IMG/VR virus record: IMGVR_UViG_3300017987_000001
Coordinates: 124,001-188,000 of that record
Length of the DNA stretch: 64,000 nt
Reading direction: 5' to 3' (one strand)
A model generated the notes under the pieces. It was given only the letters and a program-made list of their open reading frames with translations. It ran no database searches and had not been told where the DNA came from. A program made the translations under genes and the position numbers. Of the stretch, positions 1 through 64,000 are shown one piece after another; position 1 is the stretch's first letter, and each line of letters starts with the position of its first letter.

Positions 1-897
1 CTGCGAGATGCGCGTCGAGTAGACCGTCGAGGTCTCGTCATCTCCACGATTGTCGCGCACGACATAGCGATCACGCTGGAGGCGCTCCTTCTCGTCCTCG
101 CTCAGCATCGTGTCATCGAGATCGAGCACGTTCGCACGATCGGCGATCATGATCTGGACGTCGGGAGCCGTGTCCTCGATCATCTTGTCGCCGTCAGCCG
201 CCTTCTTCTCCATGGGTTCGGCGACAAAGGCTTCCTTCGCTGCTTCGAGGATAGCATCCATGTCGTAGATGCTGAGCAGACTGTCGGTGAATGCCGCGTT
301 CTTGCGCATCGTAGCGAGCAGCACACGTGCAGCGCTCCAGCCAGCATCCTTGATGAAGCTTGGGAGATCCCACTTGTCGCGCAGCGCCGCGCGCTTCTCG
401 CCGCCCGGGGGGCTCATGATGACGTGCAGGAAGGGCTTGAAGTCGTCGGCTATCGTGGAGGACAGGTAGTCCGTCAAGCCACGCAGCGACTGATCGCTCG
501 CATACTTCGACCCGGTGTACGGGGGCCGAGCCATCGCGTTGAAGTCGGGCTGCTGGATACCCATCTCGCCCGGCGTCATCTCCTCGGTCTCGCCGAGAAT
601 ATGCGGACGACGGTTGAGGAGGTAGTTGATCCAGTTCTCCTGCAGCGGAACGAAGGCGTCCTGACTCTTCAGGTAGAGCAGGTCGTCGCCCTTCAGCTGA
701 CCGTTGAGGAAGAAGACGGGGGCGTACATCCACTCGTCCCCGACGCTGAAGCCCCACACACCGACGGCGTGCGTGTTGTCTTCGCTCTTATCGAGGAGCT
801 GGAAACCTACCAGATGGTCCAGCAGGCCGGGCGCGCGGTCACGAAGGCGAGCGTGCGCGAGGTCAGCGAATGTTCGTTCGAATTCTGCATCTGGCAT
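1..897 (-). CDS. Large hypothetical protein, probable virion component (partial, runs off left edge)
   Basis: Manual translation from ATG 897 (RBS AAGGGGA): MPDAEFERTFADLAHARLRDRAPGLLDHLVGFQLLD..., open to position 1. Several KxA motifs (SKYAS, EKRAA, EKKAA). Not in the supplied ORF track. Confidence 0.75.
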   Translation of the reverse strand, partial: MPDAEFERTFADLAHARLRDRAPGLLDHLVGFQLLDKSEDNTHAVGVWGFSVGDEWMYAPVFFLNGQLKGDDLLYLKSQDAFVPLQENWINYLLNRRPHILGETEEMTPGEMGIQQPDFNAMARPPYTGSKYASDQSLRGLTDYLSSTIADDFKPFLHVIMSPPGGEKRAALRDKWDLPSFIKDAGWSAARVLLATMRKNAAFTDSLLSIYDMDAILEAAKEAFVAEPMEKKAADGDKMIEDTAPDVQIMIADRANVLDLDDTMLSEDEKERLQRDRYVVRDNRGDDETSTVYSTRISQ

Positions 898-949
898 TTC
901 AGATCCCCTTCGGCCAGCTAGTAGAGCGCGTAGCTACCCGCCAGCGTCC

Positions 950-1447
950 TTACGTGTACATCATCGTGTCTGTCGGCGACTTCCGACCCGGAAGCTGCGG
1001 CATCGGCATCTTCGTCTTCCCGCGTGTGGCTTCAGCGATGACCGACTCAGGCGCTTCATCGTAGCCCTCGTCGGGGAACATCTCCTTGCCCTGAGTGACG
1101 TTGGTCATCATCTTGTCGCGCGCCTTGAGGCCGCGCATCAGCTTCGCCATCGTCGGCATGAACGACATCTCTTCGAGCGGCATCCCCATACGACGACCCT
1201 GCTCCAGCTCGTGCTGCGAGAAGGTCGGCCGCTGCTGCTGACGATAGAGCCACGGGCGCACAGTCTCCGGAGCCTTGGAGAACCACTGCTTCACGGCTTC
1301 TTCTTCAGTCATCTCCGGCTCGGCGGGCTGCTGCGGCTGAGCGGTCTGCTGCGCAGCCTGATCCTTCTTACCGCCCCCGAACAGGCTCGAAATCAGTCCG
1401 AGCAACCATGTGCCGAGGTCGAAGCTTTCCTTTACGAGCGGCTCCAT
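950..1447 (-). CDS. Hypothetical protein (165 aa)
   Basis: ORF track; tightly packed in the minus-strand gene run with RBS (AAGGAG). Confidence 0.7.
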   Translation of the reverse strand: MEPLVKESFDLGTWLLGLISSLFGGGKKDQAAQQTAQPQQPAEPEMTEEEAVKQWFSKAPETVRPWLYRQQQRPTFSQHELEQGRRMGMPLEEMSFMPTMAKLMRGLKARDKMMTNVTQGKEMFPDEGYDEAPESVIAEATRGKTKMPMPQLPGRKSPTDTMMYT

Positions 1448-1456
1448 GATCTCTCC

Positions 1457-2347
1457 TTACGAGCTGAACGCCCGACGGGCGTAATCCTCAAACTGGTTGC
1501 GCATCAGTCGTCGCTTATCCGCAACCATCATCGGCTCAAACTTCGACTGAATCTGCTCGGGCGACATGCCGGTCCATTTGCGCCAAAGTGGCGCTTCATA
1601 TGGCGGCGTCTGATCGTACTGCTGCGGCGGCATCATGAACGGCGGCGGTGGTGGCATCGGCCCGGCAGCCATCATCGGACCCGGGTAGCTTGCGAACTGT
1701 ATTCCCGGGCGCGGGCCGCGCGGCATCGACGGGGCCGGTCGACCCTTCGAGAACTCGGCGTAGCTGACCGGCGTGCGCTTCTTGACTTCTGCCTCACGCT
1801 CTTCGTCACGCTTCTTGCGCTCTTGCTCCTGCTGCATTCGCTGACGGAACATCAGCGTCTGCCACGGTGTACCCATCGACGCGAGATAGCGCTCAACCGT
1901 CGGTGTCACCCACGATGGTTTGGCGATCGGCTGGAAGTACGCTGGGTTAATACCGACATCTTTGAAGGTACTGACCAGCTCGGGTGGCAGCGACTTCATT
2001 GCTTCGATATCGCCGCCCGTGCCCACATCTGCAGAACCGCCACCACCGTATGCGGACTGGTAGGCACCATACGCTGCACCGGGAATAGCAGCGAGCAAGC
2101 CCCATGGGCCAAACGCACTAGCACCCATAAGACCTGTCGATAGGCCGGAGCCAAGCGCGGGCAGGATATGGTCGTACCATGCAGCGAGCTTCTCAAGCTT
2201 CGGGCCGGTCTTGCCCTTCGCCCTCAACGCCTTCGCCGCTTTGATGAAGCGGCCAACCTGCGCAGCGGTGTGAATGAACTCATCCTTGCGGCCGGACTTC
2301 TCAATGCCGACGCAGAGGCCAAGTTCATAGGCTTGTAGTCGGTTCAT
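1457..2347 (-). CDS. Putative internal virion protein with Gly/Ala-rich hydrophobic segment
   Basis: Start moved to MNRLQAYELG (ATG 2347, just after the upstream TGA). GLSTGLMGASAFGPWGLLAAIPGAAYG segment; Pro/Met-rich tail. Confidence 0.7.
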   Translation of the reverse strand: MNRLQAYELGLCVGIEKSGRKDEFIHTAAQVGRFIKAAKALRAKGKTGPKLEKLAAWYDHILPALGSGLSTGLMGASAFGPWGLLAAIPGAAYGAYQSAYGGGGSADVGTGGDIEAMKSLPPELVSTFKDVGINPAYFQPIAKPSWVTPTVERYLASMGTPWQTLMFRQRMQQEQERKKRDEEREAEVKKRTPVSYAEFSKGRPAPSMPRGPRPGIQFASYPGPMMAAGPMPPPPPFMMPPQQYDQTPPYEAPLWRKWTGMSPEQIQSKFEPMMVADKRRLMRNQFEDYARRAFSS

Positions 2348-2349
2348 TC

Positions 2350-3618
2350 TCAGCTCCAGCCGCCCGAGGCGAGCATGCGCTTGACGAGGTTCTCGCGACC
2401 CTGACGACCGGCGATGCGCGAGGCCATCAGCTCCATCGCGCGATCCCACATGTCACGCTCGCCCCAGTTCCCAAAGCCTGCGTCCTGCGCGAACTGATCA
2501 TATGCCGACTGCTGCTGCTCGGGCGTCATCTCACCCGCACCGCGCGGCGCGAACGGCATCATTCCCATCCATGGGTTGCCGCGATTCATAGCAGCCATGT
2601 AGCCCATGAACTGAGGGTTGTATCCCTGATACAGCGGGTTCCACGACATAGGCATGTAGCCGCCTCGGCCTCCGCCGCCACCTGCGCCGGGGAAGATCTC
2701 TTCGAGGCCGGAGAGAACATCGCGCGCCTCTTCGGGAACCTGCTGCTCGGTAGCATACTGGCGAAGGCGGTGTGCAGCGTACGGTCCGTACTTGCGACCG
2801 ATCGCCTTCTCGATGCTTGTCCACTGCTCAGCGGTGTACTCGTTCTGTGCCAGCTCGCGCAAGCGATCGTCGAACGCCTGCATCCGCTGCTGATACGTCA
2901 TCTTGCCTGTGTCGATTGGCTTAGCAGCAGCTGCGGCAGGAGTAGTGGGAGCGGGTTTCGCTACAGGCGCCGGTGCTGCGCGCGGAGTCGGTCGTGGGGT
3001 CGGCTTTCTCGGAGGAAGCGTAATCCCCTTCTCCTTAGCTATCGACTCGACCTGCGACCGACCGGTGGACGGGCCGGATCGCTGCGGTGGTGCCGGTATC
3101 TGTGCTGGTGGTGCCGGTGTCTGTGCCGGTGGTGCCGGTGTCTGCACCGATGACTGTGCCGGTGTCTGTGCCGGTGTCTGTGCCGGTGCAGCACTTTCTG
3201 CATCAGTTGCAAGTCCGGCCGCAGTTGCCTCTCCGCCCGGCTGTGACTTTGTGGGAGGCACGGGCTTATTAGCGGGTTGAGCTAGCGACTCCCGAAGAAC
3301 GTAGTTAGCGGGACGACGCGCATCGGGCTCTACAACCCGCATATTGCGATTCTGTGCTAGCGTTGCTTCGAACTCTTCCGGTGTCGTTGGCTGGGCAGGC
3401 GCATTGTTGAACGTAAACTCTACAGGCGCATACTTCTTATTGAACGCGGCCTGCGAGCGCGCCGAAGCTGCTCTATTGGCTTCAGCCATTCGTCGTCGAC
3501 GCTCTTCAGCTTCCTGCTGCTGCCGTCGTATATCAGACAACGTATCCGAAATGCCTAGGCCAGCCTTCTTATGTAGGCCAAGTCTGCGTCCGAGTTCGAA
3601 AGCCAACTTCTGATCCAT
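2350..3618 (-). CDS. Putative internal virion protein with Pro/Ala/Gln/Thr linker (422 aa)
   Basis: ORF track; N-terminus MDQKLAFELG...HKKAG; RBS TAGGAG. Confidence 0.7.
   Translation of the reverse strand: MDQKLAFELGRRLGLHKKAGLGISDTLSDIRRQQQEAEERRRRMAEANRAASARSQAAFNKKYAPVEFTFNNAPAQPTTPEEFEATLAQNRNMRVVEPDARRPANYVLRESLAQPANKPVPPTKSQPGGEATAAGLATDAESAAPAQTPAQTPAQSSVQTPAPPAQTPAPPAQIPAPPQRSGPSTGRSQVESIAKEKGITLPPRKPTPRPTPRAAPAPVAKPAPTTPAAAAAKPIDTGKMTYQQRMQAFDDRLRELAQNEYTAEQWTSIEKAIGRKYGPYAAHRLRQYATEQQVPEEARDVLSGLEEIFPGAGGGGGRGGYMPMSWNPLYQGYNPQFMGYMAAMNRGNPWMGMMPFAPRGAGEMTPEQQQSAYDQFAQDAGFGNWGERDMWDRAMELMASRIAGRQGRENLVKRMLASGGWS
3085..3190. repeat. Coding tandem repeats (12 bp and 21 bp units, TGCCGGTGTCTG core) encoding PAQT / PAPPAQT
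   Basis: Direct reading of the repeats; no spacers. Confidence 0.85.
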
Positions 3619-3627
3619 TTCGCGCTC

Positions 3628-5490
3628 CTAATACTTCGCCCCGGCCATCCCGTCGGGCTTAATCGGAGGCTTCCCGAACTCGGTCGTCTGCGCCAGCGAC
3701 GGAATGAACGATTCGCTGTGCTGCGCAGCTCCGAGGCCACGGTGCACCGATTGTAGCAGATTCTTTTTCAGATGGAAACCACCAAGTCGTACCATCCAAT
3801 CCTCGTTGTACCCCAGCGTCTCCATGGCGCGCACCATCTCCGGGGCGAACATCGGCTCGTCGGAGTGAGCCTTCACGGTCTTGAGTCCGCGCTTGTTGAT
3901 CTCAGCGGCAATGCGCGGCGTGATCTTCGTACCGATGGAGTACTGGAAGATCGGCTCCTCCAAGTACATGCCCACGGCACTCTTCGGTCGCATGGGCTTC
4001 GTACCCGTGCGCGGCTGATACTCGCGTGTGAGCGTGCTGAACTCTACCACATCATCGGGCAGCATGTCGGTGGTTCCGTCGGAGTCGACAATCCGTGCAT
4101 GGTTGATCAATCCGCGCGTCAGCAGCTCGATGTTCCGACGGTTCGCATCGATCTTGGTGGCCTTCAACGTGTTCCGGAAGTTGTTCATGAAGTGCCAGCG
4201 TCCGGCACCGATGCCCTTGTACTTCACAACCTCGGACGGGTTCGGCAAGCCTTCGCTCAATACGTCACCGGCCTCGATCTTGTCGCCGGGCACGACGGTC
4301 GGGTCGAACTCGGGCGCGACGTAGTGCTTCACGCCGCGCACGATAATGAAGTGACCGCCCTGCGGCGCTTTCTCGATGCCCTCGACAGTACCGTCGGTCT
4401 GCGCGATAGCCGCGCCGCCCATGAACGTACGTGGCACCTGAACGAGCTGGTTGATCGCATCGAAGCCGCCAGCGGTAGGACCAGCACCAACGACACCGCC
4501 GGTATGCTTCGAGGAGATAGCTGACTGCGTAATCGGCTCCGAGATAGCCTGTGCCGCTGCAACACCGACGTTGTCACCGATCTCGGGGAGCTTGCCCTTC
4601 TCGCGCACACCGACGCACCGGGCACACACACCATCGCGTGCCTGACACGTGAGCGGGCTGCGCACGATGATCTCTTTACCGTCACGCCCTATGCGCTTGG
4701 CTGCCTTCGTATCGATGATCGTATTCGCTTTGAAGCCCCCAGCGGGAGCTGCAAGGATCGAGCCAACGTTATCCGGGTCATCAGCGTCGACCGGGATGCC
4801 GTTGACCGTACCGCAATCATCCTCAGTGACGAGCAGCCGGTGAGATGCAAGCGCGAGCTGCTTGCCGAGAAAGCCGCCCTTCGGCGTGGCGAACTTGAGG
4901 TCGACCATGCCCTTTCGTGCCCCGTACGAGCCAGCCCAGTACTCGACTGGGTCCAGCCCCTCAGCGTACGAGTTGAGCAACGGGATCGGAACCGGGTTGC
5001 CTTTGTGGTCGGCCACGAGCAGGTCGCCGATGTTCGTCTGACTGAACTGAATCGGGTTGCCGCGTGCGCCGGAGTTGACCTGCATGGCGAGCGCGTTACG
5101 AAGGTCGAGCTGCTCTTGGAAGTTCAGTTTCCTAAGATCGTCGGCGCGCTTGCCGAGAAGTTTTATGACTCGCTCATTCTTTTGCTCATCGGTGAGCGGG
5201 GAGTTCAGAATCCTATTAACGCCACTACGTAGCTCGTCGCGAATCTTCTGTGCCTTCGGCCCTACAGTTAGAGAATCTAGGCTGATGGACGCCTCGCGGC
5301 CGTAGGTGGTAACCACCTCGGCCCCGAGGTCCATCATCTTCTTCGCGATCTCGTTGTACTGCTCCGGGTAGCGCTTCGCCACTTCGCGCAGGACCGTCTT
5401 GATCGTCTTCTTATTGATGGGACGATCGTAGTCCCGCATATCCGGCGGCAGGATGTCGTTGATCAGCAGTTGACCGACTGTAGTCTTCAC
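3628..5490 (-). CDS. rpoC: Multisubunit RNA polymerase beta' subunit, C-terminal half
   Basis: TTVGQ start, NSGARGN, bridge helix YGARKGMVD, EDDCGT, Zn site RSPLTC...CARC, trigger loop AAQAISEPITQ...KHTGG. Confidence 0.95.
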   Translation of the reverse strand: MKTTVGQLLINDILPPDMRDYDRPINKKTIKTVLREVAKRYPEQYNEIAKKMMDLGAEVVTTYGREASISLDSLTVGPKAQKIRDELRSGVNRILNSPLTDEQKNERVIKLLGKRADDLRKLNFQEQLDLRNALAMQVNSGARGNPIQFSQTNIGDLLVADHKGNPVPIPLLNSYAEGLDPVEYWAGSYGARKGMVDLKFATPKGGFLGKQLALASHRLLVTEDDCGTVNGIPVDADDPDNVGSILAAPAGGFKANTIIDTKAAKRIGRDGKEIIVRSPLTCQARDGVCARCVGVREKGKLPEIGDNVGVAAAQAISEPITQSAISSKHTGGVVGAGPTAGGFDAINQLVQVPRTFMGGAAIAQTDGTVEGIEKAPQGGHFIIVRGVKHYVAPEFDPTVVPGDKIEAGDVLSEGLPNPSEVVKYKGIGAGRWHFMNNFRNTLKATKIDANRRNIELLTRGLINHARIVDSDGTTDMLPDDVVEFSTLTREYQPRTGTKPMRPKSAVGMYLEEPIFQYSIGTKITPRIAAEINKRGLKTVKAHSDEPMFAPEMVRAMETLGYNEDWMVRLGGFHLKKNLLQSVHRGLGAAQHSESFIPSLAQTTEFGKPPIKPDGMAGAKY

Positions 5491-5494
5491 CGGC

Positions 5495-5884
5495 CTACCT
5501 CCAGTACGACTGCAGCGTAGCCTGCTGCTCCCAACGACGGAAGTCGAGCCACTCGGTCATCTCTCGCACGAAGGCCCGTACGATCTCCAGATCCTTGAAA
5601 ATGTAGTCCCCGCTGAGCAGGTTTTCAATGGCGAAGAGCTTGATTCCTATCTCGCTCTGGTCCGAGACGATACCGGTATCCCGCAGCTTGCGCACGAACC
5701 CAGCTATACGCTCATTGCGATTGCGCTTCGCATCATCCGGCAGCTCCTGCTCGCTCACCAGCGAGTTGATCGCCGACACAAGTGCGCGGTCATTCACTTC
5801 CTGCCGGTTACGAATGTTCGCCATCTTCCGCCGCTCTTCGATCGGAGGGATATCCATGAACGGTTCGTACTTGCGTGGCATCAC
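5495..5884 (-). CDS. Hypothetical protein (129 aa), shares a segment with the neighbouring gene
   Basis: ORF track; IFKDLEI motif shared with 5881-6642. Confidence 0.65.
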   Translation of the reverse strand: MMPRKYEPFMDIPPIEERRKMANIRNRQEVNDRALVSAINSLVSEQELPDDAKRNRNERIAGFVRKLRDTGIVSDQSEIGIKLFAIENLLSGDYIFKDLEIVRAFVREMTEWLDFRRWEQQATLQSYWR

Positions 5885-6642
5885 TCACCCCCGTCCACAG
5901 GCATGTTGAGGTAAGCGTTCCTGTACGCCTCAAGGTTGTCGCGCGTGACCGTGCCATAGCAGTTCCTCGACGGATCCAGTGTCTCCGTTACGCGCTCCAT
6001 GACCTTGTTGCACACGCGGCTGAGCATCCCCTTGCGTACGGTTGCCGGGATGAGGTTTCCGTTCTTGTCGGGTACGTCCATCTGCGGATTGCCGATCGTG
6101 AACTGCACCTGAATCTGCTCGATCGGCATGGCCGGAACGATCTCGACCTCCATCTCGATACGCCCTGTGTGCGCGTCAGTCTTCACCTTCTTGACGGTGT
6201 AGCCCGCCGGGTTGAACTTCTTGAGCTGCAACTCGTCGATGACAGTTCGAAGCTCGCGAAGGATCTCCAGATCCTTGAAGATGAGTCCTTCGCCCTCATA
6301 GAGACGCTCAACGACGAACTGGAACGCGCTGATCTGCACCTGCTCCTTGCCACCGTAGAGCTGAGCAAGCGTAACGATCAGCGAGATCGCGTCTGCGTGC
6401 GCCTCGTCGGGTGTCGTATACTCGTCTTCGAGAAGGCGATCGATTCCCTCACGCGCCTTTGCATACAACTCTACGTCTTGGAGCTGCGAAAGGGTCTCCT
6501 GCGCGCGTGAGCGCAACCGGTTCTCCATGTGCGTCACGAAACCAGCGCCCTGATTCACGCCAAGCCCCTTCGACACTTCCTTCTGAATGTCTATGAACAA
6601 CTGCTGCTTCAGCGACTGCATCGCGTCGAATGGCATTGCCAT
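5881..6642 (-). CDS. Hypothetical protein (253 aa)
   Basis: Start moved to MAMPFD (RBS GAGGAG); ATGA overlap with the downstream gene. Confidence 0.7.
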   Translation of the reverse strand: MAMPFDAMQSLKQQLFIDIQKEVSKGLGVNQGAGFVTHMENRLRSRAQETLSQLQDVELYAKAREGIDRLLEDEYTTPDEAHADAISLIVTLAQLYGGKEQVQISAFQFVVERLYEGEGLIFKDLEILRELRTVIDELQLKKFNPAGYTVKKVKTDAHTGRIEMEVEIVPAMPIEQIQVQFTIGNPQMDVPDKNGNLIPATVRKGMLSRVCNKVMERVTETLDPSRNCYGTVTRDNLEAYRNAYLNMPVDGGE

Positions 6643-6658
6643 CGCGACTCCTCTGCCG

Positions 6659-8152
6659 TTATACCGCTGGTGCCTTCTTCTTCGGAGGCTGCCCGGGCAA
6701 CGGCTCAGTCTTGGTTGGAGCAGGAGGCTGTTCGACATTGGCGCTCGCCGTAGCTGTATCACCCTGCGGCGCCTGCTCCGTCTCGGCTACCTGCGGCTTC
6801 TGCGGATCCTGCTGCTGTGTCGTTGGTTGAATCCAGTCAGTGCCTGCGGGCTGATTCACGCCCCACATATGCCCGCCCGGCGACTGGATCTGAATCGAAC
6901 CGCCTTCGGCCATCGTTCGGTTCGCCAAATCTTGGAAGCTGCGCTGGAACTTCTGCTCACGCTGCGCCACGGTCGAAGGCTGTGCAGGCTGTTGCGGCGG
7001 ACGCGCAACCGGCTGACGGCTGATTCCGCGCGTGCCCGCGCCCTGCCGCCCACGTCGAGAGCGCGGGGCGTAGCGTCCAGAGGTGAAGCCACTGTACGTA
7101 TGCCCTGCGGACTGACGCGGACCAACAAGCTCTTCATTCAGTCGACGCTGCTCGGTGGTTACATCGCGCGCGAAGTTGACGAGATCACCCATGCCGCCTT
7201 CGAGCTGGCTCGGGCCGCCCTCAGTCATGCGACGACTCGCTGCAGCGATCTGGCCGGGGCGGAAACGAATGCCTGCGCGAGCGAACAGCTGCTGCAGCGC
7301 ATCGCGGCGCTGGCCGTGCCGGTGCACCGCACGCACGGCCTCTTCACTGAAGCCTAGTCGCTTTGCTTCCTCATTCATGTGCTGAATGGTCTGCTCGCGC
7401 GTCGGAGGCTTCGGGCGAGTATCAGCGAACGGAGCGTCGGTCTTGGTGCGCTCCGTCGTAGTCGGCGCGGGATCACTGACCTGCACCGTCGAGCCCATCT
7501 CGCCGCCCTCGCCACCGCCGGAGAGCTTCTTGGCCTTCGCTTCGGCGGTAGCAACGTCGGTCGGCGCTTCGTCTGCCGCCGGTGTCGTCGTCGGCGGTGC
7601 TTCCGTAGAGTCAAGCGCGCCGTTGTACTGCGACTGGCCAGACTCCTCGTTCAATCGCTTCGCCTCTTCGAGCGAGGGTGCAACCTTGAACGTCTTTCCT
7701 GCCTCACTGGGCATACCATACGAATCGACGAAGCTCTGCGTAACCCAAACGATGTTCTCGGCGTGCGGGTTGATCGATTCGCCGCGCGCCATACGCCCCT
7801 GATTGAGTACTCCAAGGATCTGATCGATCGGAGCAGCTCCTTCTTCTTCAGCGGTCTTCTGGCGCTGCGCGAACCCGGCAGCGGCGTCGCTCTTCTCCTT
7901 GGCAAGCAGATTCTGTGGTGCCCACGAGCCACTCGTCGGTGCGCCATTCTCAGCGCGCTTGCACAGAAACTCACCGGCGGTCTTCACCTGCTGCTCGCGA
8001 TCGTTGAGAACCATCGACGCCACGATCTGCGCACCCGGTACTTCTGGCATAAGTAAGAGGTTGGCGAGCGAGAGCGCATCGTCGGTGTCGTAACCGGCGG
8101 ACTTGCAGAAGCGCAGCACGCCTGCGGTGAATGCCTGCTTACGTTCCATCAT
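6659..8152 (-). CDS. Putative internal virion protein, low complexity
   Basis: Start at MMERKQAF (RBS GGAGG); KQAF, KSAG, KTAG, KRAE motifs in the N-terminal region. Confidence 0.7.
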   Translation of the reverse strand: MMERKQAFTAGVLRFCKSAGYDTDDALSLANLLLMPEVPGAQIVASMVLNDREQQVKTAGEFLCKRAENGAPTSGSWAPQNLLAKEKSDAAAGFAQRQKTAEEEGAAPIDQILGVLNQGRMARGESINPHAENIVWVTQSFVDSYGMPSEAGKTFKVAPSLEEAKRLNEESGQSQYNGALDSTEAPPTTTPAADEAPTDVATAEAKAKKLSGGGEGGEMGSTVQVSDPAPTTTERTKTDAPFADTRPKPPTREQTIQHMNEEAKRLGFSEEAVRAVHRHGQRRDALQQLFARAGIRFRPGQIAAASRRMTEGGPSQLEGGMGDLVNFARDVTTEQRRLNEELVGPRQSAGHTYSGFTSGRYAPRSRRGRQGAGTRGISRQPVARPPQQPAQPSTVAQREQKFQRSFQDLANRTMAEGGSIQIQSPGGHMWGVNQPAGTDWIQPTTQQQDPQKPQVAETEQAPQGDTATASANVEQPPAPTKTEPLPGQPPKKKAPAV

Positions 8153-8369
8153 TGACGACCTCCGTCCGAGCCAGCTTGTCGACGCCATAGCGCTTGATGA
8201 CATCGTGGAACTTCTCATCGGAGCAGGTCGTGACGAGAACGTGGTCGGGGCTGACCTGCTCGATCGCAGCGATCGGCTGTCCGAAATTGTCGCGCACGAT
8301 CAGCCACGTCACGCTGCAGTCGAGCACGCGGCCATTGAGTACGCTGCCAATCTGGTAGGTCACCTGCAT
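8139..8369 (-). CDS. Small hypothetical protein (76 aa)
   Basis: ORF track; ATG directly follows the upstream TAG. Confidence 0.65.
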   Translation of the reverse strand: MQVTYQIGSVLNGRVLDCSVTWLIVRDNFGQPIAAIEQVSPDHVLVTTCSDEKFHDVIKRYGVDKLARTEVVNDGT

Positions 8370-8630
8370 CTACTCGTCCTCTTCGCTCTCACCGTTCGCT
8401 TCCTGCTCTGCCCTGAACGCTGCTTCCTGCCGATGCACATAGTCGGCGCACTTGATCTCGTAGGCGATAAGGTTCGCCGCACCCCGCATCATGGACGGAG
8501 TAGCGAGGAACTCCGTAGCAATCTCGCGAACCTTACTCACGAGGCTCGCGAAGCGTTCGTCCTTCTGCTCCCTCGCCTTCAGGTATCGAAGCGTCTTCGT
8601 CTGCTTCTCCGGTTCGTGGATTGGTCTCAT
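8370..8630 (-). CDS. Small hypothetical protein (86 aa)
   Basis: ORF track; ATG directly follows the upstream TAG. Confidence 0.65.
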   Translation of the reverse strand: MRPIHEPEKQTKTLRYLKAREQKDERFASLVSKVREIATEFLATPSMMRGAANLIAYEIKCADYVHRQEAAFRAEQEANGESEEDE

Positions 8631-9353
8631 CTACTTGCTCCGAAGGCCCGCGATGATGTCACCGATCTTCTTCGCCGACTTCACCTGCCCGAGTACGTCG
8701 CTCGCCGATGCGATCATCGGGTTCGGCATCTCCGGCAGCGGTTCGGTCGGGGAGAACGGAGGAGCGCCTGCGCCCATCTCCGGCATCATCGCAGCTACCT
8801 CGGGCGGGATCTCGGGGGCCGCGCCAACATCGCCCGGCGCAGCGGGACCGGCGCCCGGACCACCGCCGCCAATCGCCTCTTCAATGGCATCGAGACGCTG
8901 GGAGATCTTGTCGAGCGCCTTCGTCACGTCGGGAGAAGGCTCATTCGGAGCGCCCTCGCCACCGCCGCCCGCGCCACCCATCTCCGTCGCCACCTGCTGG
9001 AACAGCATGACGAGATCTTCGAGCGTCACGGTGATCGGCGTGCCGCCCTGCGCCATGGCCGGATCGGCTGGTGCGCCACCCGCCATCGCCGGATCCATCG
9101 GAGCACCCTGCGCCATCGCCGGGTCCATTGGTGCGCCGCCCGCCATAGCGGGATCCATGGGCGGAGCGCCACCCGCCATCGCCGGGTCCATCGGAGCACC
9201 CTGTGCGGGCGGAGCGCCACCCGCCATCGCCGGGTCCATCGGAGCACCCTGTGCGGGCGGAGCGCCCTGCGGAGGCGGCGCGAATGCATCCTTCTGTGTC
9301 ATGCTGGCAAGCGCTGCGAGCGCTTCCTTCGCCATGTTCGCATCGAAGTCCAT
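8631..9353 (-). CDS. Acidic Pro/Gly/Ala/Met-rich repeat protein (scaffold-like or internal virion protein)
   Basis: Start at MDFDANM (RBS AAAGGA); repeated GAPMDPAMAG units follow a KDAF motif. Confidence 0.7.
   Translation of the reverse strand: MDFDANMAKEALAALASMTQKDAFAPPPQGAPPAQGAPMDPAMAGGAPPAQGAPMDPAMAGGAPPMDPAMAGGAPMDPAMAQGAPMDPAMAGGAPADPAMAQGGTPITVTLEDLVMLFQQVATEMGGAGGGGEGAPNEPSPDVTKALDKISQRLDAIEEAIGGGGPGAGPAAPGDVGAAPEIPPEVAAMMPEMGAGAPPFSPTEPLPEMPNPMIASASDVLGQVKSAKKIGDIIAGLRSK
9049..9274. repeat. Coding tandem repeats (about 30 bp and 48 bp units) encoding GAPMDPAMAG
   Basis: Direct reading of the repeats. Confidence 0.85.
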
Positions 9354-9366
9354 GTCATGCGTCCTT

Positions 9367-9618
9367 TCATCCACCAACGCTTTGCCGTGCGTTGCGCCGT
9401 GCATCTACAACGCGCGCCCTCGATTTGCTCATCGCAGAAAGAAGCATTTCGATGAACCGTTGTTCTTCGCGCGTGTACTCGTTCGGAGCCTCGTCCGAAC
9501 CATTTGCCGCGAGATCACTTCGGGCGGTCAACGAGCTGAAGGGCACCGTCGGGTACGTCTTCAGCTGCGCCATCTTGCGCAATTGTTGAACGCGTCCAAA
9601 AATCTCGCGAAGCTTCAT
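9367..9618 (-). CDS. Small hypothetical protein (83 aa)
   Basis: Start at MKLREIF; TGATG overlap with the upstream stop. Confidence 0.6.
   Translation of the reverse strand: MKLREIFGRVQQLRKMAQLKTYPTVPFSSLTARSDLAANGSDEAPNEYTREEQRFIEMLLSAMSKSRARVVDARRNARQSVGG
9582..9603. promoter_or_regulatory. 22 bp palindrome copy 1 (ATTGTTGAACGCGTCCAAAAAT)
   Basis: Matches the consensus ATTGTTGGACGCGTCCAACAAT, seen 7 times in the window. Confidence 0.7.
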
Positions 9619-10310
9619 CAGTATCCGCCACCCTGTGCCGCGAACGGGTTCGGCGGAAGCCCGTAGCCAGCTTCCTGCGTCGCTGCCGCGAGCTGCGCAT
9701 CGTGCCCGCCCGGACCCATCTGCGGACCGGCCCACTGCTGCGGGCCGTAGTCGTACTGTTCGCCGCCCATACCAAGCCACTCAGGCGGCAGGAACATCGA
9801 CGCGAAGCCGAGCGTCTCAGCGCCGCCAAGCGCCGAGCGGCCAATACGCGCGGCCTGCCCGAGATTGCCGACGTTGGCCGGGTTCACGAGCTTGCCACCA
9901 GCGCGCGCCATAGCGCCCGGGTTCTTGAAGGTCTTGAGCAAGCGACTACCGGCACCGCTGAACCCGAGACGATTCAGGAGTCCGCCAAGCCCGCGCCCAC
10001 CGTACTGAACCGTCTTACCGATGTTGGTAGCGAGGCGGGTGGGTGTTCGACTCAGGAACTTGAGACCCAAGCCGCGCCCGAGCTTACCAATACCGCTGAG
10101 AAGCGGGCGTCCGAAGGCGAGAATCATCTGAAGCATCTGCGGATTGATGGCCTTCTTCTCCATCTTCGCCTGCTTCACAAGCCCAGCAAGCGCGACGGCC
10201 TGCGCCTTGACGAGCTTCTTGCGCACCTTCCGCTGACGTTGCTTCTTGTAGTCGCACGCGCGCTTCAGCACGAAGAGTGCCTCTTCTTTGGTCAGGATTG
10301 GCATCGGCAT
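9618..10310 (-). CDS. Putative virion protein, basic and Gly-rich (230 aa)
   Basis: ORF track; VKQAKMEKKAIN motif followed by amphipathic/Gly-rich segments. Confidence 0.7.
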   Translation of the reverse strand: MPMPILTKEEALFVLKRACDYKKQRQRKVRKKLVKAQAVALAGLVKQAKMEKKAINPQMLQMILAFGRPLLSGIGKLGRGLGLKFLSRTPTRLATNIGKTVQYGGRGLGGLLNRLGFSGAGSRLLKTFKNPGAMARAGGKLVNPANVGNLGQAARIGRSALGGAETLGFASMFLPPEWLGMGGEQYDYGPQQWAGPQMGPGGHDAQLAAATQEAGYGLPPNPFAAQGGGY

Positions 10311-10383
10311 CCTCCGATGCGCTGAATAGTTCTGCTCCGCATGAGCAATCTACTTGTTCAGCGCGAATGGCGCAAGAGTGATC

Positions 10384-11283
10384 TTACTTCTTGACCTTCC
10401 TGCGAGCGTACTTCTTCTTGCTGTGCTTTGGTCCGCACTTCGCGGACTTGTCACTCGACCCCTTGAACAGTTCGCTGCCGCCACCGATACCTGCGCCAGT
10501 GAGTCCGCCAAGCGCGAGCGAGCCAAGCGAAGGAGTCATGGAAATCTGATCGCCGATCCCCGGCATCTTGGCCTTGATAAGCAGCTTCGCGAGTAGTTCA
10601 GTCAGCGCTGCAGCCCCTGCTCCGCCAATCGCGCCACCGCCTGCGCCGCGACCAACGCGTCCCCAGTTCACGCCCTCATCCTTCTTTTCCTTCTTGTCGT
10701 CCTCGTCGGCAGCACGCTTACGGAACGCGAGCTTCTGCGCCATGCTGTCGAGCAGGTCGTGGCGGCCAAGCTCCTTGATCGCCGCCGCGACCTTCTTCAG
10801 TCGCTTGCGTCGACCGAGACCCATGAACGCCTGCTTGGTAGCCTCGTCCCGGAACTCGATCTTCAGTGGCATGGATAGGTTGAGCGCGCCCTGCGCGTCG
10901 ACCTTCGCATCCTCGATCGCTTCGACTAGCTCGTCGCAGAACGCGTTCGTGGCTTCCTTGGTGAGCGAGCCAGCCGTCAGCTTCGACAGCGCCTCGGATA
11001 GGCCGTAATCCTCGACGACAACCTCCTGCGCCTTCTGTGCGGCCGACTTGATCGTGACTGGGTGCTTGAACATGACCCTATTCCCTTCCAACGTTCCTCC
11101 CATGGCGGCGCAGGCAACTGCCGTTTCGAGATGCTCTGCAACCTTCGATAGCTCTATTTCGAGCGGCGGTACTTCTTCCTTCTTCCGTCCGACAAGGCTC
11201 TTCGTGAACTTGTCGGCAAGTACCCCCGCGATCTTGATATGATCGCCGGTAGCCTCAGAGATCACAAGATGGATATCACTCAT
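10384..11283 (-). CDS. Putative virion protein with C-terminal glycine zippers
   Basis: Start at MSDIHL (RBS GGAG); many KxA motifs; GAGGGAIGGAGAAAL and LALGGLTGAGIGGG segments. Confidence 0.7.
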   Translation of the reverse strand: MSDIHLVISEATGDHIKIAGVLADKFTKSLVGRKKEEVPPLEIELSKVAEHLETAVACAAMGGTLEGNRVMFKHPVTIKSAAQKAQEVVVEDYGLSEALSKLTAGSLTKEATNAFCDELVEAIEDAKVDAQGALNLSMPLKIEFRDEATKQAFMGLGRRKRLKKVAAAIKELGRHDLLDSMAQKLAFRKRAADEDDKKEKKDEGVNWGRVGRGAGGGAIGGAGAAALTELLAKLLIKAKMPGIGDQISMTPSLGSLALGGLTGAGIGGGSELFKGSSDKSAKCGPKHSKKKYARRKVKK

Positions 11284-11425
11284 CGGACTCACTCCTGTTC
11301 TTCCACGCCGCATCAAACTGCCGACGCCATATCCAGTGCCGCACGGTACTCGCGAGCGCCGGTGTTATCGCTACAACCAACAGAACAACTAGAAGAAAGA
11401 TGTTCAGGTTATCGGTATCGCTCAT
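11276..11425 (-). CDS. Small single-TM membrane protein (49 aa)
   Basis: Start at MSDTDN just after the RNAP stop; hydrophobic IFLLVVLLVVAITPALA. Confidence 0.55.
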   Translation of the reverse strand: MSDTDNLNIFLLVVLLVVAITPALASTVRHWIWRRQFDAAWKNRSESDE

Positions 11426-11426
11426 A

Positions 11427-14400
11427 TCACTTCCCGAACTGCACGGAGTCGCCCACGCGCAGTTCACCCCTCTTGTAAGCGCGCAGGACGTCGGCCTTCG
11501 ACATGAAGGTCTTCACACGCTTGTCCTTGGCCGTCGATGCGAGGTACAGCCCGTGCAGGAACTCCTGCCTTGGGAAGTAGTGCACGTCGAAGTCGGATGC
11601 CGCGAGGAGGTTCCGACTCGGCATCATCTTGTCGACCGCTTCTTCCACCGCCGCCTTGCTCACCGGCACATGGAAATTCATAGCGTCACCGTCGAAGTCG
11701 GCGTTGAATCCCGGCGTCACGATGGGCGGAATCTGCAGCGTGTTGCCCTTGGTGATGATTGGCCACGCCGCCATCATGCCGTAACGGTGAAGCACCGGCG
11801 CGCGGTTGATGATGACCGGCCGACGACCAGTCTCTTCGAGCAGCGCCTTGTACGCCACCTGATCCTGATTCTCGATCGCCTTGGCCGCAGCCATCGCGCC
11901 CATGCCGCGCCGAACGAGGTTGCGCATCACGAACGGACGGTAAAGCACCCACGCCTTGCTCTCGGGGAGGCCGACCTGATCCATGCCAAGACTGGGGTTC
12001 GGCGTGATCACGCCTCGACCAACGGTGTCGACAGCCGCCCCGAGCACCTTCTGCTGATACATGCCCAGCTTCGGGCTCGATCCGAAGATGTGGCGCAGCA
12101 AACCGCCGACCTGCTTCTCCTGCGTCTTCGCAGCGACCGGATCACCGAGACCCGTGACCGCCTTGTATGCCTTGTAGAGCCGCAGGCGCTCGTCACCAAG
12201 CTCGTCGTCGCCGAGATCGTTGCGCAGCTCGCGCAGGTCGTCGTTGACGCTCATGAGATCCGCGTAGAGGTAGTTCGGATCATCCACGAACGTCGTCTTG
12301 TTGAAGGTGGTGATCGGGCGGAAGTTCGGAGGAAGCACCGGAACCTTCGTCAGCATGAGGTCGGACGGCTTCTGTCCCGCCTGCTTCAGCGTGCGCAGGT
12401 AGCCAAGTACCTTCACGGCGTTATCGCGCTTCGCGCCGGTCGCCTCGCGCACCTGCGAGGAGTAGTGCTCGATCGCGTCGTCGACTTTGATACGCTTGAG
12501 CGCGCTCAGGATCGCCTTCGACCCGCGCTCACCGTTCAAGTCGTCGCGTCCGGCAATGATCCGCTCCAGCTTGTTCTGCGTCAGCCCGAGCATGCGGCGA
12601 ATCGGCTCTTCCATCACAGGATTCGGGATAGGCTCAGCGAGGTCGATGTGAGACCAGCGCGTGCCACCATGGCCGCCGGTGAGGCCGACATCGAAGAGGC
12701 CGCCCTTCACCGGCTCCATGGCGTCTCCCGTGACCGTGTCGTTCTTCTTGATCGGTCCGGCGGACATCTTATCGATGTCCTTATCCGTCATGGCAAACAG
12801 ATGCAGCTGCTCGCCCTTCTTCTTGAGGTTGATCCCCGACGCCTGAAGCATGCTCAGGAACTTGTCGTAGATCATCGGAACCTTCGGGCTTGCAGGCGTG
12901 TACCCGAGTCGGAGCGCACGCCAGAAGTCGTCATTGCGCTGCCCGCGCACGAGCTTGGCGTCGCGGATGACATCGGTCGCACCGTGGCTGATGAGCGCCA
13001 TCATCTCGCCGACGCCGATACGCTTCGAGCCTTCTTGGCCGCCACCTGCGGGCATGCCCTCAGCCGTGTACGAGCCGATGTCGCGGCCGGAGAGCTTCGG
13101 CTCGGCCATGTGGTGAAGCTTCATCATGTACGTGTAGCCCGTGAAGACCTTCGGGATCTTCCGACCGCTCACCGGATCATGGATATCCTCGGTGTCGCTC
13201 ATCCCGTGCTTCTGCAGTTCCTTCTTCGCGAGCGTGACATAGCTCTCGTCCATGAAGCCCGGCAGCTTGTAGGGCACGCCGGTCTTCTTCGCGATCTTGC
13301 CCAACGCGGTCTCGATGAGCTGCGCCGGGTTGATACGGCTCACGATGCCGAGCGACGACAGCGTGATGTCGAACGGCTTGCCGTCCTTGTCGTGCGGCAT
13401 CTGATCGTCGGGGATGATCTTCGAGATGACGCCCTTGCCGCCGTAGCGATTGGAGAGCTTGTCGCCGACGTGCATTGGCGAGTACGCCTTCACGATGACC
13501 TTCCAGCCCTCCTTCGTCTTGTCGACATCCGTGACCACGCCTTCCGACTCGTGATCCCACGTCTCGGACGCGTCGCTGTAGAGCGTCTTGCGTGCGCGCA
13601 GCATTCCGCCGCCAGACGGCTTACGCTTGGAGATCGACAGCACCAGCGGATCACCGAACTTCACCTTCGTGCCGATCTTCACGACGCCATTGTCATCGAT
13701 CGTCGACATCTGCTGCTTGTCAAAGGTGCCCGGATAGATCGACATATACGACTTCTTGCCTGCCTCCTGATTGTCAGACTGCTGGTACTTCGTCGTGTAC
13801 ATGTGCTCGCTGGCGAGACGCTTCGCAGCTGACTCACTGAGTACGAGCGCGTCATCGGCGTTGTACCCACGATATGGCAGGTATGCGACCTTCAGGTTCA
13901 TTCCGGAGGCCACTGCCCCTGTGTCGTCGGTGAAGTTGCTTCGAGCGAGCAGCTGACCGGGAGCGACAGGATCTCCAACTCGTACGACAGGAGTGTTGTG
14001 GAGGTAGGTCTTCCGGTTGAAGGGGAAGTTGTTATAGAGATCGTAAGAGACCTTCTCTCCGTCGGCATAGCGCACGACGACCTTATCCTTAGTGATCTCA
14101 GCAACCGACCCCATACCCTCTGCACGAACCGCACCAGCCCGATCACCATAGATCTCCTCGAAGCTGCGTCCCGAACCATCATCGGCGAGGTTCTGAACGA
14201 GCGGAGCCTCGGCATTGCGAAGCGGCAGCGCCTGCGTCGCCATCTTCGCGCCCATGAGCAGACGGCCACCCTTGATCGCACTGACCATGGGGACCATGTT
14301 CGCCGTCGCCGTGAACATGTGGCTCGTGTGCGGCAGCTCGAAGTCGACATCCTTACGCTTCACGTACGCGAGCTTCTTGCCACGGATCATCGCTCGCACT

Positions 14401-16925
14401 TCTTTGCCCTTGCGCGCAAGCTCGCCGGGGAATGCGATGATGCTCTTGGCCATCTTGCTGGCGCTGATGCGGCGCGGCTTGCCGGTCTTCGCGTCGAGCA
14501 TGTCAACGTAGATGTTCCCGTCCGAACCCTTGTACGTCCGGTGCGTGATGCGGCTGTCAACACCAATCTTCATGCCTTCGGGCGCACGAATGGGGTCGAT
14601 CACGCCGAAGTGCGACGGCTGCACGGCACGCGCTTCGTCGGGAACAGCGTCGAGACCGGGCATTCCGCCCTCACCCATGCGGGTGACGCGCACGAGCTGG
14701 TCGAAGATCTCAAGCGGGTTCACCTCTTCGAGCGGAGCTGCGAGACCGCTCTTGAGCAGCACAAGTCGAAGCTGCGGCGAGAGCGCGCCCGCCGGGAACT
14801 TCGAGACGTTGCCCTTGTTGGTAGCACGCCACAGCAGCTTACGGGACATGCCGCCAGCGTCACGGGCGATACGCTCGGCGAAGAGATCCTCGGGGCCGAA
14901 CACGCGCTGAAATGCGAGCGAGTCGCGATCGTCCGTATCCGCCTTGCGCTGGTTGATGTCGATGAGCTTCTTCGTGACTTCGGCGATCACTTCGGGCGAC
15001 AGCTTGTCGATCTTGCGGCCAAGCGTCATCTCGGTCGTGTCGGGGTCAACTTCCATCTTCTCGAAGACACCACGCATCTGAAGACCCATGTCATCATCCG
15101 CGCGCTTCTCCATCGCTGCGTCACGCCCCACGAACTGCACGAACGCGCGCTTGATCTCGTCGACCGGCAGCATGGCCTTCAGCTCTTCGAGCGTGGTGAA
15201 GCGGCGCGGAAGCGTCTTCTCCTTCTTCACGGCTTTGAGCTGCTTCTCGACCTTCGCCTGATCGGCCGCCGGGTTGCCCTTGATGTCCTGATTGGCCTGC
15301 TGCTGACGCTCGATCAGCTGCATCGGCTCTTCGTTCTCCATCATCTCTTCGGCGGGCATCGACATGTCGACAACATCGGCGAGCTTCGTCGCCATCGCGC
15401 TCTTGACGAGCGTGTCGGAGATCGCTTCCTCAATCGCGTTCGTCACGGCAAGGAACGCGTTGGCCGTCTTCTCCTCGACGCCGTCGAACAGCGCTGCGAT
15501 CTTCGAAGCGCCACGCGGCTGCTTCTTGGGCTTCACGGCGACGGTGATGTGGAACTGGAACTCCTTGCCGCTGTCATCGCCGCGCGGAAGCTCCTCGAAT
15601 CCGAGCGACTTGCGATGAGCACGCAGCTCGGGCGACTTCGCTTCGAGGAACCATACGCGATCCATCTCATCCCAGCCCTCGGGGTCGAGATCGACGATGG
15701 CGTTCTGCAAACTGAAGGGGAACTTGCGGCCATTACCGCATGCGGTCTTCCACTTCTTGCCGTACTTCCCGATCAGCTGCTTCGCTTCCCAGTTGCGCAG
15801 AACGCTGATGTGCGGGAGATCGAAGCGCGACTCGCAGTCGACGTCCTGATCCTTCAGCGCCTGATACGCAGCCTCGGGCAGTCCCTTGTGGATCTTGAGG
15901 TACGCCCACGGCTTGTCCGAATCCGAATCGTCGCATACCAGCTCGCCGACGAACTTCGCGCGGCGGCGGTTACCTTCCTCGTCCTCCTGCGCAGCCTTGG
16001 CGAACTTGAACTCGCTGCCCACCCAGAGCATGCACCAGCCGGTCGGCGCGACGAAGCCCTGCACCCGGCGGCACGCGTTGACGCCGTTGAAGTTCTTGCA
16101 GCTGGAGCACTGCTGGAAGAATCCCGACATCGTGTAGTTCACGTCGCCCTTGGAGGTCTTGCCGTAGCCGACGTGCTCCTCGGAGTAGCCAAAGAACGCT
16201 GCCTTCTCGGTAGCGTCGGTGTCCTGCTGCTCGGGAGGGGTCTCCTCGGGCTTCTTCGAAACAAGCTTGTGATACGCGCGCTGAACGGCACGCGGGTCGG
16301 ACGCAGCAACGTTCGCCTGCAGCAGGTCCGGTCCCCACGTCTCGTTGAGCTTGCGGTCGTCGTAACCCATCGAGCGAAGGATCGGATAGAGCTTGAGGTT
16401 CGCCTGCCCGACGTTCATGCGGAAGACGCCGGTCTCCGGCTCCATGTAGACCCTGAAGCTGCGCCCCGTGCCACCCTTGACGTTAAAGTGGGCCTCGATG
16501 ATGCCGTTGTCCTTAACTCGACTGTAGATGCCGGGGCGCAGCCTCATTTGGGACGCTACGGTATACTCGTTGCCGTTGAAGACGAACGTACCACGATCGG
16601 TGAGATACGGAACCTGAGCGATGAGCCGTTGGTTAGTCTTGTCGACAATCTTGCCGGATGCGTTATCGACAAGTTCCCACCGACCAGCGAGCTTCCATCC
16701 GAGCGTCTGGCCGCGCATGATCGCCCGCTTCTGCTCGGAGTTGGTGTACTGCTTCGGCTTCACGTACTTCACGTCGTTCAGCCGCAGCGTGTAGCGCTGG
16801 TTCGTCATCGGGAAGCGCTCTTCGATCGCCTTCTGCACGTTCGTGAACAGAAGCTGGCGCGTCGAGCGCACGTCGTCGAACTCACGCATCGTAGGTTCGT
16901 TGGGAGCAGCGATTACGTCGGCCAT
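11427..16925 (-). CDS. rpoBC: Multisubunit RNA polymerase: beta fused to N-terminal half of beta', with a ~370 aa internal insertion
   Basis: beta motifs GTFVFNG, HFGVIDPIRAPEG, RLLMGAKM, GYNADD, GDKLSNRYGGKG, YMMKLHH. beta' motifs VPVLPPNFRP, NRAPVLH and catalytic NADFDGD. Confidence 0.97.
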   Translation of the reverse strand: MADVIAAPNEPTMREFDDVRSTRQLLFTNVQKAIEERFPMTNQRYTLRLNDVKYVKPKQYTNSEQKRAIMRGQTLGWKLAGRWELVDNASGKIVDKTNQRLIAQVPYLTDRGTFVFNGNEYTVASQMRLRPGIYSRVKDNGIIEAHFNVKGGTGRSFRVYMEPETGVFRMNVGQANLKLYPILRSMGYDDRKLNETWGPDLLQANVAASDPRAVQRAYHKLVSKKPEETPPEQQDTDATEKAAFFGYSEEHVGYGKTSKGDVNYTMSGFFQQCSSCKNFNGVNACRRVQGFVAPTGWCMLWVGSEFKFAKAAQEDEEGNRRRAKFVGELVCDDSDSDKPWAYLKIHKGLPEAAYQALKDQDVDCESRFDLPHISVLRNWEAKQLIGKYGKKWKTACGNGRKFPFSLQNAIVDLDPEGWDEMDRVWFLEAKSPELRAHRKSLGFEELPRGDDSGKEFQFHITVAVKPKKQPRGASKIAALFDGVEEKTANAFLAVTNAIEEAISDTLVKSAMATKLADVVDMSMPAEEMMENEEPMQLIERQQQANQDIKGNPAADQAKVEKQLKAVKKEKTLPRRFTTLEELKAMLPVDEIKRAFVQFVGRDAAMEKRADDDMGLQMRGVFEKMEVDPDTTEMTLGRKIDKLSPEVIAEVTKKLIDINQRKADTDDRDSLAFQRVFGPEDLFAERIARDAGGMSRKLLWRATNKGNVSKFPAGALSPQLRLVLLKSGLAAPLEEVNPLEIFDQLVRVTRMGEGGMPGLDAVPDEARAVQPSHFGVIDPIRAPEGMKIGVDSRITHRTYKGSDGNIYVDMLDAKTGKPRRISASKMAKSIIAFPGELARKGKEVRAMIRGKKLAYVKRKDVDFELPHTSHMFTATANMVPMVSAIKGGRLLMGAKMATQALPLRNAEAPLVQNLADDGSGRSFEEIYGDRAGAVRAEGMGSVAEITKDKVVVRYADGEKVSYDLYNNFPFNRKTYLHNTPVVRVGDPVAPGQLLARSNFTDDTGAVASGMNLKVAYLPYRGYNADDALVLSESAAKRLASEHMYTTKYQQSDNQEAGKKSYMSIYPGTFDKQQMSTIDDNGVVKIGTKVKFGDPLVLSISKRKPSGGGMLRARKTLYSDASETWDHESEGVVTDVDKTKEGWKVIVKAYSPMHVGDKLSNRYGGKGVISKIIPDDQMPHDKDGKPFDITLSSLGIVSRINPAQLIETALGKIAKKTGVPYKLPGFMDESYVTLAKKELQKHGMSDTEDIHDPVSGRKIPKVFTGYTYMMKLHHMAEPKLSGRDIGSYTAEGMPAGGGQEGSKRIGVGEMMALISHGATDVIRDAKLVRGQRNDDFWRALRLGYTPASPKVPMIYDKFLSMLQASGINLKKKGEQLHLFAMTDKDIDKMSAGPIKKNDTVTGDAMEPVKGGLFDVGLTGGHGGTRWSHIDLAEPIPNPVMEEPIRRMLGLTQNKLERIIAGRDDLNGERGSKAILSALKRIKVDDAIEHYSSQVREATGAKRDNAVKVLGYLRTLKQAGQKPSDLMLTKVPVLPPNFRPITTFNKTTFVDDPNYLYADLMSVNDDLRELRNDLGDDELGDERLRLYKAYKAVTGLGDPVAAKTQEKQVGGLLRHIFGSSPKLGMYQQKVLGAAVDTVGRGVITPNPSLGMDQVGLPESKAWVLYRPFVMRNLVRRGMGAMAAAKAIENQDQVAYKALLEETGRRPVIINRAPVLHRYGMMAAWPIITKGNTLQIPPIVTPGFNADFDGDAMNFHVPVSKAAVEEAVDKMMPSRNLLAASDFDVHYFPRQEFLHGLYLASTAKDKRVKTFMSKADVLRAYKRGELRVGDSVQFGK
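15520..15960 (-). other. 2H phosphoesterase-like domain inserted in RNAP beta
   Basis: Two H-x-[ST]-hydrophobic motifs: PHISVL (H372) and FHITVAV (H459), 87 aa apart. Confidence 0.75.
16023..16146 (-). other. HiPIP-like 4-Cys (putative Fe-S) domain inserted in RNAP beta
   Basis: CSSC-x8-C-x11-WC-x2-W (..PTGWCMLW) matches the HiPIP cysteine spacing. Confidence 0.65.
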
Positions 16926-18016
16926 CAGATCGGCTCCTCCGCGATTGTCTCTTTCTCGCCCGGATCTTTACGGTACGCCACAAGCGGCGTCGGTGTGGCA
17001 AGTGCGCGCCGCTTGAGCAGCCGCTCCAGTGTCTGCGAACGCTTGCGTCCTTCGTCATGCTTCTTCGCGTAACGCCACGCGCCTGCACCGGCCGCGCCGG
17101 TCAGCATCATCAGGCTGAGCAGGTAGAGTCCGGCAATCCCGCTTCCGGCTCCGGTCCACGGCCCCGGTGTCGTAGCCTCGACCGGATCACCCCAGCCTTC
17201 GCCATTAGCCTTCTTCTGCATGATCTCGGCAATCTTCGTGAAGTTGCCGCGCGAGAAGATATCGGCGAGATGGTCGACCCGCTCGGCGAGACTCGCGACC
17301 TTCTGGCCACTGTACTCGGATTCGAGCGCTTTCTGGAACTCTTCTTCTGCCTGCGCACGCTCGCGCTCGATGCGCTTCTTGCGTAGTTCGTCGTAGTGCT
17401 TGCCCGCGAAGTGCGACGTGAGTCCAGCTGCAGTGATCGGCAAGCCGACAAGCATCGACGCGCCGAGCGGATGGGTGATCGGATTGTCGGTGGGTTGGAA
17501 GAGATTCCCGAGCGCGCCCTTGAGATCCATGCCGCCGAGCAGGTTCTTGACGTACTTGTAGATCAGCGGCGACATCAGCGCGCCGCCCGCAAGTGCGATC
17601 GGCAAGCCGTAGCCCGCTTCCTTCTCGCTCGCGGCTTTGATGGGTACTTCAAGCTCCTGCTTCGGGAGCTTCAGCTTCGCGCCCGCTCGCTCGGTATCGA
17701 GATACTCGGTCATGAGCTTCTTGCGTCGCTTCTCGGCCTTCTCGAAGCTTCGCTTCTTCAGTGCAGCCACGAGTGCAACCGCCGGTATGCCGAGCAGAGC
17801 ACCGCCGCCGACGGCCTTCAGGAAGCTGCGCCAGCCCACGGGCATTCCACCGATGTCGCCACCGAGCCCCTCGACCTCCTTCGCGAGGTCGCCGCTGGCG
17901 CTGAAGCGGTCAACAACGTCGTCGAGACTGAGTTCGGCCTCCTTCAGCATCTCATCGCTGATAGGGGCACCCTCGGTCTCGGACGCCTGCTTGATTGCGA
18001 GTGCAAGCTGTCCCAT
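16925..18016 (-). CDS. Putative virion/ejection protein with four Gly/Ala-rich hydrophobic segments
   Basis: Start at MGQLAL; hydrophobic segments alternate with basic helices; KQAS, KEAG, KVAS, KIAE, KKAN motifs. Confidence 0.7.
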   Translation of the reverse strand: MGQLALAIKQASETEGAPISDEMLKEAELSLDDVVDRFSASGDLAKEVEGLGGDIGGMPVGWRSFLKAVGGGALLGIPAVALVAALKKRSFEKAEKRRKKLMTEYLDTERAGAKLKLPKQELEVPIKAASEKEAGYGLPIALAGGALMSPLIYKYVKNLLGGMDLKGALGNLFQPTDNPITHPLGASMLVGLPITAAGLTSHFAGKHYDELRKKRIERERAQAEEEFQKALESEYSGQKVASLAERVDHLADIFSRGNFTKIAEIMQKKANGEGWGDPVEATTPGPWTGAGSGIAGLYLLSLMMLTGAAGAGAWRYAKKHDEGRKRSQTLERLLKRRALATPTPLVAYRKDPGEKETIAEEPI

Positions 18017-18017
18017 A

Positions 18018-18374
18018 TCAGAACCCTCTCTGCGGGTTGTACACATACAGATCGGCCCACCGCAGGAAGACACGCCAGTTCTTCGTCTCCGGATCGTACT
18101 CCCGGTCCTCAGCAGAGATGACTGCATGCCCGTTGGAGTACATCGTGTAGATGTCCGCCATGCGCTTGCGATCCTTCTCGTCACTCATATCGAGAATCTC
18201 GACGTGAGCACGCACGCCCTGCTTGGGCTGCATATGATCGGGATCGTCGTTCTTCAGGTCGGGCACATGGCCACGGAACGGGAGACCGTCCATGCCCGGA
18301 AGAATCGCGGGCATGTCGCGCTGCCCATTGGATGGATCGATCAGCTTGCCGTCGATATCCCAGCGATCAGCCAT
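18018..18374 (-). CDS. Hypothetical protein (118 aa)
   Basis: ORF track; tightly packed in the operon. Confidence 0.7.
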   Translation of the reverse strand: MADRWDIDGKLIDPSNGQRDMPAILPGMDGLPFRGHVPDLKNDDPDHMQPKQGVRAHVEILDMSDEKDRKRMADIYTMYSNGHAVISAEDREYDPETKNWRVFLRWADLYVYNPQRGF

Positions 18375-19831
18375 CAGATCTCCACCCCTCCTGCGGTCAT
18401 CGGAAGAATCTTGTTGTGCGCGTCGTCGGGCTGCGTCTCACCCTCTGCCTCGCGCTCCTGCGGCTGATTCTTCTTCGCACGGCGTTCAGCCTGCCGCGTG
18501 AGCCGCTTGTAGAGCGCCATGCGCTCAACGTGCCGCAGCTCTTCCGGATCAAGCGTAGGCTCCCGAGAGAGCGAGTATGCGGCGGTCGAAGCACCGGCAC
18601 CTAGGAGCGGAATGCCTGCAGTGGGGATGAGAAACGTGAGTATGGCGAGGTTCTTCGCCAATCCCCCTCCCTGCCGGATGATCTCCGCGAGTGCACTCGT
18701 TTGCGCCGCCTTCTCCAGCGCGCCATCGAGTTCGCTCGGCCGGATACCCGCCTCGGCGAACTTCTCGTAGAAGCCGTACTTGAACGCATTCTTCTTCAGC
18801 TTCTCGACGTCACGATCCTTGCGCTCCTTGTTCTCCGTGTGCTTCTTCGTTCCTTCGCCGACCGCCTCGATCTTCCCCTCGTCGACAGCGTCTTCCATAC
18901 CCTTTTCGAGATCGTCGAGTCGCGGCTCGTAGTAATCGTCTCCCTCTGTGAGGTGATCTTTCGCAATCTCCTGTGCCACTGCCGGATTGCTCGTGTGCTC
19001 AAGCTCTACTTCGGTGCCCTTCTCGATCTGAGCCTTCGGGAACATCGACGTGGGCATACCGGCGGCGAGTCCGCCGGGAATCACGTCGTCCTTGCCACCA
19101 ACGAGCTTGGCGAGGAGGCGATAGATCTCCTCCTCCGCCTCATGCTCGTCGACGCCGAGTGACTCTGCTTGCTGGTGGAAGCCCTCGTCGTCGATACCCT
19201 GTCCCATCTGCGTGATGTAGTTCACGAGCTGCTGTAGGATCTCGGGCGGCAGCGACTCTTCAGCCTCGTGCTCGGGCGATTCGATCTCGCCTTCCTCGTG
19301 CTCTTCGCTTTCATCCCCGTTGGCACTCTTCACGACGTACTCGACGAAGCTCTGCATCTTCGGCATGCCGCTGATGCCCTGCAGCGCCTGTGCGAGCGAC
19401 GGAGCTGGCTGCGACGGCCCATTGAGGCCAAGCAGATTGCTGGGCGCTTCGGGCGTGCCGGGAGCGGCCGGTCCCATAGCCGACGGGTTGCCGCCCTCTT
19501 CGACGACCTTCTCCTCAGGCGTGCGGTGAAGCCCGGGGTAGCGCAGCTCTTCGATCATGCGCCGCCGACGATCGGCCTTCTCGGCCTCGTTCTTCTGAGC
19601 AATAGCCTGCAGAAGCGGAGCTTTCTCCATAACCGTGCGGAAGTCCTGCCCCTTCAGCGCTTCGAGCGCGTCGATGCCGATGCCCTTCTGATCGAGCTTC
19701 CTCATGCGCTCGGTCATCGTAGGCGTGGGCATGCCGCTCATCGGCTGGACGCCGGGTAGCCCCGGCATACCTGCGCCGATGTTCGCCTGCTTGAGGTGAT
19801 TTTTGAACGCGTCCAACAATCTCTGGGGCAT
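18374..19831 (-). CDS. Acidic putative virion protein with DUF5661-like segment and C-terminal TM
   Basis: KGTEVELEHTSNPAVAQEIAKDHLTEGDDYY resembles DUF5661; KQAN, KSAN, KNAF, KAAQ motifs. Confidence 0.7.
   Translation of the reverse strand: MPQRLLDAFKNHLKQANIGAGMPGLPGVQPMSGMPTPTMTERMRKLDQKGIGIDALEALKGQDFRTVMEKAPLLQAIAQKNEAEKADRRRRMIEELRYPGLHRTPEEKVVEEGGNPSAMGPAAPGTPEAPSNLLGLNGPSQPAPSLAQALQGISGMPKMQSFVEYVVKSANGDESEEHEEGEIESPEHEAEESLPPEILQQLVNYITQMGQGIDDEGFHQQAESLGVDEHEAEEEIYRLLAKLVGGKDDVIPGGLAAGMPTSMFPKAQIEKGTEVELEHTSNPAVAQEIAKDHLTEGDDYYEPRLDDLEKGMEDAVDEGKIEAVGEGTKKHTENKERKDRDVEKLKKNAFKYGFYEKFAEAGIRPSELDGALEKAAQTSALAEIIRQGGGLAKNLAILTFLIPTAGIPLLGAGASTAAYSLSREPTLDPEELRHVERMALYKRLTRQAERRAKKNQPQEREAEGETQPDDAHNKILPMTAGGVEI
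19799..19820. promoter_or_regulatory. 22 bp palindrome copy 2 (ATTTTTGAACGCGTCCAACAAT)
   Basis: Consensus match; intragenic. Confidence 0.7.
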
Positions 19832-19842
19832 GGGGCTGCTCC

Positions 19843-21816
19843 CTATCGCATGAATGGGCTACCGGGGGACTGCGCTGCGGGCGCTCCCCGGAAGTAGCCC
19901 ATGATACTCGAAATCGTGTCGAGAATGTTGCCCGTATCTCGGATTGACTGCGGCTTCGTGCCGAGCAGCATACTCAGCAGATTCTCTCTGAGACCGAACG
20001 GCTTCGCGGGCGCCGGGCCGCCCATCCAATGCGGCTTCGCCGGAGAGCCGCCGCCCATCCACGCAGGCTTCTGTGGTCCGCCACCGCCGAGCAGCCCACC
20101 AAGGAACGCCTGCTTCAGCAGCCCAGCCGATTCGTGGACCTTGTCCCAATCGACCGAAGCTGCATGCTCGAAAATGGATTGTAGTATCGTGATCTTCCCG
20201 GTCTTGGGGTTCATGTAGATGTCCCCAGCCTCTGGGTTCTCTGGGTCAAGCGGTCCCAATCGAATCGAATCTTCTTCATCGTCATCAAAGCGATGCGCTC
20301 CTGCATCGACTGCGCGTTGATCTTCTTTCCACTGCTCTTCATCCTCGTCGGGTTCCTTCTTAGAGAATGGCCAGAGCGCTTCCTTCAACAGGATGCCTGC
20401 GTAGTCGGATGCTTTCCTCATGTCTGGATAGTCCTCGTGAATGGAGATCAGTCCGGGCGCGCGGTACGCCCCACTCGGGAACTGACCCTGTGCCTTGATC
20501 CGAGCAATCCGACCAAGGAACTCCTCCGGGTTCTTCAGCATTGCCCGCCGAAGATCCTCGGAGAATCCCGTTCCTACTTTACCAACTGCGGGGCCGTCAG
20601 GCGAGAGCGAATACTCGAAGCCGCCCGCTCCGACGCCCTCCAACCGCTTCTCGCCGGGGAAGATGTCCTTCACGAACACGTCGTGCTCGTCGTACAGCTT
20701 GACCTTCGCGGGCTTGCCGCCCTTCTTCGGCCACGCTACAATGCCCTCATGAGTAAGCGGATCACGCCCACCCTTGACATCCTCCCACAGAGCACGCTGT
20801 TCTTCCGGGGTCTCGGCCATTCGTGGGAGATGGAACTTGCCTTCAGGCAGATGCTTGAGGATTTCGCGGACCTTATCAAGGCGCTCGGCAATCGGGACGT
20901 CCATGCCGATGGGCTTCTTGCCGTACTTCAGGATATTGAAGATTGCATTGCGGAGCTGAACGCCCTGCTCGCGCTGCTTCTTCAGCGATTTGCGCGTCGA
21001 GGAGTTAAGAATCCCACCCAGTTCTTGGGGAGGGATGGCACGATCATCACGCGTACCGTAGAGTTCCCCACGGAGAATTGATCCCACGAGATGCTTGGGG
21101 ATGTTGAGGCCAGTAGTTCCTCCAACTCGGTAGGTGTGGACAATAGGTCGGCCAGTCGTTGTCGGCCGGTATGAGAGAACATCGATCTTATCCGAGAATA
21201 GCTTGTAGAGGGCTGCTGCTCCATCGATCTTCTCCATGTGGAGGTACTTCTCGTCGAAGAGCTTCTCCACGTCCTCGGCCGGAACCTTGGCGTACCGAAC
21301 CTTCTTGTGCTTGATGACCTCCGTGGGCGTCGTGTTGATCATCAGCCACGAGCCGCCCTGCGTCTTCTTCGTACGCGGCGAGCCGCCGGTGGGCGGTCCG
21401 CTCTTGCGTATCATCGTGTACATCTCTGGGTGCTTCTTGTGCGTGACCACGAAGTTGATCTTGTTCGGCTCGACCTTCGTGACCAGCACCGTGCCTTTGT
21501 CGTGCGTCTTCACCAGCCCCTTGCCGTAGCCCGACGTTATTTCGCCCTCGAAATTCGCGTAGGCTCCGGTGTGAAGCGGTTGTTGGAATGCTAAAACTTT
21601 CTGCCCCGACTCCTCGGGGAGTTTGCGTGATGCCCAACTGAGAAGTGATGGCTTGCCGCCTAGGTTTGGTCCGAACCGAATATCGTAGTGCGGCCCAGCT
21701 CGGTCAGCTAGGTGGCGCTGGATCACATACAGAAGCTCACGGCCCTTCGGGAGATCCGTAACGCTCCCGAAGCGCCGTGGGTCTGGTAGGCCCGGCGCGA
21801 ACTCAGTCTTGGCCAC
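19843..21816 (-). CDS. LigD-type 3'-phosphoesterase domain fused to ATP-dependent DNA ligase, plus KxA-bounded tail
   Basis: PE motifs IQRH...HYDIRF, H..YANFEG...GYGKG. Ligase motifs EKIDG, GELY, EGIV, KVK and OB-fold GKVGTGF. Confidence 0.88.
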   Translation of the reverse strand: MAKTEFAPGLPDPRRFGSVTDLPKGRELLYVIQRHLADRAGPHYDIRFGPNLGGKPSLLSWASRKLPEESGQKVLAFQQPLHTGAYANFEGEITSGYGKGLVKTHDKGTVLVTKVEPNKINFVVTHKKHPEMYTMIRKSGPPTGGSPRTKKTQGGSWLMINTTPTEVIKHKKVRYAKVPAEDVEKLFDEKYLHMEKIDGAAALYKLFSDKIDVLSYRPTTTGRPIVHTYRVGGTTGLNIPKHLVGSILRGELYGTRDDRAIPPQELGGILNSSTRKSLKKQREQGVQLRNAIFNILKYGKKPIGMDVPIAERLDKVREILKHLPEGKFHLPRMAETPEEQRALWEDVKGGRDPLTHEGIVAWPKKGGKPAKVKLYDEHDVFVKDIFPGEKRLEGVGAGGFEYSLSPDGPAVGKVGTGFSEDLRRAMLKNPEEFLGRIARIKAQGQFPSGAYRAPGLISIHEDYPDMRKASDYAGILLKEALWPFSKKEPDEDEEQWKEDQRAVDAGAHRFDDDEEDSIRLGPLDPENPEAGDIYMNPKTGKITILQSIFEHAASVDWDKVHESAGLLKQAFLGGLLGGGGPQKPAWMGGGSPAKPHWMGGPAPAKPFGLRENLLSMLLGTKPQSIRDTGNILDTISSIMGYFRGAPAAQSPGSPFMR

Positions 21817-21842
21817 TGCAGGCTCCTGTCAAAGCCCGTGCA

Positions 21843-22412
21843 TTATAGACGAGTGCCGCGAATCAGGCAATATACATCGCGGTTCTTGTCGACGTGGTCG
21901 ATGTCGCTCCAGATGGGGTTGCCTATCCCGAGATCGGACAGGAATGACTCCTCTCGGGCCACGGACTCCTTGTTCATCGTGACGATCGTACCTCCGACAG
22001 CCGTCACGCGCGCCAGCTCTCGTGAGACGGTCTCCCGGTCCTTCGCCGCATTGATGCTCTGCATCGTCATGATGTCGACCACGAGATCGAACGTGCCGTC
22101 GTCGAAGGGCAGCTGGAATGTGTTCAGCGTGACGGGCGTCACGGTCTTGCGGTTGTTGGCCGCTCTGCCCACCCAATCGCCGAAGAGATCCGCTGCCCAC
22201 ACGTGCCCGCACTTCGATGCGATCTGCTGCGTGAACCGCCCGTAGCCACAACCGAAGTCGAGACCGTGCGTGTAGAAGCCCGTGAGCACCTTCGTCAGCT
22301 CGGCCCCAATGATGGTGCCCTGCCGCACGTGATCCTCACCCACGTGGCCCACGCACTTGTCGCCGAAGCGCTTCTTGCGATCGGTCCAGTATTTCAGCGT
22401 GTCGGAGAACAT
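21843..22412 (-). CDS. Class I SAM-dependent methyltransferase
   Basis: GLDFGCGYG motif I; FDLVV motif. Confidence 0.85.
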   Translation of the reverse strand: MFSDTLKYWTDRKKRFGDKCVGHVGEDHVRQGTIIGAELTKVLTGFYTHGLDFGCGYGRFTQQIASKCGHVWAADLFGDWVGRAANNRKTVTPVTLNTFQLPFDDGTFDLVVDIMTMQSINAAKDRETVSRELARVTAVGGTIVTMNKESVAREESFLSDLGIGNPIWSDIDHVDKNRDVYCLIRGTRL

Positions 22413-22413
22413 G

Positions 22414-23343
22414 TTAGTCCTCGGAGATCGTAGGATATACGTACCACTGAATGGTCTTGTGCAGCCCTTCGAGCAACTTCATCTTCGGCTCGAACTTGAG
22501 TGCTTCGCGCATCTTCGTCACGTCGAGCACCTTGCGCGCCGCGCCGTTGGGCTTCTCCGTATCCCAGACGACCTCGCCCTTGTATCCGGTCAGCTTGACG
22601 ATCTTCTCCGTCAGTTCCTTGACCGTCGTGCCGATACCGGTGCCGATGTTGATCGTACCCATCGCCAGCTTCTCGTAGGCGAGGAAGATGGCATCGGCAG
22701 CGTCGTCGACGTACATGAACTCACGGATCGGGCTTCCATCTCCCCAGCACTTCACACTGGGCTTGTCCTCCTGTACGGCTTCAATGAAGCGCGCGATGAG
22801 CGCACCGACGACATGCGAGCGGTAGATCGTGAAGTCGTCGTGCGGGCCGTAGAGATTCGTGAGGATGGCCTGCCCGCCCATGATGCCGTGCTGCTTGCGA
22901 TACTGCCGCTGGCAGACCAGATGGATGCGCTTGGTCATGCCATAACCCTCGACGGACTCATGGCACGGCCCAGCTTCGAGATTCTCCTCGACGAGGTCTT
23001 CCCCCACGTCGCCCGGGTAGGCGCACGCTGAGCCGACAGAGAAGACCTTCTTGATCTTCATGCGCGCGGCAGCCTCCCACACGTTCAGCGCCATGATCGA
23101 GTTGATGTGGAACATATCGGCAGGCTGGTACATGTTGATGCCGATGCCGCCGTAATAGGCTGCCGAGTGAAGGATACCGTCGACGTGCTCGTGCCGCTGC
23201 AGGTAGCGGCAGACACTGTTGAGGTCCATCAGATCCATCTCGGTCGAACGCGGCGCAAGAACCTCGATGTGCTTCTCCTGTCTGAAGCGACGCACGAGCT
23301 TCTGTCCCAGAAAGCCTGACCCGCCAGTGATCAGAATAACCAT
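22414..23343 (-). CDS. fcl: GDP-L-fucose synthase-like epimerase/reductase (extended SDR)
   Basis: TGGSGFLG, SACAYP, YGMTK, NLYGPHD, WGDGSPIREFMYVDD, KPNGAARKVLD. Confidence 0.85.
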   Translation of the reverse strand: MVILITGGSGFLGQKLVRRFRQEKHIEVLAPRSTEMDLMDLNSVCRYLQRHEHVDGILHSAAYYGGIGINMYQPADMFHINSIMALNVWEAAARMKIKKVFSVGSACAYPGDVGEDLVEENLEAGPCHESVEGYGMTKRIHLVCQRQYRKQHGIMGGQAILTNLYGPHDDFTIYRSHVVGALIARFIEAVQEDKPSVKCWGDGSPIREFMYVDDAADAIFLAYEKLAMGTINIGTGIGTTVKELTEKIVKLTGYKGEVVWDTEKPNGAARKVLDVTKMREALKFEPKMKLLEGLHKTIQWYVYPTISED

Positions 23344-23987
23344 CAGTTCCTCCTCGTGAAGATCGCATCACCCCAGAAGTCGGGGGTCGACCCCGGCTGG
23401 AAGTGACGCAGTGTGAATCCCTGCTCGTTCATGTACTTCTCGATCTCGGGCAGCAGCTTCGTGCCTTTGTACAGCGGCTTGAGCCACGCCTCACAGATGA
23501 CCAGCTTGCAGTTCTCCAGCGTCTTGAGCGCTCCAAGCAGCACCTCGTAGTCGTGTCCCTGCACGTCCGTGACCATGACGTCGATAGGCGGCAAATTCAG
23601 CATGTCGATCGCCACTACTGCCACAGGGATCGTCGTATGGGTGCGTATCGACCGAAATCGCTTCTTCGCTATGTCCTTGTCCAGCGGGTGAAGCGACGAG
23701 CATTCGAGCGGGACCGTCGAGTACCACGGCCGAACGCCTGCCCGATCCGACACGATCTTCTGCAGGCATACGACATCCGGGTACTTCTCGCCGATCACCT
23801 CGGCGTTCGACGAGTCGCCCTCGACGCACACGATCTTCGCGTTCCACTGACGGTACGCTTCGATCTCCTGCCCGATACCAGCGCCTACGTGAAGAATCGT
23901 AGGTTCGTCTTCCGGCTGGATCTCTGCCAGCCGCATCCCGATGTCGATCAACGCTGGCACAACTTCCCTTCGATCAGATAGTGCCAT
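23343..23987 (-). CDS. FkbM-family methyltransferase
   Basis: LHVGAGIG, VCVEG, DVMVTDVQGHDYEVLLG, WGDAIF; start uncertain. Confidence 0.85.
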   Translation of the reverse strand: MALSDRREVVPALIDIGMRLAEIQPEDEPTILHVGAGIGQEIEAYRQWNAKIVCVEGDSSNAEVIGEKYPDVVCLQKIVSDRAGVRPWYSTVPLECSSLHPLDKDIAKKRFRSIRTHTTIPVAVVAIDMLNLPPIDVMVTDVQGHDYEVLLGALKTLENCKLVICEAWLKPLYKGTKLLPEIEKYMNEQGFTLRHFQPGSTPDFWGDAIFTRRN

Positions 23988-24736
23988 CCGAAGAGCCTTT
24001 CGAGTGCACGGAACAGGTGATGAGGCATCCACCGCCATGGCAATGCCTGCCTGTACTCGTGCCGGACGTACTCCGGGATGCTCCACGAGAAGATATGTTC
24101 CTTGCGTGCGCTCGTCAGCTCGAAGTGCGGTTCGAGCAGCTTGCGTACCCCGCGCTTCGTGTAGGTGTACGCTACAGGAACGCCGGGCTGGGCCTCGCAC
24201 GTTACGCTGCTGATGAGCATCTGCAGCGACTTGATCGAGTACTTGGCGTACAGCATGAGCTTCAGCACGGTGTCAGGACCGGCGAAGTTCGCCAGCTCCT
24301 GCATCGCACGATCCGGACTCGGCGTGTGGTGAATCACTCCGAACGAGTAGATGAGATCGTACGGATACGGATCGACGGTCCGGCTCAGCTCCTCGCAGTT
24401 CGCCTGCTTGAGCACCACACGATCCTCAAGACCGTACGCCTTCACGCGCTTCTCGGTGAGTTTCAGGCTCTCCGTGGAGAGATCGACGGCAGTCACGTAT
24501 GCACCGGCTCGCGCGAAGCTGACGGTGTCAGTGCCAATGCCGCAGCCGATCTCCAGTACGTAGCGATCCTTCCATCTCGGGAATTCGGCGAACGTGGGAA
24601 TGTGCGGCTCGACGAAGTACTTGCGCTTCTCGACCTGATCGAAGTACTCACGCGTCCCGACGGGGGCCGTGCCGTGTCGGATGTTGCACGGGCGCGCGTC
24701 CCAGAACTTCTGGACCTCCTCGATGGTTGCGGTCAT
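23948..24736 (-). CDS. Class I SAM-dependent methyltransferase
   Basis: Start MTATIEE (ATGA overlap); VLEIGCGIGTD, YDLIYSFGVIHH. Confidence 0.88.
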   Translation of the reverse strand: MTATIEEVQKFWDARPCNIRHGTAPVGTREYFDQVEKRKYFVEPHIPTFAEFPRWKDRYVLEIGCGIGTDTVSFARAGAYVTAVDLSTESLKLTEKRVKAYGLEDRVVLKQANCEELSRTVDPYPYDLIYSFGVIHHTPSPDRAMQELANFAGPDTVLKLMLYAKYSIKSLQMLISSVTCEAQPGVPVAYTYTKRGVRKLLEPHFELTSARKEHIFSWSIPEYVRHEYRQALPWRWMPHHLFRALERLFGWHYLIEGKLCQR

Positions 24737-25512
24737 ACGAACTTCCACCTTCCGCCTGTCGCCCCAGCCTTCTGCTTGCTGGGCTTGTAGATGCCCATGT
24801 TGTGCTTCACGGCCGGATGCTCGTAGATCGAGCGCTTTACCTTCGCACCGAGCTGACGATACGTGTGAGCGGGGTGCAGGATCTTCGGGTTCTTCAGCGT
24901 ACAGATCGGCGTGCGCGAGCGGTTGAGCGCTACCCAATGCAGCCAGTTGTCCCACGCCGCCGCACCCATCACGTAGTCGGGCATGTACTCCAGCATCTGG
25001 AGCGCGAACTTCTTGGTGAATGCGAAGTAGTCACTGCCGCCCGTGCGGTGCGCCTTGATGTCCTTACGCTGCCACAGCGCCTTGTAGCTCGGCTCGTCTA
25101 CGGCTGGCCTATCGAGGTTGATGTCGTAGCGAATACCAACGACGAACGGATTGGGGTTCTTGAACAGCAGCGATCCGAGCTTCGGGTGGAACTTCGGGCA
25201 TACGATGATGTCGGAGTTGATGAGGCACATGTACTGCGTCGTCGTGTGCTCCGCAGCGACAGCGATCAGCGAGCGCAGCATCGGATGCGTGGTTTCCAGC
25301 CCCTGATCGCACGCGAGCTTGACCTCGGGGATGTACTTGAAGCCGTGCTTCTCGCAGAACTCCTTCACGCCCTTATCGCGGCCGAGCGCGAGAATCGGGT
25401 TCGTATCCATCTTCTCGCGCTTCCACGAGTAGACGGCACTGCGCTGACCAATGTCGTCGGTCGCATCGCCGATCTCCTTGAAGGTCGTGAAGAAGGTGAC
25501 GTTACTTTCCAT
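24733..25512 (-). CDS. Putative GT-A fold glycosyltransferase
   Basis: CLINSDII (DxD-like), SDYFAF, WDNW; cluster context. Confidence 0.55.
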   Translation of the reverse strand: MESNVTFFTTFKEIGDATDDIGQRSAVYSWKREKMDTNPILALGRDKGVKEFCEKHGFKYIPEVKLACDQGLETTHPMLRSLIAVAAEHTTTQYMCLINSDIIVCPKFHPKLGSLLFKNPNPFVVGIRYDINLDRPAVDEPSYKALWQRKDIKAHRTGGSDYFAFTKKFALQMLEYMPDYVMGAAAWDNWLHWVALNRSRTPICTLKNPKILHPAHTYRQLGAKVKRSIYEHPAVKHNMGIYKPSKQKAGATGGRWKFV

Positions 25513-26419
25513 AGACTTCCCTCAGCCTCTCGTCTGCCAGTCGAAGGTAGCGATTGTTCTGGAGATACTCCGTCAGCTGCTTGCCGAGCTTGTGGCGAGG
25601 GAGCACCTTGATGACGGTGGCGTTCGCGGCGCGAGAGCGCTTCTTCTGCGTGTCGCCGAGAACGTTGGTCTGCTCGAAGAAGAACTTCCACCCATCGGAG
25701 AACCGAATGCCGAGCTTGTTGCACAGGTTCTGCAGGAAGGCATCCGGGTCGCGACAGAAGTGCTCGTAGCGCACGATCGGGATCTTGTGCTGGATGAGCT
25801 TGTCGACGTAGACGAGATACGCCTTCGCGTACCGGTTGGCCTTACTGAACTGACGATCGGACCAGCCGTGGAATTTCGCAAAAGATAGTGCACAGTCGAC
25901 CGCGTTGCGTACATAGGCTACTGTACGCGGACCGTTCCCGAGCAGCACGTGTGTGCGAAGATCCTTGTGGGTTCGCCCACCATTGAAGTCGGTGGTATAG
26001 AAGCTGTTGATCGTCCAGTCGCGTACGACTACCGCGCGGTTCTCTCGCTCCGCCCACACGCGATCGAGATGATCGACGCAGGAGAGCCATGGCGTGCCCT
26101 TGGGGATATCGACATTGAACCAGTTGCGCGCCTGCCAGTGCGCGGAGTGAATGCCTGTGTGGATACTCGGATGAACCTCTGAGAGCACGGCATGACCCAT
26201 CGCAAGCAGGCACCTGTTCAGCACCGTAGCGCCGGTGCGCGCCCACGCGTAGATGAGCGGCACGTTGACACGAATATGCGGTTCGGGAGCCTTGAGAACG
26301 GTAGGCGCTCTCGGCTTGGCCTTTCGCCTGCGCTCGTCGAGCGCACGCTGCCGCGCCCGCGAAATTGCGGCTGCGCGGGGATTCTGGTTTGCTCTATCGC
26401 CTTTGTATGCCCGGCTCAT
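25502..26419 (-). CDS. Sulfotransferase-family protein
   Basis: ARTGAT (5'-PSB-like), VRNAVDCALS (3'-PB-like), IVRYEHFCRDP...LGI. Confidence 0.75.
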   Translation of the reverse strand: MSRAYKGDRANQNPRAAAISRARQRALDERRRKAKPRAPTVLKAPEPHIRVNVPLIYAWARTGATVLNRCLLAMGHAVLSEVHPSIHTGIHSAHWQARNWFNVDIPKGTPWLSCVDHLDRVWAERENRAVVVRDWTINSFYTTDFNGGRTHKDLRTHVLLGNGPRTVAYVRNAVDCALSFAKFHGWSDRQFSKANRYAKAYLVYVDKLIQHKIPIVRYEHFCRDPDAFLQNLCNKLGIRFSDGWKFFFEQTNVLGDTQKKRSRAANATVIKVLPRHKLGKQLTEYLQNNRYLRLADERLREVYGK

Positions 26420-26422
26420 GAC

Positions 26423-27073
26423 TCACCGCTTCAGAAGGTAGTTCTCGCCGTCGTAGACCTCGGGGTCAGAATAGCCACGTGCGGCCAACCACTTCAGCGC
26501 ATCCTCGGCACTCTGGCCCCGCTTCCCCAACGCATGATTCAGCTCGACCATGACGTAGGGATTGAGATGCTCCAGTGTCGACTCGGCGCCCTGCAGCACC
26601 TCAAAGTCATATGAATCCACATCGATCTTGATTGCATCAACGTGATGGAGATTCTCGCGATCAATGAAGTCGTCGATCGTGACGAACGTATACTCTTGGA
26701 ACTCGGGCGCCTGTCCCCAGACCTTGAAGATGCCATCCTCGATCTTGCCGCTCTTCGCACCCATCGCGCAGCGCCAGCAGTCGACATTGTCGCCGCACTG
26801 ATCCTTCGTCTGATTGTGCTTCACGTTCTCCATGAGCATAGCGAACGTCTCGGTCGGCTCGATGGCCAGCACGTGACCCTTCGGTGCGAGCTGGGAGAAG
26901 AGGAGCGTGTAGTAGCCGATGTTCGCACCCACATCGATGATGGTCCAGTCTTCCTTCACGTGCTGGACGAACCACTTCTTCGTCTGCATCTCGCAGTTCG
27001 GGTAATAGTTCGCGAACTGTGGATAGAATGCGATCAGCTCGATGGGGTCTCTGCCGGGAATGTTCGTGTGCAT
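26423..27073 (-). CDS. FkbM-family methyltransferase
   Basis: Start MHTNIP (TAATG overlap); IIDVGANIGYY, AIEP, IKIDVDSYDFEVLQG. Confidence 0.9.
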   Translation of the reverse strand: MHTNIPGRDPIELIAFYPQFANYYPNCEMQTKKWFVQHVKEDWTIIDVGANIGYYTLLFSQLAPKGHVLAIEPTETFAMLMENVKHNQTKDQCGDNVDCWRCAMGAKSGKIEDGIFKVWGQAPEFQEYTFVTIDDFIDRENLHHVDAIKIDVDSYDFEVLQGAESTLEHLNPYVMVELNHALGKRGQSAEDALKWLAARGYSDPEVYDGENYLLKR

Positions 27074-28116
27074 TATGATGGCCTCGATGGTCCGGGTCGG
27101 AGGGTGCGAGCAATCGGAGGCGGCTGCGTGCGCTGCCTCTTGGGGCTTGGCTTCAATGCACGCTGAGGCGTGGGCGGCTGGATACGCTTGCGCGGCGTCA
27201 CCGCCTTCGAGACCCCCACAGGGGTCGGATGCTTCGGAAGCGGCGGGATCTCGCGCATCTTCGGTGCGGGTACGAGCATGTCGAAGCCCATAACCTTCGT
27301 CGTCTGCACGTGTCCCAGCCCCCAGCGTCGCCGATCGTTGGTATACGGCATCCACAGCTCGGGGTTGTATTCCGGCCCCCACGGTGGATCCTGCGGGAGC
27401 CGCTTGTGATTCACATACGACGACTTATGCCACAGATGGTAGCAGCTGCCCGTCGCTACGATCTTGCCCTTCAGCTTGATCACCTGAGAGCACAGCCGAT
27501 GGTCCTTGTGGATTTTCGCCCAGCGGATCGTCTCATCGTAACCGAGCAACGCCTTCCAGTAGGATACGAGCGCCATCTGGAAGTCCCCCGCGCCCTGCGT
27601 GTACGCAGGAGGCACCGACTTCCAGTTCTTCACGACGATGTCCGGACTGGTCAGCTCCTCCGCGCGCTCGTAGACACGGTCGGACTTGATATCGGTCCGA
27701 TGCACTGTGCGATAGAGCGTGCGAGGCTGGCAGCCCTGCCATCCGGCAAGCAATTCCACGGTATCGGGGCCGAAGAGAATATCAGCGTTCGTGCACAGCG
27801 CAACCTTCGCAGTGCTGCGCCTGAGCGCGACGTTCTTGGCGAAGAACTCCATGATGACCATCTTCGGATTGTCGCACACCATCGAGTGCCACTCGGGGCC
27901 AACGACGTACGCCTTGGAGTTCGGAACCTCGTTGATGTAGCGATGAGCCAGCGTGCCGAGCTTGTCGTGCGGCGAGTTCCACTCGACGAACGTGAACTGG
28001 AAGTCCACGTCCGCCTCAGCGAGTGCTCGCGCATTGAACTGTGAGGCATAGATCAACCGACCGCCGAAGTCACCGGTGTGGTTGTCCGCCCGCCCGACAA
28101 CGATGATCTCAAGCAT
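27073..28116 (-). CDS. Putative GT2-like glycosyltransferase with basic Pro-rich tail
   Basis: IIVVGR.DN, FVEWN, CTNADILF, AGDFQM, HLWH. Confidence 0.6.
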   Translation of the reverse strand: MLEIIVVGRADNHTGDFGGRLIYASQFNARALAEADVDFQFTFVEWNSPHDKLGTLAHRYINEVPNSKAYVVGPEWHSMVCDNPKMVIMEFFAKNVALRRSTAKVALCTNADILFGPDTVELLAGWQGCQPRTLYRTVHRTDIKSDRVYERAEELTSPDIVVKNWKSVPPAYTQGAGDFQMALVSYWKALLGYDETIRWAKIHKDHRLCSQVIKLKGKIVATGSCYHLWHKSSYVNHKRLPQDPPWGPEYNPELWMPYTNDRRRWGLGHVQTTKVMGFDMLVPAPKMREIPPLPKHPTPVGVSKAVTPRKRIQPPTPQRALKPSPKRQRTQPPPIARTLRPGPSRPS

Positions 28117-28780
28117 CTTTGTTCAGTACCAGTTCCAGCCACTCCATCTCCGCTTCGGGGAGCGGCATCTGCGTGCCACGGCGCTTCACGAGTGTGATAC
28201 CGGGGATGCTACGCTTCGGCACGTACTTCATCTTCGGCTGATTCCACTGCGTCCCAAACGGATAACGATCAAAGCCCATCACGTCAAACTGATCCGTCGA
28301 GCGAATCTCCTCGACAAGCTTACGTACGCCTGCCATCTGCGTGCTGTCGTGCATGATCCAGAAGTCGGTCAGCTTCTGCGCTCCCAGCCAGTCAGCCTTC
28401 GAGCCTTCGTAGGAGTGATCGCCGTCGATGAAGCACAGTCCGAAGCGGTGGCCATCCTCCGTAAGCTCCTGCAATGCATTCTGACTGTAGTCATTCATGA
28501 TGTGAAGAAACTTCTCCGGGGCGTGCTGAACTTCCCAATTCTTCTTTATGTAGGGAATACACGCCGGATTCTTCTCGATCGTGACGATGTGCACGTTCTT
28601 CGTCGTGTTGGTCGCCGATGCGCCCTTCCAGAGCGACAGCGTGCCCAGCCCCATATTCGCACCGATCTCAAGGATGCGCTTCGGCCGCAGGAGTGCTGCG
28701 ATGCCGTAGAGGAAGTAGTACTCCTCGATGAGGCACGACTCCGAGAACGTCAGTCCTTCACACTTAATGGCTTGCAGCAT
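28109..28780 (-). CDS. Class I SAM-dependent methyltransferase (Methyltransf_24-like)
   Basis: ILEIGANMG, FIDGDHSYEG, IMHD. Confidence 0.85.
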   Translation of the reverse strand: MLQAIKCEGLTFSESCLIEEYYFLYGIAALLRPKRILEIGANMGLGTLSLWKGASATNTTKNVHIVTIEKNPACIPYIKKNWEVQHAPEKFLHIMNDYSQNALQELTEDGHRFGLCFIDGDHSYEGSKADWLGAQKLTDFWIMHDSTQMAGVRKLVEEIRSTDQFDVMGFDRYPFGTQWNQPKMKYVPKRSIPGITLVKRRGTQMPLPEAEMEWLELVLNKDA

Positions 28781-30062
28781 GTGTACGCTCCTTCAGCAGG
28801 CTGTCGACCTCGTCCCAGAAGTGTTGGTACAGCCAGTGATCGCACCGTTGATTGAACCACTGGAGCCCGCGCAGCGCTATCGGCTTGTACTTGTCGAACC
28901 GGCGCACGAGTTCGGTGAGCTGCGGTATCAGTCGCTCCTTGACCGGACGAGCGAGCTGCACGTAGTTGTTGTCGGGTTTCAGCCCAACGAGCTTACACTC
29001 AGGCACCGTGGGAGCCACCATCAGTGAGCATGCACTCGGGATCTCCGAGTACTTGTTCACGAGGTAACCGAACTTGTCCTGCCCGAACACACAGATCTTC
29101 GCTTGCGACAGATGCTTCGACCACAGCAGGAGGGGTGGAGCAGCGTACTTCGATGCGCTGATGTTCTCCTTCCCCACCTTGGGCGCTGGCGTGCCCCACA
29201 GCTTCAGCTTGAACGGTACCTTCGTATTGCGCAGCAGGTTCCAGATTGCCGTGCGCTCGGGGTACACCGGCCCAGCCACGCCGATCACCATCACGTCGTA
29301 CGGTCGCTTCTTGAACGTCGTATTCTGGTTCGCCCAGAACGGATCGGCGAGGAACGGCGTGAAGATGACCCTCGTCTGCTTGGCGATGCTGAACGCGCCG
29401 TTCCAGATCGATGGATAGGGCGTGAGCACGGCCGCAGGCTTCTTGTCGAAGAGCTGCTGCGCGCGCTTCTGGATCGCAGGCGGATGATGATCGTGACAGT
29501 ACAGGAAGATCGGCGGGTTGCCCTTCTGCGTAAGCAGTGGCGTCTGTCCGTGCACCGTCATGATGATGAAGTCGTAGTCCTTCAGATTGTAGCGGTCGAT
29601 GTCGCCGAACCCGCAGAAGGTCGTCTGGTACGGACTCATCCGCTTGCGCCAGAGCATGAGACCGGTCTTCGGACCGTGACGCACGAGCAGATGCGGCGCT
29701 CCGGCCACGAACAGACACTTGCGCCCGGGCAGGTCGGCGTGCTTCCCCAGTGCGAAATTGTAGTTGCGACGGAGATGCAGCCACTCGGGCTTCAGTACGT
29801 TCGCACACTGCTGCTGCATCTGTGCCTTGTGCGCCGGGTGCCCGCATGAATGCGGCTTCCACTGATTCCTCCCCGAGATGCGTGACTGCCACTCCATGAG
29901 CGTACACAGCTCGCAGTTGGTGATCTCGCGCGGTCCGCCGTAGGTCTCCATATGCTCGCGCGTGATAGTGCATAGCGCGAGATCGTTCCCCCATGCGACC
30001 GTGGAGAACTCCTCGCGCTGGAACCACGCCTTGCGAGCAAGCTGAAAGACCCGGGACGCCAT
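28764..30062 (-). CDS. Putative GT-B glycosyltransferase (CgeB-like C-terminal domain)
   Basis: YDVMVIG...YPER, LSQAKICV, KYSEIPSACSLMV; cluster context. Confidence 0.6.
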   Translation of the reverse strand: MASRVFQLARKAWFQREEFSTVAWGNDLALCTITREHMETYGGPREITNCELCTLMEWQSRISGRNQWKPHSCGHPAHKAQMQQQCANVLKPEWLHLRRNYNFALGKHADLPGRKCLFVAGAPHLLVRHGPKTGLMLWRKRMSPYQTTFCGFGDIDRYNLKDYDFIIMTVHGQTPLLTQKGNPPIFLYCHDHHPPAIQKRAQQLFDKKPAAVLTPYPSIWNGAFSIAKQTRVIFTPFLADPFWANQNTTFKKRPYDVMVIGVAGPVYPERTAIWNLLRNTKVPFKLKLWGTPAPKVGKENISASKYAAPPLLLWSKHLSQAKICVFGQDKFGYLVNKYSEIPSACSLMVAPTVPECKLVGLKPDNNYVQLARPVKERLIPQLTELVRRFDKYKPIALRGLQWFNQRCDHWLYQHFWDEVDSLLKERTHAASH

Positions 30063-30991
30063 CAGTCAATCCTCCACGGGTTGTGAATGACGATGTTCTT
30101 GGCAATCTGACCCACTTCGAGCACGCCTTGGTTCAGATCGACGAGCGACTTGAATCCGGTGTCCGTGAACTTCGAGTAGTCAACCGCATAGTTGCGGCAG
30201 TCAGCGTCCTTGCCGATCGACGCCTCGTGAATGTACATCGGGAAGAGCTTGTCGATAGCATTCGCAGCTTCACGCTTCGTGAGGTTGAGATGATCCGCTC
30301 CCACGTTGAAGATGTGCCCGCCTACGCTATCGAACTTGTTGATGGCGTGGAGGTAGCTATCCGCAGCGTCACGAACGTGGAGGAACGTGCGCCTGTGGCC
30401 GCCCTCGTAGATCACGAGATAGCGCTTGCGCACGGCGTGGAACACGAAGTTGTTGATCAGCAGGTCGAAGCGCATGCACGGGCTACCGCCGAAGATGGTA
30501 GCGAAGCGAAGGCATGCAGCACCCGCGTCCTGACAGATCTTCTCCGCCTCGGCCTTCGTATGCCCATAGTGGCTGAGCGGGCTGATCGGCGTCGTTTCGT
30601 CACACACGCCATCCACCATGCCGTACGTGCTACCGGTGGAGGCATACACGAAGACCTGATTCTTCGACACGTGCTTGGCCACGTTGCGGCTGCCAACTAC
30701 GTTGGTCTCAGTAGCAAGCTGCGGGTCAGCGGCGCACGCCGGGAAGCCCACAATCGCGGCGAGATGAAGCACGACATCGTTCTGACTGACGAGCTTGCCT
30801 ACCAGCTCCTCGTCACGGACGTCGCCCTTCACGCAGTCGAACACGCGACTGATGGTCGCATGCCCCAGCAGCGAGTGGAATCCATAGTCTAGCTTGTCGA
30901 GTACGGTGACGCGATGTCCCGCATCGAGAAGACGCCCGCAGAGCACTGATCCGACATAGCCTGCTCCACCCGTAACGAGAACGTTAGCCAT
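30062..30991 (-). CDS. NAD-dependent nucleotide-sugar epimerase/dehydratase
   Basis: TGGAGYVG, HLAAIVG, ASTGSTYG, YGHTK. Confidence 0.9.
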   Translation of the reverse strand: MANVLVTGGAGYVGSVLCGRLLDAGHRVTVLDKLDYGFHSLLGHATISRVFDCVKGDVRDEELVGKLVSQNDVVLHLAAIVGFPACAADPQLATETNVVGSRNVAKHVSKNQVFVYASTGSTYGMVDGVCDETTPISPLSHYGHTKAEAEKICQDAGAACLRFATIFGGSPCMRFDLLINNFVFHAVRKRYLVIYEGGHRRTFLHVRDAADSYLHAINKFDSVGGHIFNVGADHLNLTKREAANAIDKLFPMYIHEASIGKDADCRNYAVDYSKFTDTGFKSLVDLNQGVLEVGQIAKNIVIHNPWRID

Positions 30992-32297
30992 TGGTATGCA
31001 ATCCGTTTCTGTAAAGGTCGACTACACGCTTGCCAGAGAGCTTGTAGTCGAGCACCTTCGCGAAGACCTCGGGCTGCAGCCGCATGTTGACGATGATCGC
31101 ATCCGAGGTCTCAAGTAGATCATCGACATTCGCCGTAAGATTGTGCATCAGTTCCGCAGCTTCTGCATCGCCACGAACCATAAGATCGAGCGTGACGTCG
31201 TCGGTGTCCGAGAAGATCGGATCCCAGAAATGGATCCCCACGTCATCGCCCTCGGCAAGCGCGAAGAACTCCACAGCGAGCGAGTGCCGAGCGTCGGGGT
31301 ATCCGGGGCGATAACCCATGCCGATCATGCCGAGCGTGTTAACGTCATCGTGATCGGCAGCTTCCCGGTAGATGCGCTGGATGCGGTCGCGGTTGTGGAG
31401 ATTCGCCAGTGCGAGCGTCGGGCACCGATGCGAGATGAGGTTCTCCAGCAAGATGCCGCGCAGGATGGCGCTGTCCTTCGGCAAGCACGTGCCACTGAAC
31501 GGAGGACCGGCCTTCATGTGGGAGAGTGTGAGCAGTCGTCCGGCGCTGCTCTCGCAGAATGTCAGATGCGTGACGATCGTGGGGTCGACGCCGAAGTGGT
31601 CGCACAGATCACCCAGTTCGTTGGCGAAGTTGATCTTGAGACACATGTACGTGTTGTGCATCAGCTTGACGAACTCGGCCTCTTCGTAGCTACAACGACT
31701 CTGCTCCGTCTCATTCCATGTCACCGAGCGAATGAACTTGTCGAGCTTGTCGTTCGGCCTGCCGATCTCGCGCTGCCACGACTTCAGCGGTCCCATACCG
31801 AGCACGATCTTGGGCGGATGCAGGAAGTCGGTCACGCCAGCGCCCGCGCGCAGGAACACGGGCTGATACACGAACTGTGCCTCGCAGTCCTTGAGCGCGG
31901 GAAGCACGTGCTTCGCAATCGTGCCCGGAAAGACCGTCGAGCCGAGGATGAGGATCTGCCCCTTCTTCAGGATGGGCGCCAGATCCTTCAGGAGGCCCGT
32001 CAGAGCGCTGAAATCACAGACCTCGTACTCTGACCCCTCGGGAACGATTGAGGGCGTCTGAACGGCTATGAAGATGATCTCCGCATCAGCGACGTACGCG
32101 AGATCATTGGTGATGTAGGCGCGCTTGTAGTCGATGCCATTCCAGCAGCTTTCCTCGCCCTCGAACAGCTTCCCGCTCTCCCACGCTTCGAGCTTCGTGC
32201 GGTCCTTATCGATGACGATCAGGTCATGCCCTGCGAGCAGCGCTGCACCGCCCCAGCTGATTCCCATGTTGCCCGCACCGATGAGTGCTACCTGCAT
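30984..32297 (-). CDS. UDP-glucose/GDP-mannose dehydrogenase-family protein
   Basis: Start MQVALIGAGNMG; AVQTPS, STVFPGT, KLMHN..KINFANE, catalytic GTCLPKD. Confidence 0.88.
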   Translation of the reverse strand: MQVALIGAGNMGISWGGAALLAGHDLIVIDKDRTKLEAWESGKLFEGEESCWNGIDYKRAYITNDLAYVADAEIIFIAVQTPSIVPEGSEYEVCDFSALTGLLKDLAPILKKGQILILGSTVFPGTIAKHVLPALKDCEAQFVYQPVFLRAGAGVTDFLHPPKIVLGMGPLKSWQREIGRPNDKLDKFIRSVTWNETEQSRCSYEEAEFVKLMHNTYMCLKINFANELGDLCDHFGVDPTIVTHLTFCESSAGRLLTLSHMKAGPPFSGTCLPKDSAILRGILLENLISHRCPTLALANLHNRDRIQRIYREAADHDDVNTLGMIGMGYRPGYPDARHSLAVEFFALAEGDDVGIHFWDPIFSDTDDVTLDLMVRGDAEAAELMHNLTANVDDLLETSDAIIVNMRLQPEVFAKVLDYKLSGKRVVDLYRNGLHTNG

Positions 32298-32298
32298 G

Positions 32299-32985
32299 CT
32301 ATCTCCTCGCGATCTTGAATGGCTTGCGCTTGCCCTGCAGTACCATGCGCAGGCTCTGCTTGTAGCCGAGATGGGTGGACATATCGAGTACGCCAAGCCA
32401 CGGCCTCGGCTTCATCTTCAGGAACTTCTGATCGTAGTACCAGTCGGACATCGACTTCTGGTCCACGCGCCCGGTGACCTTCGGGATGCCGAACTTCTCA
32501 GCGAAGTCACGTCGAACAACCCAGCACGGGCCGTTCGACGTGTTCTTCAACCGCACCTCATAGTCTCCGATCTGAACGGTGGAGCGCGTGGGGTGCTTGC
32601 GCTCCTGCAGTCGATCGGTATGCATCGCTGCAGCTACCACATCCTCGCGCTCGTCGAGCACGAGCTTGCCCGCCTTCAGCCACTCGGGCTTGAGAATCAT
32701 GTCGTCATCAACCCACGACACGTACTTCGCGTCGCTCGCTTCTACCTGCTTCCACATCTGGCGCAGCGCGTACGACTTCTGCCACTGCGGAACGTTGCGC
32801 TGATTCTTGATGATCTGTTGCACGCGTCCAACAGTCTTCAGCCACTTGTACGTGCCGTCGATCGAGCCGTTGTCGATGACGAGCAGGTGGGCATCTCCGA
32901 TGTCGGATGCGAGCAGCGACTCCACGCACTGCTTCAGGAAGTCGAGTCGATCACGCGTGATCACCGTGATGATTGTGTCGGGCAT
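32299..32985 (-). CDS. Glycosyltransferase family 2
   Basis: LKQCVESL, IDNGSIDGT, WVDDD. Confidence 0.88.
   Translation of the reverse strand: MPDTIITVITRDRLDFLKQCVESLLASDIGDAHLLVIDNGSIDGTYKWLKTVGRVQQIIKNQRNVPQWQKSYALRQMWKQVEASDAKYVSWVDDDMILKPEWLKAGKLVLDEREDVVAAAMHTDRLQERKHPTRSTVQIGDYEVRLKNTSNGPCWVVRRDFAEKFGIPKVTGRVDQKSMSDWYYDQKFLKMKPRPWLGVLDMSTHLGYKQSLRMVLQGKRKPFKIARR
32814..32835. promoter_or_regulatory. 22 bp palindrome copy 3, degenerate (TCTGTTGCACGCGTCCAACAGT)
   Basis: Core match with compensatory CTG/CAG flanks; intragenic. Confidence 0.5.
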
Positions 32986-33866
32986 CAGAGTCGATCCTTT
33001 TTGTAAACGCTGTAGAGCAGCTTAACGATGGTCCCCGTGATCTGTGCAGGCGGGAGCACCACGCCCTTCTTGTGCAGGATCACTTCCACGGGCGTAGCGA
33101 ACGGATTCCAGTCCTTCTCGTACCGAACTTTGTTGCCGCCGCCGATCAGGCTCTGGAAGCGGCTCGTCGCCCACACGACGTGAGGCACGCGGCAGAGCGA
33201 CGCCAGATGCATCGGACCGCTCGACGGGCCGATCACGAGCTGCGAGCTGGCAATGAGGTTCACCAACTCGTTCAGTGGCATGCCGCGCTTGTCCGTCACG
33301 CCTATGGGCAGGAGTGAAGCGTGCTTGGTACCGATCGCCACAATCTCTTCACGCTTTGCGATCTTCTTCGTGACGATCTGCTCGATCAGTCGGTCCCACA
33401 TCTTCTGCGGATAGTTATCCCCGGCGAATGGAGCAGCGCATCGACGATTGCGCGCGTGAATGACGACCTTCCACGGTGTCGGGATCAGGCCGCCATATGG
33501 CACGAATGACTGATCGCGGAGCTTTCGTCGAGGAGGACGGCGTACCCAGCTCTCCAGCCTAATCACTTCGTATCCGAGCTTCTGGTACTTGTGCTCGTAG
33601 GCGCTCAGCTCGCCACGAACGCGCGCGACCTCGGCGGGGTTGTCGACCTTGCCCTTACGTGGACGGTGCCCGTCACGATCGCAGAGGATGACATGGGGAA
33701 TGAAGGTGTGACTGAAGTCACGGTAGAGCGGCCAGAGCCCTTCCGTGCTGCAGATGATTACGTTTCGGGGATCAATACCCTGAGCCTGCTTGCGTACGAA
33801 GCCCTGCCACTCCATCAACTCCCAGCCGAACTCCGATACGCACGGTCCAGCGATAAGCGCCTTCAT
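32985..33866 (-). CDS. GT9 (heptosyltransferase)-like glycosyltransferase
   Basis: IGPSSGPMHLASLCRVPHVV resembles the GT9 DSGPMHLA motif. Confidence 0.7.
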   Translation of the reverse strand: MKALIAGPCVSEFGWELMEWQGFVRKQAQGIDPRNVIICSTEGLWPLYRDFSHTFIPHVILCDRDGHRPRKGKVDNPAEVARVRGELSAYEHKYQKLGYEVIRLESWVRRPPRRKLRDQSFVPYGGLIPTPWKVVIHARNRRCAAPFAGDNYPQKMWDRLIEQIVTKKIAKREEIVAIGTKHASLLPIGVTDKRGMPLNELVNLIASSQLVIGPSSGPMHLASLCRVPHVVWATSRFQSLIGGGNKVRYEKDWNPFATPVEVILHKKGVVLPPAQITGTIVKLLYSVYKKDRL

Positions 33867-33902
33867 TGCCCTGCGGTCCCTCCTCGATTAGGGACGGCGG
33901 CG

Positions 33903-36677
33903 TCAGCCAGTCTGTGCGCCGGTCATCTGTTGTAGTGCTTGGAACCCTCCCTCAAGCTTCGCCTGATCCCTTGTCTCGTCCATCTTCTGGATAACGAGCG
34001 CGTGAAGCGTCTGATCGGACTTCTTGAGGTCCGTGAGCTGCGACTTGCGGATCTCGTACGGCATACCAAGCATCTGCATCGCAATCTGCTCAGCCTGCGA
34101 TTGCATATCGTCGGGTGTCGTTCCACCCGCCGGAGAGGGCTGTCCAGCAGGAGCAGCGCCTGCGGGAGCGCCACCAGCAGGAGCGGGCTGACCGGGCATC
34201 TGCGGCTGGTCTGCGGCAGCGAAGATCTGCTCGAACTCCTGCTGCTTCGCCTGATCCTCCTGAAACTTCTTGCTCTCGTCGGCGAACTGCTTCTCTTCCT
34301 CGAACATCCGCCGTATTTCCTCGCGCCAGTCGATTCCATACGGTGCGAAGGCAGTCTGCTTCGAGATCTGCTGCGAGGCGGCGAGCTGAAGCTGGATCTG
34401 CTTCTTCTCGATGTCCTCGGCGAGCGTCGTCGGCTGGAGGCGTCCGCTGATCTTCTCCCAGTTCATCAGGTCGGTAATCGCCTCGAAGAACCAGTTGACC
34501 CACCCGTTCATGGCGGAGACGAAATGCGTCCACGTGCGCTCAAACAGACGCAGCGCCATCGGAGCTGCCTGCACCTGCAGCGTGCCACGGTACATCTCAG
34601 CCGGAACGCCCATAGCATTGAGGAACTCGTCCATGCCTGCATTGATGAGGTCAACGGGAGCGAGATCCTGCCCCTCGCCACCAAGAGCGCGGTAGTCGAT
34701 GGGGAACGGGAGTGCATTCCACTGAGTCGGATCCTTGCGATGCTTGCGAATCATGCCCATCACGCGGCCCATGAACGAACCAGCATTGACGTGATACAGC
34801 GGGTCGACCTCGCCAGTGCCCGAGCCCTTGCCCGGCGTGATGATGCGGAATGGAATGATGTAGTCGAGACCGATGGCCTCGTTGTAGCGCTTGAGCACCT
34901 GCACGTACCACGCCTGCTTGAAGTTGGCGAGGATGCGCGGAATGCCCCATCCGGCATTACGCAAACCGGCGACGCACTCCTCTTTGAAGTGGTAGATGAT
35001 GCCCTTGTTGAACTGGAACCACTTGTCGGTGCGCAAGCACTCGACTATTTCCCACGGCGTCGACTCAAGGTAGAACGGGTTGCCCTTGCGGACCTCTCGC
35101 TTGATGTCCGAAGGCGGGATCCAATAGTACGCAGTCTCGTGAGAAATTGGGTGGTGCTGGAGACGGACCTCGTGGGGCGACCATCGAATGATTCGTGGCT
35201 TATCCTCTTCCACGGAACGGCGATCGACACGTTCGAATACTCCCGTCCACCCACACTGTGGACACGTCGCGTTGAACTGCCAGTTCTCAAAGGAGTATTC
35301 CATCCGACCGAGCGTGCGTTCGTGGAAACACTTACGACAGCGAAGATATCGGCGGAATGGAATGTGTACGGAAGTGAATGAATTACCGTAGCACTGCTTC
35401 GTCAGAATGCCGTTATCGATAACGAACGTATGCGTCTCCATCTCGACACAGCAGAATACCTCGTCAACAATACCTGTTCCGCGTACTTCCTTGACTCCGA
35501 TATACTGACCATAGTTCGTGGGCTTGTAGTTCTCCTCGAACTTGGCTCTATGCGCTGGGATCAGGAAGTCTTGCGGCAACATCGACTGCTTAAGCAACGT
35601 GACGTAATAAATGTCACTGTCGTATACGTCGACGTGTCCGTCATCACGAACAAACTCCGCCGTACGCCGCTGACTTCGGACAGGACCAGCGGACATACCG
35701 ATACGAGGAAGCTGTCGAACAATTGCCTCCAACGTAGCGGAGGATGCCTGCGTCAGCATCGCACAACCGTGCGTGTCCACAGTACCATCAGCAGACAGGA
35801 AGCCGCATACGAAGCCGTACCAATACTCCGCACTCATGTCATTCGACGGGAGCGCCTTGTAGTGCGGCGGCAGACCAAACATCTCGACTTTTCCAGAGTC
35901 CGGCGTGTAGTCGTCTACATCCCAGTACGCCAGCATGACCGCGTCCTTCTCCCCGAAGAACGTAGCCTTTGCCTGCTTGCCCTTGTTGTACAGTGAGCCG
36001 TCACCAAACGTGAAGCCGTGGCGAACGCCTTCCTTGAAGTCATCACCCCGCTCGGGGCGAGGAGCTACGACTCTGGGGATCCTGTATCCCTTCCGCAGTT
36101 CAGCTGTAGAAACTTCAACCTCTTTGTCAGAGCAGTTCTTGGCGATCCACCGATGCTCGGGCGTAGCCAGCACGGTGCGGCCGTCGCTAAACTCAACTTC
36201 GAGAAGTTCTTGATGACCAAAGGACTTGAACTCTGCGGGGCGATACACGCCATCTTTCGATAGCACGTCAACAGTCTTACCCACAAGCTCGCGAAGCTTG
36301 AAGACGCCACCGCGCGTGACCGCTTCAGTGTCGCCGTGGAAACACATGTAATCGTCGCCAATAGTAGCGAGCACGTCGAGGATCTTGATCTGCTTATTTA
36401 GGAAGTCTTCGTACTTCTCCTTCTCGTCATCCGATGCATCCTGCAGTTCGATCTTCGTCAGGAAGTAGCGAACGACACGCTGCGCAGCCATGCGAAACGT
36501 GCCGTTGGTTACCCACAGATACTCACACCAGCGCATGACGTCGTAGAGCGAGCGCGGCATCTGTGTGGATGCGTAGTCAAAGAACGGGTCGGGGAATGCT
36601 TGAGAATACCGGTTCGCCGTACTGTTGGCTGAACCGACACCGGTCGTTGGGAACATCGGGAAGACAGCTTCGGCCAT
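33903..36677 (-). CDS. Portal-like protein with a LAGLIDADG intein
   Basis: Spliced junction reads DDYM-CYGNSF (portal-type GN[AS]F). Position heads the structural module. Acidic/Gln-rich C-terminus. Confidence 0.7.
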   Translation of the reverse strand: MAEAVFPMFPTTGVGSANSTANRYSQAFPDPFFDYASTQMPRSLYDVMRWCEYLWVTNGTFRMAAQRVVRYFLTKIELQDASDDEKEKYEDFLNKQIKILDVLATIGDDYMCFHGDTEAVTRGGVFKLRELVGKTVDVLSKDGVYRPAEFKSFGHQELLEVEFSDGRTVLATPEHRWIAKNCSDKEVEVSTAELRKGYRIPRVVAPRPERGDDFKEGVRHGFTFGDGSLYNKGKQAKATFFGEKDAVMLAYWDVDDYTPDSGKVEMFGLPPHYKALPSNDMSAEYWYGFVCGFLSADGTVDTHGCAMLTQASSATLEAIVRQLPRIGMSAGPVRSQRRTAEFVRDDGHVDVYDSDIYYVTLLKQSMLPQDFLIPAHRAKFEENYKPTNYGQYIGVKEVRGTGIVDEVFCCVEMETHTFVIDNGILTKQCYGNSFTSVHIPFRRYLRCRKCFHERTLGRMEYSFENWQFNATCPQCGWTGVFERVDRRSVEEDKPRIIRWSPHEVRLQHHPISHETAYYWIPPSDIKREVRKGNPFYLESTPWEIVECLRTDKWFQFNKGIIYHFKEECVAGLRNAGWGIPRILANFKQAWYVQVLKRYNEAIGLDYIIPFRIITPGKGSGTGEVDPLYHVNAGSFMGRVMGMIRKHRKDPTQWNALPFPIDYRALGGEGQDLAPVDLINAGMDEFLNAMGVPAEMYRGTLQVQAAPMALRLFERTWTHFVSAMNGWVNWFFEAITDLMNWEKISGRLQPTTLAEDIEKKQIQLQLAASQQISKQTAFAPYGIDWREEIRRMFEEEKQFADESKKFQEDQAKQQEFEQIFAAADQPQMPGQPAPAGGAPAGAAPAGQPSPAGGTTPDDMQSQAEQIAMQMLGMPYEIRKSQLTDLKKSDQTLHALVIQKMDETRDQAKLEGGFQALQQMTGAQTG
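35394..36344 (-). mobile_element. Intein (317 aa, C112-Q428) with homing endonuclease
   Basis: N-terminal block CFHGDT; block B ATPEHRW; LAGLIDADG-like GFTFGDG and GFLSADG; ends HTFVIDNGILTKQ before Cys+1. Confidence 0.92.
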
Positions 36678-36685
36678 GCCGACCT

Positions 36686-36895
36686 CTACTTCTGTTCGTG
36701 TGCATCTTTCAGGTGAAGCGGTACGGCCTTGAGTGGAACGGTGTCAGCTTCGGATGCGCGCTTGTCCATCTCCTGCTGCGCCTCACGCGCATGACGCAGG
36801 CAGAGCACCTTGTCATCCATGATCGTGTACGAAGGAGCCTGACAGTAGTCGCAGCGCGTCGAGCCGATCACGACCTTGTTTGCTTTATCCATCAT
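36686..36895 (-). CDS. Small Cys/His protein (69 aa)
   Basis: CDYC...CLRH; start at MMDKAN overlapping the upstream stop. Confidence 0.6.
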   Translation of the reverse strand: MMDKANKVVIGSTRCDYCQAPSYTIMDDKVLCLRHAREAQQEMDKRASEADTVPLKAVPLHLKDAHEQK

Positions 36896-37592
36896 CCTGC
36901 TCCTCTGCGATGAACAGTACCGTAAATGTAACCGAGTCGTCTGGCATTGTAAACTGAATTCCAGCCCACACGCACGTGAGCGTCTTCTTGTTGACCTGTA
37001 CCTCGACGACCATCGCTTCCTCACCCTCGATCTCGGGCAGCTCGTAGGTGGTTCCGAGTTCGGCGTTCCGAGACATGAGCACCAGCTGATTGCCATCGCG
37101 AAACACCGACGAGTACTGCTGGCGCACACGCCCGAATGTCCCCTTGATAGCGACAGGTACCGTGGTGCGCTTCGGGATGGTTACGTTCGGAACGTCGAGC
37201 GTGGCAGGCGGAATCTCGTGCGTCTCGTCGACCTCCACACGTGTGGGGATATCCGTGTCGACAGGAGGAACAGCGCGTCCGGCCGGTGCTTGCTTCGGCG
37301 CTTTGTTGGACGCGTTCAAAAATGTCTGCTCCACATCGGCCTCGTCCGGGCTGGCCTTCTTCTCCGAGCCTTTGGCCAGTGCTCCCGGCTCGACTACAGC
37401 GATGGTACGCATTTCACCACCTTCGCACACCACGATGTTCTGCTCGATCTGAGGGTTCTGCGCGTCGAAGCCCATGCTGCCACCGACCTCTCCGCCCTTC
37501 CGGTGGGAGGGGATGACGGTCGCATGCAGCGCCTCATCACGTGCGTATTCGGTGCGGTTCTCCGGCCCAAAGTCGCCTTCTGTGGGGGTCAT
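36885..37592 (-). CDS. Hypothetical protein, first gene of the structural module
   Basis: Start at MTPTEG (RBS GGAG), downstream of a sigma70-like promoter. Confidence 0.7.
   Translation of the reverse strand: MTPTEGDFGPENRTEYARDEALHATVIPSHRKGGEVGGSMGFDAQNPQIEQNIVVCEGGEMRTIAVVEPGALAKGSEKKASPDEADVEQTFLNASNKAPKQAPAGRAVPPVDTDIPTRVEVDETHEIPPATLDVPNVTIPKRTTVPVAIKGTFGRVRQQYSSVFRDGNQLVLMSRNAELGTTYELPEIEGEEAMVVEVQVNKKTLTCVWAGIQFTMPDDSVTFTVLFIAEEQDDG
37302..37323. promoter_or_regulatory. 22 bp palindrome copy 4 (TTTGTTGGACGCGTTCAAAAAT)
   Basis: Consensus match; intragenic. Confidence 0.7.
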
Positions 37593-37620
37593 ATAGTTTT
37601 GCTCCAAATAATGTGCCTAC

Positions 37621-37649
37621 ATAATAATCCTGCGAAACTACGCGGTCAA
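37621..37649 (-). promoter_or_regulatory. Sigma70-type promoter TTGACC-N17-TATTAT
   Basis: Near-consensus boxes with a 17 bp spacer, between a terminator and the structural module. Confidence 0.75.
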
Positions 37650-37659
37650 GCTGATAGCT

Positions 37660-37703
37660 AAAGAAAGGGCGAACCCATCCCGCCAGCCTTACGACTGACG
37701 GGA
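37660..37703 (-). terminator. Intrinsic terminator-like hairpins
   Basis: CCCGTCAG/CTGGCGGG stem, then GGG-TTCG-CCC followed by TTTCTTT. Confidence 0.6.
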
Positions 37704-37716
37704 CGATCCACCCCTC

Positions 37717-37875
37717 CTACCATCCGAGGATTGTAGCCACAGCCGCGAAGATGACGAGCAGTATCACTCCCACACAACCACACGTACAAGCACTCCCGTG
37801 ATCACACTCAGGGCACAGCTGCGGGTATTGCTTGAGCGTAGGCTTGCCGCACATGCGACACGGTCGGTTTGACAT
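37717..37875 (-). CDS. Small Zn-finger + TM protein (52 aa)
   Basis: Manual translation MSNRPCRMC...CPEC...VGVILLVIFAAVATILGW; below the ORF-track cutoff. Confidence 0.6.
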   Translation of the reverse strand: MSNRPCRMCGKPTLKQYPQLCPECDHGSACTCGCVGVILLVIFAAVATILGW

Positions 37876-37879
37876 ACTA

Positions 37880-38110
37880 CTACGCCTCCTCGCGCATGTA
37901 CTTCTCGTCCATGACGCCCAACGCGTAGCTCATCAGCCTGTCCATCTCGGCCAGCGGCTCACGCACGTAGACCGTATCTGCGTCGTACGGCCCGACCTTG
38001 ATGCACGTCCCAGCCGAGGGCTTCTCCGGCTCCTTCGCCTGATAAGACACGATCTTGTGCGCGTTGAGGCGATAGTCCTCGCCATTCAGCATGTGGAGCA
38101 GAAGAATCAT
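37880..38110 (-). CDS. Small hypothetical protein (76 aa)
   Basis: ORF track; ATGA overlap; ends TAG TAG. Confidence 0.65.
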   Translation of the reverse strand: MILLLHMLNGEDYRLNAHKIVSYQAKEPEKPSAGTCIKVGPYDADTVYVREPLAEMDRLMSYALGVMDEKYMREEA

Positions 38111-38598
38111 CGCTTCCTCCCATTGAGCTGTCGTTGCATGTTCAGGATCCTACCGGCCTCGCTAGCCGATCTGGGCACGTGCGTACGTGCTCGCTTGCGT
38201 AGTGCCTCCTCCTGTGCCCACTCCTTGGCCCTGTAGATGAGCAGCATGGTCGTAACCGACGACAGAGCGTACAGGATCGCCAGACTGATCGGAATGAGCC
38301 GCGTCAGGGTCGACACTGCAAGGGCTATCAGGGAGGCCAAGCAGATCGGAGCTGTAGCACGCGCGATATCCTTGACCAGCGGAGGATTGTTCGGGGTGCA
38401 CAGTCTCACGAGGTTGGCCGTCAGGCGGAAGAGCAGATGAGTGAGCAGGAAAGCGACGACCCCCACGTAGAGGGTCGGCGCCTTCCCGGTGCGTACGGAG
38501 AGCAGGAGTTCGAGAATGGCTGGGATGGCAAGCAGGCAGGCGTTGACGAACAGGATGGTCGCCGCGCCCATCAACACGCCGTAGATGTGCCTGCGCAT
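38107..38598 (-). CDS. Membrane protein, about 4 TM helices
   Basis: Four hydrophobic stretches. Confidence 0.7.
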   Translation of the reverse strand: MRRHIYGVLMGAATILFVNACLLAIPAILELLLSVRTGKAPTLYVGVVAFLLTHLLFRLTANLVRLCTPNNPPLVKDIARATAPICLASLIALAVSTLTRLIPISLAILYALSSVTTMLLIYRAKEWAQEEALRKRARTHVPRSASEAGRILNMQRQLNGRKR

Positions 38599-39173
38599 GA
38601 CGCCCTCCTTGGATCGTGCCCGAGCGCCTTGGCGCGATTGATGAACGACATGTTATTCAGCACCCGCTTGCGCGCCTCGTAGAACAGCGGCATCTGCGAG
38701 CGCGCGGCGAACTCCTCACGCAGGCAGAGGTCCGCGATCGCGGCGTCTGCGCTCTTATCACGCACCACCTCGGCGAGTGCTACCTGCAGTTGTCCGTCGT
38801 ACATGGCGTGGTACTTCTCGGCCAGCTCGTCGCCGCGTCGCGGCTTGTCCGAACGCGCAATGCGCACGACCTCGCCGGTCTGCAGGTAGTACGTGCCATC
38901 GTGGTCGAACACGGCCATGATGACCTCCGTGCTCTGGGCGATGACGATCCCGCCGTGGTTGCTGGGCAGGTAGGGCGCGCAGTCCGCCACGGATTCGATC
39001 ATGCCCTTGCCGCCCCGCACCTGTGCGAACGCGCCCCACTTGATCCAGCACGTGTAGCGCTTGCCGAGGTGGAGGAACGGCACATCCTCCTCGTGGCTCG
39101 TGTTGAAGCCCGACACCACCCGTCCGACGAGCGAACCGGACGGCCAGCTCTCGCGTGCTATGTCTACGAGCAT
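38571..39173 (-). CDS. Hypothetical protein (200 aa)
   Basis: ORF track; GC3-rich codon usage. Confidence 0.6.
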   Translation of the reverse strand: MLVDIARESWPSGSLVGRVVSGFNTSHEEDVPFLHLGKRYTCWIKWGAFAQVRGGKGMIESVADCAPYLPSNHGGIVIAQSTEVIMAVFDHDGTYYLQTGEVVRIARSDKPRRGDELAEKYHAMYDGQLQVALAEVVRDKSADAAIADLCLREEFAARSQMPLFYEARKRVLNNMSFINRAKALGHDPRRASCAGTSTAC

Positions 39174-39185
39174 GACAGATTCTTT

Positions 39186-39620
39186 CTAGCGCAGATGATC
39201 GCGTACCCAGTCGGCGAAGCTCATGCCTTCGGGGCAGCGTGCGCGAATGTGGTCCTCTTCCCCGTACTCCTTGGCGTCCTTCTCCCACTTCGGTGCGCAC
39301 GTGGGGCAGATTGCCCGGCTGTCGAAGAGGATCCCGCCCGACTCCTTGGATTCGGACCAGTCCTCGTTGCAGCCGTCGCAGATCACGAAGTCGCCGGGAT
39401 CGATGACGATGTGCTTCACGGGTCCGAGCATGTGCACATCGAAGCCACGATCCTGCATCAGTCCGGCGAGGGCGGAGGCGAAGCTCTTCCCGGGTGGGAG
39501 CTTCGCCTTTGCCTCCTCGGCCTCGATCGCTTCCAGCCGATCCTCAGCCTTCTTCAGCTCGGCGGCCGTGTAGTGCATGGGGTTCTCGAACATCTTCTGC
39601 AGGCGCTCTTTCTCGGTCAT
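39186..39620 (-). CDS. Hypothetical Zn-binding protein
   Basis: Start MTEKERL; ICDGC...ICPTC. Confidence 0.65.
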   Translation of the reverse strand: MTEKERLQKMFENPMHYTAAELKKAEDRLEAIEAEEAKAKLPPGKSFASALAGLMQDRGFDVHMLGPVKHIVIDPGDFVICDGCNEDWSESKESGGILFDSRAICPTCAPKWEKDAKEYGEEDHIRARCPEGMSFADWVRDHLR

Positions 39621-39628
39621 GGGAGCAC

Positions 39629-40027
39629 CTAGACGCAGAAGCGGTCGATGTGGATGGCCTTGGTCTCGCGGTCGGCGACCCGGATGACCCGGAAGGGCGT
39701 GTCGTGCAGCGGCTTGTCGAGCTGCGCCGCCATCGCCTGCTTCACCGGCAGCGGGATCAGCACGACGTCGACTTCGCCCTGCTCGGCCAGCTGCGTCCAC
39801 GCGAAGATGAGCGCCGCGCACCCGGTCGACATCTTGAACGTGATGTCGATGTCCGTCGTACCCTTGATCCCCGGCTGCTCGATCTCCTCCACGTCGAGCT
39901 TGCCCAGCACCGCGTCCTCCTGCGAGGCGCGCGGGAGGACCGTCCCATCCACGAAGTTGAACGGATGCGGCGAGCTGAAGTTGCCCACGCGCAGCCCGTT
40001 CGTCAGCGTCACGATACTCTTGTCCAT
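39629..40027 (-). CDS. Hypothetical protein (132 aa)
   Basis: ORF track; RBS AAAGGA. Confidence 0.7.
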   Translation of the reverse strand: MDKSIVTLTNGLRVGNFSSPHPFNFVDGTVLPRASQEDAVLGKLDVEEIEQPGIKGTTDIDITFKMSTGCAALIFAWTQLAEQGEVDVVLIPLPVKQAMAAQLDKPLHDTPFRVIRVADRETKAIHIDRFCV

Positions 40028-40115
40028 GGTCAGTTCCTTTCATCCCACGGGAGCTAATGGGAGAACCATCTCCCATAGAATGGTGACGCGCTGCTGGGCT
40101 GGTTTAAGCTGATAG

Positions 40116-40162
40116 CTAAAAAGGAACACTGACCACCGCCGCCCCCCACGGCGGCGGTGGTC
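40116..40162 (-). terminator. Intrinsic terminator-like hairpin
   Basis: GACCACCGCCG / CGGCGGTGGTC stem followed by a T-rich tract, after the 40179 stop. Confidence 0.65.
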
Positions 40163-40178
40163 ATTCCGATCGTACCGG

Positions 40179-41462
40179 CTAGCCGGTCTTGCGCTTGCGC
40201 TTCGACTTCGCGGGCTTCACCTCGACCTTCGCAGCTTGCTTGAGGTACTCATCCAAGCGCCGCTTGATCGTGTGCATAGACACTTCGAAGTCTTTGGCAA
40301 TCGCAGCGTACGAACGTCCGGCTTCACGCATCTTCGCCATGCGCTTGAGCTGCTTCTCGGTGAAGTCGATGCGCTTACGCGTGTGTGCCTTCGGCTTCTC
40401 GGCCTTGGACTTCGGCTTCTTGTCAGACATCGACGTCTTCACGTACTTCCCCATTTTCTGTACGCGCTCCTTGAGTCCGTAGTCCTTCATTGCGTCGAGG
40501 AACTTCTCGGACCCAATCGAATACTGGAACGGGGTACCGGCAACGTTGAGCCGCGAGTTTACGGCCAAAGCCTCACCGGGAATCTCGATCGCCGACTTGC
40601 CTTCATAGTACTGCGTCCACGCCCACGCAACTGCATGAGAGAGTGCGCGCGGAGACGGCCGCGCTCGCTGATTGAGCGCGTTCCGCGTACGATCCTGTAC
40701 ATCGATCAGGAACTCACGAAGCGCCTGTCGTGGATCATTCGCCTTCATGATGCCGTTGTGCGCAACACCGTGCCAGAAAAGCTTGGCCTTCCTCGGCTGC
40801 CACTGCATGGTGATCAGCGCGACCGACAGGATCGATTGCTGATAGACTGTCGGACGCCGCAGCGCACCCATCCGCCCTTCGAAGACTCCATTGAGGCTGA
40901 TCATGGAGTCCACGAAATGCTTGGCGAACTGGCAGTACAGTGCAGGGTAATGCGTCTGCACCCTCGCGATGCTCTGCGAGAATGAATCAGCGATGAACGT
41001 CACGGCACTCATCAGCTTACCAACGCCCCGCTTCCCGAGAATCTCGATGATCTTCTTGCCGTAATAGGCCACGAACATATCGGCCTTCGTACGGCTGCCC
41101 ATACCGGTGTCGAATGATATGTACAGACGGTCGACCTGTGCCATATCCTTGCACTTGTACGTGATCATGACGAAGTACATCGGGATTCCTGTTCGTGCGA
41201 TGGTCGTGAGCCTGTGGTAGCCGTCAACGATGAATGTCTTGGCCCCGACCGCCGCAAGCGAGAGTACCGATCCCGGTCGGAAGGCACCCTCGTCCAGCAT
41301 CATCTCCAGCCCGCCGAGTGTGACGTTCCGCATCGGGCGCTGCTTCGGGTACATCATCGTCTTGAGCATCTCGCGCGCCTTGACCGGTGTGATCCGCGTC
41401 AGCTTCACGCGGATGCTCAGGATAAACCTGAACAATCCAAACAACGAAGACAGAAAAGCCAT
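40179..41462 (-). CDS. ParB/Srx-like N-terminal domain protein with C-terminal HTH
   Basis: FIVDGYHRL motif; C-terminal REAGRSYAAIAKDFEVSMHTIKRRL helix-turn-helix; start uncertain. Confidence 0.65.
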   Translation of the reverse strand: MAFLSSLFGLFRFILSIRVKLTRITPVKAREMLKTMMYPKQRPMRNVTLGGLEMMLDEGAFRPGSVLSLAAVGAKTFIVDGYHRLTTIARTGIPMYFVMITYKCKDMAQVDRLYISFDTGMGSRTKADMFVAYYGKKIIEILGKRGVGKLMSAVTFIADSFSQSIARVQTHYPALYCQFAKHFVDSMISLNGVFEGRMGALRRPTVYQQSILSVALITMQWQPRKAKLFWHGVAHNGIMKANDPRQALREFLIDVQDRTRNALNQRARPSPRALSHAVAWAWTQYYEGKSAIEIPGEALAVNSRLNVAGTPFQYSIGSEKFLDAMKDYGLKERVQKMGKYVKTSMSDKKPKSKAEKPKAHTRKRIDFTEKQLKRMAKMREAGRSYAAIAKDFEVSMHTIKRRLDEYLKQAAKVEVKPAKSKRKRKTG

Positions 41463-41492
41463 TGTGGTATTCCTTTCACCCACGGGCAGTAG

Positions 41493-41732
41493 CTAGTGCT
41501 TCGGGTCGCTCTTGAAGTCGGGCATGAGCGACCGCGCGACGTCGTCGACGATGGTGTTGCGCGACTGCTCGCACTGCTTGATCTCGGCCTCGACGCTCCT
41601 CAACATCTCGCACCACTCCTTGGTGGCGTCGTCGGTCGGATCCTCCAGCAGCGTCTTGTGCGCCTCACGCAGTACGCGGAGGCGTCGCTCGTTGTCGTTG
41701 AACTTGCCCTGCGTCTTGATCTCCAGCGCCAT
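41493..41732 (-). CDS. Small coiled-coil protein (79 aa)
   Basis: ORF track; RBS AAAGGAG. Confidence 0.65.
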   Translation of the reverse strand: MALEIKTQGKFNDNERRLRVLREAHKTLLEDPTDDATKEWCEMLRSVEAEIKQCEQSRNTIVDDVARSLMPDFKSDPKH

Positions 41733-41745
41733 GACGGCGCTCCTT

Positions 41746-42096
41746 TCATTTCGGCCACGTGATGTGGCGTTCGATAACTTCGCACTTGCGCCTGATCTCG
41801 CGCTGTGCCTTCTCGTCGCTCTTGATCGCCCGCTCCATGCATTCGGGCACGTTCACGCATAGGTGAATGCGTTGCCGTCCGTCGTAGTAGTACGTCGTGT
41901 CGACGACGTTTGGGAAGCAGACGAACGTGCCGGGTGCCGTCATGCCGCAACGCTGGCAGTACACGGACTTGAGCTTGCGTGTGCACTCGTAGATGCGTGG
42001 CAGATCGTACGGGAACAGCAGGATATGTGCGACGGGAAGGGTGTACCGGTCAGGCAAGATCGTGGCGAGCTTCATCAGCGCGCTCACGTCCGGCAT
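41746..42096 (-). CDS. Small Cys-containing protein
   Basis: Start MPDVSA; CQRC...C..VPEC. Confidence 0.6.
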   Translation of the reverse strand: MPDVSALMKLATILPDRYTLPVAHILLFPYDLPRIYECTRKLKSVYCQRCGMTAPGTFVCFPNVVDTTYYYDGRQRIHLCVNVPECMERAIKSDEKAQREIRRKCEVIERHITWPK

Positions 42097-42120
42097 CTCT
42101 ATATTCCTTTCCACCCACGG

Positions 42121-42297
42121 TCACGTCTTGAGCCTCGTGCGCACCTTGTACCCGCTCGGCAGCTTCAGCTCAGCGAGAGACTTGGCGCGCATAGCATCTG
42201 CGAGACCGAGACCTTCGGCGCCGATGAGGTCGACCACCGTGTTCGTCCGGCGGTCGATGATCTCGACGATGTAGCGCAACTGGGTCGGGTCTAGCAT
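42121..42297 (-). CDS. Small hypothetical protein, paralogue of 42589-42780
   Basis: IIDRRT motif shared. Confidence 0.55.
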   Translation of the reverse strand: MLDPTQLRYIVEIIDRRTNTVVDLIGAEGLGLADAMRAKSLAELKLPSGYKVRTRLKT

Positions 42298-42560
42298 GGT
42301 GACGTCCACTTCGACACTTCGCAGATCGCACAGTCGAGGTAGCCCGAGCCATCATACAGGTAGTTGAACAGGTAGATCACCTCGCGGACGATGTAGCGCG
42401 TACCGTCTGCGCCACGTCCACCAGCGGTGTCGATTACCCACTCGCCCACGCGCGGCGGCATCGGCAGCTCCATGACGAAGTCTGCGGAATTGGCATCATC
42501 GTCCTTCGTGCGATCGTATGCGAACTGCGACTTCGGGATGATGATGAACTCGATACGCAT
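42291..42560 (-). CDS. Small hypothetical protein (89 aa)
   Basis: Start MRIEF (RBS GGAGGG); PMPPRVGEW. Confidence 0.6.
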   Translation of the reverse strand: MRIEFIIIPKSQFAYDRTKDDDANSADFVMELPMPPRVGEWVIDTAGGRGADGTRYIVREVIYLFNYLYDGSGYLDCAICEVSKWTSPC

Positions 42561-42570
42561 GCGCCCTCCA

Positions 42571-42592
42571 ATTGTTGGACGCGTCCAACTAT
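42571..42592. promoter_or_regulatory. 22 bp palindrome copy 5 (ATTGTTGGACGCGTCCAACTAT)
   Basis: Near-perfect consensus; sits between a stop codon and the next RBS. Confidence 0.75.
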
Positions 42593-42780
42593 GCGACAAC
42601 GCACTCGCATTCGCAATCCATCGCGAGTTCGACCTTGAACGACCGGCGGCTGCGATCCTTCTCCAGAATGGACTTCAGCCGCTGCGCTTCCCGGTACAGC
42701 ATCTTCGGCCCGACGCACTGCACGATCTCCTTCGTGCGTCGATCGATGACGTGAACCATCCACTCTTCGTTCTCGGGCAT
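42589..42780 (-). CDS. Small hypothetical protein, paralogue of 42121-42297
   Basis: Start MPENEE; VIDRRT motif. Confidence 0.55.
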   Translation of the reverse strand: MPENEEWMVHVIDRRTKEIVQCVGPKMLYREAQRLKSILEKDRSRRSFKVELAMDCECECVVA

Positions 42781-42905
42781 CGCTCCATGTCCTTTCACAG
42801 TTGGCAGGGCTACCCACTGTAGCGCCCTCCAGATTCAAGAAAGTGGGCGTGCGCCGACAACCTTCCCGAAGCCGACGCACGCCCGTTCCCGTGGGTGGGG
42901 AACTG

Positions 42906-43500
42906 CTACAGTTGACGACAGTTCAGATTGTGAAGGATGGTCATTGCGTCGCTGACACGATCCCACGCATGCATGTCGTTGCGTGACGAGAATCGACTCC
43001 CGTCGCGTTTGAACGCGCTCTTTGTCAGCGCGTCCTTCACGATCGATATCGGCGCTGCCGAGAACCAGACCGTGATCTTGTTCTTGTCGTGGTGCTCGCG
43101 GAAGATGATGGCCTCGCGAGCGTTCCCGTTCGCCTTGACCACGGCAAGCGCGACTCCCTCACTGTAGTCGAAATCGTCCCACCAGCAGTCCGCGTCGGAC
43201 TCGCCGCTCTTGGCGTACACCTCCGACCAGTTGTGCCGAGCGAGTTCGCGAAGCAGCGGATCGATCGCGTAGGTGGCAATCGGAACCCACCAGTCGCCGG
43301 TGGCACTACTGTACTTGAAGCCGCACGTCTTGAGCACCTCGATGATCGCATTGGCCTTCAGCCAGAAGCGAACGATGATGCGCTCCTTCGTGCGGTAGAT
43401 CCCACAGTAGTTACCGCAGCGATGCAGCAGCACCGCATTGCTCTGGTTGATCGCGATGTTCCAGCTGCTGATGACCTCACCGATGTTCGGGGTCTTCGCT
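42906..43500 (-). CDS. Hypothetical protein with two internal repeats; start not identifiable
   Basis: Repeat I-x-V-x-F...LK..[GA]FK occurs twice; no clear ATG/RBS, so the 5' coordinate is approximate. Confidence 0.45.
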
Positions 43501-43522
43501 GCAGCCCCAGCCCCGGCTAGGG

Positions 43523-44041
43523 CTAGCGGTCGAAAGGGCGGACGGCGATCTTCTGCTTGTCGGGGTCGAACCCGCCCTCTTCCTTCGATTCGAGGATCGC
43601 CGCGCGGATCACCGCGTCCTCGGGGGTCTTGGCGACGACCTTCTTGGTGGGACCGACGGACGTGATGACGTCCTTCTCGCCGATGGTGCGCACTTCGTAC
43701 TCGAACGTCTGCATGCTCTTCTCCTCCCGCTTTCGCGGAGCGTGGATCTTCGGTGTAACCGCAGGGGCCGGTCGTGCCGGATTGACGCACATCGCAGTGA
43801 CGTCGACTTTGACCTCAATTGGGTAAAGCTTCTTCCCGTCGCTGTACTTCCGCGACGAGATCGACAAGGTCTTGTCGAAGGGGATGAGTTCGTCACTAGA
43901 CAGGTGTTGGTACGGATCTTCCTTCAGGCGGATCATGAAGTCGAACGGATCGTAGCCCGGGAAGAACTTGTGGAATGCCTGAATGAACGTCGTACCCGGC
44001 GGGACCATTTCCACACGCGGTTTCTTCTCGTCATGTGGCAT
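43523..44041 (-). CDS. Hypothetical protein with possible internal start at 43714
   Basis: Start MPHDEK (RBS GGAGG); second RBS GGGAGGAG before MQTFEY. Confidence 0.6.
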   Translation of the reverse strand: MPHDEKKPRVEMVPPGTTFIQAFHKFFPGYDPFDFMIRLKEDPYQHLSSDELIPFDKTLSISSRKYSDGKKLYPIEVKVDVTAMCVNPARPAPAVTPKIHAPRKREEKSMQTFEYEVRTIGEKDVITSVGPTKKVVAKTPEDAVIRAAILESKEEGGFDPDKQKIAVRPFDR

Positions 44042-44119
44042 GAATCCTCCAGCCAAAGTGGGAGCCTCTGCTGGAGCTTCGCTTACCAACCAGCACCGCG
44101 CTGGTTAGGTGGATGGTTT

Positions 44120-45532
44120 TCAGGCGTCGGACGTGCGCTTGGCTTTCTTCCTGCGCTTCGTCGTCGCCTTCTTGTTCGCCGCACTTCTGGCCTTGGCTTT
44201 CGCCGCCTTGCTCTCTTGCTGGCGTTCGACAGCCTGCATGACCAGATGGTGCGCCGCGTCTACGTACAGGTCGATGGCGTAACCGATGCCCTCCTTCTTC
44301 ACCAGATTCCGGACGGGCGTGAGGTTGCGGCCGTAGCGCCCACGCCGGTTCTCCGCAGGACCGGCGATGACGTGGGGGCCAGAATCGACACGTACGCGCA
44401 CTTCCCCGAGCGACTGCGGCACAACGAACTCGATCGGATAACCGAGCTGTTCGCCGATGAGCTGCTTAGCTTGCGTAAGGATGAACCACGACTGCACCTG
44501 AGCCAGTGCAAGTTCGAGGTTCCCTCCCAGCTTCGAGACCATCGCGGGGATGTCATTCGGATTATTGACCCGCTGAACGGGCCAAGGTCCGTAGAGAGCG
44601 GTGCCGGGCATGACCTTCTGCCCGGACCGCACGATGGGTTCGACGTATGGCAGGTCGAACCCCGTCCGCTCGGAAGCGATGCGATTCGCTTCCGCCGGGT
44701 CAAACGTGTACGTCTTCTCCTGATTCCCGTCGGTGACGGTCACGTCGAATCCATCCACTGACGCAACCGTGCCGACCATGTCGGCAGACATGTTCGGCAC
44801 ACCCGGAATCCCCCACCTGCCGGTGGAGGTGGCGCTGCTGATGCCGATCATCAGGCTGCGGCGGGAACGCGCGCAGTCTGCGAAGGTCTCGTCACTCGCG
44901 CGAAGCGTGAGCTTGCGCTTGGTGACGACGATGAAGTCCATAGGAGGCATCTCGGTGGTAGCTTCGACCCCGTTCTCCTTGACTTCTTCGAGCATCGCCA
45001 GCACCTTCCCGGCGAGCCGTCGCTCATCGTCCGTCGAGTCCTCCCCCGTGACGAGGCAGTACTTCCCGGACTCACGATCAGCTCGACGGGACATCCCGAG
45101 GGGCACTGAGTAGGTGATTTCCGACTGTCGCCTATAGTGCCCGTCTACGACGGTCCCCTTGAGACGCCGATCGCTCGACGCGCGAACGATCCAAGCGCCG
45201 CCGTTGTGCATCGTGCCGTTGCACAGTTTCCCGTCAGCTGAAAGGTGCCATGGATCCAGCTTGTGACGGGCGAAGTTCCTTCTCGTGGAGTAGTCGAGGT
45301 CCACAAGAGTGGTGACGGTCTCCATGGTGTCGACGGGGCGGTACTCCTCGTCTCCACGCAAAAGGAACTTGAACACTGCACGGTCTTCGGCCGATAGATC
45401 GTGCAAAACGGAGGGTCGCGGCTGGACGATCTCGTTCCAGAGTCCGCCCATGCGCTGCGATCGATCTCCGCAATTCTCGTCGAGAGGCCCGTGGAGCCTT
45501 TCGACAACCTTCATGAAGTCTGCGTGCTTCAA
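44120..45532 (-). CDS. Hypothetical protein, possible degenerate RNAP beta mid-region paralogue
   Basis: TTG start with RBS GGGGAG. RSLMIG...GTVASVDGFDVTV...TYTF...PIVRSGQKVMPGTAL parallels the beta RALMG-to-SBHM region. By-eye alignment only. Confidence 0.5.
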   Translation of the reverse strand: MKHADFMKVVERLHGPLDENCGDRSQRMGGLWNEIVQPRPSVLHDLSAEDRAVFKFLLRGDEEYRPVDTMETVTTLVDLDYSTRRNFARHKLDPWHLSADGKLCNGTMHNGGAWIVRASSDRRLKGTVVDGHYRRQSEITYSVPLGMSRRADRESGKYCLVTGEDSTDDERRLAGKVLAMLEEVKENGVEATTEMPPMDFIVVTKRKLTLRASDETFADCARSRRSLMIGISSATSTGRWGIPGVPNMSADMVGTVASVDGFDVTVTDGNQEKTYTFDPAEANRIASERTGFDLPYVEPIVRSGQKVMPGTALYGPWPVQRVNNPNDIPAMVSKLGGNLELALAQVQSWFILTQAKQLIGEQLGYPIEFVVPQSLGEVRVRVDSGPHVIAGPAENRRGRYGRNLTPVRNLVKKEGIGYAIDLYVDAAHHLVMQAVERQQESKAAKAKARSAANKKATTKRRKKAKRTSDA

Positions 45533-45597
45533 CAGACTCTCCCCTACTATGAAATAGCAGAGGCTCCCATTAATAGTAACGCGCTGGGAACGCGCAT

Positions 45598-45924
45598 TTA
45601 GCCCGTTTTGGGCTTGGGAATGAAGGGTACGAAGTGCCCCGAATCGTTGACCGTCGTGGCGTCAATTCCGACCTGCACAACCTCGCCATCCACCTCGAAT
45701 GACCCCACCGGAGCAAGGTTGCCCAGCCGCACGCGGTGGCCACGGAACGCGAAGGCATGCAGCTCCTCCGTAGCCTCCAGTACGTTGGACTTCAACGCCC
45801 GCTCGAAGGCCGAACGGTCACCGCACTCAAGGCACTGCGGCGGCTTGTCGGCTGCGTCAGGAATGATGATCAGCCAGAACGGTATCGGCTTCGTCTCCGC
45901 CTTCTTATCTGGTTCGTCGCTCAT
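45598..45924 (-). CDS. Hypothetical protein (108 aa)
   Basis: ORF track; ATGA overlap. Confidence 0.65.
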   Translation of the reverse strand: MSDEPDKKAETKPIPFWLIIIPDAADKPPQCLECGDRSAFERALKSNVLEATEELHAFAFRGHRVRLGNLAPVGSFEVDGEVVQVGIDATTVNDSGHFVPFIPKPKTG

Positions 45925-46184
45925 TGCGGCTTACCCTTCTTCGGCGCATCCAACGCAGGCTGCACGGGACGCGTACGCTGATCGACATCCACGGAGCCGG
46001 TCTTGCCGTTCACCGACAGGATGCCACGGAACACGATCGTGCCGTCGTTGCGTGCCACCTCGACGATGCCGATAGTCGCCTTGCCCTTCGGCTGGTAGAA
46101 CGTGGGTTCCAGCACGATCATGTCCTTCTTGATCTCCACATTCTTCGCCTCGATGCTACTGGGCGGCTTGATCGCCACTTTCAT
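45921..46184 (-). CDS. Hypothetical protein (87 aa)
   Basis: ORF track. Confidence 0.6.
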   Translation of the reverse strand: MKVAIKPPSSIEAKNVEIKKDMIVLEPTFYQPKGKATIGIVEVARNDGTIVFRGILSVNGKTGSVDVDQRTRPVQPALDAPKKGKPQ

Positions 46185-46806
46185 TGAGTTCTCCCATCTC
46201 TATCAGTCGTGCGCGCCCGCGAGCGACGATAGTCGGCTCCGGCGGCTGCACGGTCAGCGTAATCATCTCTGGTGCCGTCGTTGGATGCGGCAATCGCTTC
46301 AGGAATTCTTCACGTTCGAGATCTTCAGCCTCTCCCGGCTTGAAGATCGGATACGGCAGCATCTCCCGGTGTGTCTCTGCGACGAGCCGGGCAGACATGG
46401 TTGAGATGGTCCACACATCGATAACCTCGGGCCGAGGGTTCTCGACACCGACCATCCGCATAAACGGATCGCCGATCGGTGCCGCCATACGGCGCGGCAC
46501 ACAGAAGCCGCCATGCTTCGGGTGAACCATCTCAACCGACTCCAGCCAGCTACAGAATGCCGGATATGCCTGATCGTTCATGACATACAGACGAGACCCG
46601 AACGGCTGCGGCAGGTTGATGATCTCGAATCCCTGAAAGTCGTAGTACGTCAGCGTCACGTCCATCTTCGTGTCATTGACGAAGCGGCCAACGACGTCGA
46701 ACGTGATGCCGCCGTAGGTGTAGAGGGCCGCGTGCGTGAACGGCACGAAGCCCTCCTTCCGAGCCTCCAGCAACGAGCCGAGCAGTTCGAGCTTGTCTGT
46801 ACTCAC
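46156..46806 (-). CDS. Hypothetical protein (216 aa)
   Basis: ORF track; GTG start overlapping the upstream TAG. Confidence 0.65.
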   Translation of the reverse strand: MSTDKLELLGSLLEARKEGFVPFTHAALYTYGGITFDVVGRFVNDTKMDVTLTYYDFQGFEIINLPQPFGSRLYVMNDQAYPAFCSWLESVEMVHPKHGGFCVPRRMAAPIGDPFMRMVGVENPRPEVIDVWTISTMSARLVAETHREMLPYPIFKPGEAEDLEREEFLKRLPHPTTAPEMITLTVQPPEPTIVARGRARLIEMGELNESGDQAAQ

Positions 46807-47072
46807 TAGTGATTCTTTCTAGCTGCCTTTATCACCCTCATTGCAGCAGTGTAGCTGTACGGCTTTCCGTCAACGACCAGCATGGGGATCTGCTGGTTTA
46901 TCAAGCAGTGCATCGCCATGACATCAATACTGCGGTCCGTCCGCCACCCCTCGTGCGGCATACCGTAGTACTCGATGTCGTGCTTCTCGTACTCCAGCTT
47001 CATGCGCTTGAGCTTATCCTCAGCCGACGCACAAAGACCACAGTTCTTCTTTCCGTACAGGACGATCTGCAT
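46806..47072 (-). CDS. Glutaredoxin/NrdH-like thioredoxin-fold protein
   Basis: IVLYGKKNCGLC, QQIPMLVVDG. Confidence 0.8.
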   Translation of the reverse strand: MQIVLYGKKNCGLCASAEDKLKRMKLEYEKHDIEYYGMPHEGWRTDRSIDVMAMHCLINQQIPMLVVDGKPYSYTAAMRVIKAARKNH

Positions 47073-47114
47073 TTCATTTCCCCTTAACGGCGGAGTCTCA
47101 CCGCCGCAGTAGTT

Positions 47115-47146
47115 TGGCCGGTGCGGTATATATACCGCACCGGCCA
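47115..47146. repeat. Perfect 32 bp palindrome TGGCCGGTGCGGTATATATACCGCACCGGCCA
   Basis: Read directly; intergenic. Confidence 0.85.
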
Positions 47147-47153
47147 GTGCCCC

Positions 47154-47780
47154 CTACAGACCGAGACGGGTGCTCAGCGCAAGAGCGAATATGGCCATCT
47201 CTTCCGCGTCGTCCTCGTTCGGCACGGGTAAGCCAAAGCGCTTCGCGATCTTGTCGTATGGGATCTCGGGAACGTGCGGTCCCCGATACCCACAGATCAC
47301 ACGCGCAGGATCGAAGTAAATCGGGACATCAGGCTGCACCGCAGCCGCCGTGTGCCCGAACATCCAGTGGAGCGAGTACGGAAGCGAGCCGTTGGCGATC
47401 ATGTACTCGATGGCCATGATGCGCAGCGTCGCTTCCAGCCTGCAGCCACTGACGATGATCCGTGTCACCTTCGAAGGATCCGTGATGACCCCCGACTTGT
47501 TGAGGATGTAGTCGACGGCCATACGGCCACAGCCTACGCCCCCTTGCGAGAACGAGTTCTCTTCGTCGGGTGTGCCATCACGCTTGAGCGTAAGAACGCA
47601 GGCCGAGGTGATCGTGCCCGCCAGTGGGTGGGTCACGGTCTCGGCCTGCAGTTCAGCTTTGCGCTCGGCGATGTACTGCGCGATCTTCGCCGGATCCTTG
47701 TAGTTCTTGGGTGCCTTTACGTCTATGTACTCCTCCCAGTCGGGGACTGAGCGGAGCACTGCGCCCACGTAGTACCGCAT
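47154..47780 (-). CDS. PolB-type 3'-5' exonuclease-like protein, probably inactive
   Basis: KAPKNYKDPAKI...HPLAGTI resembles phage PolB-exo-like proteins; ExoI DxE absent. Confidence 0.5.
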   Translation of the reverse strand: MRYYVGAVLRSVPDWEEYIDVKAPKNYKDPAKIAQYIAERKAELQAETVTHPLAGTITSACVLTLKRDGTPDEENSFSQGGVGCGRMAVDYILNKSGVITDPSKVTRIIVSGCRLEATLRIMAIEYMIANGSLPYSLHWMFGHTAAAVQPDVPIYFDPARVICGYRGPHVPEIPYDKIAKRFGLPVPNEDDAEEMAIFALALSTRLGL

Positions 47781-48130
47781 GCCTTCTCGAATTCCTCCCT
47801 AGCCTCCTTCATGTAACGGGGCAGGTAGTAATCCCACCCCATTCGCGGCGTATGGCACGGTGCCTTCCCGCGCACCTGCGCATACACATTCAGGTAGGCC
47901 GAAATCTGGAAGCGGCGAACGGCAGCCTCAGACTGAACGTACGTGACGTCGTGCCTGTAGCCGTACTTCGACGGAGAGAGACGATCCACCTCCGCCTGCA
48001 GCCGTTCCCGGTCTTCCTTCGTCTTGCGCGGCATACGAAGCGCACGTTTCGCTTCCCGCTGTATGTCCGCAAGCTCCTTGATCTTCTGCTTCAGCGTCTG
48101 AATCCCACGACGATAGTCATCACGGTCCAT
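47723..48130 (-). CDS. Hypothetical basic protein (135 aa)
   Basis: ORF track; RBS GGAG. Confidence 0.6.
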   Translation of the reverse strand: MDRDDYRRGIQTLKQKIKELADIQREAKRALRMPRKTKEDRERLQAEVDRLSPSKYGYRHDVTYVQSEAAVRRFQISAYLNVYAQVRGKAPCHTPRMGWDYYLPRYMKEAREEFEKACGTTWAQCSAQSPTGRST

Positions 48131-48258
48131 CTTGAGTCTCCAATCGGTAGTACCTAATCAAATGGGTAATGAATTGGGTACTGGCGATCGGCGGACCGCG
48201 AGCCTATGGGGGATGTAGCTAGGTGAACTCCATGGCTTTCCTCCTTCCCGTGCCCCCG

Positions 48259-48927
48259 TTACGACTGATTCTGAACGTCCCCGTCGTCGTCATCCGCGCT
48301 CGACCCGGCCGTCCAGTCGATGGACTGCGCACTCGCGCCGCCACGGTATGCGCCGACATTGCTCGACATGCACTTCACGGCATGCGCGTAGTGATGCGCG
48401 TTGCCAGCACGGTACTTGACGATCCGGTCCATCGCGATACCCATGCCGCGCGCCTCGTCGAACGCTTCAGCACCCGCAGCGAGGAAGACGAACTGCCACT
48501 GGAACTGATTCGTCTGCGTGTCGATCATCTTCATGAGCTGATCGCGCTTGTACTCGTGACTGGAGTTCTCCTGCCCGTCGGTGATGATCGCCATCACAAC
48601 CTTGCTCGGGCGTTCCTCTTCGGGCTTCTCAGCCAGCCGCTTCCCGACCTCGTCGATCGTGCGTCCGACCGCATCCAGCAACGCCGTCATGCCGCCGGGC
48701 GTGTACGTGCTGGTGCTGAGACGCGGAACTTCCTTGATGGGCGCGCACTTGTGAACGATATCATACGCGGTATCGAACAGCGTCAACGTGAGCTGTGCCT
48801 CTCCGGGCAGCTTCTTCTGCTCGTCGAGGAACGTGTTGAACGCACCCATCGCATCGTCGCGAATCGTGGCCATCGATCCGGACTTGTCCATCACTACGAT
48901 GATCTCCGTCAGATTTGGCTTCGTCAC
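48259..48927 (-). CDS. von Willebrand factor A domain protein
   Basis: MIDAS VMDKSGSM, TALLDAVG, IITDGQEN; GTG start with RBS GAGGAG. Confidence 0.88.
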   Translation of the reverse strand: MTKPNLTEIIVVMDKSGSMATIRDDAMGAFNTFLDEQKKLPGEAQLTLTLFDTAYDIVHKCAPIKEVPRLSTSTYTPGGMTALLDAVGRTIDEVGKRLAEKPEEERPSKVVMAIITDGQENSSHEYKRDQLMKMIDTQTNQFQWQFVFLAAGAEAFDEARGMGIAMDRIVKYRAGNAHHYAHAVKCMSSNVGAYRGGASAQSIDWTAGSSADDDDGDVQNQS

Positions 48928-48928
48928 G

Positions 48929-49123
48929 TCACTCTCCTCTTGCCTCAGCCTGTATGTCACGAAGCTGCTCTTCGAGGCGATGAATAGCTTCGTCTGGGGT
49001 CACCCCCATTGCAGAATGGAAGCCCCAGTGCGCCTTCCACGCGCGGGCCTCGTACACGAACGTCAGCGACACGTTGTCGCGAAGCTTGTCCGCCAACATC
49101 TCGATAGCTATCACGACATTCAT
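48929..49123 (-). CDS. Small hypothetical protein (64 aa)
   Basis: Start MNVVIA (RBS AAAGGAG) just downstream of the tRNA. Confidence 0.6.
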   Translation of the reverse strand: MNVVIAIEMLADKLRDNVSLTFVYEARAWKAHWGFHSAMGVTPDEAIHRLEEQLRDIQAEARGE

Positions 49124-49135
49124 GATTCTCTCCTT

Positions 49136-49210
49136 TGGAACGTCCGGCGGGGGTCGAACCCGCATCTTGCGCCTTTAGAGAGCGCCGCACTCCCATTGTG
49201 CTACGGACGT
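49136..49210 (-). tRNA. tRNA with CUA anticodon (amber suppressor), CCA encoded
   Basis: Manual cloverleaf: ACGTCCG/CGGACGT acceptor, GCAC/GTGC D arm, GCGCT-CTCTAAA-GGCGC anticodon arm, GCGGG-TTCGACC-CCCGC T arm, U73, CCA; 75 nt. Confidence 0.93.
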
Positions 49211-49377
49211 TCCTCTTGTTTCTCCTCCATCGCGTCGCGCTTGAGCTTCGCGCCCAGCACAAACGAGCAGGACACGGATCCGAAGACCCCGAGCATGCGC
49301 GCGTAGATGTTGCCGGACAGTATTGCTGCGGTCGCACCCATTAGAATCATCGCAAGCAGCCAGCTCCTGCTATTCAT
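49201..49377 (-). CDS. Small 2-TM protein whose stop lies inside the tRNA
   Basis: Manual translation MNSRSWLLAMILMG...EEKQEERP*; below the ORF-track cutoff. Confidence 0.45.
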   Translation of the reverse strand: MNSRSWLLAMILMGATAAILSGNIYARMLGVFGSVSCSFVLGAKLKRDAMEEKQEERP

Positions 49378-50446
49378 CATCCAGTACCAGCATCTTGTTG
49401 AGCTGCGTGACCGGGTAGATGTTGCTGTCGATCTGAACGTTCATTGTCCCGCCCGCAAGTTGCGAGGGCTTGAAGTCTGCCCATACGTGCGGCCTATCAG
49501 TCAGGTACGGAGGGTACAGCTCCTCCGGACGCATGCCTTGTGGCTGGTCGTGCTCCGTGTTGATCCCGACTACGGTAGCAATCGGATAGTGGAACTGCAG
49601 CTGCTGCAGCGTGGCCAGCGATCGCACGAGCCGCGCAGGGCGTGGTTCGATCGTCTGCTCCTCGGCGATGAGCTGATCGAGATCTTCAATCACGAGCAGG
49701 CCAGATGGATTGAACTGGTCGGTAACTGAAGAGCGAAGTACCTCAACCAGCTGTCCGACCGTATCACCTTTGCCCCGCCAACCGCTCAGCGCAATCACCT
49801 TGCTCGCATGCACGTCTTCCTCGCCCGCCTTGCCCGTGATGGGGTGTCGGTCGTCTTCGCCAGCATGAAGCACGACGACACGCCCGCCCGCGCGCTCGTA
49901 TACCTTCGTGAAGAGCGCGAGGATAATGGGGAGTGCGGTCGAATGTGAGAAGATGGGGAAGATGTCCTCGTGCGTCATCCCGTTCTCGAACTTCCGATCG
50001 AGATCGAGCGGCAGCGGGACGGCCTTGCTCTTGATGCGCCCCGTGAGCTTCTTCATCCGGGCCTTACGCCCCTCGTCGCGCTCCAAAGCGATCTGAGCCT
50101 GCGCGTTGAGCCATGGCTGGAGCTTCTGGTTGAACTCGGCCAGCATGGGCGGGAAGTCGAACATCTTACCCGCCGCGTGCTGCTGTGCCTCGTACAGAAT
50201 GCCGACCATCATGGCCGATACGTCAGGCATCTCCGACGCGCGCATCGACGCCCAGTTGACGAGCCTATGTCCGAAGAGGGCTAACGCGGCCAGACGGCGG
50301 AGATCCGCGCTTTCCTCCATTGCCTTTTCGAGACGCTCTCCCGCCTCGTCGTGGAGCTTCATCCGCCGCTCCGCTTCCTTCTGCTGCTGCTCCTTCATCG
50401 CTGCCTGCAGCTTCGCGATGTCCACGTTCTGTGGAATCTGGGGCAT
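49370..50446 (-). CDS. Hypothetical protein with possible degenerate ATPase-like C-terminal domain
   Basis: Start MPQIPQ (RBS GGAGG); LLVIEDLDQ Walker B-like segment, no Walker A. Confidence 0.6.
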   Translation of the reverse strand: MPQIPQNVDIAKLQAAMKEQQQKEAERRMKLHDEAGERLEKAMEESADLRRLAALALFGHRLVNWASMRASEMPDVSAMMVGILYEAQQHAAGKMFDFPPMLAEFNQKLQPWLNAQAQIALERDEGRKARMKKLTGRIKSKAVPLPLDLDRKFENGMTHEDIFPIFSHSTALPIILALFTKVYERAGGRVVVLHAGEDDRHPITGKAGEEDVHASKVIALSGWRGKGDTVGQLVEVLRSSVTDQFNPSGLLVIEDLDQLIAEEQTIEPRPARLVRSLATLQQLQFHYPIATVVGINTEHDQPQGMRPEELYPPYLTDRPHVWADFKPSQLAGGTMNVQIDSNIYPVTQLNKMLVLDDE

Positions 50447-51080
50447 AAAACGCCTCCAATACTCTAGGGTCGACGGTGTCGAGGAACTGGTCGAACCTGA
50501 ACCCGACAACCGAATGCTCCGGCAAATGAATCTTGTGCTTCTTCACCTCAACGACGCGCTCGTCGATGCGGAAGATCATGCTGGGGGATGGGCGGTAGCC
50601 GAACATGGTGAACTCGGCCAGTGTAGCCGTAGTGACCCAGCCAAGCAATAGTCCGCGATTGCGCTTTGTCACGAGAAATGGCCGCCTCGGGACGGCCATC
50701 GCTTCGTCGTAGCATTGCGCCCAAAACTTCATCCAGTCATGATTCGGGTCGACGTTCTGGAGTACGCCAAGCACGTCGTATGTCTTGTACGACTTGAATT
50801 CGAAGCAGAACGCATCCAGCAGCGGCTTGCCAAGCGGGTCGGTATACTTCATGTCACCAAACTCGTTGGCCGTGGACTTCCCGCTCCGTCTGCGTCGGGA
50901 TGTTGCGCGTGAGCCGGACCCGGACGTCCTCCAGTAGATATCGTCACGTTTGCCCTCAGTCCACCACAGGCTCATCTGTACGCAGCGGTCGCGTTCGAAT
51001 TGTCCACCTTTCGCCGCACCGCCGCCGGGTCTCATCTTCCTACCCTTCTTCTTTCTCTTCGCCACGGTCGTCTTCCTCAT
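50265..51080 (-). CDS. Holliday junction resolvase-like PD-(D/E)XK nuclease
   Basis: KGGQFER...RTSGSG...FGD...FEFKS...FWAQC...LVTKRNR; the 3' end overlaps the next gene. Confidence 0.75.
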   Translation of the reverse strand: MRKTTVAKRKKKGRKMRPGGGAAKGGQFERDRCVQMSLWWTEGKRDDIYWRTSGSGSRATSRRRRSGKSTANEFGDMKYTDPLGKPLLDAFCFEFKSYKTYDVLGVLQNVDPNHDWMKFWAQCYDEAMAVPRRPFLVTKRNRGLLLGWVTTATLAEFTMFGYRPSPSMIFRIDERVVEVKKHKIHLPEHSVVGFRFDQFLDTVDPRVLEAFYAPDSTERGHREAAGSDEGAAAEGSGAADEAPRRGGRASRKGNGGKRGSPPSGRVSPLRT

Positions 51081-51267
51081 TGAGCGGGACAGGCGGCTTG
51101 ATCTTGCGGGAGAAGTACTCCTCCCGCGCCTTCAGCTGCTCGTCTGCGGCCTGCTTCGCCTTCCGCTCCTGATAGGTCCGCGCGTCCCTGCAGCTGGGAC
51201 ACTGGCCGTGATTGCGGCAATGCGGGTCATTCCGCTTGCACTTGTTGATCTTACGCCACCGACTCAC
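51040..51267 (-). CDS. Small basic Cys/His protein (75 aa)
   Basis: C...HCRNHGQCPSC. Confidence 0.55.
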   Translation of the reverse strand: MSRWRKINKCKRNDPHCRNHGQCPSCRDARTYQERKAKQAADEQLKAREEYFSRKIKPPVPLNEEDDRGEEKEEG

Positions 51268-51946
51268 GGAACCCCTCCAACAGGTAGTGCGTCATGAGAC
51301 AGTCGAACCCTGCGTCGTGCGCAGCATTGAGATCGAGGTTGTACTTCTTGTCCACCTCGTACGTCGTTACTGCGAACTCAAGCCGCCACTTCACGCGACT
51401 TCGCGTGTGGCGTATCCGATTGAAGTAGCTCTCCAGCGATTCGTGCGGTCCGATCATCGACTTCATCTGAGCTGCTTTGAAAATGCAGCCCGTATCGATG
51501 ATCTCACCCGGCTTAAACGCGAAGTCCATTCCCTGCCGCTCGAACTCGCGGGAGATGAAAGGACCATCGAAGGATAGAGCGTTGTGCCCGACATACATAC
51601 AACGACCGCTGCGGTATAGCTGCAGCAGCCTGAGTATGCGGGGGTACAGCTCGTCGGGTTCTTCGCCTTCCTTTTGGAGGATGTCATCCGTGATCCCCGT
51701 CACTTCCATGGCCTGCCCCTTCATCGTCCCACGGGGACGACGAACGTAGTGCGCGGCGTTCGCTACGACCTTACGCTCGCGCACGGCGGCATAACCAAAC
51801 TGCACGATTACGTCCGGCTTCTTGCCTTCCGGCGGGTTGTAGTGAAACCCGCTCGTTTCGATATCGATGACGAGGTAGTCGTCGGGAAGACTGCCGCCCG
51901 GGCAGCGGGCCGCAATCCCAGCAATGATCTTCTGTGTGTCATTCAT
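51251..51946 (-). CDS. DEDDh 3'-5' exonuclease (DnaQ-like)
   Basis: VIDIETSG, GHNALSFD, AHDAGFD; start MNDTQK. Confidence 0.9.
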   Translation of the reverse strand: MNDTQKIIAGIAARCPGGSLPDDYLVIDIETSGFHYNPPEGKKPDVIVQFGYAAVRERKVVANAAHYVRRPRGTMKGQAMEVTGITDDILQKEGEEPDELYPRILRLLQLYRSGRCMYVGHNALSFDGPFISREFERQGMDFAFKPGEIIDTGCIFKAAQMKSMIGPHESLESYFNRIRHTRSRVKWRLEFAVTTYEVDKKYNLDLNAAHDAGFDCLMTHYLLEGFRESVA

Positions 51947-52421
51947 CAGATGATCCTGCTCTACCCAAGCATCGAAGGATCCGGTCGACCTCACTTTGTA
52001 CGTCCTCCAGCGAGGGCGTTTGGCCCTCCTTCTCCGGCTGTACGGATTCGAACCAGATCGGCATCTCGGAGAACATCGCGCACATCAGCAACTCGGAGAT
52101 GAGCGCACGAACTCCTGCGCGTGGACCGTCCTCGAACAAGTCCCTGAACCAACCCTCCGGCTCTCGCCGTACCACTGGATCCTCACGCAGCGCATTCAAG
52201 AAGCGTGCGAGATCCTTGATGAACGACTCCAGCTCTTCGCGAAGTCGCTCGTCAGGTACGTGACAGTCTATGCACCGGTCGATCATCATCCCACGAATGT
52301 GGTCCGTGGTGATGTCCTGCCCCAGCATGTGGAGCGCGTTATGAATCAACCGTGGCATAGCCCAAATGAGATCCCGATCCGGGTTGTAGAGCCGCTTATC
52401 GGCCCCGCGCATTTGAAGCAT
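51939..52421 (-). CDS. Hypothetical protein (160 aa)
   Basis: ORF track; RBS TAGGAG. Confidence 0.65.
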   Translation of the reverse strand: MLQMRGADKRLYNPDRDLIWAMPRLIHNALHMLGQDITTDHIRGMMIDRCIDCHVPDERLREELESFIKDLARFLNALREDPVVRREPEGWFRDLFEDGPRAGVRALISELLMCAMFSEMPIWFESVQPEKEGQTPSLEDVQSEVDRILRCLGRAGSSDE

Positions 52422-52430
52422 CTGGTTCTC

Positions 52431-53306
52431 CTAGCCCATTCGCTCGCGCGCCCAGTGCGCGCGAACATCCTTTGTCTGACAAGAGATGCACGCCTTCGCG
52501 TTCTTCCGCTCGGGATCGAACGCCGCGTGATCCCTATTACACAGGTCACACCGTTTGATGATCCACGTGTACCGATGTGTGCCGAGCATGCACTCCGAGT
52601 AGCCGACCGGACACGTGTGACAGCGTTGGTTGTAGTGCCGAACGCACGGACCTGCGCGCGCCTTCCGTAGACGCTTGTTGTAGCGCTTGTGCTGATCAAG
52701 GCAGTGCATCTCGTCGATGTCGAGCGTGCCGTCGTCCTTCTGCACTATGTAGGCGAGGAACCACATGCCGACCAGCTCGCTGTGGAGCGGTCTCATATCG
52801 TTCATGTTCCACGCCAGCTCGTTGGCGAGCATCCACATCACGAGCTTGTAGGAAACGGACTTCAGCAACTCACGTCCGGACATCGCGCCCGCACTGATCA
52901 TCACGGTCATGTTGATGCGCGTCCTGTTGTTGATCACCCGACCAAAGCGCATGTCCGTGATCGTCACAGGGTACCAGCCCGGCTCGCCTAGCGTGCCCGT
53001 GATCGGTTTGCCGTCGCGTAGCAATGAGAGACCGCCCGCGAGCTTCGTCGCGATCTGATCACCTACACGACCCGTCAGCTCCTGCCCGATGAATTCGAGC
53101 AGCGATTGGCGCAGCGCAAGCTCATGATCGTCGTCCTCGTCGTCCAGCTTGAGCATGCGCATGAAGAGCGCGACCAGCTCGTCGAGCTGGTCTTCGTCTA
53201 TGATCGTTCCGTAGTAGGACGTGAGTCGCAGCGCGATCTTCTTGCGCCACTGCCTGACACGACCGAGGTCGAATGCAGGCACACGCACCGCTTCTTGGCG
53301 AATCAC
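52431..53306 (-). CDS. Hypothetical protein with Cys-rich C-terminus
   Basis: GTG start after RBS GAGGAGG; CHTC, CDLC, CISC. Confidence 0.7.
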   Translation of the reverse strand: MIRQEAVRVPAFDLGRVRQWRKKIALRLTSYYGTIIDEDQLDELVALFMRMLKLDDEDDDHELALRQSLLEFIGQELTGRVGDQIATKLAGGLSLLRDGKPITGTLGEPGWYPVTITDMRFGRVINNRTRINMTVMISAGAMSGRELLKSVSYKLVMWMLANELAWNMNDMRPLHSELVGMWFLAYIVQKDDGTLDIDEMHCLDQHKRYNKRLRKARAGPCVRHYNQRCHTCPVGYSECMLGTHRYTWIIKRCDLCNRDHAAFDPERKNAKACISCQTKDVRAHWARERMG

Positions 53307-53327
53307 CGCTTCCTCCTCGACTTTTAC

Positions 53328-53356
53328 GTTGTACCAGCAGTTAGGGTGCTTGACAA
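53328..53356 (-). promoter_or_regulatory. Sigma70-type promoter TTGTCA-N17-TACAAC (extended -10 TG)
   Basis: Read directly; follows a terminator and precedes an RBS. Confidence 0.7.
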
Positions 53357-53385
53357 GATCAAAACTATGGGGCCGCTCTGCGGGC

Positions 53386-53424
53386 AAAAAGAAAGACGGG
53401 GCGGTTGCGGAGGCCGCCCCGTCT
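53386..53424 (-). terminator. Intrinsic terminator
   Basis: AGACGGGGCGG/CCGCCCCGTCT 11 bp stem plus TTCTTTTT. Confidence 0.85.
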
Positions 53425-53465
53425 GCGGAGGAATCGGCGACAGTGGGGGTCGCCTTTTCGGGAAG

Positions 53466-53981
53466 CTAGGTGGGAGGTACGAAGTCAGTCAGCGAGGCTT
53501 TCGCTCCTCGCAGGAATGCCTTGGCGATATCGAGAAGCACCTTGGTCTCCTCACTCGGCTCGACCTTCGGTAGCTTGATGTCTTGGTCCATCTTCATCAA
53601 CAAAATCCGCGACAGGCTCTTCGCGCCCGGAAGGAATGCAGCGTCTTCGCCGGTAAGCCGCTCCTCCAGCTTCGTGTGGACGAGGTCCGTAAGCGAGACG
53701 AATCCGCCGTCACCGGGTGAGCCGGTGATGTTCGCTTCGAGCGTTTCGATCGCAGTGAGATACTTCTGTGCGTTCTTCGCATCGTCCTTGTTCGCTACAA
53801 AGTACGTGAAGACCGCAAGGTTGCCCGCCATCTCGGCATTCGAGACCGCCTGTGCGGGATCGTCGATGTCGATGTTCGGGCAACCAGCTATCGGCAATAG
53901 TAAGACCAACGCCAGCAAGCTGGTTAGTATCGCACGCAAAACTCGCCTCCTTTCGCTTGTAGTGGTACCACGAACCACCAC
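53466..53981 (-). CDS. Lipoprotein
   Basis: Basic N-terminus, hydrophobic core, lipobox IAG-C. Confidence 0.7.
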   Translation of the reverse strand: MVVRGTTTSERRRVLRAILTSLLALVLLLPIAGCPNIDIDDPAQAVSNAEMAGNLAVFTYFVANKDDAKNAQKYLTAIETLEANITGSPGDGGFVSLTDLVHTKLEERLTGEDAAFLPGAKSLSRILLMKMDQDIKLPKVEPSEETKVLLDIAKAFLRGAKASLTDFVPPT

Positions 53982-54025
53982 AAGATCAAGTGTATTCTGG
54001 GTCAGAAAACTAAGTCTAGCGGTAG

Positions 54026-54400
54026 CTAGAACCTATGACTTGGCATCGGCGGCAGGTCGTCTTCCTCGACGATCTCGGCCACCATGGATTGTGTCTCTGC
54101 TTCCAGAGCGGCAGCATCCTGCTCTTCCCGCTCGTATTCCCCACTGGCGCGCTTCTCTTTCTCGCGCTTGAGTATCTCCGCTACACGGTGCTGGTAGTTG
54201 GCAAGCTCTTCTTTGGTAGGTGTGAACAGCTTCCCGCCGATCCATACTGCCGCCCGCTCATCGTAGTCCTGAATGTCGAGCAGCAGCGAGAGCGCAGCAC
54301 TCCTGACGGCCTCCGTTCCGCCAGTCATGTACGCCCACAGCACGCGCGCAGCCTTCTCACCGGTATACGCGAACTCGATGAGCACTGCGTCGTCACTCAC
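54026..54400 (-). CDS. Hypothetical acidic protein (124 aa)
   Basis: ORF track; GTG start overlapping the upstream gene. Confidence 0.65.
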   Translation of the reverse strand: MSDDAVLIEFAYTGEKAARVLWAYMTGGTEAVRSAALSLLLDIQDYDERAAVWIGGKLFTPTKEELANYQHRVAEILKREKEKRASGEYEREEQDAAALEAETQSMVAEIVEEDDLPPMPSHRF

Positions 54401-54725
54401 GGGTACCGTTCCCTTTCACAACACGAATCAGCTTCTTCACCGCAGTCAGGATCCTCGGCTCGCCAGCCTGTTCATCGGCTTCGAACGGCCGATTCTCATC
54501 CGACCCGGCGTACTGCACATTGATCTTGTTGGAGGATGGCCACCAGTTCAGGATGTACTCACGCGCCCTGAACTGATGGCCTCCTGAGATATCACGACAC
54601 TCGATCCCGTACTTCTGACAGAGTGCCTGAAGGATTGGCAGCCACTTCTGGAGTCGCTTCTTCCGCTCACGGCGGCGCTCGCGACGCTCCAGCCTCGCTG
54701 TCTTGTATTGATTGGTTGCCTGCAT
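54393..54725 (-). CDS. Hypothetical basic protein (110 aa), probably leaderless
   Basis: ATG lies 7 nt after the -10 box; no RBS. Confidence 0.65.
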   Translation of the reverse strand: MQATNQYKTARLERRERRRERKKRLQKWLPILQALCQKYGIECRDISGGHQFRAREYILNWWPSSNKINVQYAGSDENRPFEADEQAGEPRILTAVKKLIRVVKGNGTRE

Positions 54726-54731
54726 ATGAGA

Positions 54732-54760
54732 GTTGTACTGCGTGCAACCAGCGACGTCAA
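54732..54760 (-). promoter_or_regulatory. Sigma70-type promoter TTGACG-N17-TACAAC
   Basis: Read directly. Confidence 0.75.
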
Positions 54761-55198
54761 CTACTCACGTTGCGAGCGCGGGACGAGCGAGAACTCCGTC
54801 GCTACGAGATCGAACCCCGCAATGAAGTCCTCCACGACGATGTACTTGCGTGGGGTTCCGTTGCTGGAATTCGTCGGGTCGGGTATCGCATCTCCGCGCA
54901 TGAGCTGCTCGTACAGCTTCAGCGGATCGTGCCCGAGCGCCTTGGCGAGATTGATGAACGACTTCGCGCGCATTGCATCCTTGCGCGAGTAGTTCTCGAT
55001 CGTCGACCGGCCGACTCCCGCCTTCTTCGCGAACGCGCCCATCGTCATGCCCTTCTTCGCATTGTGCTGCTTGATGAGCGTAAGAAGTGCGGGCATCAGC
55101 TCGCCCATGTACAGATCCACGCCCCAAGGCTGTCGTCCGTGCAGTACCTCTGCCAGCACGTGTGCCTCGTGAGCGTACGTCTTGTCCTTCGTCGCCAT
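54761..55198 (-). CDS. XRE-family HTH DNA-binding protein
   Basis: Start MATKDK; GMTMGAFAKKAGVGRSTIENY...LAKALG. Confidence 0.8.
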   Translation of the reverse strand: MATKDKTYAHEAHVLAEVLHGRQPWGVDLYMGELMPALLTLIKQHNAKKGMTMGAFAKKAGVGRSTIENYSRKDAMRAKSFINLAKALGHDPLKLYEQLMRGDAIPDPTNSSNGTPRKYIVVEDFIAGFDLVATEFSLVPRSQRE

Positions 55199-55223
55199 AC
55201 GTCCTCCTCGTTCTGTTGAGCTG

Positions 55224-55706
55224 CTATGCGACCTTGTACTTCGCGAACGCCTTGGTGATCGCTGCATCGAGATCTTCCAATGCGAGGATCATTCGGCGGT
55301 GCTTCAGAAGCTCGTCCTTCGTAGCATCCGTCTTCAACTGCTTCGAGTTGCGCTTGCTGTAATCGCGGTTACCCATGCCGTTACGCAGCGAGGACTTGGC
55401 GCGACGCAGGCGCTTCTGGATATCGCGACTCACTTCATTGAGCGTCGGCGTCGTCGTGTAGCCGTGCTTCGTGTGCACGACCACGCCGAGAGAGCGACGG
55501 ATATCCGTCAGCACCTTGCCCAGCGGCCTGTCGACACTATCACGCGCGAGCGCAGCGATGAGCGCCGCCTTCTCGTGATACTGTGCCGTGGCCATGTGGT
55601 TTTCGAGCTTCTGGTGCGGCTTGTCCGGGAGTCGGAACGTGCGAGCACGCCCTACGTACGTGATTGCTTCCTTCTTCCGCTTCGGCGCTGTTTTCGTCTT
55701 CACCAT
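55224..55706 (-). CDS. Hypothetical basic protein (160 aa)
   Basis: ORF track; RBS AGGAG. Confidence 0.65.
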   Translation of the reverse strand: MVKTKTAPKRKKEAITYVGRARTFRLPDKPHQKLENHMATAQYHEKAALIAALARDSVDRPLGKVLTDIRRSLGVVVHTKHGYTTTPTLNEVSRDIQKRLRRAKSSLRNGMGNRDYSKRNSKQLKTDATKDELLKHRRMILALEDLDAAITKAFAKYKVA

Positions 55707-55715
55707 TTCTTTCTC

Positions 55716-56450
55716 CTAACGACGGGTGTTCACTTTCGACCCCGCCGGTTTTTCACTCAGCCCGCGTCGCTTGGCTTTGTTCACTGCCACCCCGTAGTTG
55801 AAGGCCGTGAACGGCAGCCCCTGCTGACGGACCGCCTCTCCGAGGAGCGTGTCGCCACCATTGTGACTCAGCCGCACGTCGGGCCAGTCGATCTGCTTCA
55901 TGACATCCGTGCGGAGCCACCAGTAGGCTCCCTGTGCGAATGTGATTCCGGGGGACTTGATACCGGGCGTTCGGGTCGCACACATCTCCGTGGGCTTCCC
56001 TTTGAACCACGTCGCCTGCTTGATGAAGTCCCACTGCCCCGGAAGGTGGTGCACGTACCACGACTGCCCAACATACGAGCAGTTCGGGACGCGCGCGATA
56101 TGTCCTGTTGTCTTCTGCCACCAATCGCTCTTGTCGATATACGAGTCGTCATCGAACCAGAGGATCCATGGGGTTTGCGGCTTCCACGTCTCCATCTCGT
56201 GGAACATCAGCCGCATGGCCTTGTACTTCGGCTTGTTCTCTTCGCTGAAGAGGTACTCGAAGTCCGCGCTGCCGTGCTTCTCCTTGAAGCCCATCACAAG
56301 CTTCTGCGACGGCTTGCCAATGGTATTGCACCACAGCCTGATCACCGCCTGATCGAGCGGCGTGTAAGCGAACAGCGAGCGAAGGAGGCGCGTGTGCAGG
56401 GCAAGATCGTTGCCGTACAGGAGCGCGTAAATTGTCACGAACTCATTCAT
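55716..56450 (-). CDS. GT2-like glycosyltransferase (stand-alone)
   Basis: WILWFDDDSYI, FAQGAYW, HNGGD..LG. Confidence 0.7.
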   Translation of the reverse strand: MNEFVTIYALLYGNDLALHTRLLRSLFAYTPLDQAVIRLWCNTIGKPSQKLVMGFKEKHGSADFEYLFSEENKPKYKAMRLMFHEMETWKPQTPWILWFDDDSYIDKSDWWQKTTGHIARVPNCSYVGQSWYVHHLPGQWDFIKQATWFKGKPTEMCATRTPGIKSPGITFAQGAYWWLRTDVMKQIDWPDVRLSHNGGDTLLGEAVRQQGLPFTAFNYGVAVNKAKRRGLSEKPAGSKVNTRR

Positions 56451-56974
56451 TGGCGTCTCAGATCCTTAGACATCATCCTACTGAAGAGCCGCTGCTTCAC
56501 GTCGAAGATCGCATTCTTGATGCTGTCGATCTTGCGATAGCCCTTCTTCGTGACCGCATCCAGCTCTTCGATGGCTTTGGATATCACTCCCGTGAAGTGC
56601 GATGCCGTCTCGACTACCTGAGGACCGTTCGCTACCTGCTTGAGCGCAACAGCGAGATGGTCCACGAGCGCGGCATTGAACTCCGCAGGCGGCAGCGACT
56701 CGATGCCGGATATCATATCCCAATACTTGAGCGGAATGCGCATATCATGCTGATCATCGTCGTCCGGGTCAACGCGCTTGCGCACGTCACCGTGCCGGAA
56801 GGCAACAGCAACTTCGTTGACGACGATGACCTCGAAGTCACAGCCGGGATACGCAATCACGACGCTAGGCAGTGAGTTCTTCCCGCCCTTCACGACCACT
56901 GACGAGAAATTACTCCGTCGAGATTTCTTCAAAAGTCTGGGATCCAAGCCAGACCACGACTTACGTTTGGCCAT
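56447..56974 (-). CDS. Hypothetical protein (175 aa)
   Basis: ORF track; RBS GAGGGGG. Confidence 0.65.
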   Translation of the reverse strand: MAKRKSWSGLDPRLLKKSRRSNFSSVVVKGGKNSLPSVVIAYPGCDFEVIVVNEVAVAFRHGDVRKRVDPDDDDQHDMRIPLKYWDMISGIESLPPAEFNAALVDHLAVALKQVANGPQVVETASHFTGVISKAIEELDAVTKKGYRKIDSIKNAIFDVKQRLFSRMMSKDLRRQ

Positions 56975-56989
56975 TTCACCCCCTCATCG

Positions 56990-57017
56990 TTGACTTACAT
57001 CACCCAAGGTGTATCAT
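56990..57017 (+). promoter_or_regulatory. Sigma70-type promoter TTGACT-N16-TATCAT on the plus strand
   Basis: Read directly; opposes the coding direction. Confidence 0.6.
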
Positions 57018-57022
57018 TGCTC

Positions 57023-57155
57023 TGCTTGGCGGAGAGTTCGGGAGGCAGATCACAACTTCAACCCCCCAGCAAGTGATTTCCGATACAGACAGTGGGGCAC
57101 TGCTCTGTCCACCAAGCAACAACGGCGACCCAGCCCGGGTCGCCGTTGCTTTTTT
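57023..57155 (+). ncRNA. Putative structured small RNA (~130 nt)
   Basis: Lies between a plus-strand promoter and terminator; closing stem TGCTTGG/CCAAGCA plus internal hairpins. Confidence 0.5.
57121..57155 (+). terminator. Intrinsic terminator on the plus strand
   Basis: AACGGCGACCC/GGGTCGCCGTT 11 bp stem, then GC-TTTTTT. Confidence 0.75.
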
Positions 57156-57171
57156 GGACGCGTCCAACAAT
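57150..57171. promoter_or_regulatory. 22 bp palindrome copy 6 (TTTTTTGGACGCGTCCAACAAT)
   Basis: Perfect 14 bp core; intergenic. Confidence 0.75.
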
Positions 57172-57495
57172 CTACTTGGAGTCGGATGCAGAGCTGGACT
57201 CCTCCTCGTCAGGCTTCGCCTCACCGGTCGCACGCTTCTTCAGCCCGTCTTCGAGCGCGGTGCCGCCGATGAACATCGCCGACACAGTAGCGACAACCAT
57301 GCCGAAGATCTCCGCCATGTTGTTGACGATCTCGGGATCCTCTCCCTCCGGGAGCCGCCCCAACAACATGAAGTAGCTCGCCACGACCGCCAGTATGGCG
57401 AAGACGCCCTTCCGACTCGCGAAGATGTTACCGAGAGACTTGAGTCCTCCGTACTTCGCAAGCTGCTCCACGGCTTTCGCGACATGGTTCTTCAT
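57172..57495 (-). CDS. Two-TM membrane protein (holin-like topology)
   Basis: Two hydrophobic helices, charged C-terminus; function is inference. Confidence 0.6.
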   Translation of the reverse strand: MKNHVAKAVEQLAKYGGLKSLGNIFASRKGVFAILAVVASYFMLLGRLPEGEDPEIVNNMAEIFGMVVATVSAMFIGGTALEDGLKKRATGEAKPDEEESSSASDSK

Positions 57496-57523
57496 CTCTG
57501 CATCCTCCCATTGCGCCGGGGGC

Positions 57524-58252
57524 CTAGATCCCGGCCGCTTTCAGTGCCTTCTCGACGTCTACCACGAGCTGCTTCGCGATCGGCAGCTGCTCGTGAAGCG
57601 CTTCCGCCACCTCTTCCAGCTTATCATCCGGCGTCTTGTCGCGCTTCGCGAACTCGCGCAGCCGGACCAGCAGGTCGGGCAGCAGCTCGCCGTTGACCTT
57701 GGTCAGGACCGTGGTCGCCGTCTTGATCGGGCGTGAGAGGCCGCTCGGGACGCCCTTGTCGTCGTCCTTCTTCGTCTTCTTCGGATCCTGCTCGCCCTTG
57801 TACTCCTTGACGGCCTCGATGAACTCGTCGGAGTTCTTGAACTTGCCCTTCTCCCACGCCAGCTGGAACTTCGCGCGGTCGTCGGGATCCTCGATCTTGA
57901 CGAGATAGAGCATCGCGCGCCACGGCCAGAGGTCGGCAAGCTTCTTCACTTCCGACTTCTTGAAGAGCCGCGAGAACTTGATCGCCGCGTAGACGAGTGT
58001 CTTCTCCTCGCCGAGATACTTGATGATGTCCTCGACGACGTGGGCACCGTAGGTCTTCTCGTGAAGCTCCTTGCCCTCCTCGTCGGCCATCGTACGAGCG
58101 ACAATGCCGAGATCGTACTTCCAGACGAGGTCGACCTTGGTCATCTCGTGCTTGCGGTTCGCCAGCTCGTTGACGTCGTCGCGGAACTTCGACTCCGCAG
58201 CCTTCAGCATGGACTTCTTCTGCGTCACAGTGATCGTTGCAGCTTCAGCCAT
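57524..58252 (-). CDS. Hypothetical charged helical protein (242 aa)
   Basis: Start MAEAAT (RBS GGAGG). Confidence 0.7.
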   Translation of the reverse strand: MAEAATITVTQKKSMLKAAESKFRDDVNELANRKHEMTKVDLVWKYDLGIVARTMADEEGKELHEKTYGAHVVEDIIKYLGEEKTLVYAAIKFSRLFKKSEVKKLADLWPWRAMLYLVKIEDPDDRAKFQLAWEKGKFKNSDEFIEAVKEYKGEQDPKKTKKDDDKGVPSGLSRPIKTATTVLTKVNGELLPDLLVRLREFAKRDKTPDDKLEEVAEALHEQLPIAKQLVVDVEKALKAAGI

Positions 58253-58286
58253 TACGTCCTCCAGTTTCCCGATTCCTCCGCAGGAA

Positions 58287-58718
58287 TCACTTGTCGTCCG
58301 CTGAATCCTCAGGGACGAGATACCCTCCGTCTGACATTGCGGCCTGTTTGAACAGCCGCCGCAGTTCCTTCGCCGCACACCACCGCTCGTGCACGTTTAG
58401 AAGGCCGTGCGCAGTTTCGCGCACGGAGAGCGCTACCACGTGGAGGTCAAGCTCCACAAGCGCGGCATGCTCCTCTGGTGTGAGTCCTTCCGTCAGGATG
58501 TTGTACACGGGGCTGTCCTGCATGAGCCGCACGAGCGTCGATAGATTCTCCGCAAGACGCTCGTCCGGTCGCATAACAGCCAGCCGCCCGAACAGTACCT
58601 TCGCCTGCTCGGAGATGTGCGACTCCGTCATCTCCTCGCCGAGCTTCTTCAGATCGTCAGCGCTCGGGTAGGATCGTGACTTGAGCTTCTCCGGCGGGAG
58701 AAGCGGGCGCTCTTTCAT
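58287..58718 (-). CDS. Hypothetical protein (143 aa)
   Basis: Start MKERPL; ATGA overlap. Confidence 0.6.
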   Translation of the reverse strand: MKERPLLPPEKLKSRSYPSADDLKKLGEEMTESHISEQAKVLFGRLAVMRPDERLAENLSTLVRLMQDSPVYNILTEGLTPEEHAALVELDLHVVALSVRETAHGLLNVHERWCAAKELRRLFKQAAMSDGGYLVPEDSADDK

Positions 58719-59206
58719 GGTTGCCATTTCTGTCTCAGCCCAGCGGCAAATGCGTCGAACGGCAAAACCGTGAGCCGCGAGCCATCGTGGCCGTTCCGAA
58801 TGATCGCGTTGACGCCCGGGATGACCGAGACGTCGGCATCGTGGATGATCCAGTTGCTCTTGGCGACCAGCGGGAAGACCACTCCTACTTTCAGTCCTTC
58901 TTCGTGCGTCGCGCGGGCTTCGATGAACGCCTGCGCGATCGGATGCTTCATGAAGGATTTCAGCAACAGGTCTCCGATGACCTGCCCCTTCAGTTTGGTA
59001 ACGGTGACATATACGGGTGGGTTGTACGCGTCGTTGAACCACTCGAACCCGAACTCATCACCGGCCTCGTGCGCCAGCTCTCGGGCATCCTCATCATCCA
59101 ACAGGATGGAGAGGAGCCGGTTGAGCATGCGAATGTCATAACGCTGCTCCGATTGCTGCCGCTTGTCGGCTTCGAACTGGTCGAAGCCGGGAAAGAGATT
59201 GTTCAT
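58715..59206 (-). CDS. Hypothetical protein (163 aa)
   Basis: ORF track; ATGA overlap. Confidence 0.65.
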   Translation of the reverse strand: MNNLFPGFDQFEADKRQQSEQRYDIRMLNRLLSILLDDEDARELAHEAGDEFGFEWFNDAYNPPVYVTVTKLKGQVIGDLLLKSFMKHPIAQAFIEARATHEEGLKVGVVFPLVAKSNWIIHDADVSVIPGVNAIIRNGHDGSRLTVLPFDAFAAGLRQKWQP

Positions 59207-59781
59207 ACCGTTCCCTCATCACACAGCGAGTCGGTGAGCTTCCTGATATAGTTGCGCACGCGACGGAGCCACTCGCAGTCACGGAAGTTGACGAAGAACA
59301 TGAAGACGGGGATGTTGAGCACCTGCGCCAGACCACGCACGTACGTACCATTTGGCGCTGTGTCGTTGCGCTCCCAGTACGAGATAGTGGTCTGTGCGAC
59401 TGGGATACCCTTGTCAGTCATGAGCTTCGCGAGGCGCCACTGTGGGACGCTCCGCTCTTCTCTGAACCTCCGTAGATTCTCTCCGAAGTGGTAGTCGTAG
59501 TGCGTGGGTGGTTGGGGGAGCGCGGGCAGATCTAAGATCTGCCCGGGCGGGACAGCTATGTACGCTTCATCCGATAGCTCATTGTTCTCGGTATCGAACT
59601 TCAGGTCTTCGAAGTGGTGCCAGTAGAGCTTGCGACGCCCATTCCACTGTACGGCGACCTTGTTGAAGTTCGACACACGAGTCGTTTGCTTGCGTACCGC
59701 GATACCCTTACGATCCTTCTTCGCGACCAACAGCTTACCGTTGGCCGCATACAGATCCGTACGCGCCCACACAACCCCCAT
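59203..59781 (-). CDS. Protein with C-terminal XRE-family HTH
   Basis: FGENLRRFREERSVPQWRLAK...QTTISYWERN..P. Confidence 0.85.
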   Translation of the reverse strand: MGVVWARTDLYAANGKLLVAKKDRKGIAVRKQTTRVSNFNKVAVQWNGRRKLYWHHFEDLKFDTENNELSDEAYIAVPPGQILDLPALPQPPTHYDYHFGENLRRFREERSVPQWRLAKLMTDKGIPVAQTTISYWERNDTAPNGTYVRGLAQVLNIPVFMFFVNFRDCEWLRRVRNYIRKLTDSLCDEGTV

Positions 59782-59827
59782 GTAGTAGCTCCCTCCTCAA
59801 GCAACCCATATGCTATCTGAAGTGGAA

Positions 59828-61024
59828 CTACGATTCAAGCGGCTCGTCGTCTTCGCACGCAACTTCCGGATCCTGAACCGTGGACTCCGGAATGGGCATA
59901 GCACCCACCCATTCCTTGTAGTCGTTGATGCCCAACCGCTTACGGAGTTCGACCATAAGCTCAGGATTCGACTGAACAGCCAGCCCCACATCCTGCCCGG
60001 AAACCGCCTTCAGCCCGAGCTGTCGACAGTTGAACGAGCGCGTGAGCGCCGTCATATTCTCCGTAGAGGGTGTCACCTCAATGAGATCCTTTACCGCCGC
60101 TTTCTGCTGCGACAGCATTTCGGCGGTAGCGTGATTCCAGTCGAAATGCATTCGTGCGAGCGGGCCAGAATGATCGTAGACGAACAGCGTGTCGATCGAG
60201 CGCTTGTGCTCGCCAAACGAGTTCTTCTCCGATCGGAGCCTGAGCTGCGTCAACGTCTGCTCGGACCCGCGCTGATCCTTGATGCGGCGGATGCTGAGGT
60301 ACACGGTCGCGTAGAAGTCCTGCGCGATACCGCTCGGCTTCGACTTCTCGTGGCCGGTACGCCCATCCATCTTCTGCTTCTCGTGGTTCACGTAGATCAT
60401 CGCCATCGGCCAGCCTGCAAGCTTGCTGGCATACGTCTTCAGCCACTTCGTCCAGAGCAGCGCTTCGGACGAGTAGTCGCGCTTCGCCGAGCCGTCCTTC
60501 GCGATCTGTTCTCCGCGCTCCTCCGTGGCTGCGCCACTCAGGCTGTCCAAACCTACTGCGATGAGGAAGTCGCGACTCGGCTTCTCCTTCTTCATCCACT
60601 CGATAATCCACGTCAACGACTCCTGCGCTGCATCGACGCTGGTAACGGGACGCATGAGGATGCGCTTCGCCATCTCGCCGCATGTTGACTTCAGCATCGG
60701 TGCGCTGATCTTCTCGCCTTCCGTCTCCACGAGCCAGCCGGATCCCGTGAAGCTGCAGATGTGCCGCATGAAATCAAGCAGGAGCGCCGACTTGAACGAC
60801 TCGGGCGGCCCAGCGATGCCATACGACTTCCCGAGGATCAGCTTGTCACTACCGAACAGGTACTCCAACGCCAGCGACTGGAGCGGCAAGCCGACGTGCC
60901 GCTCGTTGATCAGTTCGCTGGCGTAAACGCCCTCCGCGCCGAACTGATTCTGTGCGCCATGCAGCAGCCCAAGGTGGGCGTCGGCAGGCATTGCTGCAGT
61001 GGCTTTCGCTTTTCGCTTTCCCAT
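59828..61024 (-). CDS. recA: RecA/UvsX-like recombinase
   Basis: Walker A-like GPPESFKS, Walker B VGLDSL, VNHEK, GIAQDFYATVYL, EKNSFG. Confidence 0.85.
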   Translation of the reverse strand: MGKRKAKATAAMPADAHLGLLHGAQNQFGAEGVYASELINERHVGLPLQSLALEYLFGSDKLILGKSYGIAGPPESFKSALLLDFMRHICSFTGSGWLVETEGEKISAPMLKSTCGEMAKRILMRPVTSVDAAQESLTWIIEWMKKEKPSRDFLIAVGLDSLSGAATEERGEQIAKDGSAKRDYSSEALLWTKWLKTYASKLAGWPMAMIYVNHEKQKMDGRTGHEKSKPSGIAQDFYATVYLSIRRIKDQRGSEQTLTQLRLRSEKNSFGEHKRSIDTLFVYDHSGPLARMHFDWNHATAEMLSQQKAAVKDLIEVTPSTENMTALTRSFNCRQLGLKAVSGQDVGLAVQSNPELMVELRKRLGINDYKEWVGAMPIPESTVQDPEVACEDDEPLES

Positions 61025-61093
61025 GATTCCTCCAAGGTGGGCGGCCGTAGGTCATCACGTGGTGCCCCGTTTTAAATGCACCGCCCACCCACG

Positions 61094-61115
61094 ATTGTTG
61101 AACGCGACCAACTAT
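61094..61115. promoter_or_regulatory. 22 bp palindrome copy 7 (ATTGTTGAACGCGACCAACTAT)
   Basis: Consensus match; overlaps a stop codon upstream of recA. Confidence 0.65.
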
Positions 61116-62506
61116 TGACCAGCGTTACCCGGAGTCTCTCCCTTGTTCTTCGCATCGTTCAGCATGGTGAGAGCCTGAGCGAGGAGCGCCGGGTCGACCG
61201 CACCGCCCGTCACCGCCGGACCGGGAGTGTGCGGAGCCGCATTGGGCGACTGAGGCGTCTGCTGCGTCTGCGGCTGCTGCCCGGCAGGTGCCGAGAACTC
61301 AGACGGAGTCGCAGGAACTTCCGGACCGGACGGGGTCTCTTCGTCGCCTCCGTCACCGGAACCCCAGCCGTCGTCCGCAGGCGGAGCCTGCTGAGTCTGC
61401 GGGGGAGCCTGTTGCGTCTGCTGAGTCTGCGGAGGCGCCTGCTGCGTCTGAGACTGCTGCAGCTGCTGCTGCGCCGCCCCCTGCAGTCCACCACCGCCAC
61501 CCGTGGCATACGCCTGCCGCACGCCGCCGCGCATGCTGTTCTGCAGCGCCTGCCAACTACCGCACGTGCCCTCGGGGAGCATCCCCTCGTACTCGCTGCG
61601 ACCGAGTGCGAAGTCGAGCAGCTCGACCGGGAACGCCCGCTTCAGGTAGCCGATCTGCTGCTCTGCCGTGTGATACCGGAAGAGCTGGGGCCACGGGGTC
61701 CAGAAGCTGCGCACGCGATTCTGCATCGCCTCGTTGAGCGGCTTCTCGGCGAGCATCTCGATGTCGTAGTGCGCAATCTCCGTCTCCGTCTTCTCGGCCT
61801 GAAAGATCTTCATGATCCGGCCGTGCTCGGGCGAGCACCAGTCCCCGAGCTTGAAGCCGCGAGCACACAGCTCGTCGAACGCGCGACGTCCCTCTTCCGT
61901 ATCCGTCGGCGGAAGCTGCGCAGGGAACTCGAAGCCCTCAACTTGCGCATTGCCCAGTCGCGAGAACGCCATGAGGATCGAGAGCGAACCCATGAAGAGC
62001 ACCGGGAATCGCGGCTCTTCCTTGCCCGTGACGCGGTTCTTGCAGGGCTTACCCTTGATCGCCGTGGCAGCCGCCTGCGCGAACATGTGCGTCTGGACCT
62101 TCGATACCTTCGCACCCCGTCCCGGACCGCTCTGGGTCCAGCCGTACCACTCCTTCGGGATGTCGTGCGGACTGTGCTCTGCCACCGTCAGCAGGGCATT
62201 GGTCAGCTTGGTCGTCGGATCCTCACCATCCAGCTCGGGGATCCGCGTGATGTACGTGAACGACTCGAATGCACCGAGCTTCTTCGCGACAGGCTCGGTC
62301 TCAACAGCCGGGCCGAAGTGGTCAAACTCGATGCTGTTACGCATCGGTTCCCAGCCACCCTCTCGCGGAGCAGGGAAGATGCGGATCTCCGTGAATGTCT
62401 TCCAGTCGGGCAGCTGAGTCGAATGCGGCGTACCGGGCTGCTTGATCATGAACCCCGGAACGCCATCGAGTCCGCCACCGCCACCAGCACGATCTCTGAA
62501 CGCCAT
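61112..62506 (-). CDS. Putative single-stranded DNA-binding protein with Gln/Pro-rich acidic linker
   Basis: IRIFPAP resembles the gp32-like IRFLP motif; located between polA and recA; disordered acidic C-terminal part. Confidence 0.5.
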   Translation of the reverse strand: MAFRDRAGGGGGLDGVPGFMIKQPGTPHSTQLPDWKTFTEIRIFPAPREGGWEPMRNSIEFDHFGPAVETEPVAKKLGAFESFTYITRIPELDGEDPTTKLTNALLTVAEHSPHDIPKEWYGWTQSGPGRGAKVSKVQTHMFAQAAATAIKGKPCKNRVTGKEEPRFPVLFMGSLSILMAFSRLGNAQVEGFEFPAQLPPTDTEEGRRAFDELCARGFKLGDWCSPEHGRIMKIFQAEKTETEIAHYDIEMLAEKPLNEAMQNRVRSFWTPWPQLFRYHTAEQQIGYLKRAFPVELLDFALGRSEYEGMLPEGTCGSWQALQNSMRGGVRQAYATGGGGGLQGAAQQQLQQSQTQQAPPQTQQTQQAPPQTQQAPPADDGWGSGDGGDEETPSGPEVPATPSEFSAPAGQQPQTQQTPQSPNAAPHTPGPAVTGGAVDPALLAQALTMLNDAKNKGETPGNAGQ

Positions 62507-62507
62507 G

Positions 62508-63110
62508 TTAGTTGCTCCCTTCAAGCAATTGATCGATTATTGGTGTGAACATCTTGATAAGCGCTTTCTTTTCTCTCTGTACCAATTCGAAGAACGGTTC
62601 TCTGTACGTCACCTCACGAAACATATACCGAGGAACGTAGTAGCATGGTTCCGCGTCGTTCGCCGCATCAATACGTCCGTTGCAAATCCGACCTCCACAA
62701 GGATCGTAGCCGACTTTGCTAAGGTCGATATCCGCAACATCGACGACGTGAATTCTGTCATCGCCGAGCGTGCGTACGATGAACAAGCAATGAGGGATGC
62801 TTCCCACATACTTCATCAGTTCATCATACTTATCCACGTCGAGGATATAGGTGGGCCACTTCTCCCATCGTCCGCTTCGGCACTTCACTTCAGAAATGAA
62901 GCATAACGCGAGCGATGAGGTTCCTACCCGGTAGTGCGCGTACCGCCCAGCCAACGGTGGTGGAAGCTGCTGTAGATTAAGCACACTCCACGCATCGAGC
63001 GGATCGAAACGCTCGAAACGGTAGATCTCCGGATTCCCAAAGGCTTTGGACAGGCAATGCAACGCGATGAACTCGTTCTCCATGTGTTCTCTGTTTTCGT
63101 AGGTAGGCAT
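62508..63110 (-). CDS. Putative PD-(D/E)XK nuclease-fold protein
   Basis: PLDAW...ISEVKCR. Confidence 0.45.
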   Translation of the reverse strand: MPTYENREHMENEFIALHCLSKAFGNPEIYRFERFDPLDAWSVLNLQQLPPPLAGRYAHYRVGTSSLALCFISEVKCRSGRWEKWPTYILDVDKYDELMKYVGSIPHCLFIVRTLGDDRIHVVDVADIDLSKVGYDPCGGRICNGRIDAANDAEPCYYVPRYMFREVTYREPFFELVQREKKALIKMFTPIIDQLLEGSN

Positions 63111-63125
63111 ACCTACTCCTCGATC

Positions 63126-64000
63126 TTACCAGTACTTTTCAGGCACTCCGATTTGCTCTAAGCTCTCTTTCTTTGGCTTCTCACCCCATCTCAGCATGAT
63201 CTCCGGATCGATACCGAAGCTGAAGTTCAGCCGGGGAACCACCGCGTTGTGCACCATGCACAGCGGGAGCACGAACTCCACGACATGTTCGATCTGTTCC
63301 ACCGGCACTTCGAGCATGACTGCATCGTGAATCGCAAGCAGGATCCGATACGCACACCACGGATTCTGCTGCTTATAGAGCCACAGGTTGTACAGCGCCG
63401 TCGACAGCGTGTCGGCGACGACGGACTGAATCGGGAAGTTGACTGCCTCCCGCTCCTGCGCTGCCATCACGGACTCGTCGGGCGACACGAAGAAGTGTCG
63501 TCGCCGTCCGTACGGGTTCTCGATCCAGTGCGGGTGATTGCGTACACAACTCTTGCACCAGTTCACGTAGTCGCGAACCTTGCTATAGCGTTCGTACCAC
63601 GCATCGATAATCCGTTGAGCCTTGTCGGCATCCATGTTGGCCGCGCCCTTGGTTTCACGATTGACTTGACGGGCGATAGCCTTCGCTCCGCGCTGATACG
63701 GGATGCCGAAGTTGATATTCTTCGCAGCGACGTACAGGTGCGGGAAGGCTTTCGATACCTCCTCGTAGCTGCACGGTGCGCGAAGGATGTCAACGGCAAC
63801 CTTAGCGTGGAGCTTAATGGGGCCAAGAGCATCAGCGATGAGATTCTTGTCGCCGCTGATGTAGGCAAGCCCACAGACCTCGGCCGACTTGTAGTCAGCT
63901 TCGATGAGGACGTAGCCATCAGGCGCAATCACACACGATCTGAGCGACTGAACATCCTCGCCCATGATCATCTTGTACTTGCTCTCCTGACGCTTACTCC
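63126..64000 (-). CDS. polA: Family A DNA polymerase, C-terminal part (5' end outside the window)
   Basis: Motif A EADYKSAE, motif B AAKNINFGIPY, YGRRR, NFPIQS, motif C IHD. Confidence 0.95.
   Translation of the reverse strand, partial: SKRQESKYKMIMGEDVQSLRSCVIAPDGYVLIEADYKSAEVCGLAYISGDKNLIADALGPIKLHAKVAVDILRAPCSYEEVSKAFPHLYVAAKNINFGIPYQRGAKAIARQVNRETKGAANMDADKAQRIIDAWYERYSKVRDYVNWCKSCVRNHPHWIENPYGRRRHFFVSPDESVMAAQEREAVNFPIQSVVADTLSTALYNLWLYKQQNPWCAYRILLAIHDAVMLEVPVEQIEHVVEFVLPLCMVHNAVVPRLNFSFGIDPEIMLRWGEKPKKESLEQIGVPEKYW

Follow-up and report, generated by a model that had tools for sequence, protein, structure and literature searches.

A predicted Lys-x-Ala cleavage code for the head-maturation protease of an uncultured jumbo phage and its relatives

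Do the Lys-x-Ala (K-x-A, here KxA) tripeptides that recur in the predicted proteins at one end of a jumbo phage sequence mark the sites at which a head-maturation protease cuts? The question arose in the window, the whole 64,000-nucleotide stretch analyzed here (positions 124,001 to 188,000 of IMG/VR record IMGVR_UViG_3300017987_000001), which belongs to a roughly 208-kb contig of an uncultured phage. The preliminary description noted that KxA recurs in most of the larger ORFs of 1-21.8 kb, often at domain boundaries, and proposed that it is the prohead-protease site of this lineage. Every listed peptide was found on the minus strand in the ORF to which it had been assigned, including DKRAS (36752-36766) and EKKAS, and the features of the region are collected in the table.

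Table. Features of the window and their KxA content. Arrows indicate the point after the Ala.
Position	Strand	Feature	KxA, observed vs expected	Sites
1..897	-	N-terminal 299 aa of a 780-aa head/structural protein (full gene L086:10037-12379); homologue of Arash gp218, which was detected in Arash virions	7 vs 1.5 (window part)	Extended-motif site MEKKA↓A at 199-207
2350..3618	-	422-aa ORF of unknown function	4 vs 2.4, not significant on its own	N-terminus MDQKLA↓FELGRRLGLHKKA↓G
3628..5490	-	Phage multisubunit RNA polymerase beta' C-terminal subunit (Rpb1 domains 4 and 5); orthologue of Arash gp216, an abundant virion protein	4 vs 3.7, no excess	
6659..8218	-	519-aa fast-evolving ORF	7 vs 2.8	Clustered in the first 125 residues (KQA↓F, KSA↓G, KTA↓G, KRA↓E, KTA↓E); the first two shared with the only orthologue (L007)
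8631..9404	-	257-aa Ala-rich ORF		Residues 26, 38 and 242
9618..10310	-	230-aa ORF		KRA↓C (residue 16), KQA↓K (46), extended-motif site MEKKA↓I at 10149-10157
10384..11316	-	310-aa fast-evolving protein just downstream of the RNA polymerase fusion gene	10 vs 4.7	10951-10959, K-x-A in all 8 orthologues (x = E, M, S, V, L, A), preceded by [L/M/I]-[E/T]; 10786-10794, conserved in 6 of 6
11427..16925	-	1832-aa fusion of RNA polymerase beta and the beta' N-terminal part, with a ~620-aa N-terminal extension; orthologue of Arash gp206, the most abundant protein in Arash virions	19 observed, 12 in residues 1-620	Conserved in all orthologues that cover them: 16722-16730, 16197-16205, 15990-15998, 15462-15470, 15378-15386, 15144-15152 and 15099-15107 (MEKRA↓D)
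16925..18016	-	~363-aa protein with one TM-like segment; likely true start is the ATG at 18016, directly after the upstream stop	8 vs 3.7 (ORF 16925-18184)	11-residue leader MGQLALAIKQA↓S (KQA at 17984-17992), conserved in 5 of 5 orthologues as M-G-x-h-A-x-h-h-K-x-A; second conserved site KEA↓G at 17615-17623
18374..19831	-	485-aa protein with a weak DUF5661 hit and one TM-like segment		Leader MPQRLLDAFKNHLKQA↓N (KQA at 19784-19792); KFA↓E at 18755-18763, conserved in 3 of 3 orthologues; extended-motif site LEKAA↓Q at 18704-18712
19843..21816	-	657-aa protein with a LigD-type 3'-phosphoesterase domain, a ligase-like region and a Gly-rich tail; syntenic in relatives; upper edge of the region	4 vs 4.0, no excess	
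33903..36677	-	Portal protein, 29% identical to the Arash portal gp204, with a ~320-aa intein-like insert; anchors the head-gene context on the minus strand		
36885..37607	-	240-aa ORF upstream of the portal	2 observed, no excess shown	EKKA↓S (37350-37364) and a KQA↓P site

The enrichment itself is real. The 17 minus-strand ORFs of 1-21816 (7128 aa) hold 78 KxA, whereas 48.8 are expected from whole-protein shuffles (z 4.7-4.9) and 49.7-50.7 from shuffles within 40-, 20- or 10-residue blocks (z 4.1-4.5), and KxA ranks 1 of 318 X-x-Y pairs. By contrast, KA (49 vs 48.8), KxxA (37 vs 48.3) and KxxxA (39 vs 49.0) are not enriched, and in 21.8-64 kb KxA is 74 vs 63.6 (z 1.4, rank 48 of 394). The signal is at the protein level, as AAR-NNN-GCN is enriched only in frame (78 vs 48.5), with a z of about -1 in the other two frames. 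Notably, only about 28 of the 78 sites are excess, so most individual examples could be chance, and many of those listed in the preliminary description are probably background. The excess is carried by 1-897, 6659-8218, 10384-11316, 16925-18184 and the first 620 residues of 11427-16925, whereas ORFs 950-1447, 1457-2449, 3628-5490, 5881-6762 and 19843-21816 show none. The location at domain boundaries could be checked directly only for the protease outside the window, where it holds. The region is also not a classic virion module, as had been assumed, but holds a virion-RNA-polymerase cluster with fast-evolving accessory genes.

The strongest signal lies outside the window. In the head module of the same contig beyond the window, KxA is 74 vs 44.3 (z 5.2, rank 1 of 284); a 389-aa homologue of Arash gp220 has 17 vs 5.5, the candidate protease 9 vs 2.9, an Ala-rich 458-aa scaffold-like protein 15 vs 6.6, and the capsid protein exactly one site. 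The same pattern was observed in two cultured relatives: in Salmonella phage Arash, the head module gives z 4.1, against z 0.3 for tail/baseplate and z -1.5 for early genes, and in Vibrio phage D181 the head module has 51 vs 22.5 (z 6.9, rank 1), against 4 vs 9.8 in downstream genes. Relatives with only 27-32% RNA polymerase identity show no enrichment. Pooled over the three lineages, KxA is 178 vs 88.9 (z 10.6), whereas RxA (43 vs 56.4), KxS (34 vs 47.5) and KxG (36 vs 60.7) are depleted, and 23 of 36 head proteins have a KxA in their first 40 residues, against 10.2 expected. As a control of the method, the same blind scan of phage T4 head genes ranked IxE 1st and LxE 3rd of 219, recovering the known I/L-x-E code, and T4 non-head genes showed nothing.

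The motif is longer than KxA, roughly G-[L/M]-[E/V]-K-x-A followed by A or S: L/M occupies P5 in 83 of the 178 pooled sites, with E at P4, G at P6 and A/S at P1'. The extended motif [LMIV][EDQTV]KxA is 24 vs 1.4 in Arash, 25 vs 1.6 in D181, 16 vs 2.7 in the head module of our phage, 10 vs 3.0 in window 1-21.8 kb and 3 vs 4.0 in the rest of the window. A matrix trained only on Arash and D181 separated our head-module sites from the KxA sites of window 21.8-64 kb (P 1e-8), although inside the window the flanking-context signal is weak (P 0.03 against the rest of the window). Conservation points in the same direction. KxA pairs are co-conserved 2.6 times more than the product of single-residue conservation, which is not the case for KA, KxxA and KxxxA, and in fast-evolving orthologue families the sites sit in conserved alignment columns with a free x. 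The single capsid site is present in 119 of 121 homologues including Arash (identity 1.00 for K, 0.40 for x and 0.97 for A) and lies exactly where a variable leader meets the conserved body, the leader being 0.40 identical and the next 20 residues 0.80.

A candidate protease, which had not been seen in the window, was found about 10.4-11.9 kb beyond window position 1 on the same contig and strand (L087:12018-13487), five genes upstream of the capsid gene. Of 35 members of this 489-aa protein family, 12 hit the head-maturation-protease family phrog_18299 (best E 4.9e-7). The model of the N-terminal domain has a pLDDT of 90 and gave 109 BFVD matches at E <= 1e-3, many of them named prohead protease, COG3740 or XkdF; however, this predicted fold is matched by predicted viral structures only, no solved structure matched significantly, and sequence searches against the PDB found nothing. 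H117 and S168 are invariant. KxA at 33-35 (34 of 35 members) and at 237-239 (35 of 35, P1' Ser in 27) lie in segments with pLDDT below 50, and both are shared with Arash, D181 and phage G gp19. A few conserved KxA lie inside folded parts, such as protease 158-160 in a helix, so not every conserved KxA need be a site.

Enrichment, conservation in orthologues and the finding of a protease, three of the tests that had been suggested, thus came out positive, and we propose, as the probable explanation, that KxA is the core of a recognition motif after whose Ala the phage's own prohead serine protease cuts. By analogy with T4, phiKZ and herpesviruses, we infer that the enzyme is built into the prohead through its helical C-terminal half, frees itself at its own KxA sites (after residues 35, 239 and ~445), removes a 23-residue leader from the capsid protein, chops the Ala-rich scaffold-like proteins into short peptides, and trims N-terminal leaders of 10-35 residues from proteins packed in the head. 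In this view, 1-21.8 kb encodes part of the packed cargo, namely the two virion RNA polymerase subunits and fast-evolving accessory proteins, and its KxA excess reflects substrate sites diluted by roughly 50 chance occurrences. This would be a new cleavage rule, but both cleavage and its position after the Ala remain inferences, since no cleavage has been observed, no virion proteome exists for this uncultured phage, and the Arash study included no semi-specific search and no peptide list. Table 2 of that study lists high coverage for gp223 and gp206, which at face value would mean uncleaved or retained segments, although the figures are hard to interpret because 100% is reported for proteins with only 2 unique peptides.

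Other readings appear less likely. KxA with its flanks might be a docking or targeting motif, read by a scaffold, portal or capsid-interior surface to recruit cargo without cleavage at that position; the restriction of the enrichment to head-internal proteins, the frequent sites near N-termini and the span of about 7 residues, as in short linear binding motifs, fit this possibility as well. We regard it as unlikely, though it is the foremost of the alternatives, because the sites occur up to 17 times in one protein and also in the protease's own disordered linkers on both sides of the catalytic domain, because the sharp drop in conservation N-terminal to the capsid site is as expected for a discarded propeptide, and because side chains read two positions apart, at P3 and P1, mirror known prohead-protease codes. 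The absolute requirement for Lys, with Arg not tolerated, would also suit chemical modification or cross-linking of lysines inside the head, for example by acylation, methylation or isopeptide bonds, with Ala at +2 as part of the modifying enzyme's site. This seems improbable, as no candidate modifying enzyme was seen in the head module, where the protease is the only enzyme, and the positions at the ends of N-terminal leaders, in linkers around the protease domain and in dense arrays in scaffold-like proteins fit cutting better.

It is likewise doubtful that the sites are cut by another enzyme, such as a second phage protease or a host protease. The identity of the 489-aa protein rests on fold and weak profile matches only, and only about 40 kb of the 208-kb contig outside the window was inspected; nevertheless, the protein sits in the canonical place between the portal-side genes and the scaffold and capsid genes, has the invariant His and Ser, and itself carries the best-conserved KxA sites, as self-processing prohead proteases do. 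Least likely of all is a by-product of composition, low complexity or paralogy. Several carriers are indeed Ala- and Lys-rich (10384-11316 and the 458-aa scaffold-like protein), and two window ORFs share a similar N-terminal K-x-A-F ... K-x-A-G arrangement, but this reading is already disfavored by the ten-residue block shuffles, which keep z above 4 in the window and above 5 in the head module, the lack of enrichment at spacings of 1, 3 and 4 or in out-of-frame codons, the depletion of RxA, KxS and KxG, and the recurrence of the signal in three lineages with ~30% protein identity.

Among known systems, the T4 prohead protease gp21 with its (L/I)-x-E code is similar in that one head-assembly protease trims the capsid protein, degrades scaffold proteins and probably removes short N-terminal, capsid-targeting leaders from packaged internal proteins, and in that the code is defined at P3 and P1. 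Here, however, P1 is Ala instead of Glu and P3 is Lys instead of Leu/Ile, there are extra preferences at P6-P4 and P1', and no sequence similarity to gp21 was detected. The giant-phage proteases phiKZ gp175 and SPN3US gp245 belong to jumbo phages that package a virion RNA polymerase and many ejection proteins, with many head proteins processed at a three-residue motif, multiple motifs inside propeptides and self-cleavage of the protease (PMC10052503). Their code differs, cleavage following A/S/G-x-E (AXE), probably in phiKZ as well, and so does the RNA polymerase lineage, that of our phage having a beta/beta'-N fusion with Arash and D181 as the nearest cultured phages at ~30% identity.

Herpesvirus assemblin (HSV-1 UL26 type) cuts at Ala-Ser release and maturational sites (PMC2949831 describes the R/M site layout of UL26), and the P1 Ala, the frequent P1' Ser and the order of protease domain, self-cleavage site and scaffold-like C-terminal part with a further site near its end are shared, here as K-V-A↓S after residue 239 and a KxA around residues 443-451 of 489. 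P3 is Lys here, against what is probably a hydrophobic residue in herpesviruses, and the only structural hint to assemblin was non-significant (EBV protease, E 0.34 with the full-length model, absent from the top 50 with the domain model). The predicted fold of residues 34-240 matches many viral proteins named as HK97 gp4-type prohead serine proteases (COG3740, XkdF-like), with the His-then-Ser order at ~50-residue spacing and the gene next to the scaffold and capsid genes, but there is no Pfam hit, PHROG hits are only weak, and the protein also has an invariant four-Cys cluster and a 250-residue helical C-terminal extension.

The best named structural match is gp19 of Bacillus megaphage G, annotated as head maturation protease in a paper that reports no cleavage motif (PMC12484599), with a Foldseek E of 1e-13 and a tblastn hit at E 2e-8. 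The phage G capsid protein gp27 has no KxA, and module-wide enrichment is modest (22 vs 13.4, z 2.6, rank 2). Both protease-flanking KxA sites align with those of gp19, and gp19 itself (8 vs 2.5) and its neighbors gp21 (7 vs 2.8) and gp7 (14 vs 7.3) are KxA-rich.

The window has a G+C content of 60%, spans positions 124001-188000 of a 207,857-bp metagenomic contig (IMGVR_UViG_3300017987_000001 = Ga0180431_10000020), and carries nearly all its genes on the minus strand. Read in the direction of transcription, from high to low coordinates, a family-A DNA polymerase fragment and unknown small genes are followed by a 240-aa ORF, the portal gene, an island of sugar-nucleotide enzymes and methyltransferases, and finally the 1-21.8 kb region. 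Although this last region was regarded as a virion module in the preliminary description, it is not a classic one: it contains a LigD-type phosphoesterase/ligase-like protein, three conserved proteins of unknown function, a fusion of RNA polymerase beta with the N-terminal part of beta', seven fast-evolving small ORFs, the beta' C-terminal subunit, three more ORFs and the start of a structural protein. In Salmonella phage Arash, the nearest cultured relative (~30% identity), the two polymerase proteins are among the most abundant virion proteins, and the homologue of the 780-aa structural protein is also detected in virions; the region is thus a virion-RNA-polymerase cluster, that is, cargo of the head. 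PHROGs and Pfam searches of the 1-21.8 kb region and of the downstream module returned nothing for most ORFs, and a megablast search of phage genomes with the polymerase gene gave no match.

Coordinates of the features discussed, with K-x-A counts for some of them (L087, continuation of the same contig past window position 1; L008 and L010, sequences carrying orthologues of the polymerase fusion; L089, Vibrio phage D181)
Feature	Location	Strand	Size	KxA observed vs expected
Family-A DNA polymerase fragment and unknown small genes	window 38-64 kb			
Portal protein with intein-like insert	window 33903-36677	-	924 aa	
Island of sugar-nucleotide enzymes, methyltransferases and a sulfotransferase	window 21843-33866	-	12 kb	20 vs 21.2
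LigD-type phosphoesterase/ligase-like protein	window 19843-21816	-	657 aa	
Conserved protein	window 18374-19831	-		
Conserved protein (16925-18184 as first called)	window 16925-18016	-		
RNA polymerase beta/beta'-N fusion	window 11427-16925	-	1832 aa	
Orthologue of the fusion in L008	L008:6141-12722		2194 aa	
Orthologue of the fusion in L010	L010:9884-18013		2710 aa	
Fast-evolving family	window 10384-11316			
Pair of neighbouring ORFs	window 5881-6762 / 6659-8218	-		
RNA polymerase beta' C-terminal subunit	window 3628-5490			
Pair of neighbouring ORFs	window 1457-2449 / 2350-3618	-		
Start of a structural protein	window 1-897		780 aa (whole protein)	
Arash-gp220 homologue			389 aa	17 vs 5.5
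Predicted prohead protease	L087:12018-13487		489 aa	9 vs 2.9
Ala-rich scaffold-like protein			458 aa	15 vs 6.6
ORF	L087:14935-15303		122 aa	7 vs 2.7
Capsid protein	L087:15935-16849		304 aa	exactly one site
ORF	L087:16910-17254		114 aa	5 vs 2.0
Genes downstream of the D181 capsid gene	L089:24717-32566			4 vs 9.8

The polymerase fusion bears a ~620-aa N-terminal extension with a weak 2H phosphoesterase hit at residues 366-467, and its orthologues in L008 and L010 carry large inserts, probably inteins, that split the BLAST alignment. The portal protein, which is 29% identical to that of Arash, is considerably longer than the 579-aa Arash protein; the extra ~320 residues lie at about residues 110-430 and give a weak Intein_splicing hit. 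The LigD-type protein combines a LigD 3'-phosphoesterase domain, an ATP-dependent-ligase-like region and a Gly-rich C-terminal tail, and is syntenic next to the polymerase cluster in L008, L010 and L014. The island between the portal and the polymerase cluster encodes two NAD-dependent epimerases/dehydratases, a UDP-glucose/GDP-mannose dehydrogenase, several methyltransferases (one FkbM-type), a sulfotransferase-like protein and a GT9-like protein. The conserved proteins at 16925 and 18374 both have one TM-like hydrophobic segment and a conserved basic C-terminus, which is odd for head cargo, and they might be membrane-active ejection proteins. The two pairs of neighbouring ORFs overlap by about 100 nt when called from the first start codon; these are probably start-codon over-extensions, as shown for the 16925-18184 ORF, whose likely start is at 18016.

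The K-x-A peptides listed in the preliminary description, which had proposed K-x-A as a candidate maturation-protease code, were all found at their positions. The 17 ORFs of 1-21.8 kb contain 78 KxA against 48.8 expected (z 4.7-4.9); when shuffles were confined to 40-, 20- or 10-residue blocks, the expectation remained at 49.7-50.7 and z at 4.1-4.5, and co-localised Lys- and Ala-rich segments therefore do not explain the excess. Among all X-x-Y pairs with enough counts, KxA ranks first of 318, whereas KA, KxxA and KxxxA are at or below expectation, and the rest of the window gives 74 vs 63.6. At the DNA level only the in-frame pattern is enriched, which led us to reject a DNA-level signal. Notably, the excess amounts to about 28 sites and comes from a subset of ORFs, several large ORFs having none, so that most single in-window occurrences cannot be told from chance.

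To replicate this observation on sequence that had not been seen when the motif was proposed, we walked down the contig past window position 1 (L086 and L087) and found the head-assembly genes by homology to Arash, namely, homologues of gp219-gp222 and the capsid protein (31% identical to Arash gp226). In these 18 proteins, KxA is 74 vs 44.3 (z 5.2), again first of 284 pairs and again only at spacing 2. Close metagenomic relatives (60-77% polymerase identity) show the excess too (298 vs 215). In Arash, the excess is confined to the portal-to-capsid block (73 vs 46.2, z 4.1; gp220 10 vs 3.0, gp223 8 vs 3.2, gp225 7 vs 1.8), and terminase/tail/baseplate genes (z 0.3) and early genes (z -1.5) lack it. 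In D181, the head block has 51 vs 22.5 (z 6.9, first of all pairs), while the genes after the capsid gene hold fewer KxA than expected (z -2.0). Jumbo phages with only 27-32% polymerase identity show no excess; many distant jumbo phages, like the Arash early genes, sit at z of about -1 to -2, which suggests a mild general under-representation of KxA outside head proteins.

Pooling the three head modules (10,921 aa) gives 178 vs 88.9 (z 10.6). The motif is strict, in that RxA, KxS and KxG are depleted, and a generic basic-x-small motif was accordingly rejected. The flanks are also informative: L or M sits at P5 in 83 of 178 sites, E or V at P4 and G at P6; P1' is Ala in 44 and Ser in 38 of the 178 sites, both enriched; and G, F and L are avoided at P2. 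The extended pattern [LMIV][EDQTV]KxA occurs 24 times vs 1.4 expected in the Arash head, 25 vs 1.6 in the D181 head, 16 vs 2.7 in our head module, 10 vs 3.0 in window 1-21.8 kb and 3 vs 4.0 in window 21.8-64 kb, and [LM]EKxA occurs 5 times in 1-21.8 kb (0.4 expected) and never in 21.8-64 kb. A position matrix trained only on Arash and D181 flanks separates our head-module sites from the KxA sites of window 21.8-64 kb (P 1e-8) but separates the sites of the 1-21.8 kb region only weakly (P 0.03), as is expected if about two thirds of in-window sites are chance; we therefore do not call individual in-window sites real unless they are conserved or match the extended motif. Twenty-three of 36 head-module proteins have a KxA within their first 40 residues, against 10.2 expected, and no shuffle out of 2000 reached 23.

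In the fast-evolving families of the window (25-40% identity), KxA sits in fixed columns while x and the surroundings vary. In the 10384 family, one site is K-x-A in all eight orthologues (x = E, M, S, V, L, A), preceded by [L/M/I]-[E/T], and a second is conserved in six of six; the 16925 family starts with an 11-residue leader M-G-x-h-A-x-h-h-K-x-A in five of five members; and the N-terminal 620 residues of the polymerase fusion hold seven sites conserved in all orthologues that cover them. Across the non-polymerase families, the joint conservation of K and A at spacing 2 is 0.378, which is 2.6 times the product of the single-residue values, as compared with 0.14-0.24 for spacings 1, 3 and 4. 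More distant relatives from IMG/VR (L003-L005, 42-49% polymerase identity) lack most of the small ORFs of the window and were of no use for this comparison. The capsid protein family has over 1900 homologues, and among the top 120 examined, the single K-x-A, at residues 21-23, occupies the same column in 119 of 121 sequences, including Arash. K is 1.00 identical, x 0.40 and A 0.97, and the 19 leader residues before the site are 0.40 identical and the 20 after it 0.80, which is the signature of a propeptide boundary.

The preliminary description noted that no protease gene was seen in the window; a candidate lies 10.4-11.9 kb beyond window position 1. The protein is homologous to Arash gp222 and D181_0277 and belongs to a family of more than 370 metagenomic proteins without a Pfam domain. 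The gene order is protease, Ala-rich 458-aa protein, three small ORFs and capsid protein, and this order is the same in Arash (gp222 ... gp226) and D181. Profile support is limited: the query itself scores E 0.005 against phrog_18299 (head maturation protease), and 12 of 35 family members match it, with a best E of 4.9e-7. An AF2 model of residues 34-240 (pLDDT 90.3, pTM 0.83) matched 109 predicted viral structures in BFVD at E <= 1e-3 by Foldseek; many of these are named prohead protease, COG3740 or XkdF, and the top named hit is phage G gp19, which is annotated as a head-maturation protease (PMC12484599). By contrast, no solved structure matched significantly with either the full-length or the domain model, the top PDB matches being MCE-domain barrels at E of 0.03 or above and EBV protease at E 0.34, and PDB sequence searches with the protease and with its family profile gave no hits; we therefore do not claim an assemblin fold from solved structures. 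H117 and S168 are invariant in 35 family members with 38-87% identity to the first sequence and also align in Arash gp222, D181_0277 and phage G gp19, although their assignment as catalytic residues is by position only. The protease domain also has an invariant four-Cys cluster (C171, C178, C181, C192, plus H194) that looks like a metal site, and some homologues (P0008, P0010, P0011, P0021, P0057 and others) are 850-890 aa long with intein/Hint-type Pfam hits.

Intriguingly, the protease family itself carries KxA at 33-35 (34 of 35 members), 158-160 (31 of 35) and 237-239 (35 of 35, followed by Ser in 27), and often at 278, 284, 443 and 449. The sites at 33-35, 237-239 and 443-445 fall in the only long low-confidence segments of the full-length model (pLDDT below 50), and the first two align with KxA in Arash, D181 and phage G. 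The resulting layout of leader, site, protease domain, site, helical C-terminal half and a site near the end resembles self-processing prohead proteases and the herpesvirus UL26 arrangement (PMC2949831), although the presence of the motif is not proof of cutting. As a control for the method, the same blind scan on T4 genes 68, 21, 22, 23 and 24 ranked IxE first (22 vs 9.0) and LxE third (21 vs 10.9) of 219 pairs, and T4 non-head genes showed neither; this statistic thus recovers an experimentally established protease code.

Taken together, we consider it probable that G-[L/M]-[E/V]-K-x-A|[A/S] is the cleavage motif of the prohead protease of this lineage, in which case the excess in the window reflects processing sites in packaged cargo: the N-terminal extension of the polymerase, the 10384, 16925 and 18374 families, the 6659 ORF and the 780-aa protein. 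In the absence of peptide-level evidence, both cleavage itself and its position after Ala remain inferences, the latter resting on analogy with x-x-E| and x-x-A|S codes and on the A/S preference at the next position; the coverage values published for Arash virion proteins are not usable as evidence for or against cleavage. Some conserved KxA lie in folded regions, so that not every conserved KxA need be a site. A docking motif that is not cleaved is the least improbable alternative but appears unlikely. We regard as more remote still the possibilities that a different protease acts on the same sites, that the lysines are modified, or that composition or paralogy produced the excess, local composition in particular being disfavoured by the block shuffles in both the window and the head module.

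The proposed motif works like the T4 (L/I-x-E) and phiKZ/SPN3US (A-x-E; PMC10052503) codes in being over-represented in head proteins and not in other proteins of the same phage, but it lacks their defining Glu at P1 (ExA 83 vs 96.7 and KxE 40 vs 55.1) and is thus not the same code. With herpesvirus assemblin it may share Ala at P1, which follows only from the definition of the motif, but it does not share the hydrophobic P3, since P3 is Lys and LxA, IxA and VxA are not enriched (99 vs 111.7, 50 vs 52.1 and 75 vs 77.1). We found no description of a Lys-x-Ala phage maturation motif in the searchable literature, and the Arash and phage G papers do not address cleavage. Prohead-protease codes are known from experiments for only a few phages; where one is known, it allows the proteins that enter the head, the ends of their propeptides and the content of the mature virion to be read from sequence alone. 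A K-x-A code, if confirmed, would add a chemically different specificity with a basic P3 and a small P1, would assign a role as packaged and processed head cargo to a block of orphan genes around a virion RNA polymerase, and would apply to a clade that is common in metagenomes. Because the blind scan of all X-x-Y pairs in head genes against shuffles recovers the T4 code, it could also be used to predict protease codes in other uncultured phages.

More tentatively, we speculate that a large, widespread clade of ~175-210-kb phages that package their own RNA polymerase, including the cultured phages Arash and D181 and with phage G as a distant relative, uses a previously undescribed maturation code, G-[L/M]-E-K-x-A|[A/S], read by a divergent, Cys-cluster-bearing prohead protease. 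The motif would then work as a sequence-only tag for the whole packaged and ejected proteome, including the orphan proteins of the window and the 620-residue N-terminal extension of the polymerase fusion, which would be cut into pieces at its seven conserved sites. In Bacillus phage G (L090, genes 7-28), gp7, gp19 and gp21 are KxA-rich, but the capsid protein gp27 has no KxA, and the code may therefore extend only partly to this phage. In a more distant relative (L003 / L015, the same 33-kb contig), a different pair, G-x-T, is strongly over-represented (114 vs 63, z 7.1), which points to a Gly-x-Thr repeat protein.

What the first reader, a model, noticed from the sequence alone, without database searches (positions are those of the whole stretch)
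3628..16925. Unusual RNAP architecture: beta-beta' fusion, beta' split, N-terminal Zn ribbon deleted, halves 5.9 kb apart
Seen: beta runs straight into beta' (ASGINL...GGLFD) and the chain ends about 75 aa after NADFDGD. The remaining beta' starts at MKTTVGQ in a separate gene at 3628-5490. The beta' Cys4 zinc-binding domain is replaced by a short GGHGG link. No alpha, omega or sigma gene was recognised. Established: some tailed phages encode bacterial-like multisubunit RNAPs; the cyanobacterial beta' split falls just after the TTxG motif, whereas here it is just before. Inference: an independently rearranged phage RNAP with both halves of the active centre on one chain.
Basis: partly seen in the sequence, partly recalled or inferred. 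Interest (0 to 1): 0.68.

Follow-up and report, generated by a model that had tools for sequence, protein, structure and literature searches.

The report
Phage RNA polymerase with fused subunits
A complete 208-kb phage genome encodes its own bacterial-type RNA polymerase in two chains (the whole beta subunit fused to the first half of beta', plus the second half of beta'), and this layout is shared by a large, almost unstudied group of phages rather than being a one-off.

Summary
Window 11427-16925 (-) encodes 1832 aa in which complete beta runs into beta' and stops 85 aa after NADFDGD. Window 3628-5490 (-) encodes the rest of beta' (620 aa). The beta' Cys4 zinc domain is replaced by GGHGG.

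It is not a private rearrangement:
- All 120 best database relatives carry the same beta-to-beta' junction.
- So do Salmonella phage Arash and Vibrio phages D69/D181/D148.
- A sister group in IMG/VR has all of beta and beta' in one ORF of about 2,050-2,200 aa.
- The split falls at the same residue in every split lineage examined.
- On a beta' tree the clade lies outside the sampled Bacteria.

The genome has one RNAP set and no detectable alpha or omega. Outside the window it has a sigma70-like gene, and a model places that protein on the beta' clamp helices (0.67 against 0.00 for controls). In Arash the two homologues and this sigma are abundant in virions.

The most likely reading is a virion-carried, sigma-dependent, alpha-less RNAP.

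This copy also has a 377-aa insert in beta. It holds a 2H phosphoesterase domain (well supported) and a HiPIP-like Cys4 module (sequence profile only).

I found no paper describing this architecture. I rate it a new variant of a known kind.

The parts
11427..16925 (-). Fusion gene (1832 aa): beta N-terminal part, 377-aa insert, beta core, then the first 460 aa of beta'. The ATG at 16925 overlaps the TGA of the upstream gene, and GGAGGA lies upstream.
16227..16925 (-). Beta N-terminal module (aa 1-233). It is a separate 287-aa gene in relative L010 and is absent from 19 of the 120 best relatives' fusion proteins.
16011..16148 (-). HiPIP-like Cys4 module (aa ~260-305; C273, C276, C285, C298), invariant in 16 relatives. 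Assignment rests on a sequence profile only.
   Evidence: fold attempt failed
15519..15956 (-). 2H phosphoesterase domain (aa 324-469) with both catalytic motifs (H372-x-S, H459-x-T).
15096..15518 (-). Helical, charged linker of the insert (aa 470-610). No fold assigned; low model confidence.
12810..15095 (-). Beta core (aa 611-1372), including the barrel and flap region, running to the native beta C-terminus.
12606..12842 (-). Beta-to-beta' junction (aa 1362-1440). The beta C-terminal motif ASGINL is followed by about 10 extra residues, and beta' then enters at about its residue 22.
12663..12677 (-). GGHGG (aa 1417-1421), standing where the beta' Cys4 zinc-binding domain should be.
12126..12314 (-). 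Beta' clamp helices (aa 1538-1600), the predicted docking site of the phage sigma-like protein.
11685..11705 (-). NADFDGD catalytic motif (aa 1741-1747).
3628..5490 (-). Beta' C-terminal gene (620 aa; GTG start with GGAGG 7 nt upstream). It holds the bridge helix, trigger loop and the second zinc site (C226, C282, C289, C292).
8631..9404 (-). Gene X between the two RNAP genes (257 aa, Gly/Ala/Pro/Met repeats). It holds this position in 8 loci. Function unknown, and I do not claim it is an RNAP subunit.
8139..8369 (-). Gene Y between the two RNAP genes (76 aa). It holds this position in 6 loci. Function unknown, and I do not claim it is an RNAP subunit.

Best explanation
These two genes encode the catalytic core of a phage-specific, bacterial-type multisubunit RNA polymerase built from two chains. 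Chain 1 carries beta and the N-terminal 460 aa of beta', so both active-site barrels are covalently linked. Chain 2 carries the rest of beta' (bridge helix, trigger loop, jaw and second zinc site).

Shown here:
- The architecture is inherited within a large phage clade.
- The genome holds one RNAP set, no detectable alpha or omega, and one sigma70-like gene.

Inferred:
1. The covalent beta-beta' link replaces the alpha-dimer assembly platform.
2. The core uses the phage sigma-like protein, bound to the beta' clamp helices, to start at phage promoters.
3. As in phage Arash, core and sigma are packed in the virion and delivered with the DNA, so early transcription does not need host RNAP. The rifampicin-pocket residues are substituted, which would fit insensitivity to that drug.
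4. The 2H phosphoesterase domain inserted in beta rides into the cell with the polymerase. It acts either on nucleotide immune signals, as the phage enzyme Acb1 does, or on RNA ends.
For: Identity of the proteins: Pfam and PDB matches, an alignment through the junction, and retained catalytic and second-zinc-site residues.

Clade-wide architecture:
- All 120 best relatives carry the junction.
- About 46 of 80 IMG/VR loci have beta core and beta'N in one ORF. Of these, 16 have beta'C 34-7,368 nt downstream and 23 have it in the same ORF.
- Arash gp206/gp216 and Vibrio phage D69 share the layout.
- The split point is identical across lineages.

Phage origin:
- Bacteria plus Patescibacteria form their own group (SH-aLRT 96).
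- The fusion group has support 87. Holding all 53 fusion rows together is not rejected (p-AU 0.44).

Genome content: one beta and one beta' set; no alpha or omega.

Sigma:
- Pfam Sigma70_r3 scores 27.1 bits, above its 25.3 cut-off; PHROG sigma family E 1.5e-11.
- 25% identity to Arash gp10, E 5e-16. The gp10-gp12-gp13 gene order is kept.
- Homologues lie on contigs of the same lengths as those carrying fusion RNAPs, so probably the same contigs.
- Complex model ipSAE 0.67 against a best control of 0.00. That mark was reached by 58 of 80 solved complexes and 2 of 110 mismatched pairs. Runs agree in at least 41% of contacts, partner pLDDT at least 68. The interface is the canonical clamp-helix/sigma region 2 site.

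Virion packing: in Arash, gp206 is the most-detected virion protein (3,516 spectra), gp216 has 1,210 and sigma gp10 has 467 (PMC10585845).

2H domain:
- Both catalytic histidines are invariant in 28 homologues.
- Model pLDDT is above 90 across the domain.
- The top 43 structural matches are all 2H enzymes; the best is phage Acb1 (Z 7.2, rmsd 3.0, 107 aa).
Against: - Virion packing is shown only for Arash, which is about 30% identical. Abundant cytoplasmic proteins can contaminate virion preparations, as the Arash authors themselves note.
- The sigma complex pass may reflect the model's memory of solved sigma-beta' complexes, and my own alignments were used. The sigma could instead serve host RNAP.
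- A divergent alpha or omega substitute would escape Pfam.
- No shared promoter motif was found.
- With only one RNAP set, it is unclear how early and late transcription are told apart.
- The 2H matches have only middling Z scores, and the Pfam 2H hit is below its cut-off (19.4 against 27 bits).
- The tree uses few bacterial phyla and no cyanobacteria.
Confidence: 0.75

Rival explanations
1. The polymerase is not carried in the virion in this phage. It is made after infection and transcribes middle or late genes. Host RNAP, possibly redirected by the phage sigma-like protein, does the early work.
For: Nothing in this genome directly shows packing. Many large phages encode sigma factors that redirect host RNAP (PMC7824862). 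There is only one RNAP set, whereas phiKZ-type phages need two. Unlike Arash, the portal gene is not adjacent here; it lies at window 33903-36677.
Against: The homologues are the most-detected virion proteins of Arash, along with the homologous sigma. The genes sit among homologues of Arash structural proteins gp218-gp220. The sigma is predicted to dock on the phage's own clamp helices.
Confidence: 0.2
2. The genes are a recent capture of a bacterial rpoBC operon by one phage, rearranged afterwards.
For: The order beta then beta' matches bacterial operons. Identity to bacterial subunits is about 27-34%.
Against: Solved bacterial beta subunits from very different phyla score about equally (216-237 bits). 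The tree separates the clade from Bacteria and Patescibacteria. The fusion, zinc-domain loss and split site are shared by relatives as low as about 30% identity. The 11 related contigs in bacterial genome bins come from unrelated phyla and look like mis-binned phage.
Confidence: 0.03
3. The fusion or the split is an assembly, frameshift or gene-calling artefact.
For: The source is a single metagenome-derived contig.
Against: The same junction is present in all 120 best relatives and in isolated, independently sequenced phages. The split genes have their own ribosome-binding sites and stop/start arrangement. The split point is identical in many contigs. Peptides from both Arash proteins were detected separately.
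Confidence: 0.01

Closest known systems
Salmonella phage Arash gp206 + gp216 (and Vibrio phages D69, D181, D148)
   Same: Beta fused to beta'N in one gene, and beta'C in a second gene downstream on the same strand. Same split residue, no Cys4 zinc domain, and a homologous sigma-like gene.
   Different: Only about 29-33% identical. Arash and D69 lack the 377-aa insert (1,525 aa against 1,832). In Arash the portal gene is immediately upstream. The published annotation calls gp206 simply 'beta subunit' and does not mention the fusion.
phiKZ / AR9-type jumbo-phage multisubunit RNAPs
   Same: Phage-encoded beta/beta' homologues. Beta' is split after the catalytic barrel, there is no alpha or omega, and a virion-carried form exists (PMC7598289, PMC7824862).
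   Different: Those enzymes are broken into 4-5 polypeptides, come in two paralogous sets and have no sigma homologue. Here beta is whole and fused to beta', there is one set, and a sigma70-like gene is present. This clade is also much closer to bacterial enzymes: the 60 best PDB matches are all labelled as ordinary RNA polymerase beta or beta' subunits, and the entries I recognise are cellular.
Cyanobacterial and plastid RpoC1/RpoC2 split
   Same: Beta' is broken in the same variable loop between the catalytic barrel and the TTVG segment.
   Different: The break is about 11 residues further downstream in cyanobacteria. Cyanobacteria keep beta separate and keep alpha and omega (general knowledge). 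All bacterial beta' checked here keep the zinc domain, though no cyanobacterial sequence was among them. Common descent could not be tested.
Natural rpoB-rpoC fusions of Helicobacter and Wolbachia, and engineered E. coli fusions (from my own knowledge, not tested here)
   Same: The beta C-terminus is joined to the beta' N-terminus in one polypeptide, which shows the link is compatible with activity.
   Different: Those enzymes keep full-length beta', the zinc domain, alpha and omega, and they are cellular.
Fully fused beta-beta' single-ORF RNAPs in IMG/VR (for example L023, L027, L053)
   Same: Sister group on the tree. Same beta-to-beta' junction and no zinc domain.
   Different: Beta' is continuous, reading straight through the point where this phage has a stop and a new start. 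One ORF of about 2,020-2,200 aa. They are uncultured and, as far as I could find, undescribed.
mReC, the RNAP-encoding Caudovirales of Weinheimer and Aylward 2020 (PMC7481178)
   Same: Metagenomic tailed phages whose beta/beta' are alignable with cellular enzymes but branch outside them.
   Different: The paper treats beta and beta' as two subunits and mentions fusion only for crAssphage. Its capsids are Gp23-type, which this genome lacks by Pfam. Whether the two sets overlap could not be settled.
Acb1, viral 2H phosphodiesterases and HiPIP/PioC (for the insert only)
   Same: 2H fold with two catalytic His motifs. The spacing of the four Cys matches HiPIP cluster ligands.
   Different: Those are free-standing small proteins. 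Here the domains are inserted in the RNAP beta subunit. No activity or cofactor is known for them.

Membership tests
Bacterial-type multisubunit RNAP catalytic core | Beta catalytic barrel region (Pfam Rpb2 domain 6) | tested here: met
   E 6e-58, 197 bits; aligns to solved beta chains over about 800 aa.
Bacterial-type multisubunit RNAP catalytic core | Beta' catalytic barrel with NADFDGD | tested here: met
   Rpb1 domain 2, E 3e-25; motif at aa 1741-1747.
Bacterial-type multisubunit RNAP catalytic core | Bridge helix, trigger loop and second zinc site in beta' | tested here: met
   Aligned in the 620-aa protein. C226, C282, C289 and C292 match Salmonella C814, C888, C895 and C898.
Bacterial-type multisubunit RNAP catalytic core | N-terminal Cys4 zinc-binding domain of beta' | tested here: not met
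   Replaced by GGHGG. Absent in 76 of 76 clade members and present in all bacterial beta' checked.
Bacterial-type multisubunit RNAP catalytic core | Alpha dimer and omega subunits | tested here: not met
   No PF01193 or PF01192 match in the whole genome; both rang in all 14 control genomes. A very divergent substitute is not excluded.
Bacterial-type multisubunit RNAP catalytic core | Sigma70-family initiation factor | tested here: met
   260-aa protein outside the window with Sigma70_r3 above its cut-off and a PHROG sigma match. Binding to the phage core is predicted only.
phiKZ/AR9-type jumbo-phage RNAP | Beta' split after the catalytic barrel | tested here: met
   described in PMC7598289.
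phiKZ/AR9-type jumbo-phage RNAP | Beta split into two or three polypeptides | tested here: not met
   Beta is continuous in this phage. Its N-terminal module is a separate gene in relative L010.
phiKZ/AR9-type jumbo-phage RNAP | Two paralogous sets (virion and non-virion) | tested here: not met
   One beta and one beta' locus in the genome.
phiKZ/AR9-type jumbo-phage RNAP | No sigma homologue | tested here: not met
   A sigma70-like gene is present.
Arash-like beta-beta'N fusion clade (unnamed) | Beta C-terminus continues into beta' in one ORF | tested here: met
Arash-like beta-beta'N fusion clade (unnamed) | Beta' broken immediately before the TTVG segment | tested here: met
   Same point in P0001/P0002, Arash, D69, L011, L018, L024 and L030.
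Arash-like beta-beta'N fusion clade (unnamed) | Both chains and the sigma present in virions | not testable with these tools
   Shown by mass spectrometry for Arash only.
Cyanobacterial/plastid RpoC1-RpoC2 type | Identical split point | tested here: not met
   Offset of about 11 residues.
Cyanobacterial/plastid RpoC1-RpoC2 type | Phylogenetic nesting with cyanobacteria | not tested
   No cyanobacterial sequence was available to put on the tree.
mReC (PMC7481178) | Gp23-type major capsid protein (PF07068) | tested here: not met
   No match in the genome. The control rang weakly in only one genome, so this is a weak test.
2H phosphoesterase superfamily (insert, aa 324-469) | Two H-x-T/S motifs | tested here: met
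   H372-x-S and H459-x-T. Both His and the Thr are invariant in 28 homologues.
2H phosphoesterase superfamily (insert, aa 324-469) | 2H fold | tested here: met
   Model pLDDT above 90. The top 43 VIA rows are all 2H enzymes, with Z up to 7.2.
2H phosphoesterase superfamily (insert, aa 324-469) | Pfam model above its cut-off | tested here: inconclusive
   2H-SAK scores 19.4 bits against a cut-off of 27 for this protein. The family is precomputed on many relatives.
HiPIP (insert, aa ~260-305) | Four cluster-ligand Cys in HiPIP spacing, with the GWC motif | tested here: met
   Invariant in 16 sequences. The four best profile hits in PDB are all HiPIPs; the best is PioC, E 1.2e-4. A fifth, non-HiPIP hit at E 2.2 has no significant aligned stretch.
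HiPIP (insert, aa ~260-305) | Pfam model above cut-off / HiPIP fold | tested here: inconclusive
   PF01355 scores 16.8 bits against a cut-off of 22, and only for a relative. The AlphaFold model has pLDDT 52 and is unusable.
HiPIP (insert, aa ~260-305) | Binds a 4Fe-4S cluster | not testable with these tools
   Needs spectroscopy.

The most novel reading that the evidence does not exclude
This clade may be a natural minimal bacterial-type RNAP. It would assemble from one or two chains without alpha or omega, use its own sigma, and be injected from the virion. In this sub-lineage the beta subunit would double as a carrier for enzymatic cargo: a 2H phosphodiesterase that could destroy nucleotide immune signals on entry, and a HiPIP-like iron-sulfur module. 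Relatives carry acetyltransferase or SET domains in the same protein. That would make the polymerase a combined transcription and counter-defence device. It would also give structural biologists a single-chain, bacterial-like RNAP.
Probability: 0.3. Interest if true: 0.8.

Novelty: new variant of a known kind. Interest (0 to 1): 0.6.

Why it matters
Cellular RNAPs need the alpha dimer to bring beta and beta' together. phiKZ-type phage enzymes manage without alpha, and how they do so is an open question (PMC7598289). This clade suggests a simple answer, a covalent link between the two subunits. Its enzymes remain close enough to bacterial RNAP to be modelled and compared residue by residue.

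The clade contains every intermediate: beta in two pieces, beta fused to half of beta', and everything in one chain. That makes it a natural series for studying how large subunits split and fuse.

It also pairs a phage core with a phage sigma, which phiKZ-type enzymes lack. A culturable member, Salmonella phage Arash, makes the ideas directly testable.

The enzymatic domains inserted in beta hint that virion polymerases can deliver other activities into the cell.

Tried and rejected
- Megablast of the region against isolated phages gave no match.
- Pfam and PHROG scans of the genes lying between and beside the RNAP genes found nothing that suggests an RNAP subunit.
- Gene X, conserved between the two halves, was considered as an alpha substitute. 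I rejected this because it is a low-complexity Gly/Ala/Pro/Met repeat protein. Gene Y (76 aa) has no omega-like signal.
- K-mer searches of intergenic and upstream regions for a shared promoter motif found nothing convincing (one search failed to return).
- The Sigma70_r2 Pfam model finds nothing in the genome. The sigma was found only through the Arash homologue.
- The search for a T7-type single-subunit RNAP (PF00940) was uninformative because the control genomes did not ring either.
- AlphaFold on the Cys4 module alone gave pLDDT 52, so no fold search was run on it.
- Foldseek on the whole insert gave only borderline E-values. The VIA re-alignment was more telling.
- Patescibacteria appeared as the nearest bacterial beta' in the pattern-based genome scan, but the tree groups them with other Bacteria and not with the phage clade.
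- The reads tools and the large representative search were not used, because no claim here rests on absence of relatives.
Full report
**What the window is.** The window is bases 124001-188000 of a single 207,857-bp contig with 59.7% G+C. It is an IMG/VR virus record with direct terminal repeats, rated 100% complete. Nearly all genes around the finding are on the minus strand.

**Check of the observation.**
- ORF 11427-16925 (-) encodes 1832 aa.
- Pfam places beta domains (Rpb2 domain 3 at aa 732-793; Rpb2 domain 6 at 939-1287, E 6e-58) and beta' domains (Rpb1 domain 1 at 1510-1570; Rpb1 domain 2 at 1629-1765, E 3e-25) on this one chain.
- Against solved structures, aa 592-1388 match beta and aa 1467-1827 match beta' residues 193-559 of one bacterial enzyme.
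- Blastp aligns aa 1372 with the very last residue of Salmonella RpoB.
- A MAFFT alignment of 16 family members with the Salmonella beta C-terminus and beta' N-terminus covers the junction. The beta C-terminal motif (ASGINL, aa 1362) is followed by about ten extra residues. Beta' then enters at about its residue 22.
- In the same alignment the Cys4 zinc-binding domain is replaced by GGHGG (aa 1417-1421).
- NADFDGD is at aa 1741-1747 and the chain ends 85 residues later.
- ORF 3628-5490 (-) encodes 620 aa with Rpb1 domains 4 and 5. It matches residues 578-1102 of the same solved beta' chain, so almost nothing is lost at the break.
- That gene starts with GTG, seven bases after GGAGG and four bases after the stop of the gene upstream. 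The fusion gene's ATG overlaps the stop of its upstream neighbour.
- The bridge helix, the trigger loop and the four Cys of the second zinc site are retained.

**It is a family trait, not a private rearrangement.**
- A tblastn search of isolated phages finds the same layout in Salmonella phage Arash and in Vibrio phages D69, D181 and D148.
- In Arash, gp206 (1,525 aa, annotated only as 'beta subunit') is followed nine annotated genes later by gp216 (606 aa). In D69 the two genes are 0.6 kb apart.
- Identities to the window proteins are 33% and 29%.
- The word-based protein search returned 1,764 proteins at E <= 1e-10. All of the 120 best carry both beta and beta' Pfam domains. All 120 contain the junction segment in my segment-by-segment blast.
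- A scan of IMG/VR with a beta'N profile gave 80 loci. I analysed them ORF by ORF. About 46 have beta core and beta'N in one frame.
- In 16 of those, beta'C lies 34 to 7,368 nt downstream on the same strand.
- In 23, beta'C is in the same ORF. That gives a single polypeptide of about 2,020-2,200 aa, longer where inteins are present.
- None of 76 clade members has the CxC...CxxC zinc domain, and 64 have no Cys at all in that stretch. Every bacterial and Patescibacteria beta' examined has it, as do Rhizobium phage RHph_TM30 and one phage of another group.

**The split point.** I aligned the fully fused proteins with the ends and starts of the split ones.
- The fused forms read straight through, with at most a few residues between the end of the beta'N tail and the TTVG/TTIG segment.
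- Every split lineage examined stops and restarts at that same point: the window's clade, Arash/D69 and an intermediate group. L054 ends its N-terminal part a little earlier.
- Bacterial beta' has a variable insertion there, so the break lies in a surface loop.
- Residue 7 of the cyanobacterial beta' chain 8gzg_Z aligns with residue 18 of the window protein.
- The published view is that phiKZ-type virion and non-virion enzymes and cyanobacteria all break beta' after the catalytic barrel (PMC7598289). This clade uses the same inter-domain region.

**Phylogeny.** I built a quick IQ-TREE tree (LG+C20+F+G4) of 353 beta'N columns for 82 sequences.
- Bacteria plus Patescibacteria fall in one group (SH-aLRT 96).
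- 52 of the 53 fusion sequences fall in another (support 87). The window's sub-clade has support 99. Its sister group holds Arash/D69, the intermediate split group and the fully fused group (support 97).
- One long-branched fused sequence fell outside. Forcing all 53 together costs 2.1 log-likelihood units and is not rejected (p-AU 0.44).
- The split/unsplit state needs three changes on this tree. Since the break is at the same residue in the split lineages, one old split followed by re-fusion in the fused group is at least as likely as repeated splitting. I cannot decide between these.
- Bacterial sampling is thin: Salmonella, Staphylococcus, one actinobacterium, one gammaproteobacterium, two planctomycetes and eight Patescibacteria. 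There are no cyanobacteria.
- Solved bacterial beta chains from distant phyla score almost equally against the window protein (216-237 bits), which also argues against a recent donor.
- Eleven clade-type contigs sit in genome bins of unrelated phyla, one of them archaeal. They look like mis-binned phage, so they give no host.

**Other subunits.**
- The genome has one beta and one beta' locus.
- There is no alpha or omega match, while the same searches rang in all 14 control genomes.
- The Sigma70_r2 model finds nothing.
- Arash gp10, annotated as a sigma factor, has a 260-aa homologue at G000:C1:69920-70702 (-), with 25% identity and E 5e-16. Homologues of Arash gp12 and gp13 lie beside it in the same order.
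- That protein scores above the Pfam cut-off for sigma region 3, shows a weak region 4, and matches a PHROG sigma family at E 1.5e-11.
- It has 197 homologues. Several lie on contigs whose lengths match those carrying fusion RNAPs (for example 210,759, 204,045 and 175,775 bp), so they are probably the same contigs.
- A complex prediction of beta'N with this protein scored ipSAE 0.67 (runs 0.65-0.68) against 0.00 for the best of three controls. That mark was reached by 58 of 80 solved complexes and 2 of 110 mismatched pairs. The runs agree in at least 41% of contacts and the partner's pLDDT is at least 68.
- The confident contacts are aa 1538-1600 of the fusion protein, which are the clamp helices just after VLPPNFRP, and residues 43-80 and 112-119 of the sigma.
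- This is the canonical interface. The tool warns that such a pass may come from memory of solved sigma-core complexes, and my own alignments were used. I count it as support, not proof.

**Virion association.** In the Arash paper gp206 is the protein detected most in virions (3,516 spectra). gp216 has 1,210 and sigma gp10 has 467. The authors suggest a role in early transcription but also note possible carry-over of abundant proteins (PMC10585845). In the window, the RNAP genes lie in a long minus-strand block with homologues of Arash structural proteins gp218-gp220 just downstream. The portal homologue is at 33903-36677. Packing in this phage is an inference.

**The insert in beta.**
- Relative to Arash and D69, the window protein has 377 extra residues (aa 234-610) between the beta N-terminal module and the beta core.
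- This boundary is a hot spot across the 120 best relatives: 53 have no insert; 30 have a 2H domain there; 17 share the full insert of the window protein; 19 begin with the 2H domain and lack the N-terminal module; the last one is a truncated fragment.
- In one relative (L010, a 204-kb contig), the N-terminal module is a separate 287-aa gene 1.9 kb upstream. That enzyme therefore has three chains.
- Other relatives carry acetyltransferase or SET domains, and inteins.
- An AlphaFold model of the insert is confident (pLDDT above 90) only for aa 324-469.
- Foldseek's best hits are 2H enzymes. On re-alignment with VIA-align the top 43 rows are all 2H phosphoesterases. The leaders are phage anti-CBASS Acb1 (Z 7.2, rmsd 3.0, 107 aa), a Thermus LigT-like protein, a poxvirus cGAMP phosphodiesterase, coronavirus ns2 and Usb1. 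All lie within one Z unit, so the sub-family is open.
- Both catalytic histidines are invariant in 28 homologues.
- Upstream of the 2H domain, four Cys (273, 276, 285, 298) with a GWC motif are invariant in 16 relatives.
- A profile of this module has four HiPIPs as its best PDB hits (PioC E 1.2e-4; others 0.007 to 1.1), with all four cluster ligands aligned. A fifth hit at E 2.2 is an unrelated uncharacterised protein with no significant aligned stretch.
- Pfam HIPIP is below its cut-off and appears only for a relative. The module alone could not be modelled. The HiPIP likeness is a lead, not a finding.

**Between the two genes.** Two genes keep their place between the RNAP halves in the window's clade. 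One is a 257-aa repeat protein (8631-9404) found in 8 loci. The other is a 76-aa protein (8139-8369) found in 6 loci. Neither shows any sign of being an RNAP subunit.

**Literature.**
- Searches of open full text found no description of a beta-beta'N fusion in phages.
- Weinheimer and Aylward describe RNAP-encoding Caudovirales as having beta and beta' subunits. They mention fusion only for crAssphage. Their phages have Gp23-type capsids, which this genome lacks by Pfam.
- Iyer and colleagues and Sokolova and colleagues describe only the fragmented phiKZ-type enzymes.
- Subscription journals were not searchable, so prior description cannot be excluded.

**Verdict.** I rate it a new variant of a known kind, with interest 0.6. 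A culturable relative and a ready-made series of split and fused forms make the questions testable.

Noticed in passing
window 49136-49210 (-): A tRNA with anticodon CUA, an amber suppressor that ARAGORN labels 'Pyl'. Rfam tRNA scores it 63 bits. The genome has 38 tRNA genes, yet TAG ends 61 of 159 long ORFs in my crude gene calls, so wholesale recoding is not evident.
   Followed up: partly
IMG/VR loci L023, L027-L029, L031, L033, L036-L041, L044, L045, L048-L051, L053, L055-L057, L060: Phage contigs with all of beta and beta' in one ORF of about 2,020-2,200 aa (up to about 3,000 aa with inserts). They are the sister group of the window's clade.
   Followed up: partly
L010:7222-8085 and L010:10001-14233: In a 204-kb relative the beta N-terminal module is a separate 287-aa gene 1.9 kb upstream of a gene encoding 2H domain, beta core and beta'N. 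That RNAP is in three pieces.
   Followed up: yes
relatives P0007, P0009, P0011, P0015-P0017, P0026 and others; Vibrio phages D181/D148 (hits H2, H3): Inteins or LAGLIDADG domains lie inside the fusion gene of many relatives. A homing endonuclease interrupts the gene in two Vibrio phages. Mobile elements seem to target these genes, which may be how splits arise.
   Followed up: no
L042, L046, L047, L052: A few IMG/VR relatives end the beta'N reading frame only 13-28 residues after NADFDGD, or lose the match at about that point (L042). This could be a second break point or an intervening element.
   Followed up: no
relatives P0003, P0004 (GNAT); P0031, P0034, P0037, P0040, P0045 (SET): Some relatives carry acetyltransferase or SET methyltransferase domains in the fusion protein. 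Where within the protein they sit was not mapped. This fits a general use of the polymerase as a carrier of enzymatic cargo.
   Followed up: no
window 12810-15095 (-), aa 721-740 of the fusion protein: The rifampicin-pocket positions equivalent to E. coli Q513, D516, H526 and S531 read A, E, Q and T. The enzyme may be insensitive to rifampicin. This is an inference from the alignment only.
   Followed up: partly
window 8631-9404 (-) and 8139-8369 (-): A Gly/Ala/Pro/Met repeat protein and a 76-aa protein keep their place between the two RNAP genes in several relatives. The repeat protein has 442 database relatives, none with a function.
   Followed up: partly
window 19843-24955 and 30984-32396 (-): Near the RNAP genes lie a ligase-like protein (19843-21816), two methyltransferases (21843-22412, 23948-24955), an NAD-dependent sugar epimerase (22414-23343) and a UDP-glucose dehydrogenase (30984-32396). 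They may form a sugar or DNA-modification module.
   Followed up: no
L091-L101 (genome contigs): Contigs of this phage clade are binned into metagenome-assembled genomes of unrelated phyla (Gemmataceae, Nanopelagicales, Methylococcales, Thermoguttaceae and a Thermoplasmata archaeon). This looks like mis-binning and gives no host information.
   Followed up: partly
L182 (Cobetia phage Carin-5), L183 (Rhizobium phage RHph_TM30): Other isolated phages carry bacterial-like RNAP genes in a different layout. Carin-5 has separate sigma, beta and beta' genes in a row. TM30 has an unsplit 1,127-aa beta' that keeps the zinc domain.
   Followed up: partly

What the first reader, a model, noticed from the sequence alone, without database searches (positions are those of the whole stretch)
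9582..61115. Seven dispersed copies of a 22 bp palindrome (ATTGTTGGACGCGTCCAACAAT), four of them inside genes
Seen at 9582, 19799, 32814, 37302, 42571, 57150 and 61094, each within a few mismatches of a perfect palindrome with an invariant ACGCG core. The AT-rich flanks stand out in this GC-rich sequence and force unusual codons where intragenic. Copies are 4-15 kb apart and occur in all modules. Inference: intragenic, widely spaced palindromes behave more like parS-type, nucleoid-organising or packaging/ejection sites than promoter operators. Three copies abut stop codons, so a regulatory role remains possible.
Basis: partly seen in the sequence, partly recalled or inferred. Interest (0 to 1): 0.8.

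Follow-up and report, generated by a model that had tools for sequence, protein, structure and literature searches.

The report
Dispersed 22-bp protein-binding palindrome in jumbo phage
An uncultured 208-kb phage carries ten copies of one 22-bp symmetric DNA word, mostly wedged between one gene's stop codon and the next gene's start and kept in a distant relative, so it is most likely the docking site of a still unidentified phage regulator protein.

Summary
Six copies lie within 3 mismatches of the palindrome and a seventh (32814) within 4, against 0 in shuffles. The source contig (IMG/VR, 207,857 bp) holds 10 copies.

The claim "four inside genes" does not hold. All genes are on the minus strand. 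Five of the seven window copies overlap or follow a stop codon within 22 nt (P about 1.6e-6). Only 32814 and 37302 are deep inside genes.

Sequence is conserved, not structure. Of 21 deviating arm pairs only 1 stays complementary, and the RNA hairpins are weak (mean -3.3 kcal/mol). The three copies lying inside ORFs use rare codons.

A relative with 52% protein identity and 48% GC has a perfect copy at the position homologous to 19799. The site upstream of the RecA-like gene is a diverged CGCG-centred element in five of six related lineages examined.

Near-identical palindromes flank TetR-family genes in many bacterial loci. One MAG has three copies around parAB.

Best reading: a binding site for a dimeric DNA-binding protein that acts on transcription at gene junctions, like an operator or stoperator. 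A parS-like role for the phage's ParB/Srx-HTH protein is not excluded. The binder is unidentified.

The parts
9582..9603 (.). Copy 1 (minus strand ATTTTTGGACGCGTTCAACAAT). It starts 14 nt after the TGATGA stop of 9618-10304(-). It lies either 8 nt before the ATG or in the first codons of a small conserved ORF, 9367-9618(-).
19799..19820 (.). Copy 2. It starts 22 nt after the TAG of the LigD_N-like gene 19843-21816(-) and covers codons 4-11 (RLLDAFKN) of 18374-19831(-). A perfect copy sits at the homologous place in relative L340.
32814..32835 (.). Copy 3, the weakest (4 mismatches, but a 20-bp palindrome with 1 arm mismatch). It lies about 150 nt inside the glycosyltransferase-2 gene 32299-32985(-).
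37302..37323 (.). Copy 4. It lies about 270 nt inside ORF 36885-37592(-), in an Ala/Pro/Lys-rich, low-complexity-looking stretch (my reading of the translation; not tested).
42571..42592 (.). Copy 5, the best match (1 mismatch). It contains the TAG stop of 42589-42780(-) and ends 10 nt before the ATG of 42291-42560(-), filling a 28-nt gap. It sits after the first gene of an apparent operon that ends with the ParB/Srx-HTH gene.
57150..57171 (.). Copy 6. It starts directly after the TAG of 57172-57495(-) and is followed by a strong GC hairpin.
61094..61115 (.). Copy 7. It contains the TAG of 61112-62506(-), lies 69 nt upstream of the RecA-like gene 59828-61024(-), and is followed by a long GC hairpin. 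In five of six related lineages examined this place holds a diverged CGCG-centred element.
57120..57148 (.). GC-rich hairpin (12 pairs) next to copy 6. The palindrome's T-run forms its tail on the + strand. The fold z-score is -4.4.
61035..61090 (-). Long-range GC stem between copy 7 and the RBS of the RecA-like gene. A GC hairpin occupies the same place in relatives (z -2.9 to -4.5).
54761..55198 (-). Candidate binder A: XRE-type HTH protein (145-168 aa). It evolves fast, and its putative recognition helix differs between relatives. It lies in the operon downstream of copy 6.
59203..59781 (-). Candidate binder B: XRE/DicA-like HTH protein (192 aa). It lies in the operon headed by copy 7, and its recognition helix (AQTTISYWER) is invariant in six relatives.
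40179..41462 (-). Candidate binder C: 427-aa protein with a ParB/Srx-type DGYHR motif and a C-terminal HTH. It is the last gene of the apparent operon that contains copy 5.

Best explanation
The element (consensus ATTKTTGRACG|CGTYCAAMAAT) is the recognition site of a two-fold symmetric, sequence-specific DNA-binding protein. The genome is an uncultured ~208-kb jumbo phage that encodes its own multisubunit RNA polymerase and transcribes essentially one strand. Ten copies are spread over all modules (replication, small early-like genes, sugar genes, RNAP region, tail). Nearly all are squeezed into the few bases between a stop codon and the next ribosome-binding site. I infer that the bound dimer acts on transcription passing through these junctions, either as an operator or as an elongation roadblock. 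That would punctuate very long co-directional operons in the way stoperators do in Cluster A mycobacteriophages. One ancestral copy would control the RecA-like/XRE operon. SHOWN: enrichment, dyad symmetry, conservation of sequence rather than pairing, junction placement, codon cost, and conservation at two homologous places in relatives. INFERRED: that a protein binds, which protein it is, and what binding does.
For: There are 6-7 copies against 0 in shuffles, and 10 in the 207,857-bp contig, 7 of them in this 64-kb window (P=0.012). 5 of 7 window copies lie within -4..+25 nt of a stop codon, where 3.8% of positions qualify (P=1.6e-6). The three copies outside the window behave the same way. 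Both arms are equally conserved, and 21 deviating arm pairs include only 1 that remains complementary. The three copies lying inside ORFs sit in the lowest 2.7-3.6% of codon-preference windows. Relative L340 (52% aa identity, GC 0.48) has the perfect palindrome ATTGTTGAACGCGTTCAACAAT. It lies 33 codons before the first alignable residue, against 32 in the window; it matches 20 of 22 bases while the flanks are unalignable. The site before the RecA-like gene is a CGCG-centred AT-rich element followed by a GC hairpin in L271, L272, L275 and L282. Near-identical 22-mers sit at the promoter of TetR-like genes in 16 metagenome contigs. TetR_N, tied with Vut_1, is the commonest family flanking the motif in 55 bacterial loci. 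This shows that such words serve as operators for dimeric HTH proteins.
Against: No binder has been identified. No TetR-like gene was found in the ~95 kb of this genome I could read. The conserved XRE-192 has an invariant recognition helix while the RecA-upstream element varies between relatives. No consistent promoter lies next to the copies. Three copies lie inside ORFs, and the conserved L340 copy is 122 nt into its gene. Relatives at 49-83% identity showed no further copies in 6-22 kb windows. No RNA data could be listed.
Confidence: 0.45

Rival explanations
1. The copies are parS-like loading or organising sites. The phage's ParB/Srx-HTH protein (40179-41462) binds them and bridges, spreads along or positions the jumbo genome, or silences it, rather than acting as a classical operator.
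For: The copies are dispersed and some are intragenic. The inner sequence TGTTGGACG|CGTCCAACA resembles the canonical parS (TGTTNCACGTGAAACA, from my own knowledge) with 2 extra central bp. The 427-aa protein has a DGYHR ParB/Srx motif plus an HTH. It lies in the same apparent operon as the best copy, 42571. MAG contig L354 has three copies, one of them inside a ParB_N gene next to a ParA gene.
Against: Pfam does not call ParB_N in the phage protein, and GERRxR is absent. Its nearest clusters are DGQHR/DUF6551/GmrSD_N types. No ParA-type family appeared in the listed Pfam results for the window's proteins (one search showed only 25 of 44 families). The phage protein is not similar to the L354 ParB. 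In L354 two of the copies sit just upstream of promoter-like sequences of unrelated genes. Junction placement is not expected of a centromere.
Confidence: 0.2
2. The element is a promoter, pause or termination signal read directly by the phage's own multisubunit RNA polymerase.
For: The phage encodes beta/beta'-like subunits. The element is about the size of a phage-RNAP promoter, lies in intergenic gaps, and its 3' arm ends in a -10-like AAYAAT. L275 has TGATATAAT at the same place.
Against: A palindrome would act in both directions in a one-strand genome. In 42571, L130 and 9582 only 8-13 nt separate it from the ATG, which leaves no room for a leader containing the RBS. Copy 57150 is followed at once by a terminator-like hairpin. 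Ordinary hairpin-plus-T terminators already exist in the window.
Confidence: 0.12
3. The element works as an RNA hairpin, for example a processing site, a stabiliser, or a translational operator next to the RBS.
For: It is transcribed. Four copies end 8-13 nt before, or just after, a start codon.
Against: The hairpins are weak (0 to -7.2, mean -3.3 kcal/mol) and the coding strand has no advantage over the antisense strand (-2.8). Only 1 of 21 deviating pairs is compensated. In context, the palindrome often pairs with other sequence instead. Rfam has no match.
Confidence: 0.07
4. The element is a recombination, homing or mobile sequence that marks cassette boundaries, comparable to REP/MITE elements, attC sites or a homing-endonuclease target.
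For: It lies at gene boundaries right after stop codons. The clade carries inteins and LAGLIDADG insertions.
Against: Nothing is shared beyond the 22 bp. No transposase or RAYT was seen. Gene order around the conserved copies is the same in relatives. One copy has been stable in place across relatives with 52% aa identity.
Confidence: 0.05

Closest known systems
Stoperators of Cluster A mycobacteriophages (L5, Bxb1)
   Same: There are many copies of one short repressor site spread over the whole genome. Each phage's sites co-vary with its own repressor, and the sites are proposed to stop transcription elongation (PMC9283540, PMC6550527). The placement in short gaps or at stop codons is from my own knowledge of the L5 literature.
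   Different: Stoperators are asymmetric 13-14 bp sites bound by a monomeric repressor, and they are predominantly in one orientation relative to transcription (PMC9283540, PMC6550527). Here the site is a symmetric 22-mer, there are 10 copies in 208 kb, the phage is a jumbo phage with its own RNAP, and no repressor is known.
TetR-family operators
   Same: Both are AT-flanked palindromes of about 22 bp. ATTATTGAACGCGTTCAATAAT lies at the promoter of a ~190-aa TetR-like gene in 16 contigs. TetR_N flanks the motif in 11 ORFs, at most 11 of the 55 bacterial loci.
   Different: No TetR-like gene was found in the held part of the phage. The phage has many copies rather than one, and they are not next to a regulator gene.
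parS/ParB centromeres, including the dispersed centromere repeats of prophage N15 (own knowledge)
   Same: These are short palindromes, sometimes intragenic and dispersed. The half-site has a similar flavour (TGTT..AC). A ParB/Srx-fold protein is encoded nearby. L354 has copies around parAB.
   Different: The centre is two bp longer than in parS. No ParA was found, there is no GERRxR motif, and the copies are placed at gene junctions.

Membership tests
parS / ParABS partition site | Cognate ParB with an N-terminal CTPase domain (GERRxR box) | tested here: not met
   The 427-aa protein has DGYHR instead. Pfam finds no ParB_N hit at E<=0.001. Its nearest atlas clusters are DGQHR/DUF6551/GmrSD_N, with ParB_N only in a minority of members.
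parS / ParABS partition site | ParA-type Walker ATPase encoded next to ParB | tested here: not met
   No CbiA/AAA_31/ParA family appeared in the listed Pfam results for the 76 window proteins (25 of 44 families shown), nor among the 19 families found in 60 proteins (52 from the window, 8 from L044/L130). About 110 kb of the genome was not readable.
parS / ParABS partition site | 16-bp consensus TGTTNCACGTGAAACA | tested here: not met
   The inner 18 bp TGTTGGACGCGTCCAACA has two extra central bases. It matches 12 of 16 positions only after these are deleted (direct reading; the consensus is from my own knowledge).
Stoperator-type dispersed repressor sites | Many copies across all modules, at gene junctions | tested here: met
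   10 copies occur, in the replication, early-like, sugar, RNAP and tail regions. 8 of 10 lie at or just after a stop codon.
Stoperator-type dispersed repressor sites | Asymmetric 13-14 bp site in one orientation, bound by the immunity repressor | tested here: not met
   The site is a symmetric 22-mer, so orientation is undefined. Repressor binding cannot be tested here.
TetR-family operator | Palindrome adjacent to, and autoregulating, a TetR gene | tested here: not met
   An HMM of the TetR-like proteins that flank the look-alike palindromes finds nothing in the window, L044, L130, L099 or L273. No TetR_N appeared in the listed Pfam results for the window's proteins (one search showed only 25 of 44 families). 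The rest of the genome was not read.
Intrinsic terminator / structured RNA hairpin | Stable stem kept by compensatory changes, followed by a U-tract | tested here: not met
   Mean dG is -3.3 kcal/mol and 1 of 21 deviating pairs is compensated. There is no consistent T-run and no Rfam hit.
Sigma-70-type promoter | -35 and -10 hexamers 16-18 bp apart | tested here: not met
   No scan hit overlaps a copy, and promoter-like sites are no more frequent than in shuffles.

The most novel reading that the evidence does not exclude
The palindromes are loading sites for the phage's own ParB/Srx-fold HTH protein (DGYHR type). That would make this a parS-like system in which a non-canonical ParB relative organises, positions or silences the genome of a jumbo phage that carries its own RNA polymerase.
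Probability: 0.15. Interest if true: 0.75.

Novelty: new variant of a known kind. Interest (0 to 1): 0.5.

Why it matters
Little is known about how jumbo phages with their own multisubunit RNA polymerases regulate long one-directional operons. This is an uncultured clade with hundreds of environmental relatives. A 22-bp site in ten copies, conserved across a 12-point GC shift, gives a concrete handle on that question. It can be used as bait to fish out the regulator, or a ParB-like organiser, and as a portable control element.

Tried and rejected
Nucleotide searches of the INPHARED phage collection found nothing.

The strict 20-mer is absent from IMG/VR. Looser patterns in IMG/VR and in metagenomes gave hits at about chance level apart from the source contig itself.

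IMG/VR holds almost no relatives.

A T4-like contig (L090, L113, L182) that carries the motif in FLDAFN codons of a tail-sheath-stabiliser gene was judged a chance hit selected by the pattern.

The 911-kb contig with at least 9 core copies turned out to be a coding repeat.

TTAACCGCGGTTAA, the variant found in relative L271, is multi-copy in several phages, but those are unrelated to this one.

A peptide-motif explanation was rejected because the copies lie in different reading frames or in non-coding frames.

The bias in reading register is explained by how a stop codon can overlap the word.

No RNA sequencing run could be listed.
Full report
WHAT IS THERE. A search with up to 3 mismatches finds six copies of ATTGTTGGACGCGTCCAACAAT, at 9582, 19799, 37302, 42571, 57150 and 61094, against none in 100 dinucleotide-preserving shuffles. 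The seventh copy, at 32814, has 4 mismatches but is itself a 20-bp palindrome with one arm mismatch. Nothing else matches at up to 6 mismatches. The window is 100% identical to part of IMG/VR contig IMGVR_UViG_3300017987_000001, which is 207,857 bp; the window corresponds to about positions 124,004-188,003. A degenerate pattern scan finds nine copies in that contig, six in the window and three outside (L044, L099, L130). With 32814 that makes ten. Seven of ten in 31% of the genome is a mild clustering (P=0.012).

THE GENOME. GC is about 0.60. Nearly all genes are on the minus strand and my gene calls cover 96% of the window. It is a jumbo phage with multisubunit RNA-polymerase genes: an 1832-aa beta/beta'-like ORF and a 620-aa beta' C-terminal ORF. 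It also has a DNA polymerase A fragment, a RecA-like gene, a LigD_N-like gene, a sugar-nucleotide/glycosyltransferase/methyltransferase block and, outside the window, a tail sheath gene. The nearest named phages share only about 30% identity in the RNAP subunit. Metagenomes, however, hold hundreds of relatives at 50-83% identity, several on contigs of about 200 kb. The DNA occurs in sediment and seawater metagenomes, and no RNA run could be listed.

WHERE THE COPIES SIT. I read them on the coding (minus) strand.
- 42571 and 61094 contain the upstream gene's TAG (ATAGTTGG...).
- 57150 starts right after a TAG.
- 9582 starts 14 nt after a TGATGA stop.
- 19799 starts 22 nt after a TAG and covers codons 4-11 of the next gene.
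- Outside the window the pattern repeats. In L044 the TGA stop shares its last A with base 1. In L130 a TGATAG stop overlaps the element. L099 has ATAG.
- Only 3.8% of positions place a 22-mer within -4..+25 nt of a stop codon, so 5 of 7 has P=1.6e-6.
- Only 32814 (in a GT2 gene) and 37302 are deep inside ORFs.

The copies fill the tiny gaps between genes. For example, 42571 occupies a 28-nt gap and ends 10 nt before the next ATG. The small ORF at 9367-9618 is real, since a relative encodes a 55%-identical peptide, and its conserved part starts just after the palindrome.

SEQUENCE, NOT STRUCTURE. Across the ten copies, 13 positions are invariant, including CGCG at the centre, and both arms are conserved alike. 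Of 21 arm pairs that deviate from the consensus, only one stays Watson-Crick complementary. As RNA the copies fold weakly (0 to -7.2, mean -3.3 kcal/mol). The coding strand has no advantage over the antisense strand (-2.8). In context the arms often pair with other sequence instead. Rfam finds nothing there. The copies lie in different reading frames or in non-coding frames, so this is not a peptide motif. Where the element overlaps an ORF it imposes rare codons, placing it in the lowest 2.7-3.6% of 7-codon windows. Together these features are what a two-fold symmetric, sequence-specific double-stranded-DNA binder would produce.

CONSERVATION IN RELATIVES.
(a) The 19799 copy. The 485-aa protein's ortholog in contig L340 (Logan SRR21285564) is 52% identical, has the same LigD_N-like gene upstream, and comes from a genome with GC 0.48. 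It carries a perfect palindrome, ATTGTTGAACGCGTTCAACAAT. That copy lies 33 codons before the first alignable residue, against 32 in the window. It matches 20 of 22 bases including the synonymous positions, while the flanks are unalignable.
(b) The 61094 copy. In L271 (70% identity) the stop codon of the upstream gene lies inside TTTTAACCGCGGTTAATA. L272 has AAGTACGCACGCGTTCGTAAAT, and L275 and L282 have AAACGCGT-centred AT-rich elements. In all of them a GC hairpin and then the RBS of the RecA-like gene follow. L279 has no clear element.
(c) Not conserved. The equivalents of 57150 and 9582 in relatives have at most a half-site. No other copies appear in 6-22 kb windows of relatives.

The element is therefore old in the clade, and this phage has an unusually large set of copies.

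WHAT BINDS SUCH WORDS ELSEWHERE. ATTATTGAACGCGTTCAATAAT occurs in 16 unrelated low-GC metagenome contigs. It lies 10-15 nt upstream of, or at the promoter of, a ~190-aa gene that gives weak TetR_N hits in six of six proteins tested. A scan of 185,579 species genomes gave 55 loci against roughly 9 expected by my arithmetic. The commonest flanking families are TetR_N and Vut_1, 11 ORFs each; the many Arthrobacter/Glutamicibacter hits suggest a TetR-transporter pair, which I did not check locus by locus. One MAG contig (L354) has three copies. One lies inside a ParB_N gene next to a ParA gene, and two lie just upstream of promoter-like sequences of other genes. The literature library holds none of the core words in a relevant context.

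CANDIDATE BINDERS IN THE WINDOW. Neither Pfam nor an HMM of the look-alike TetR proteins finds a TetR in the ~95 kb I could read. Three HTH proteins remain.
- XRE-192 (59203-59781) lies in the operon headed by copy 61094. Its recognition helix is invariant in six relatives while the element varies.
- XRE-145 (54761-55198) lies in the operon downstream of copy 57150. It evolves fast and its helix differs in every relative.
- The 427-aa protein at 40179-41462 has a ParB/Srx-type DGYHR motif and a C-terminal HTH. It is the last gene of the apparent operon that carries the best copy. It is not similar to the L354 ParB.

None of the three is demonstrated to bind.

MECHANISM. I commit to a dimeric DNA-binding regulator whose sites sit at gene junctions, where it blocks or gates transcription of long co-directional operons (confidence 0.45). 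This works like the stoperators of Cluster A mycobacteriophages, which are many genome-wide repressor sites that terminate elongation and co-vary with each phage's repressor (PMC9283540, PMC6550527). It is not a member of that family, because those sites are asymmetric 13-14-mers bound by a monomeric repressor. The rivals are a parS-like organiser site for the ParB/Srx-HTH protein (0.2), a signal read by the phage RNAP (0.12), an RNA hairpin (0.07) and a recombination or homing site (0.05).

CAVEAT. A tRNA with anticodon CTA lies at 49136-49210(-). If TAG is partly decoded, the five copies that contain or follow a TAG would be translated as short extensions of 17 to at least 37 codons. The next gene's RBS and ATG still follow each copy, so the junction placement stands.

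Noticed in passing
window 49136-49210 (-): A tRNA with anticodon CTA, which reads TAG (ARAGORN labels it 'tRNA-Pyl'; Rfam tRNA score 63 bits). Five same-frame ORF pairs are separated by a single TAG (at 55718, 52433, 41495, 39188, 8633), against 0 for TGA and 1 for TAA. This suggests possible amber suppression or partial recoding.
   Followed up: partly
window 56900-57120 (-); L271:5700-5800, L272:15370-15400, L279, L282: A non-coding stretch after the terminator next to copy 57150 contains TCACTTGYTGGGGGG. The motif is conserved in relatives at 49-70% protein identity. It may be a conserved promoter or a small RNA.
   Followed up: no
window ~37660 and ~40110 (-); 37649-37621 (-): TTTAGCTATCAGCTT is repeated directly after two terminator hairpins. 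One of them is followed by a strong sigma-70-like TTGACC-17-TATTAT.
   Followed up: no
L007, L016, L031, L034, L037, L040, L054, L057, L058 (IMGVR_UViG_3300042923_001726, 911 kb, GC 0.42): At least 9 exact GTTGGACGCGTCCAAC copies lie inside a larger repeat that reads as a peptide repeat (..NGWTRPT..). It is unrelated to the phage.
   Followed up: partly
L291, L334, L289, L312/L329: The palindrome TTAACCGCGGTTAA, which is the variant at the RecA-upstream site of relative L271, is multi-copy and intergenic in several unrelated phage contigs. L291, for example, has 5 copies in 10 kb.
   Followed up: partly
L354:3565-6860 (MAG Aggregatilineales, JAVJSU010000063.1): Three copies of ATTGTTGAACGCGTTCAACAAT lie around a parA-parB pair, one of them inside parB. 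This may be an undescribed parS type, or a regulon of another factor.
   Followed up: partly
window 18374-19831 (-) vs P0137, P0138, P0142, P0146: Orthologs in relatives carry an extra N-terminal ~40 aa (MPFKSEAQRKWMYANHP...), a module that is widespread in phages. The window protein lacks it and starts just before the palindrome.
   Followed up: partly
window 33903-36677 (-); P0011, P0028, L147: There is a weak intein hit in the 924-aa ORF. The RNAP genes of relatives carry inteins or LAGLIDADG insertions that the window's copies lack.
   Followed up: no
window ~21800-33900 (-): A large block of epimerase/dehydratase, UDP-glucose dehydrogenase, glycosyltransferase and FkbM-type methyltransferase genes. 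It may serve DNA or surface glycan modification.
   Followed up: no
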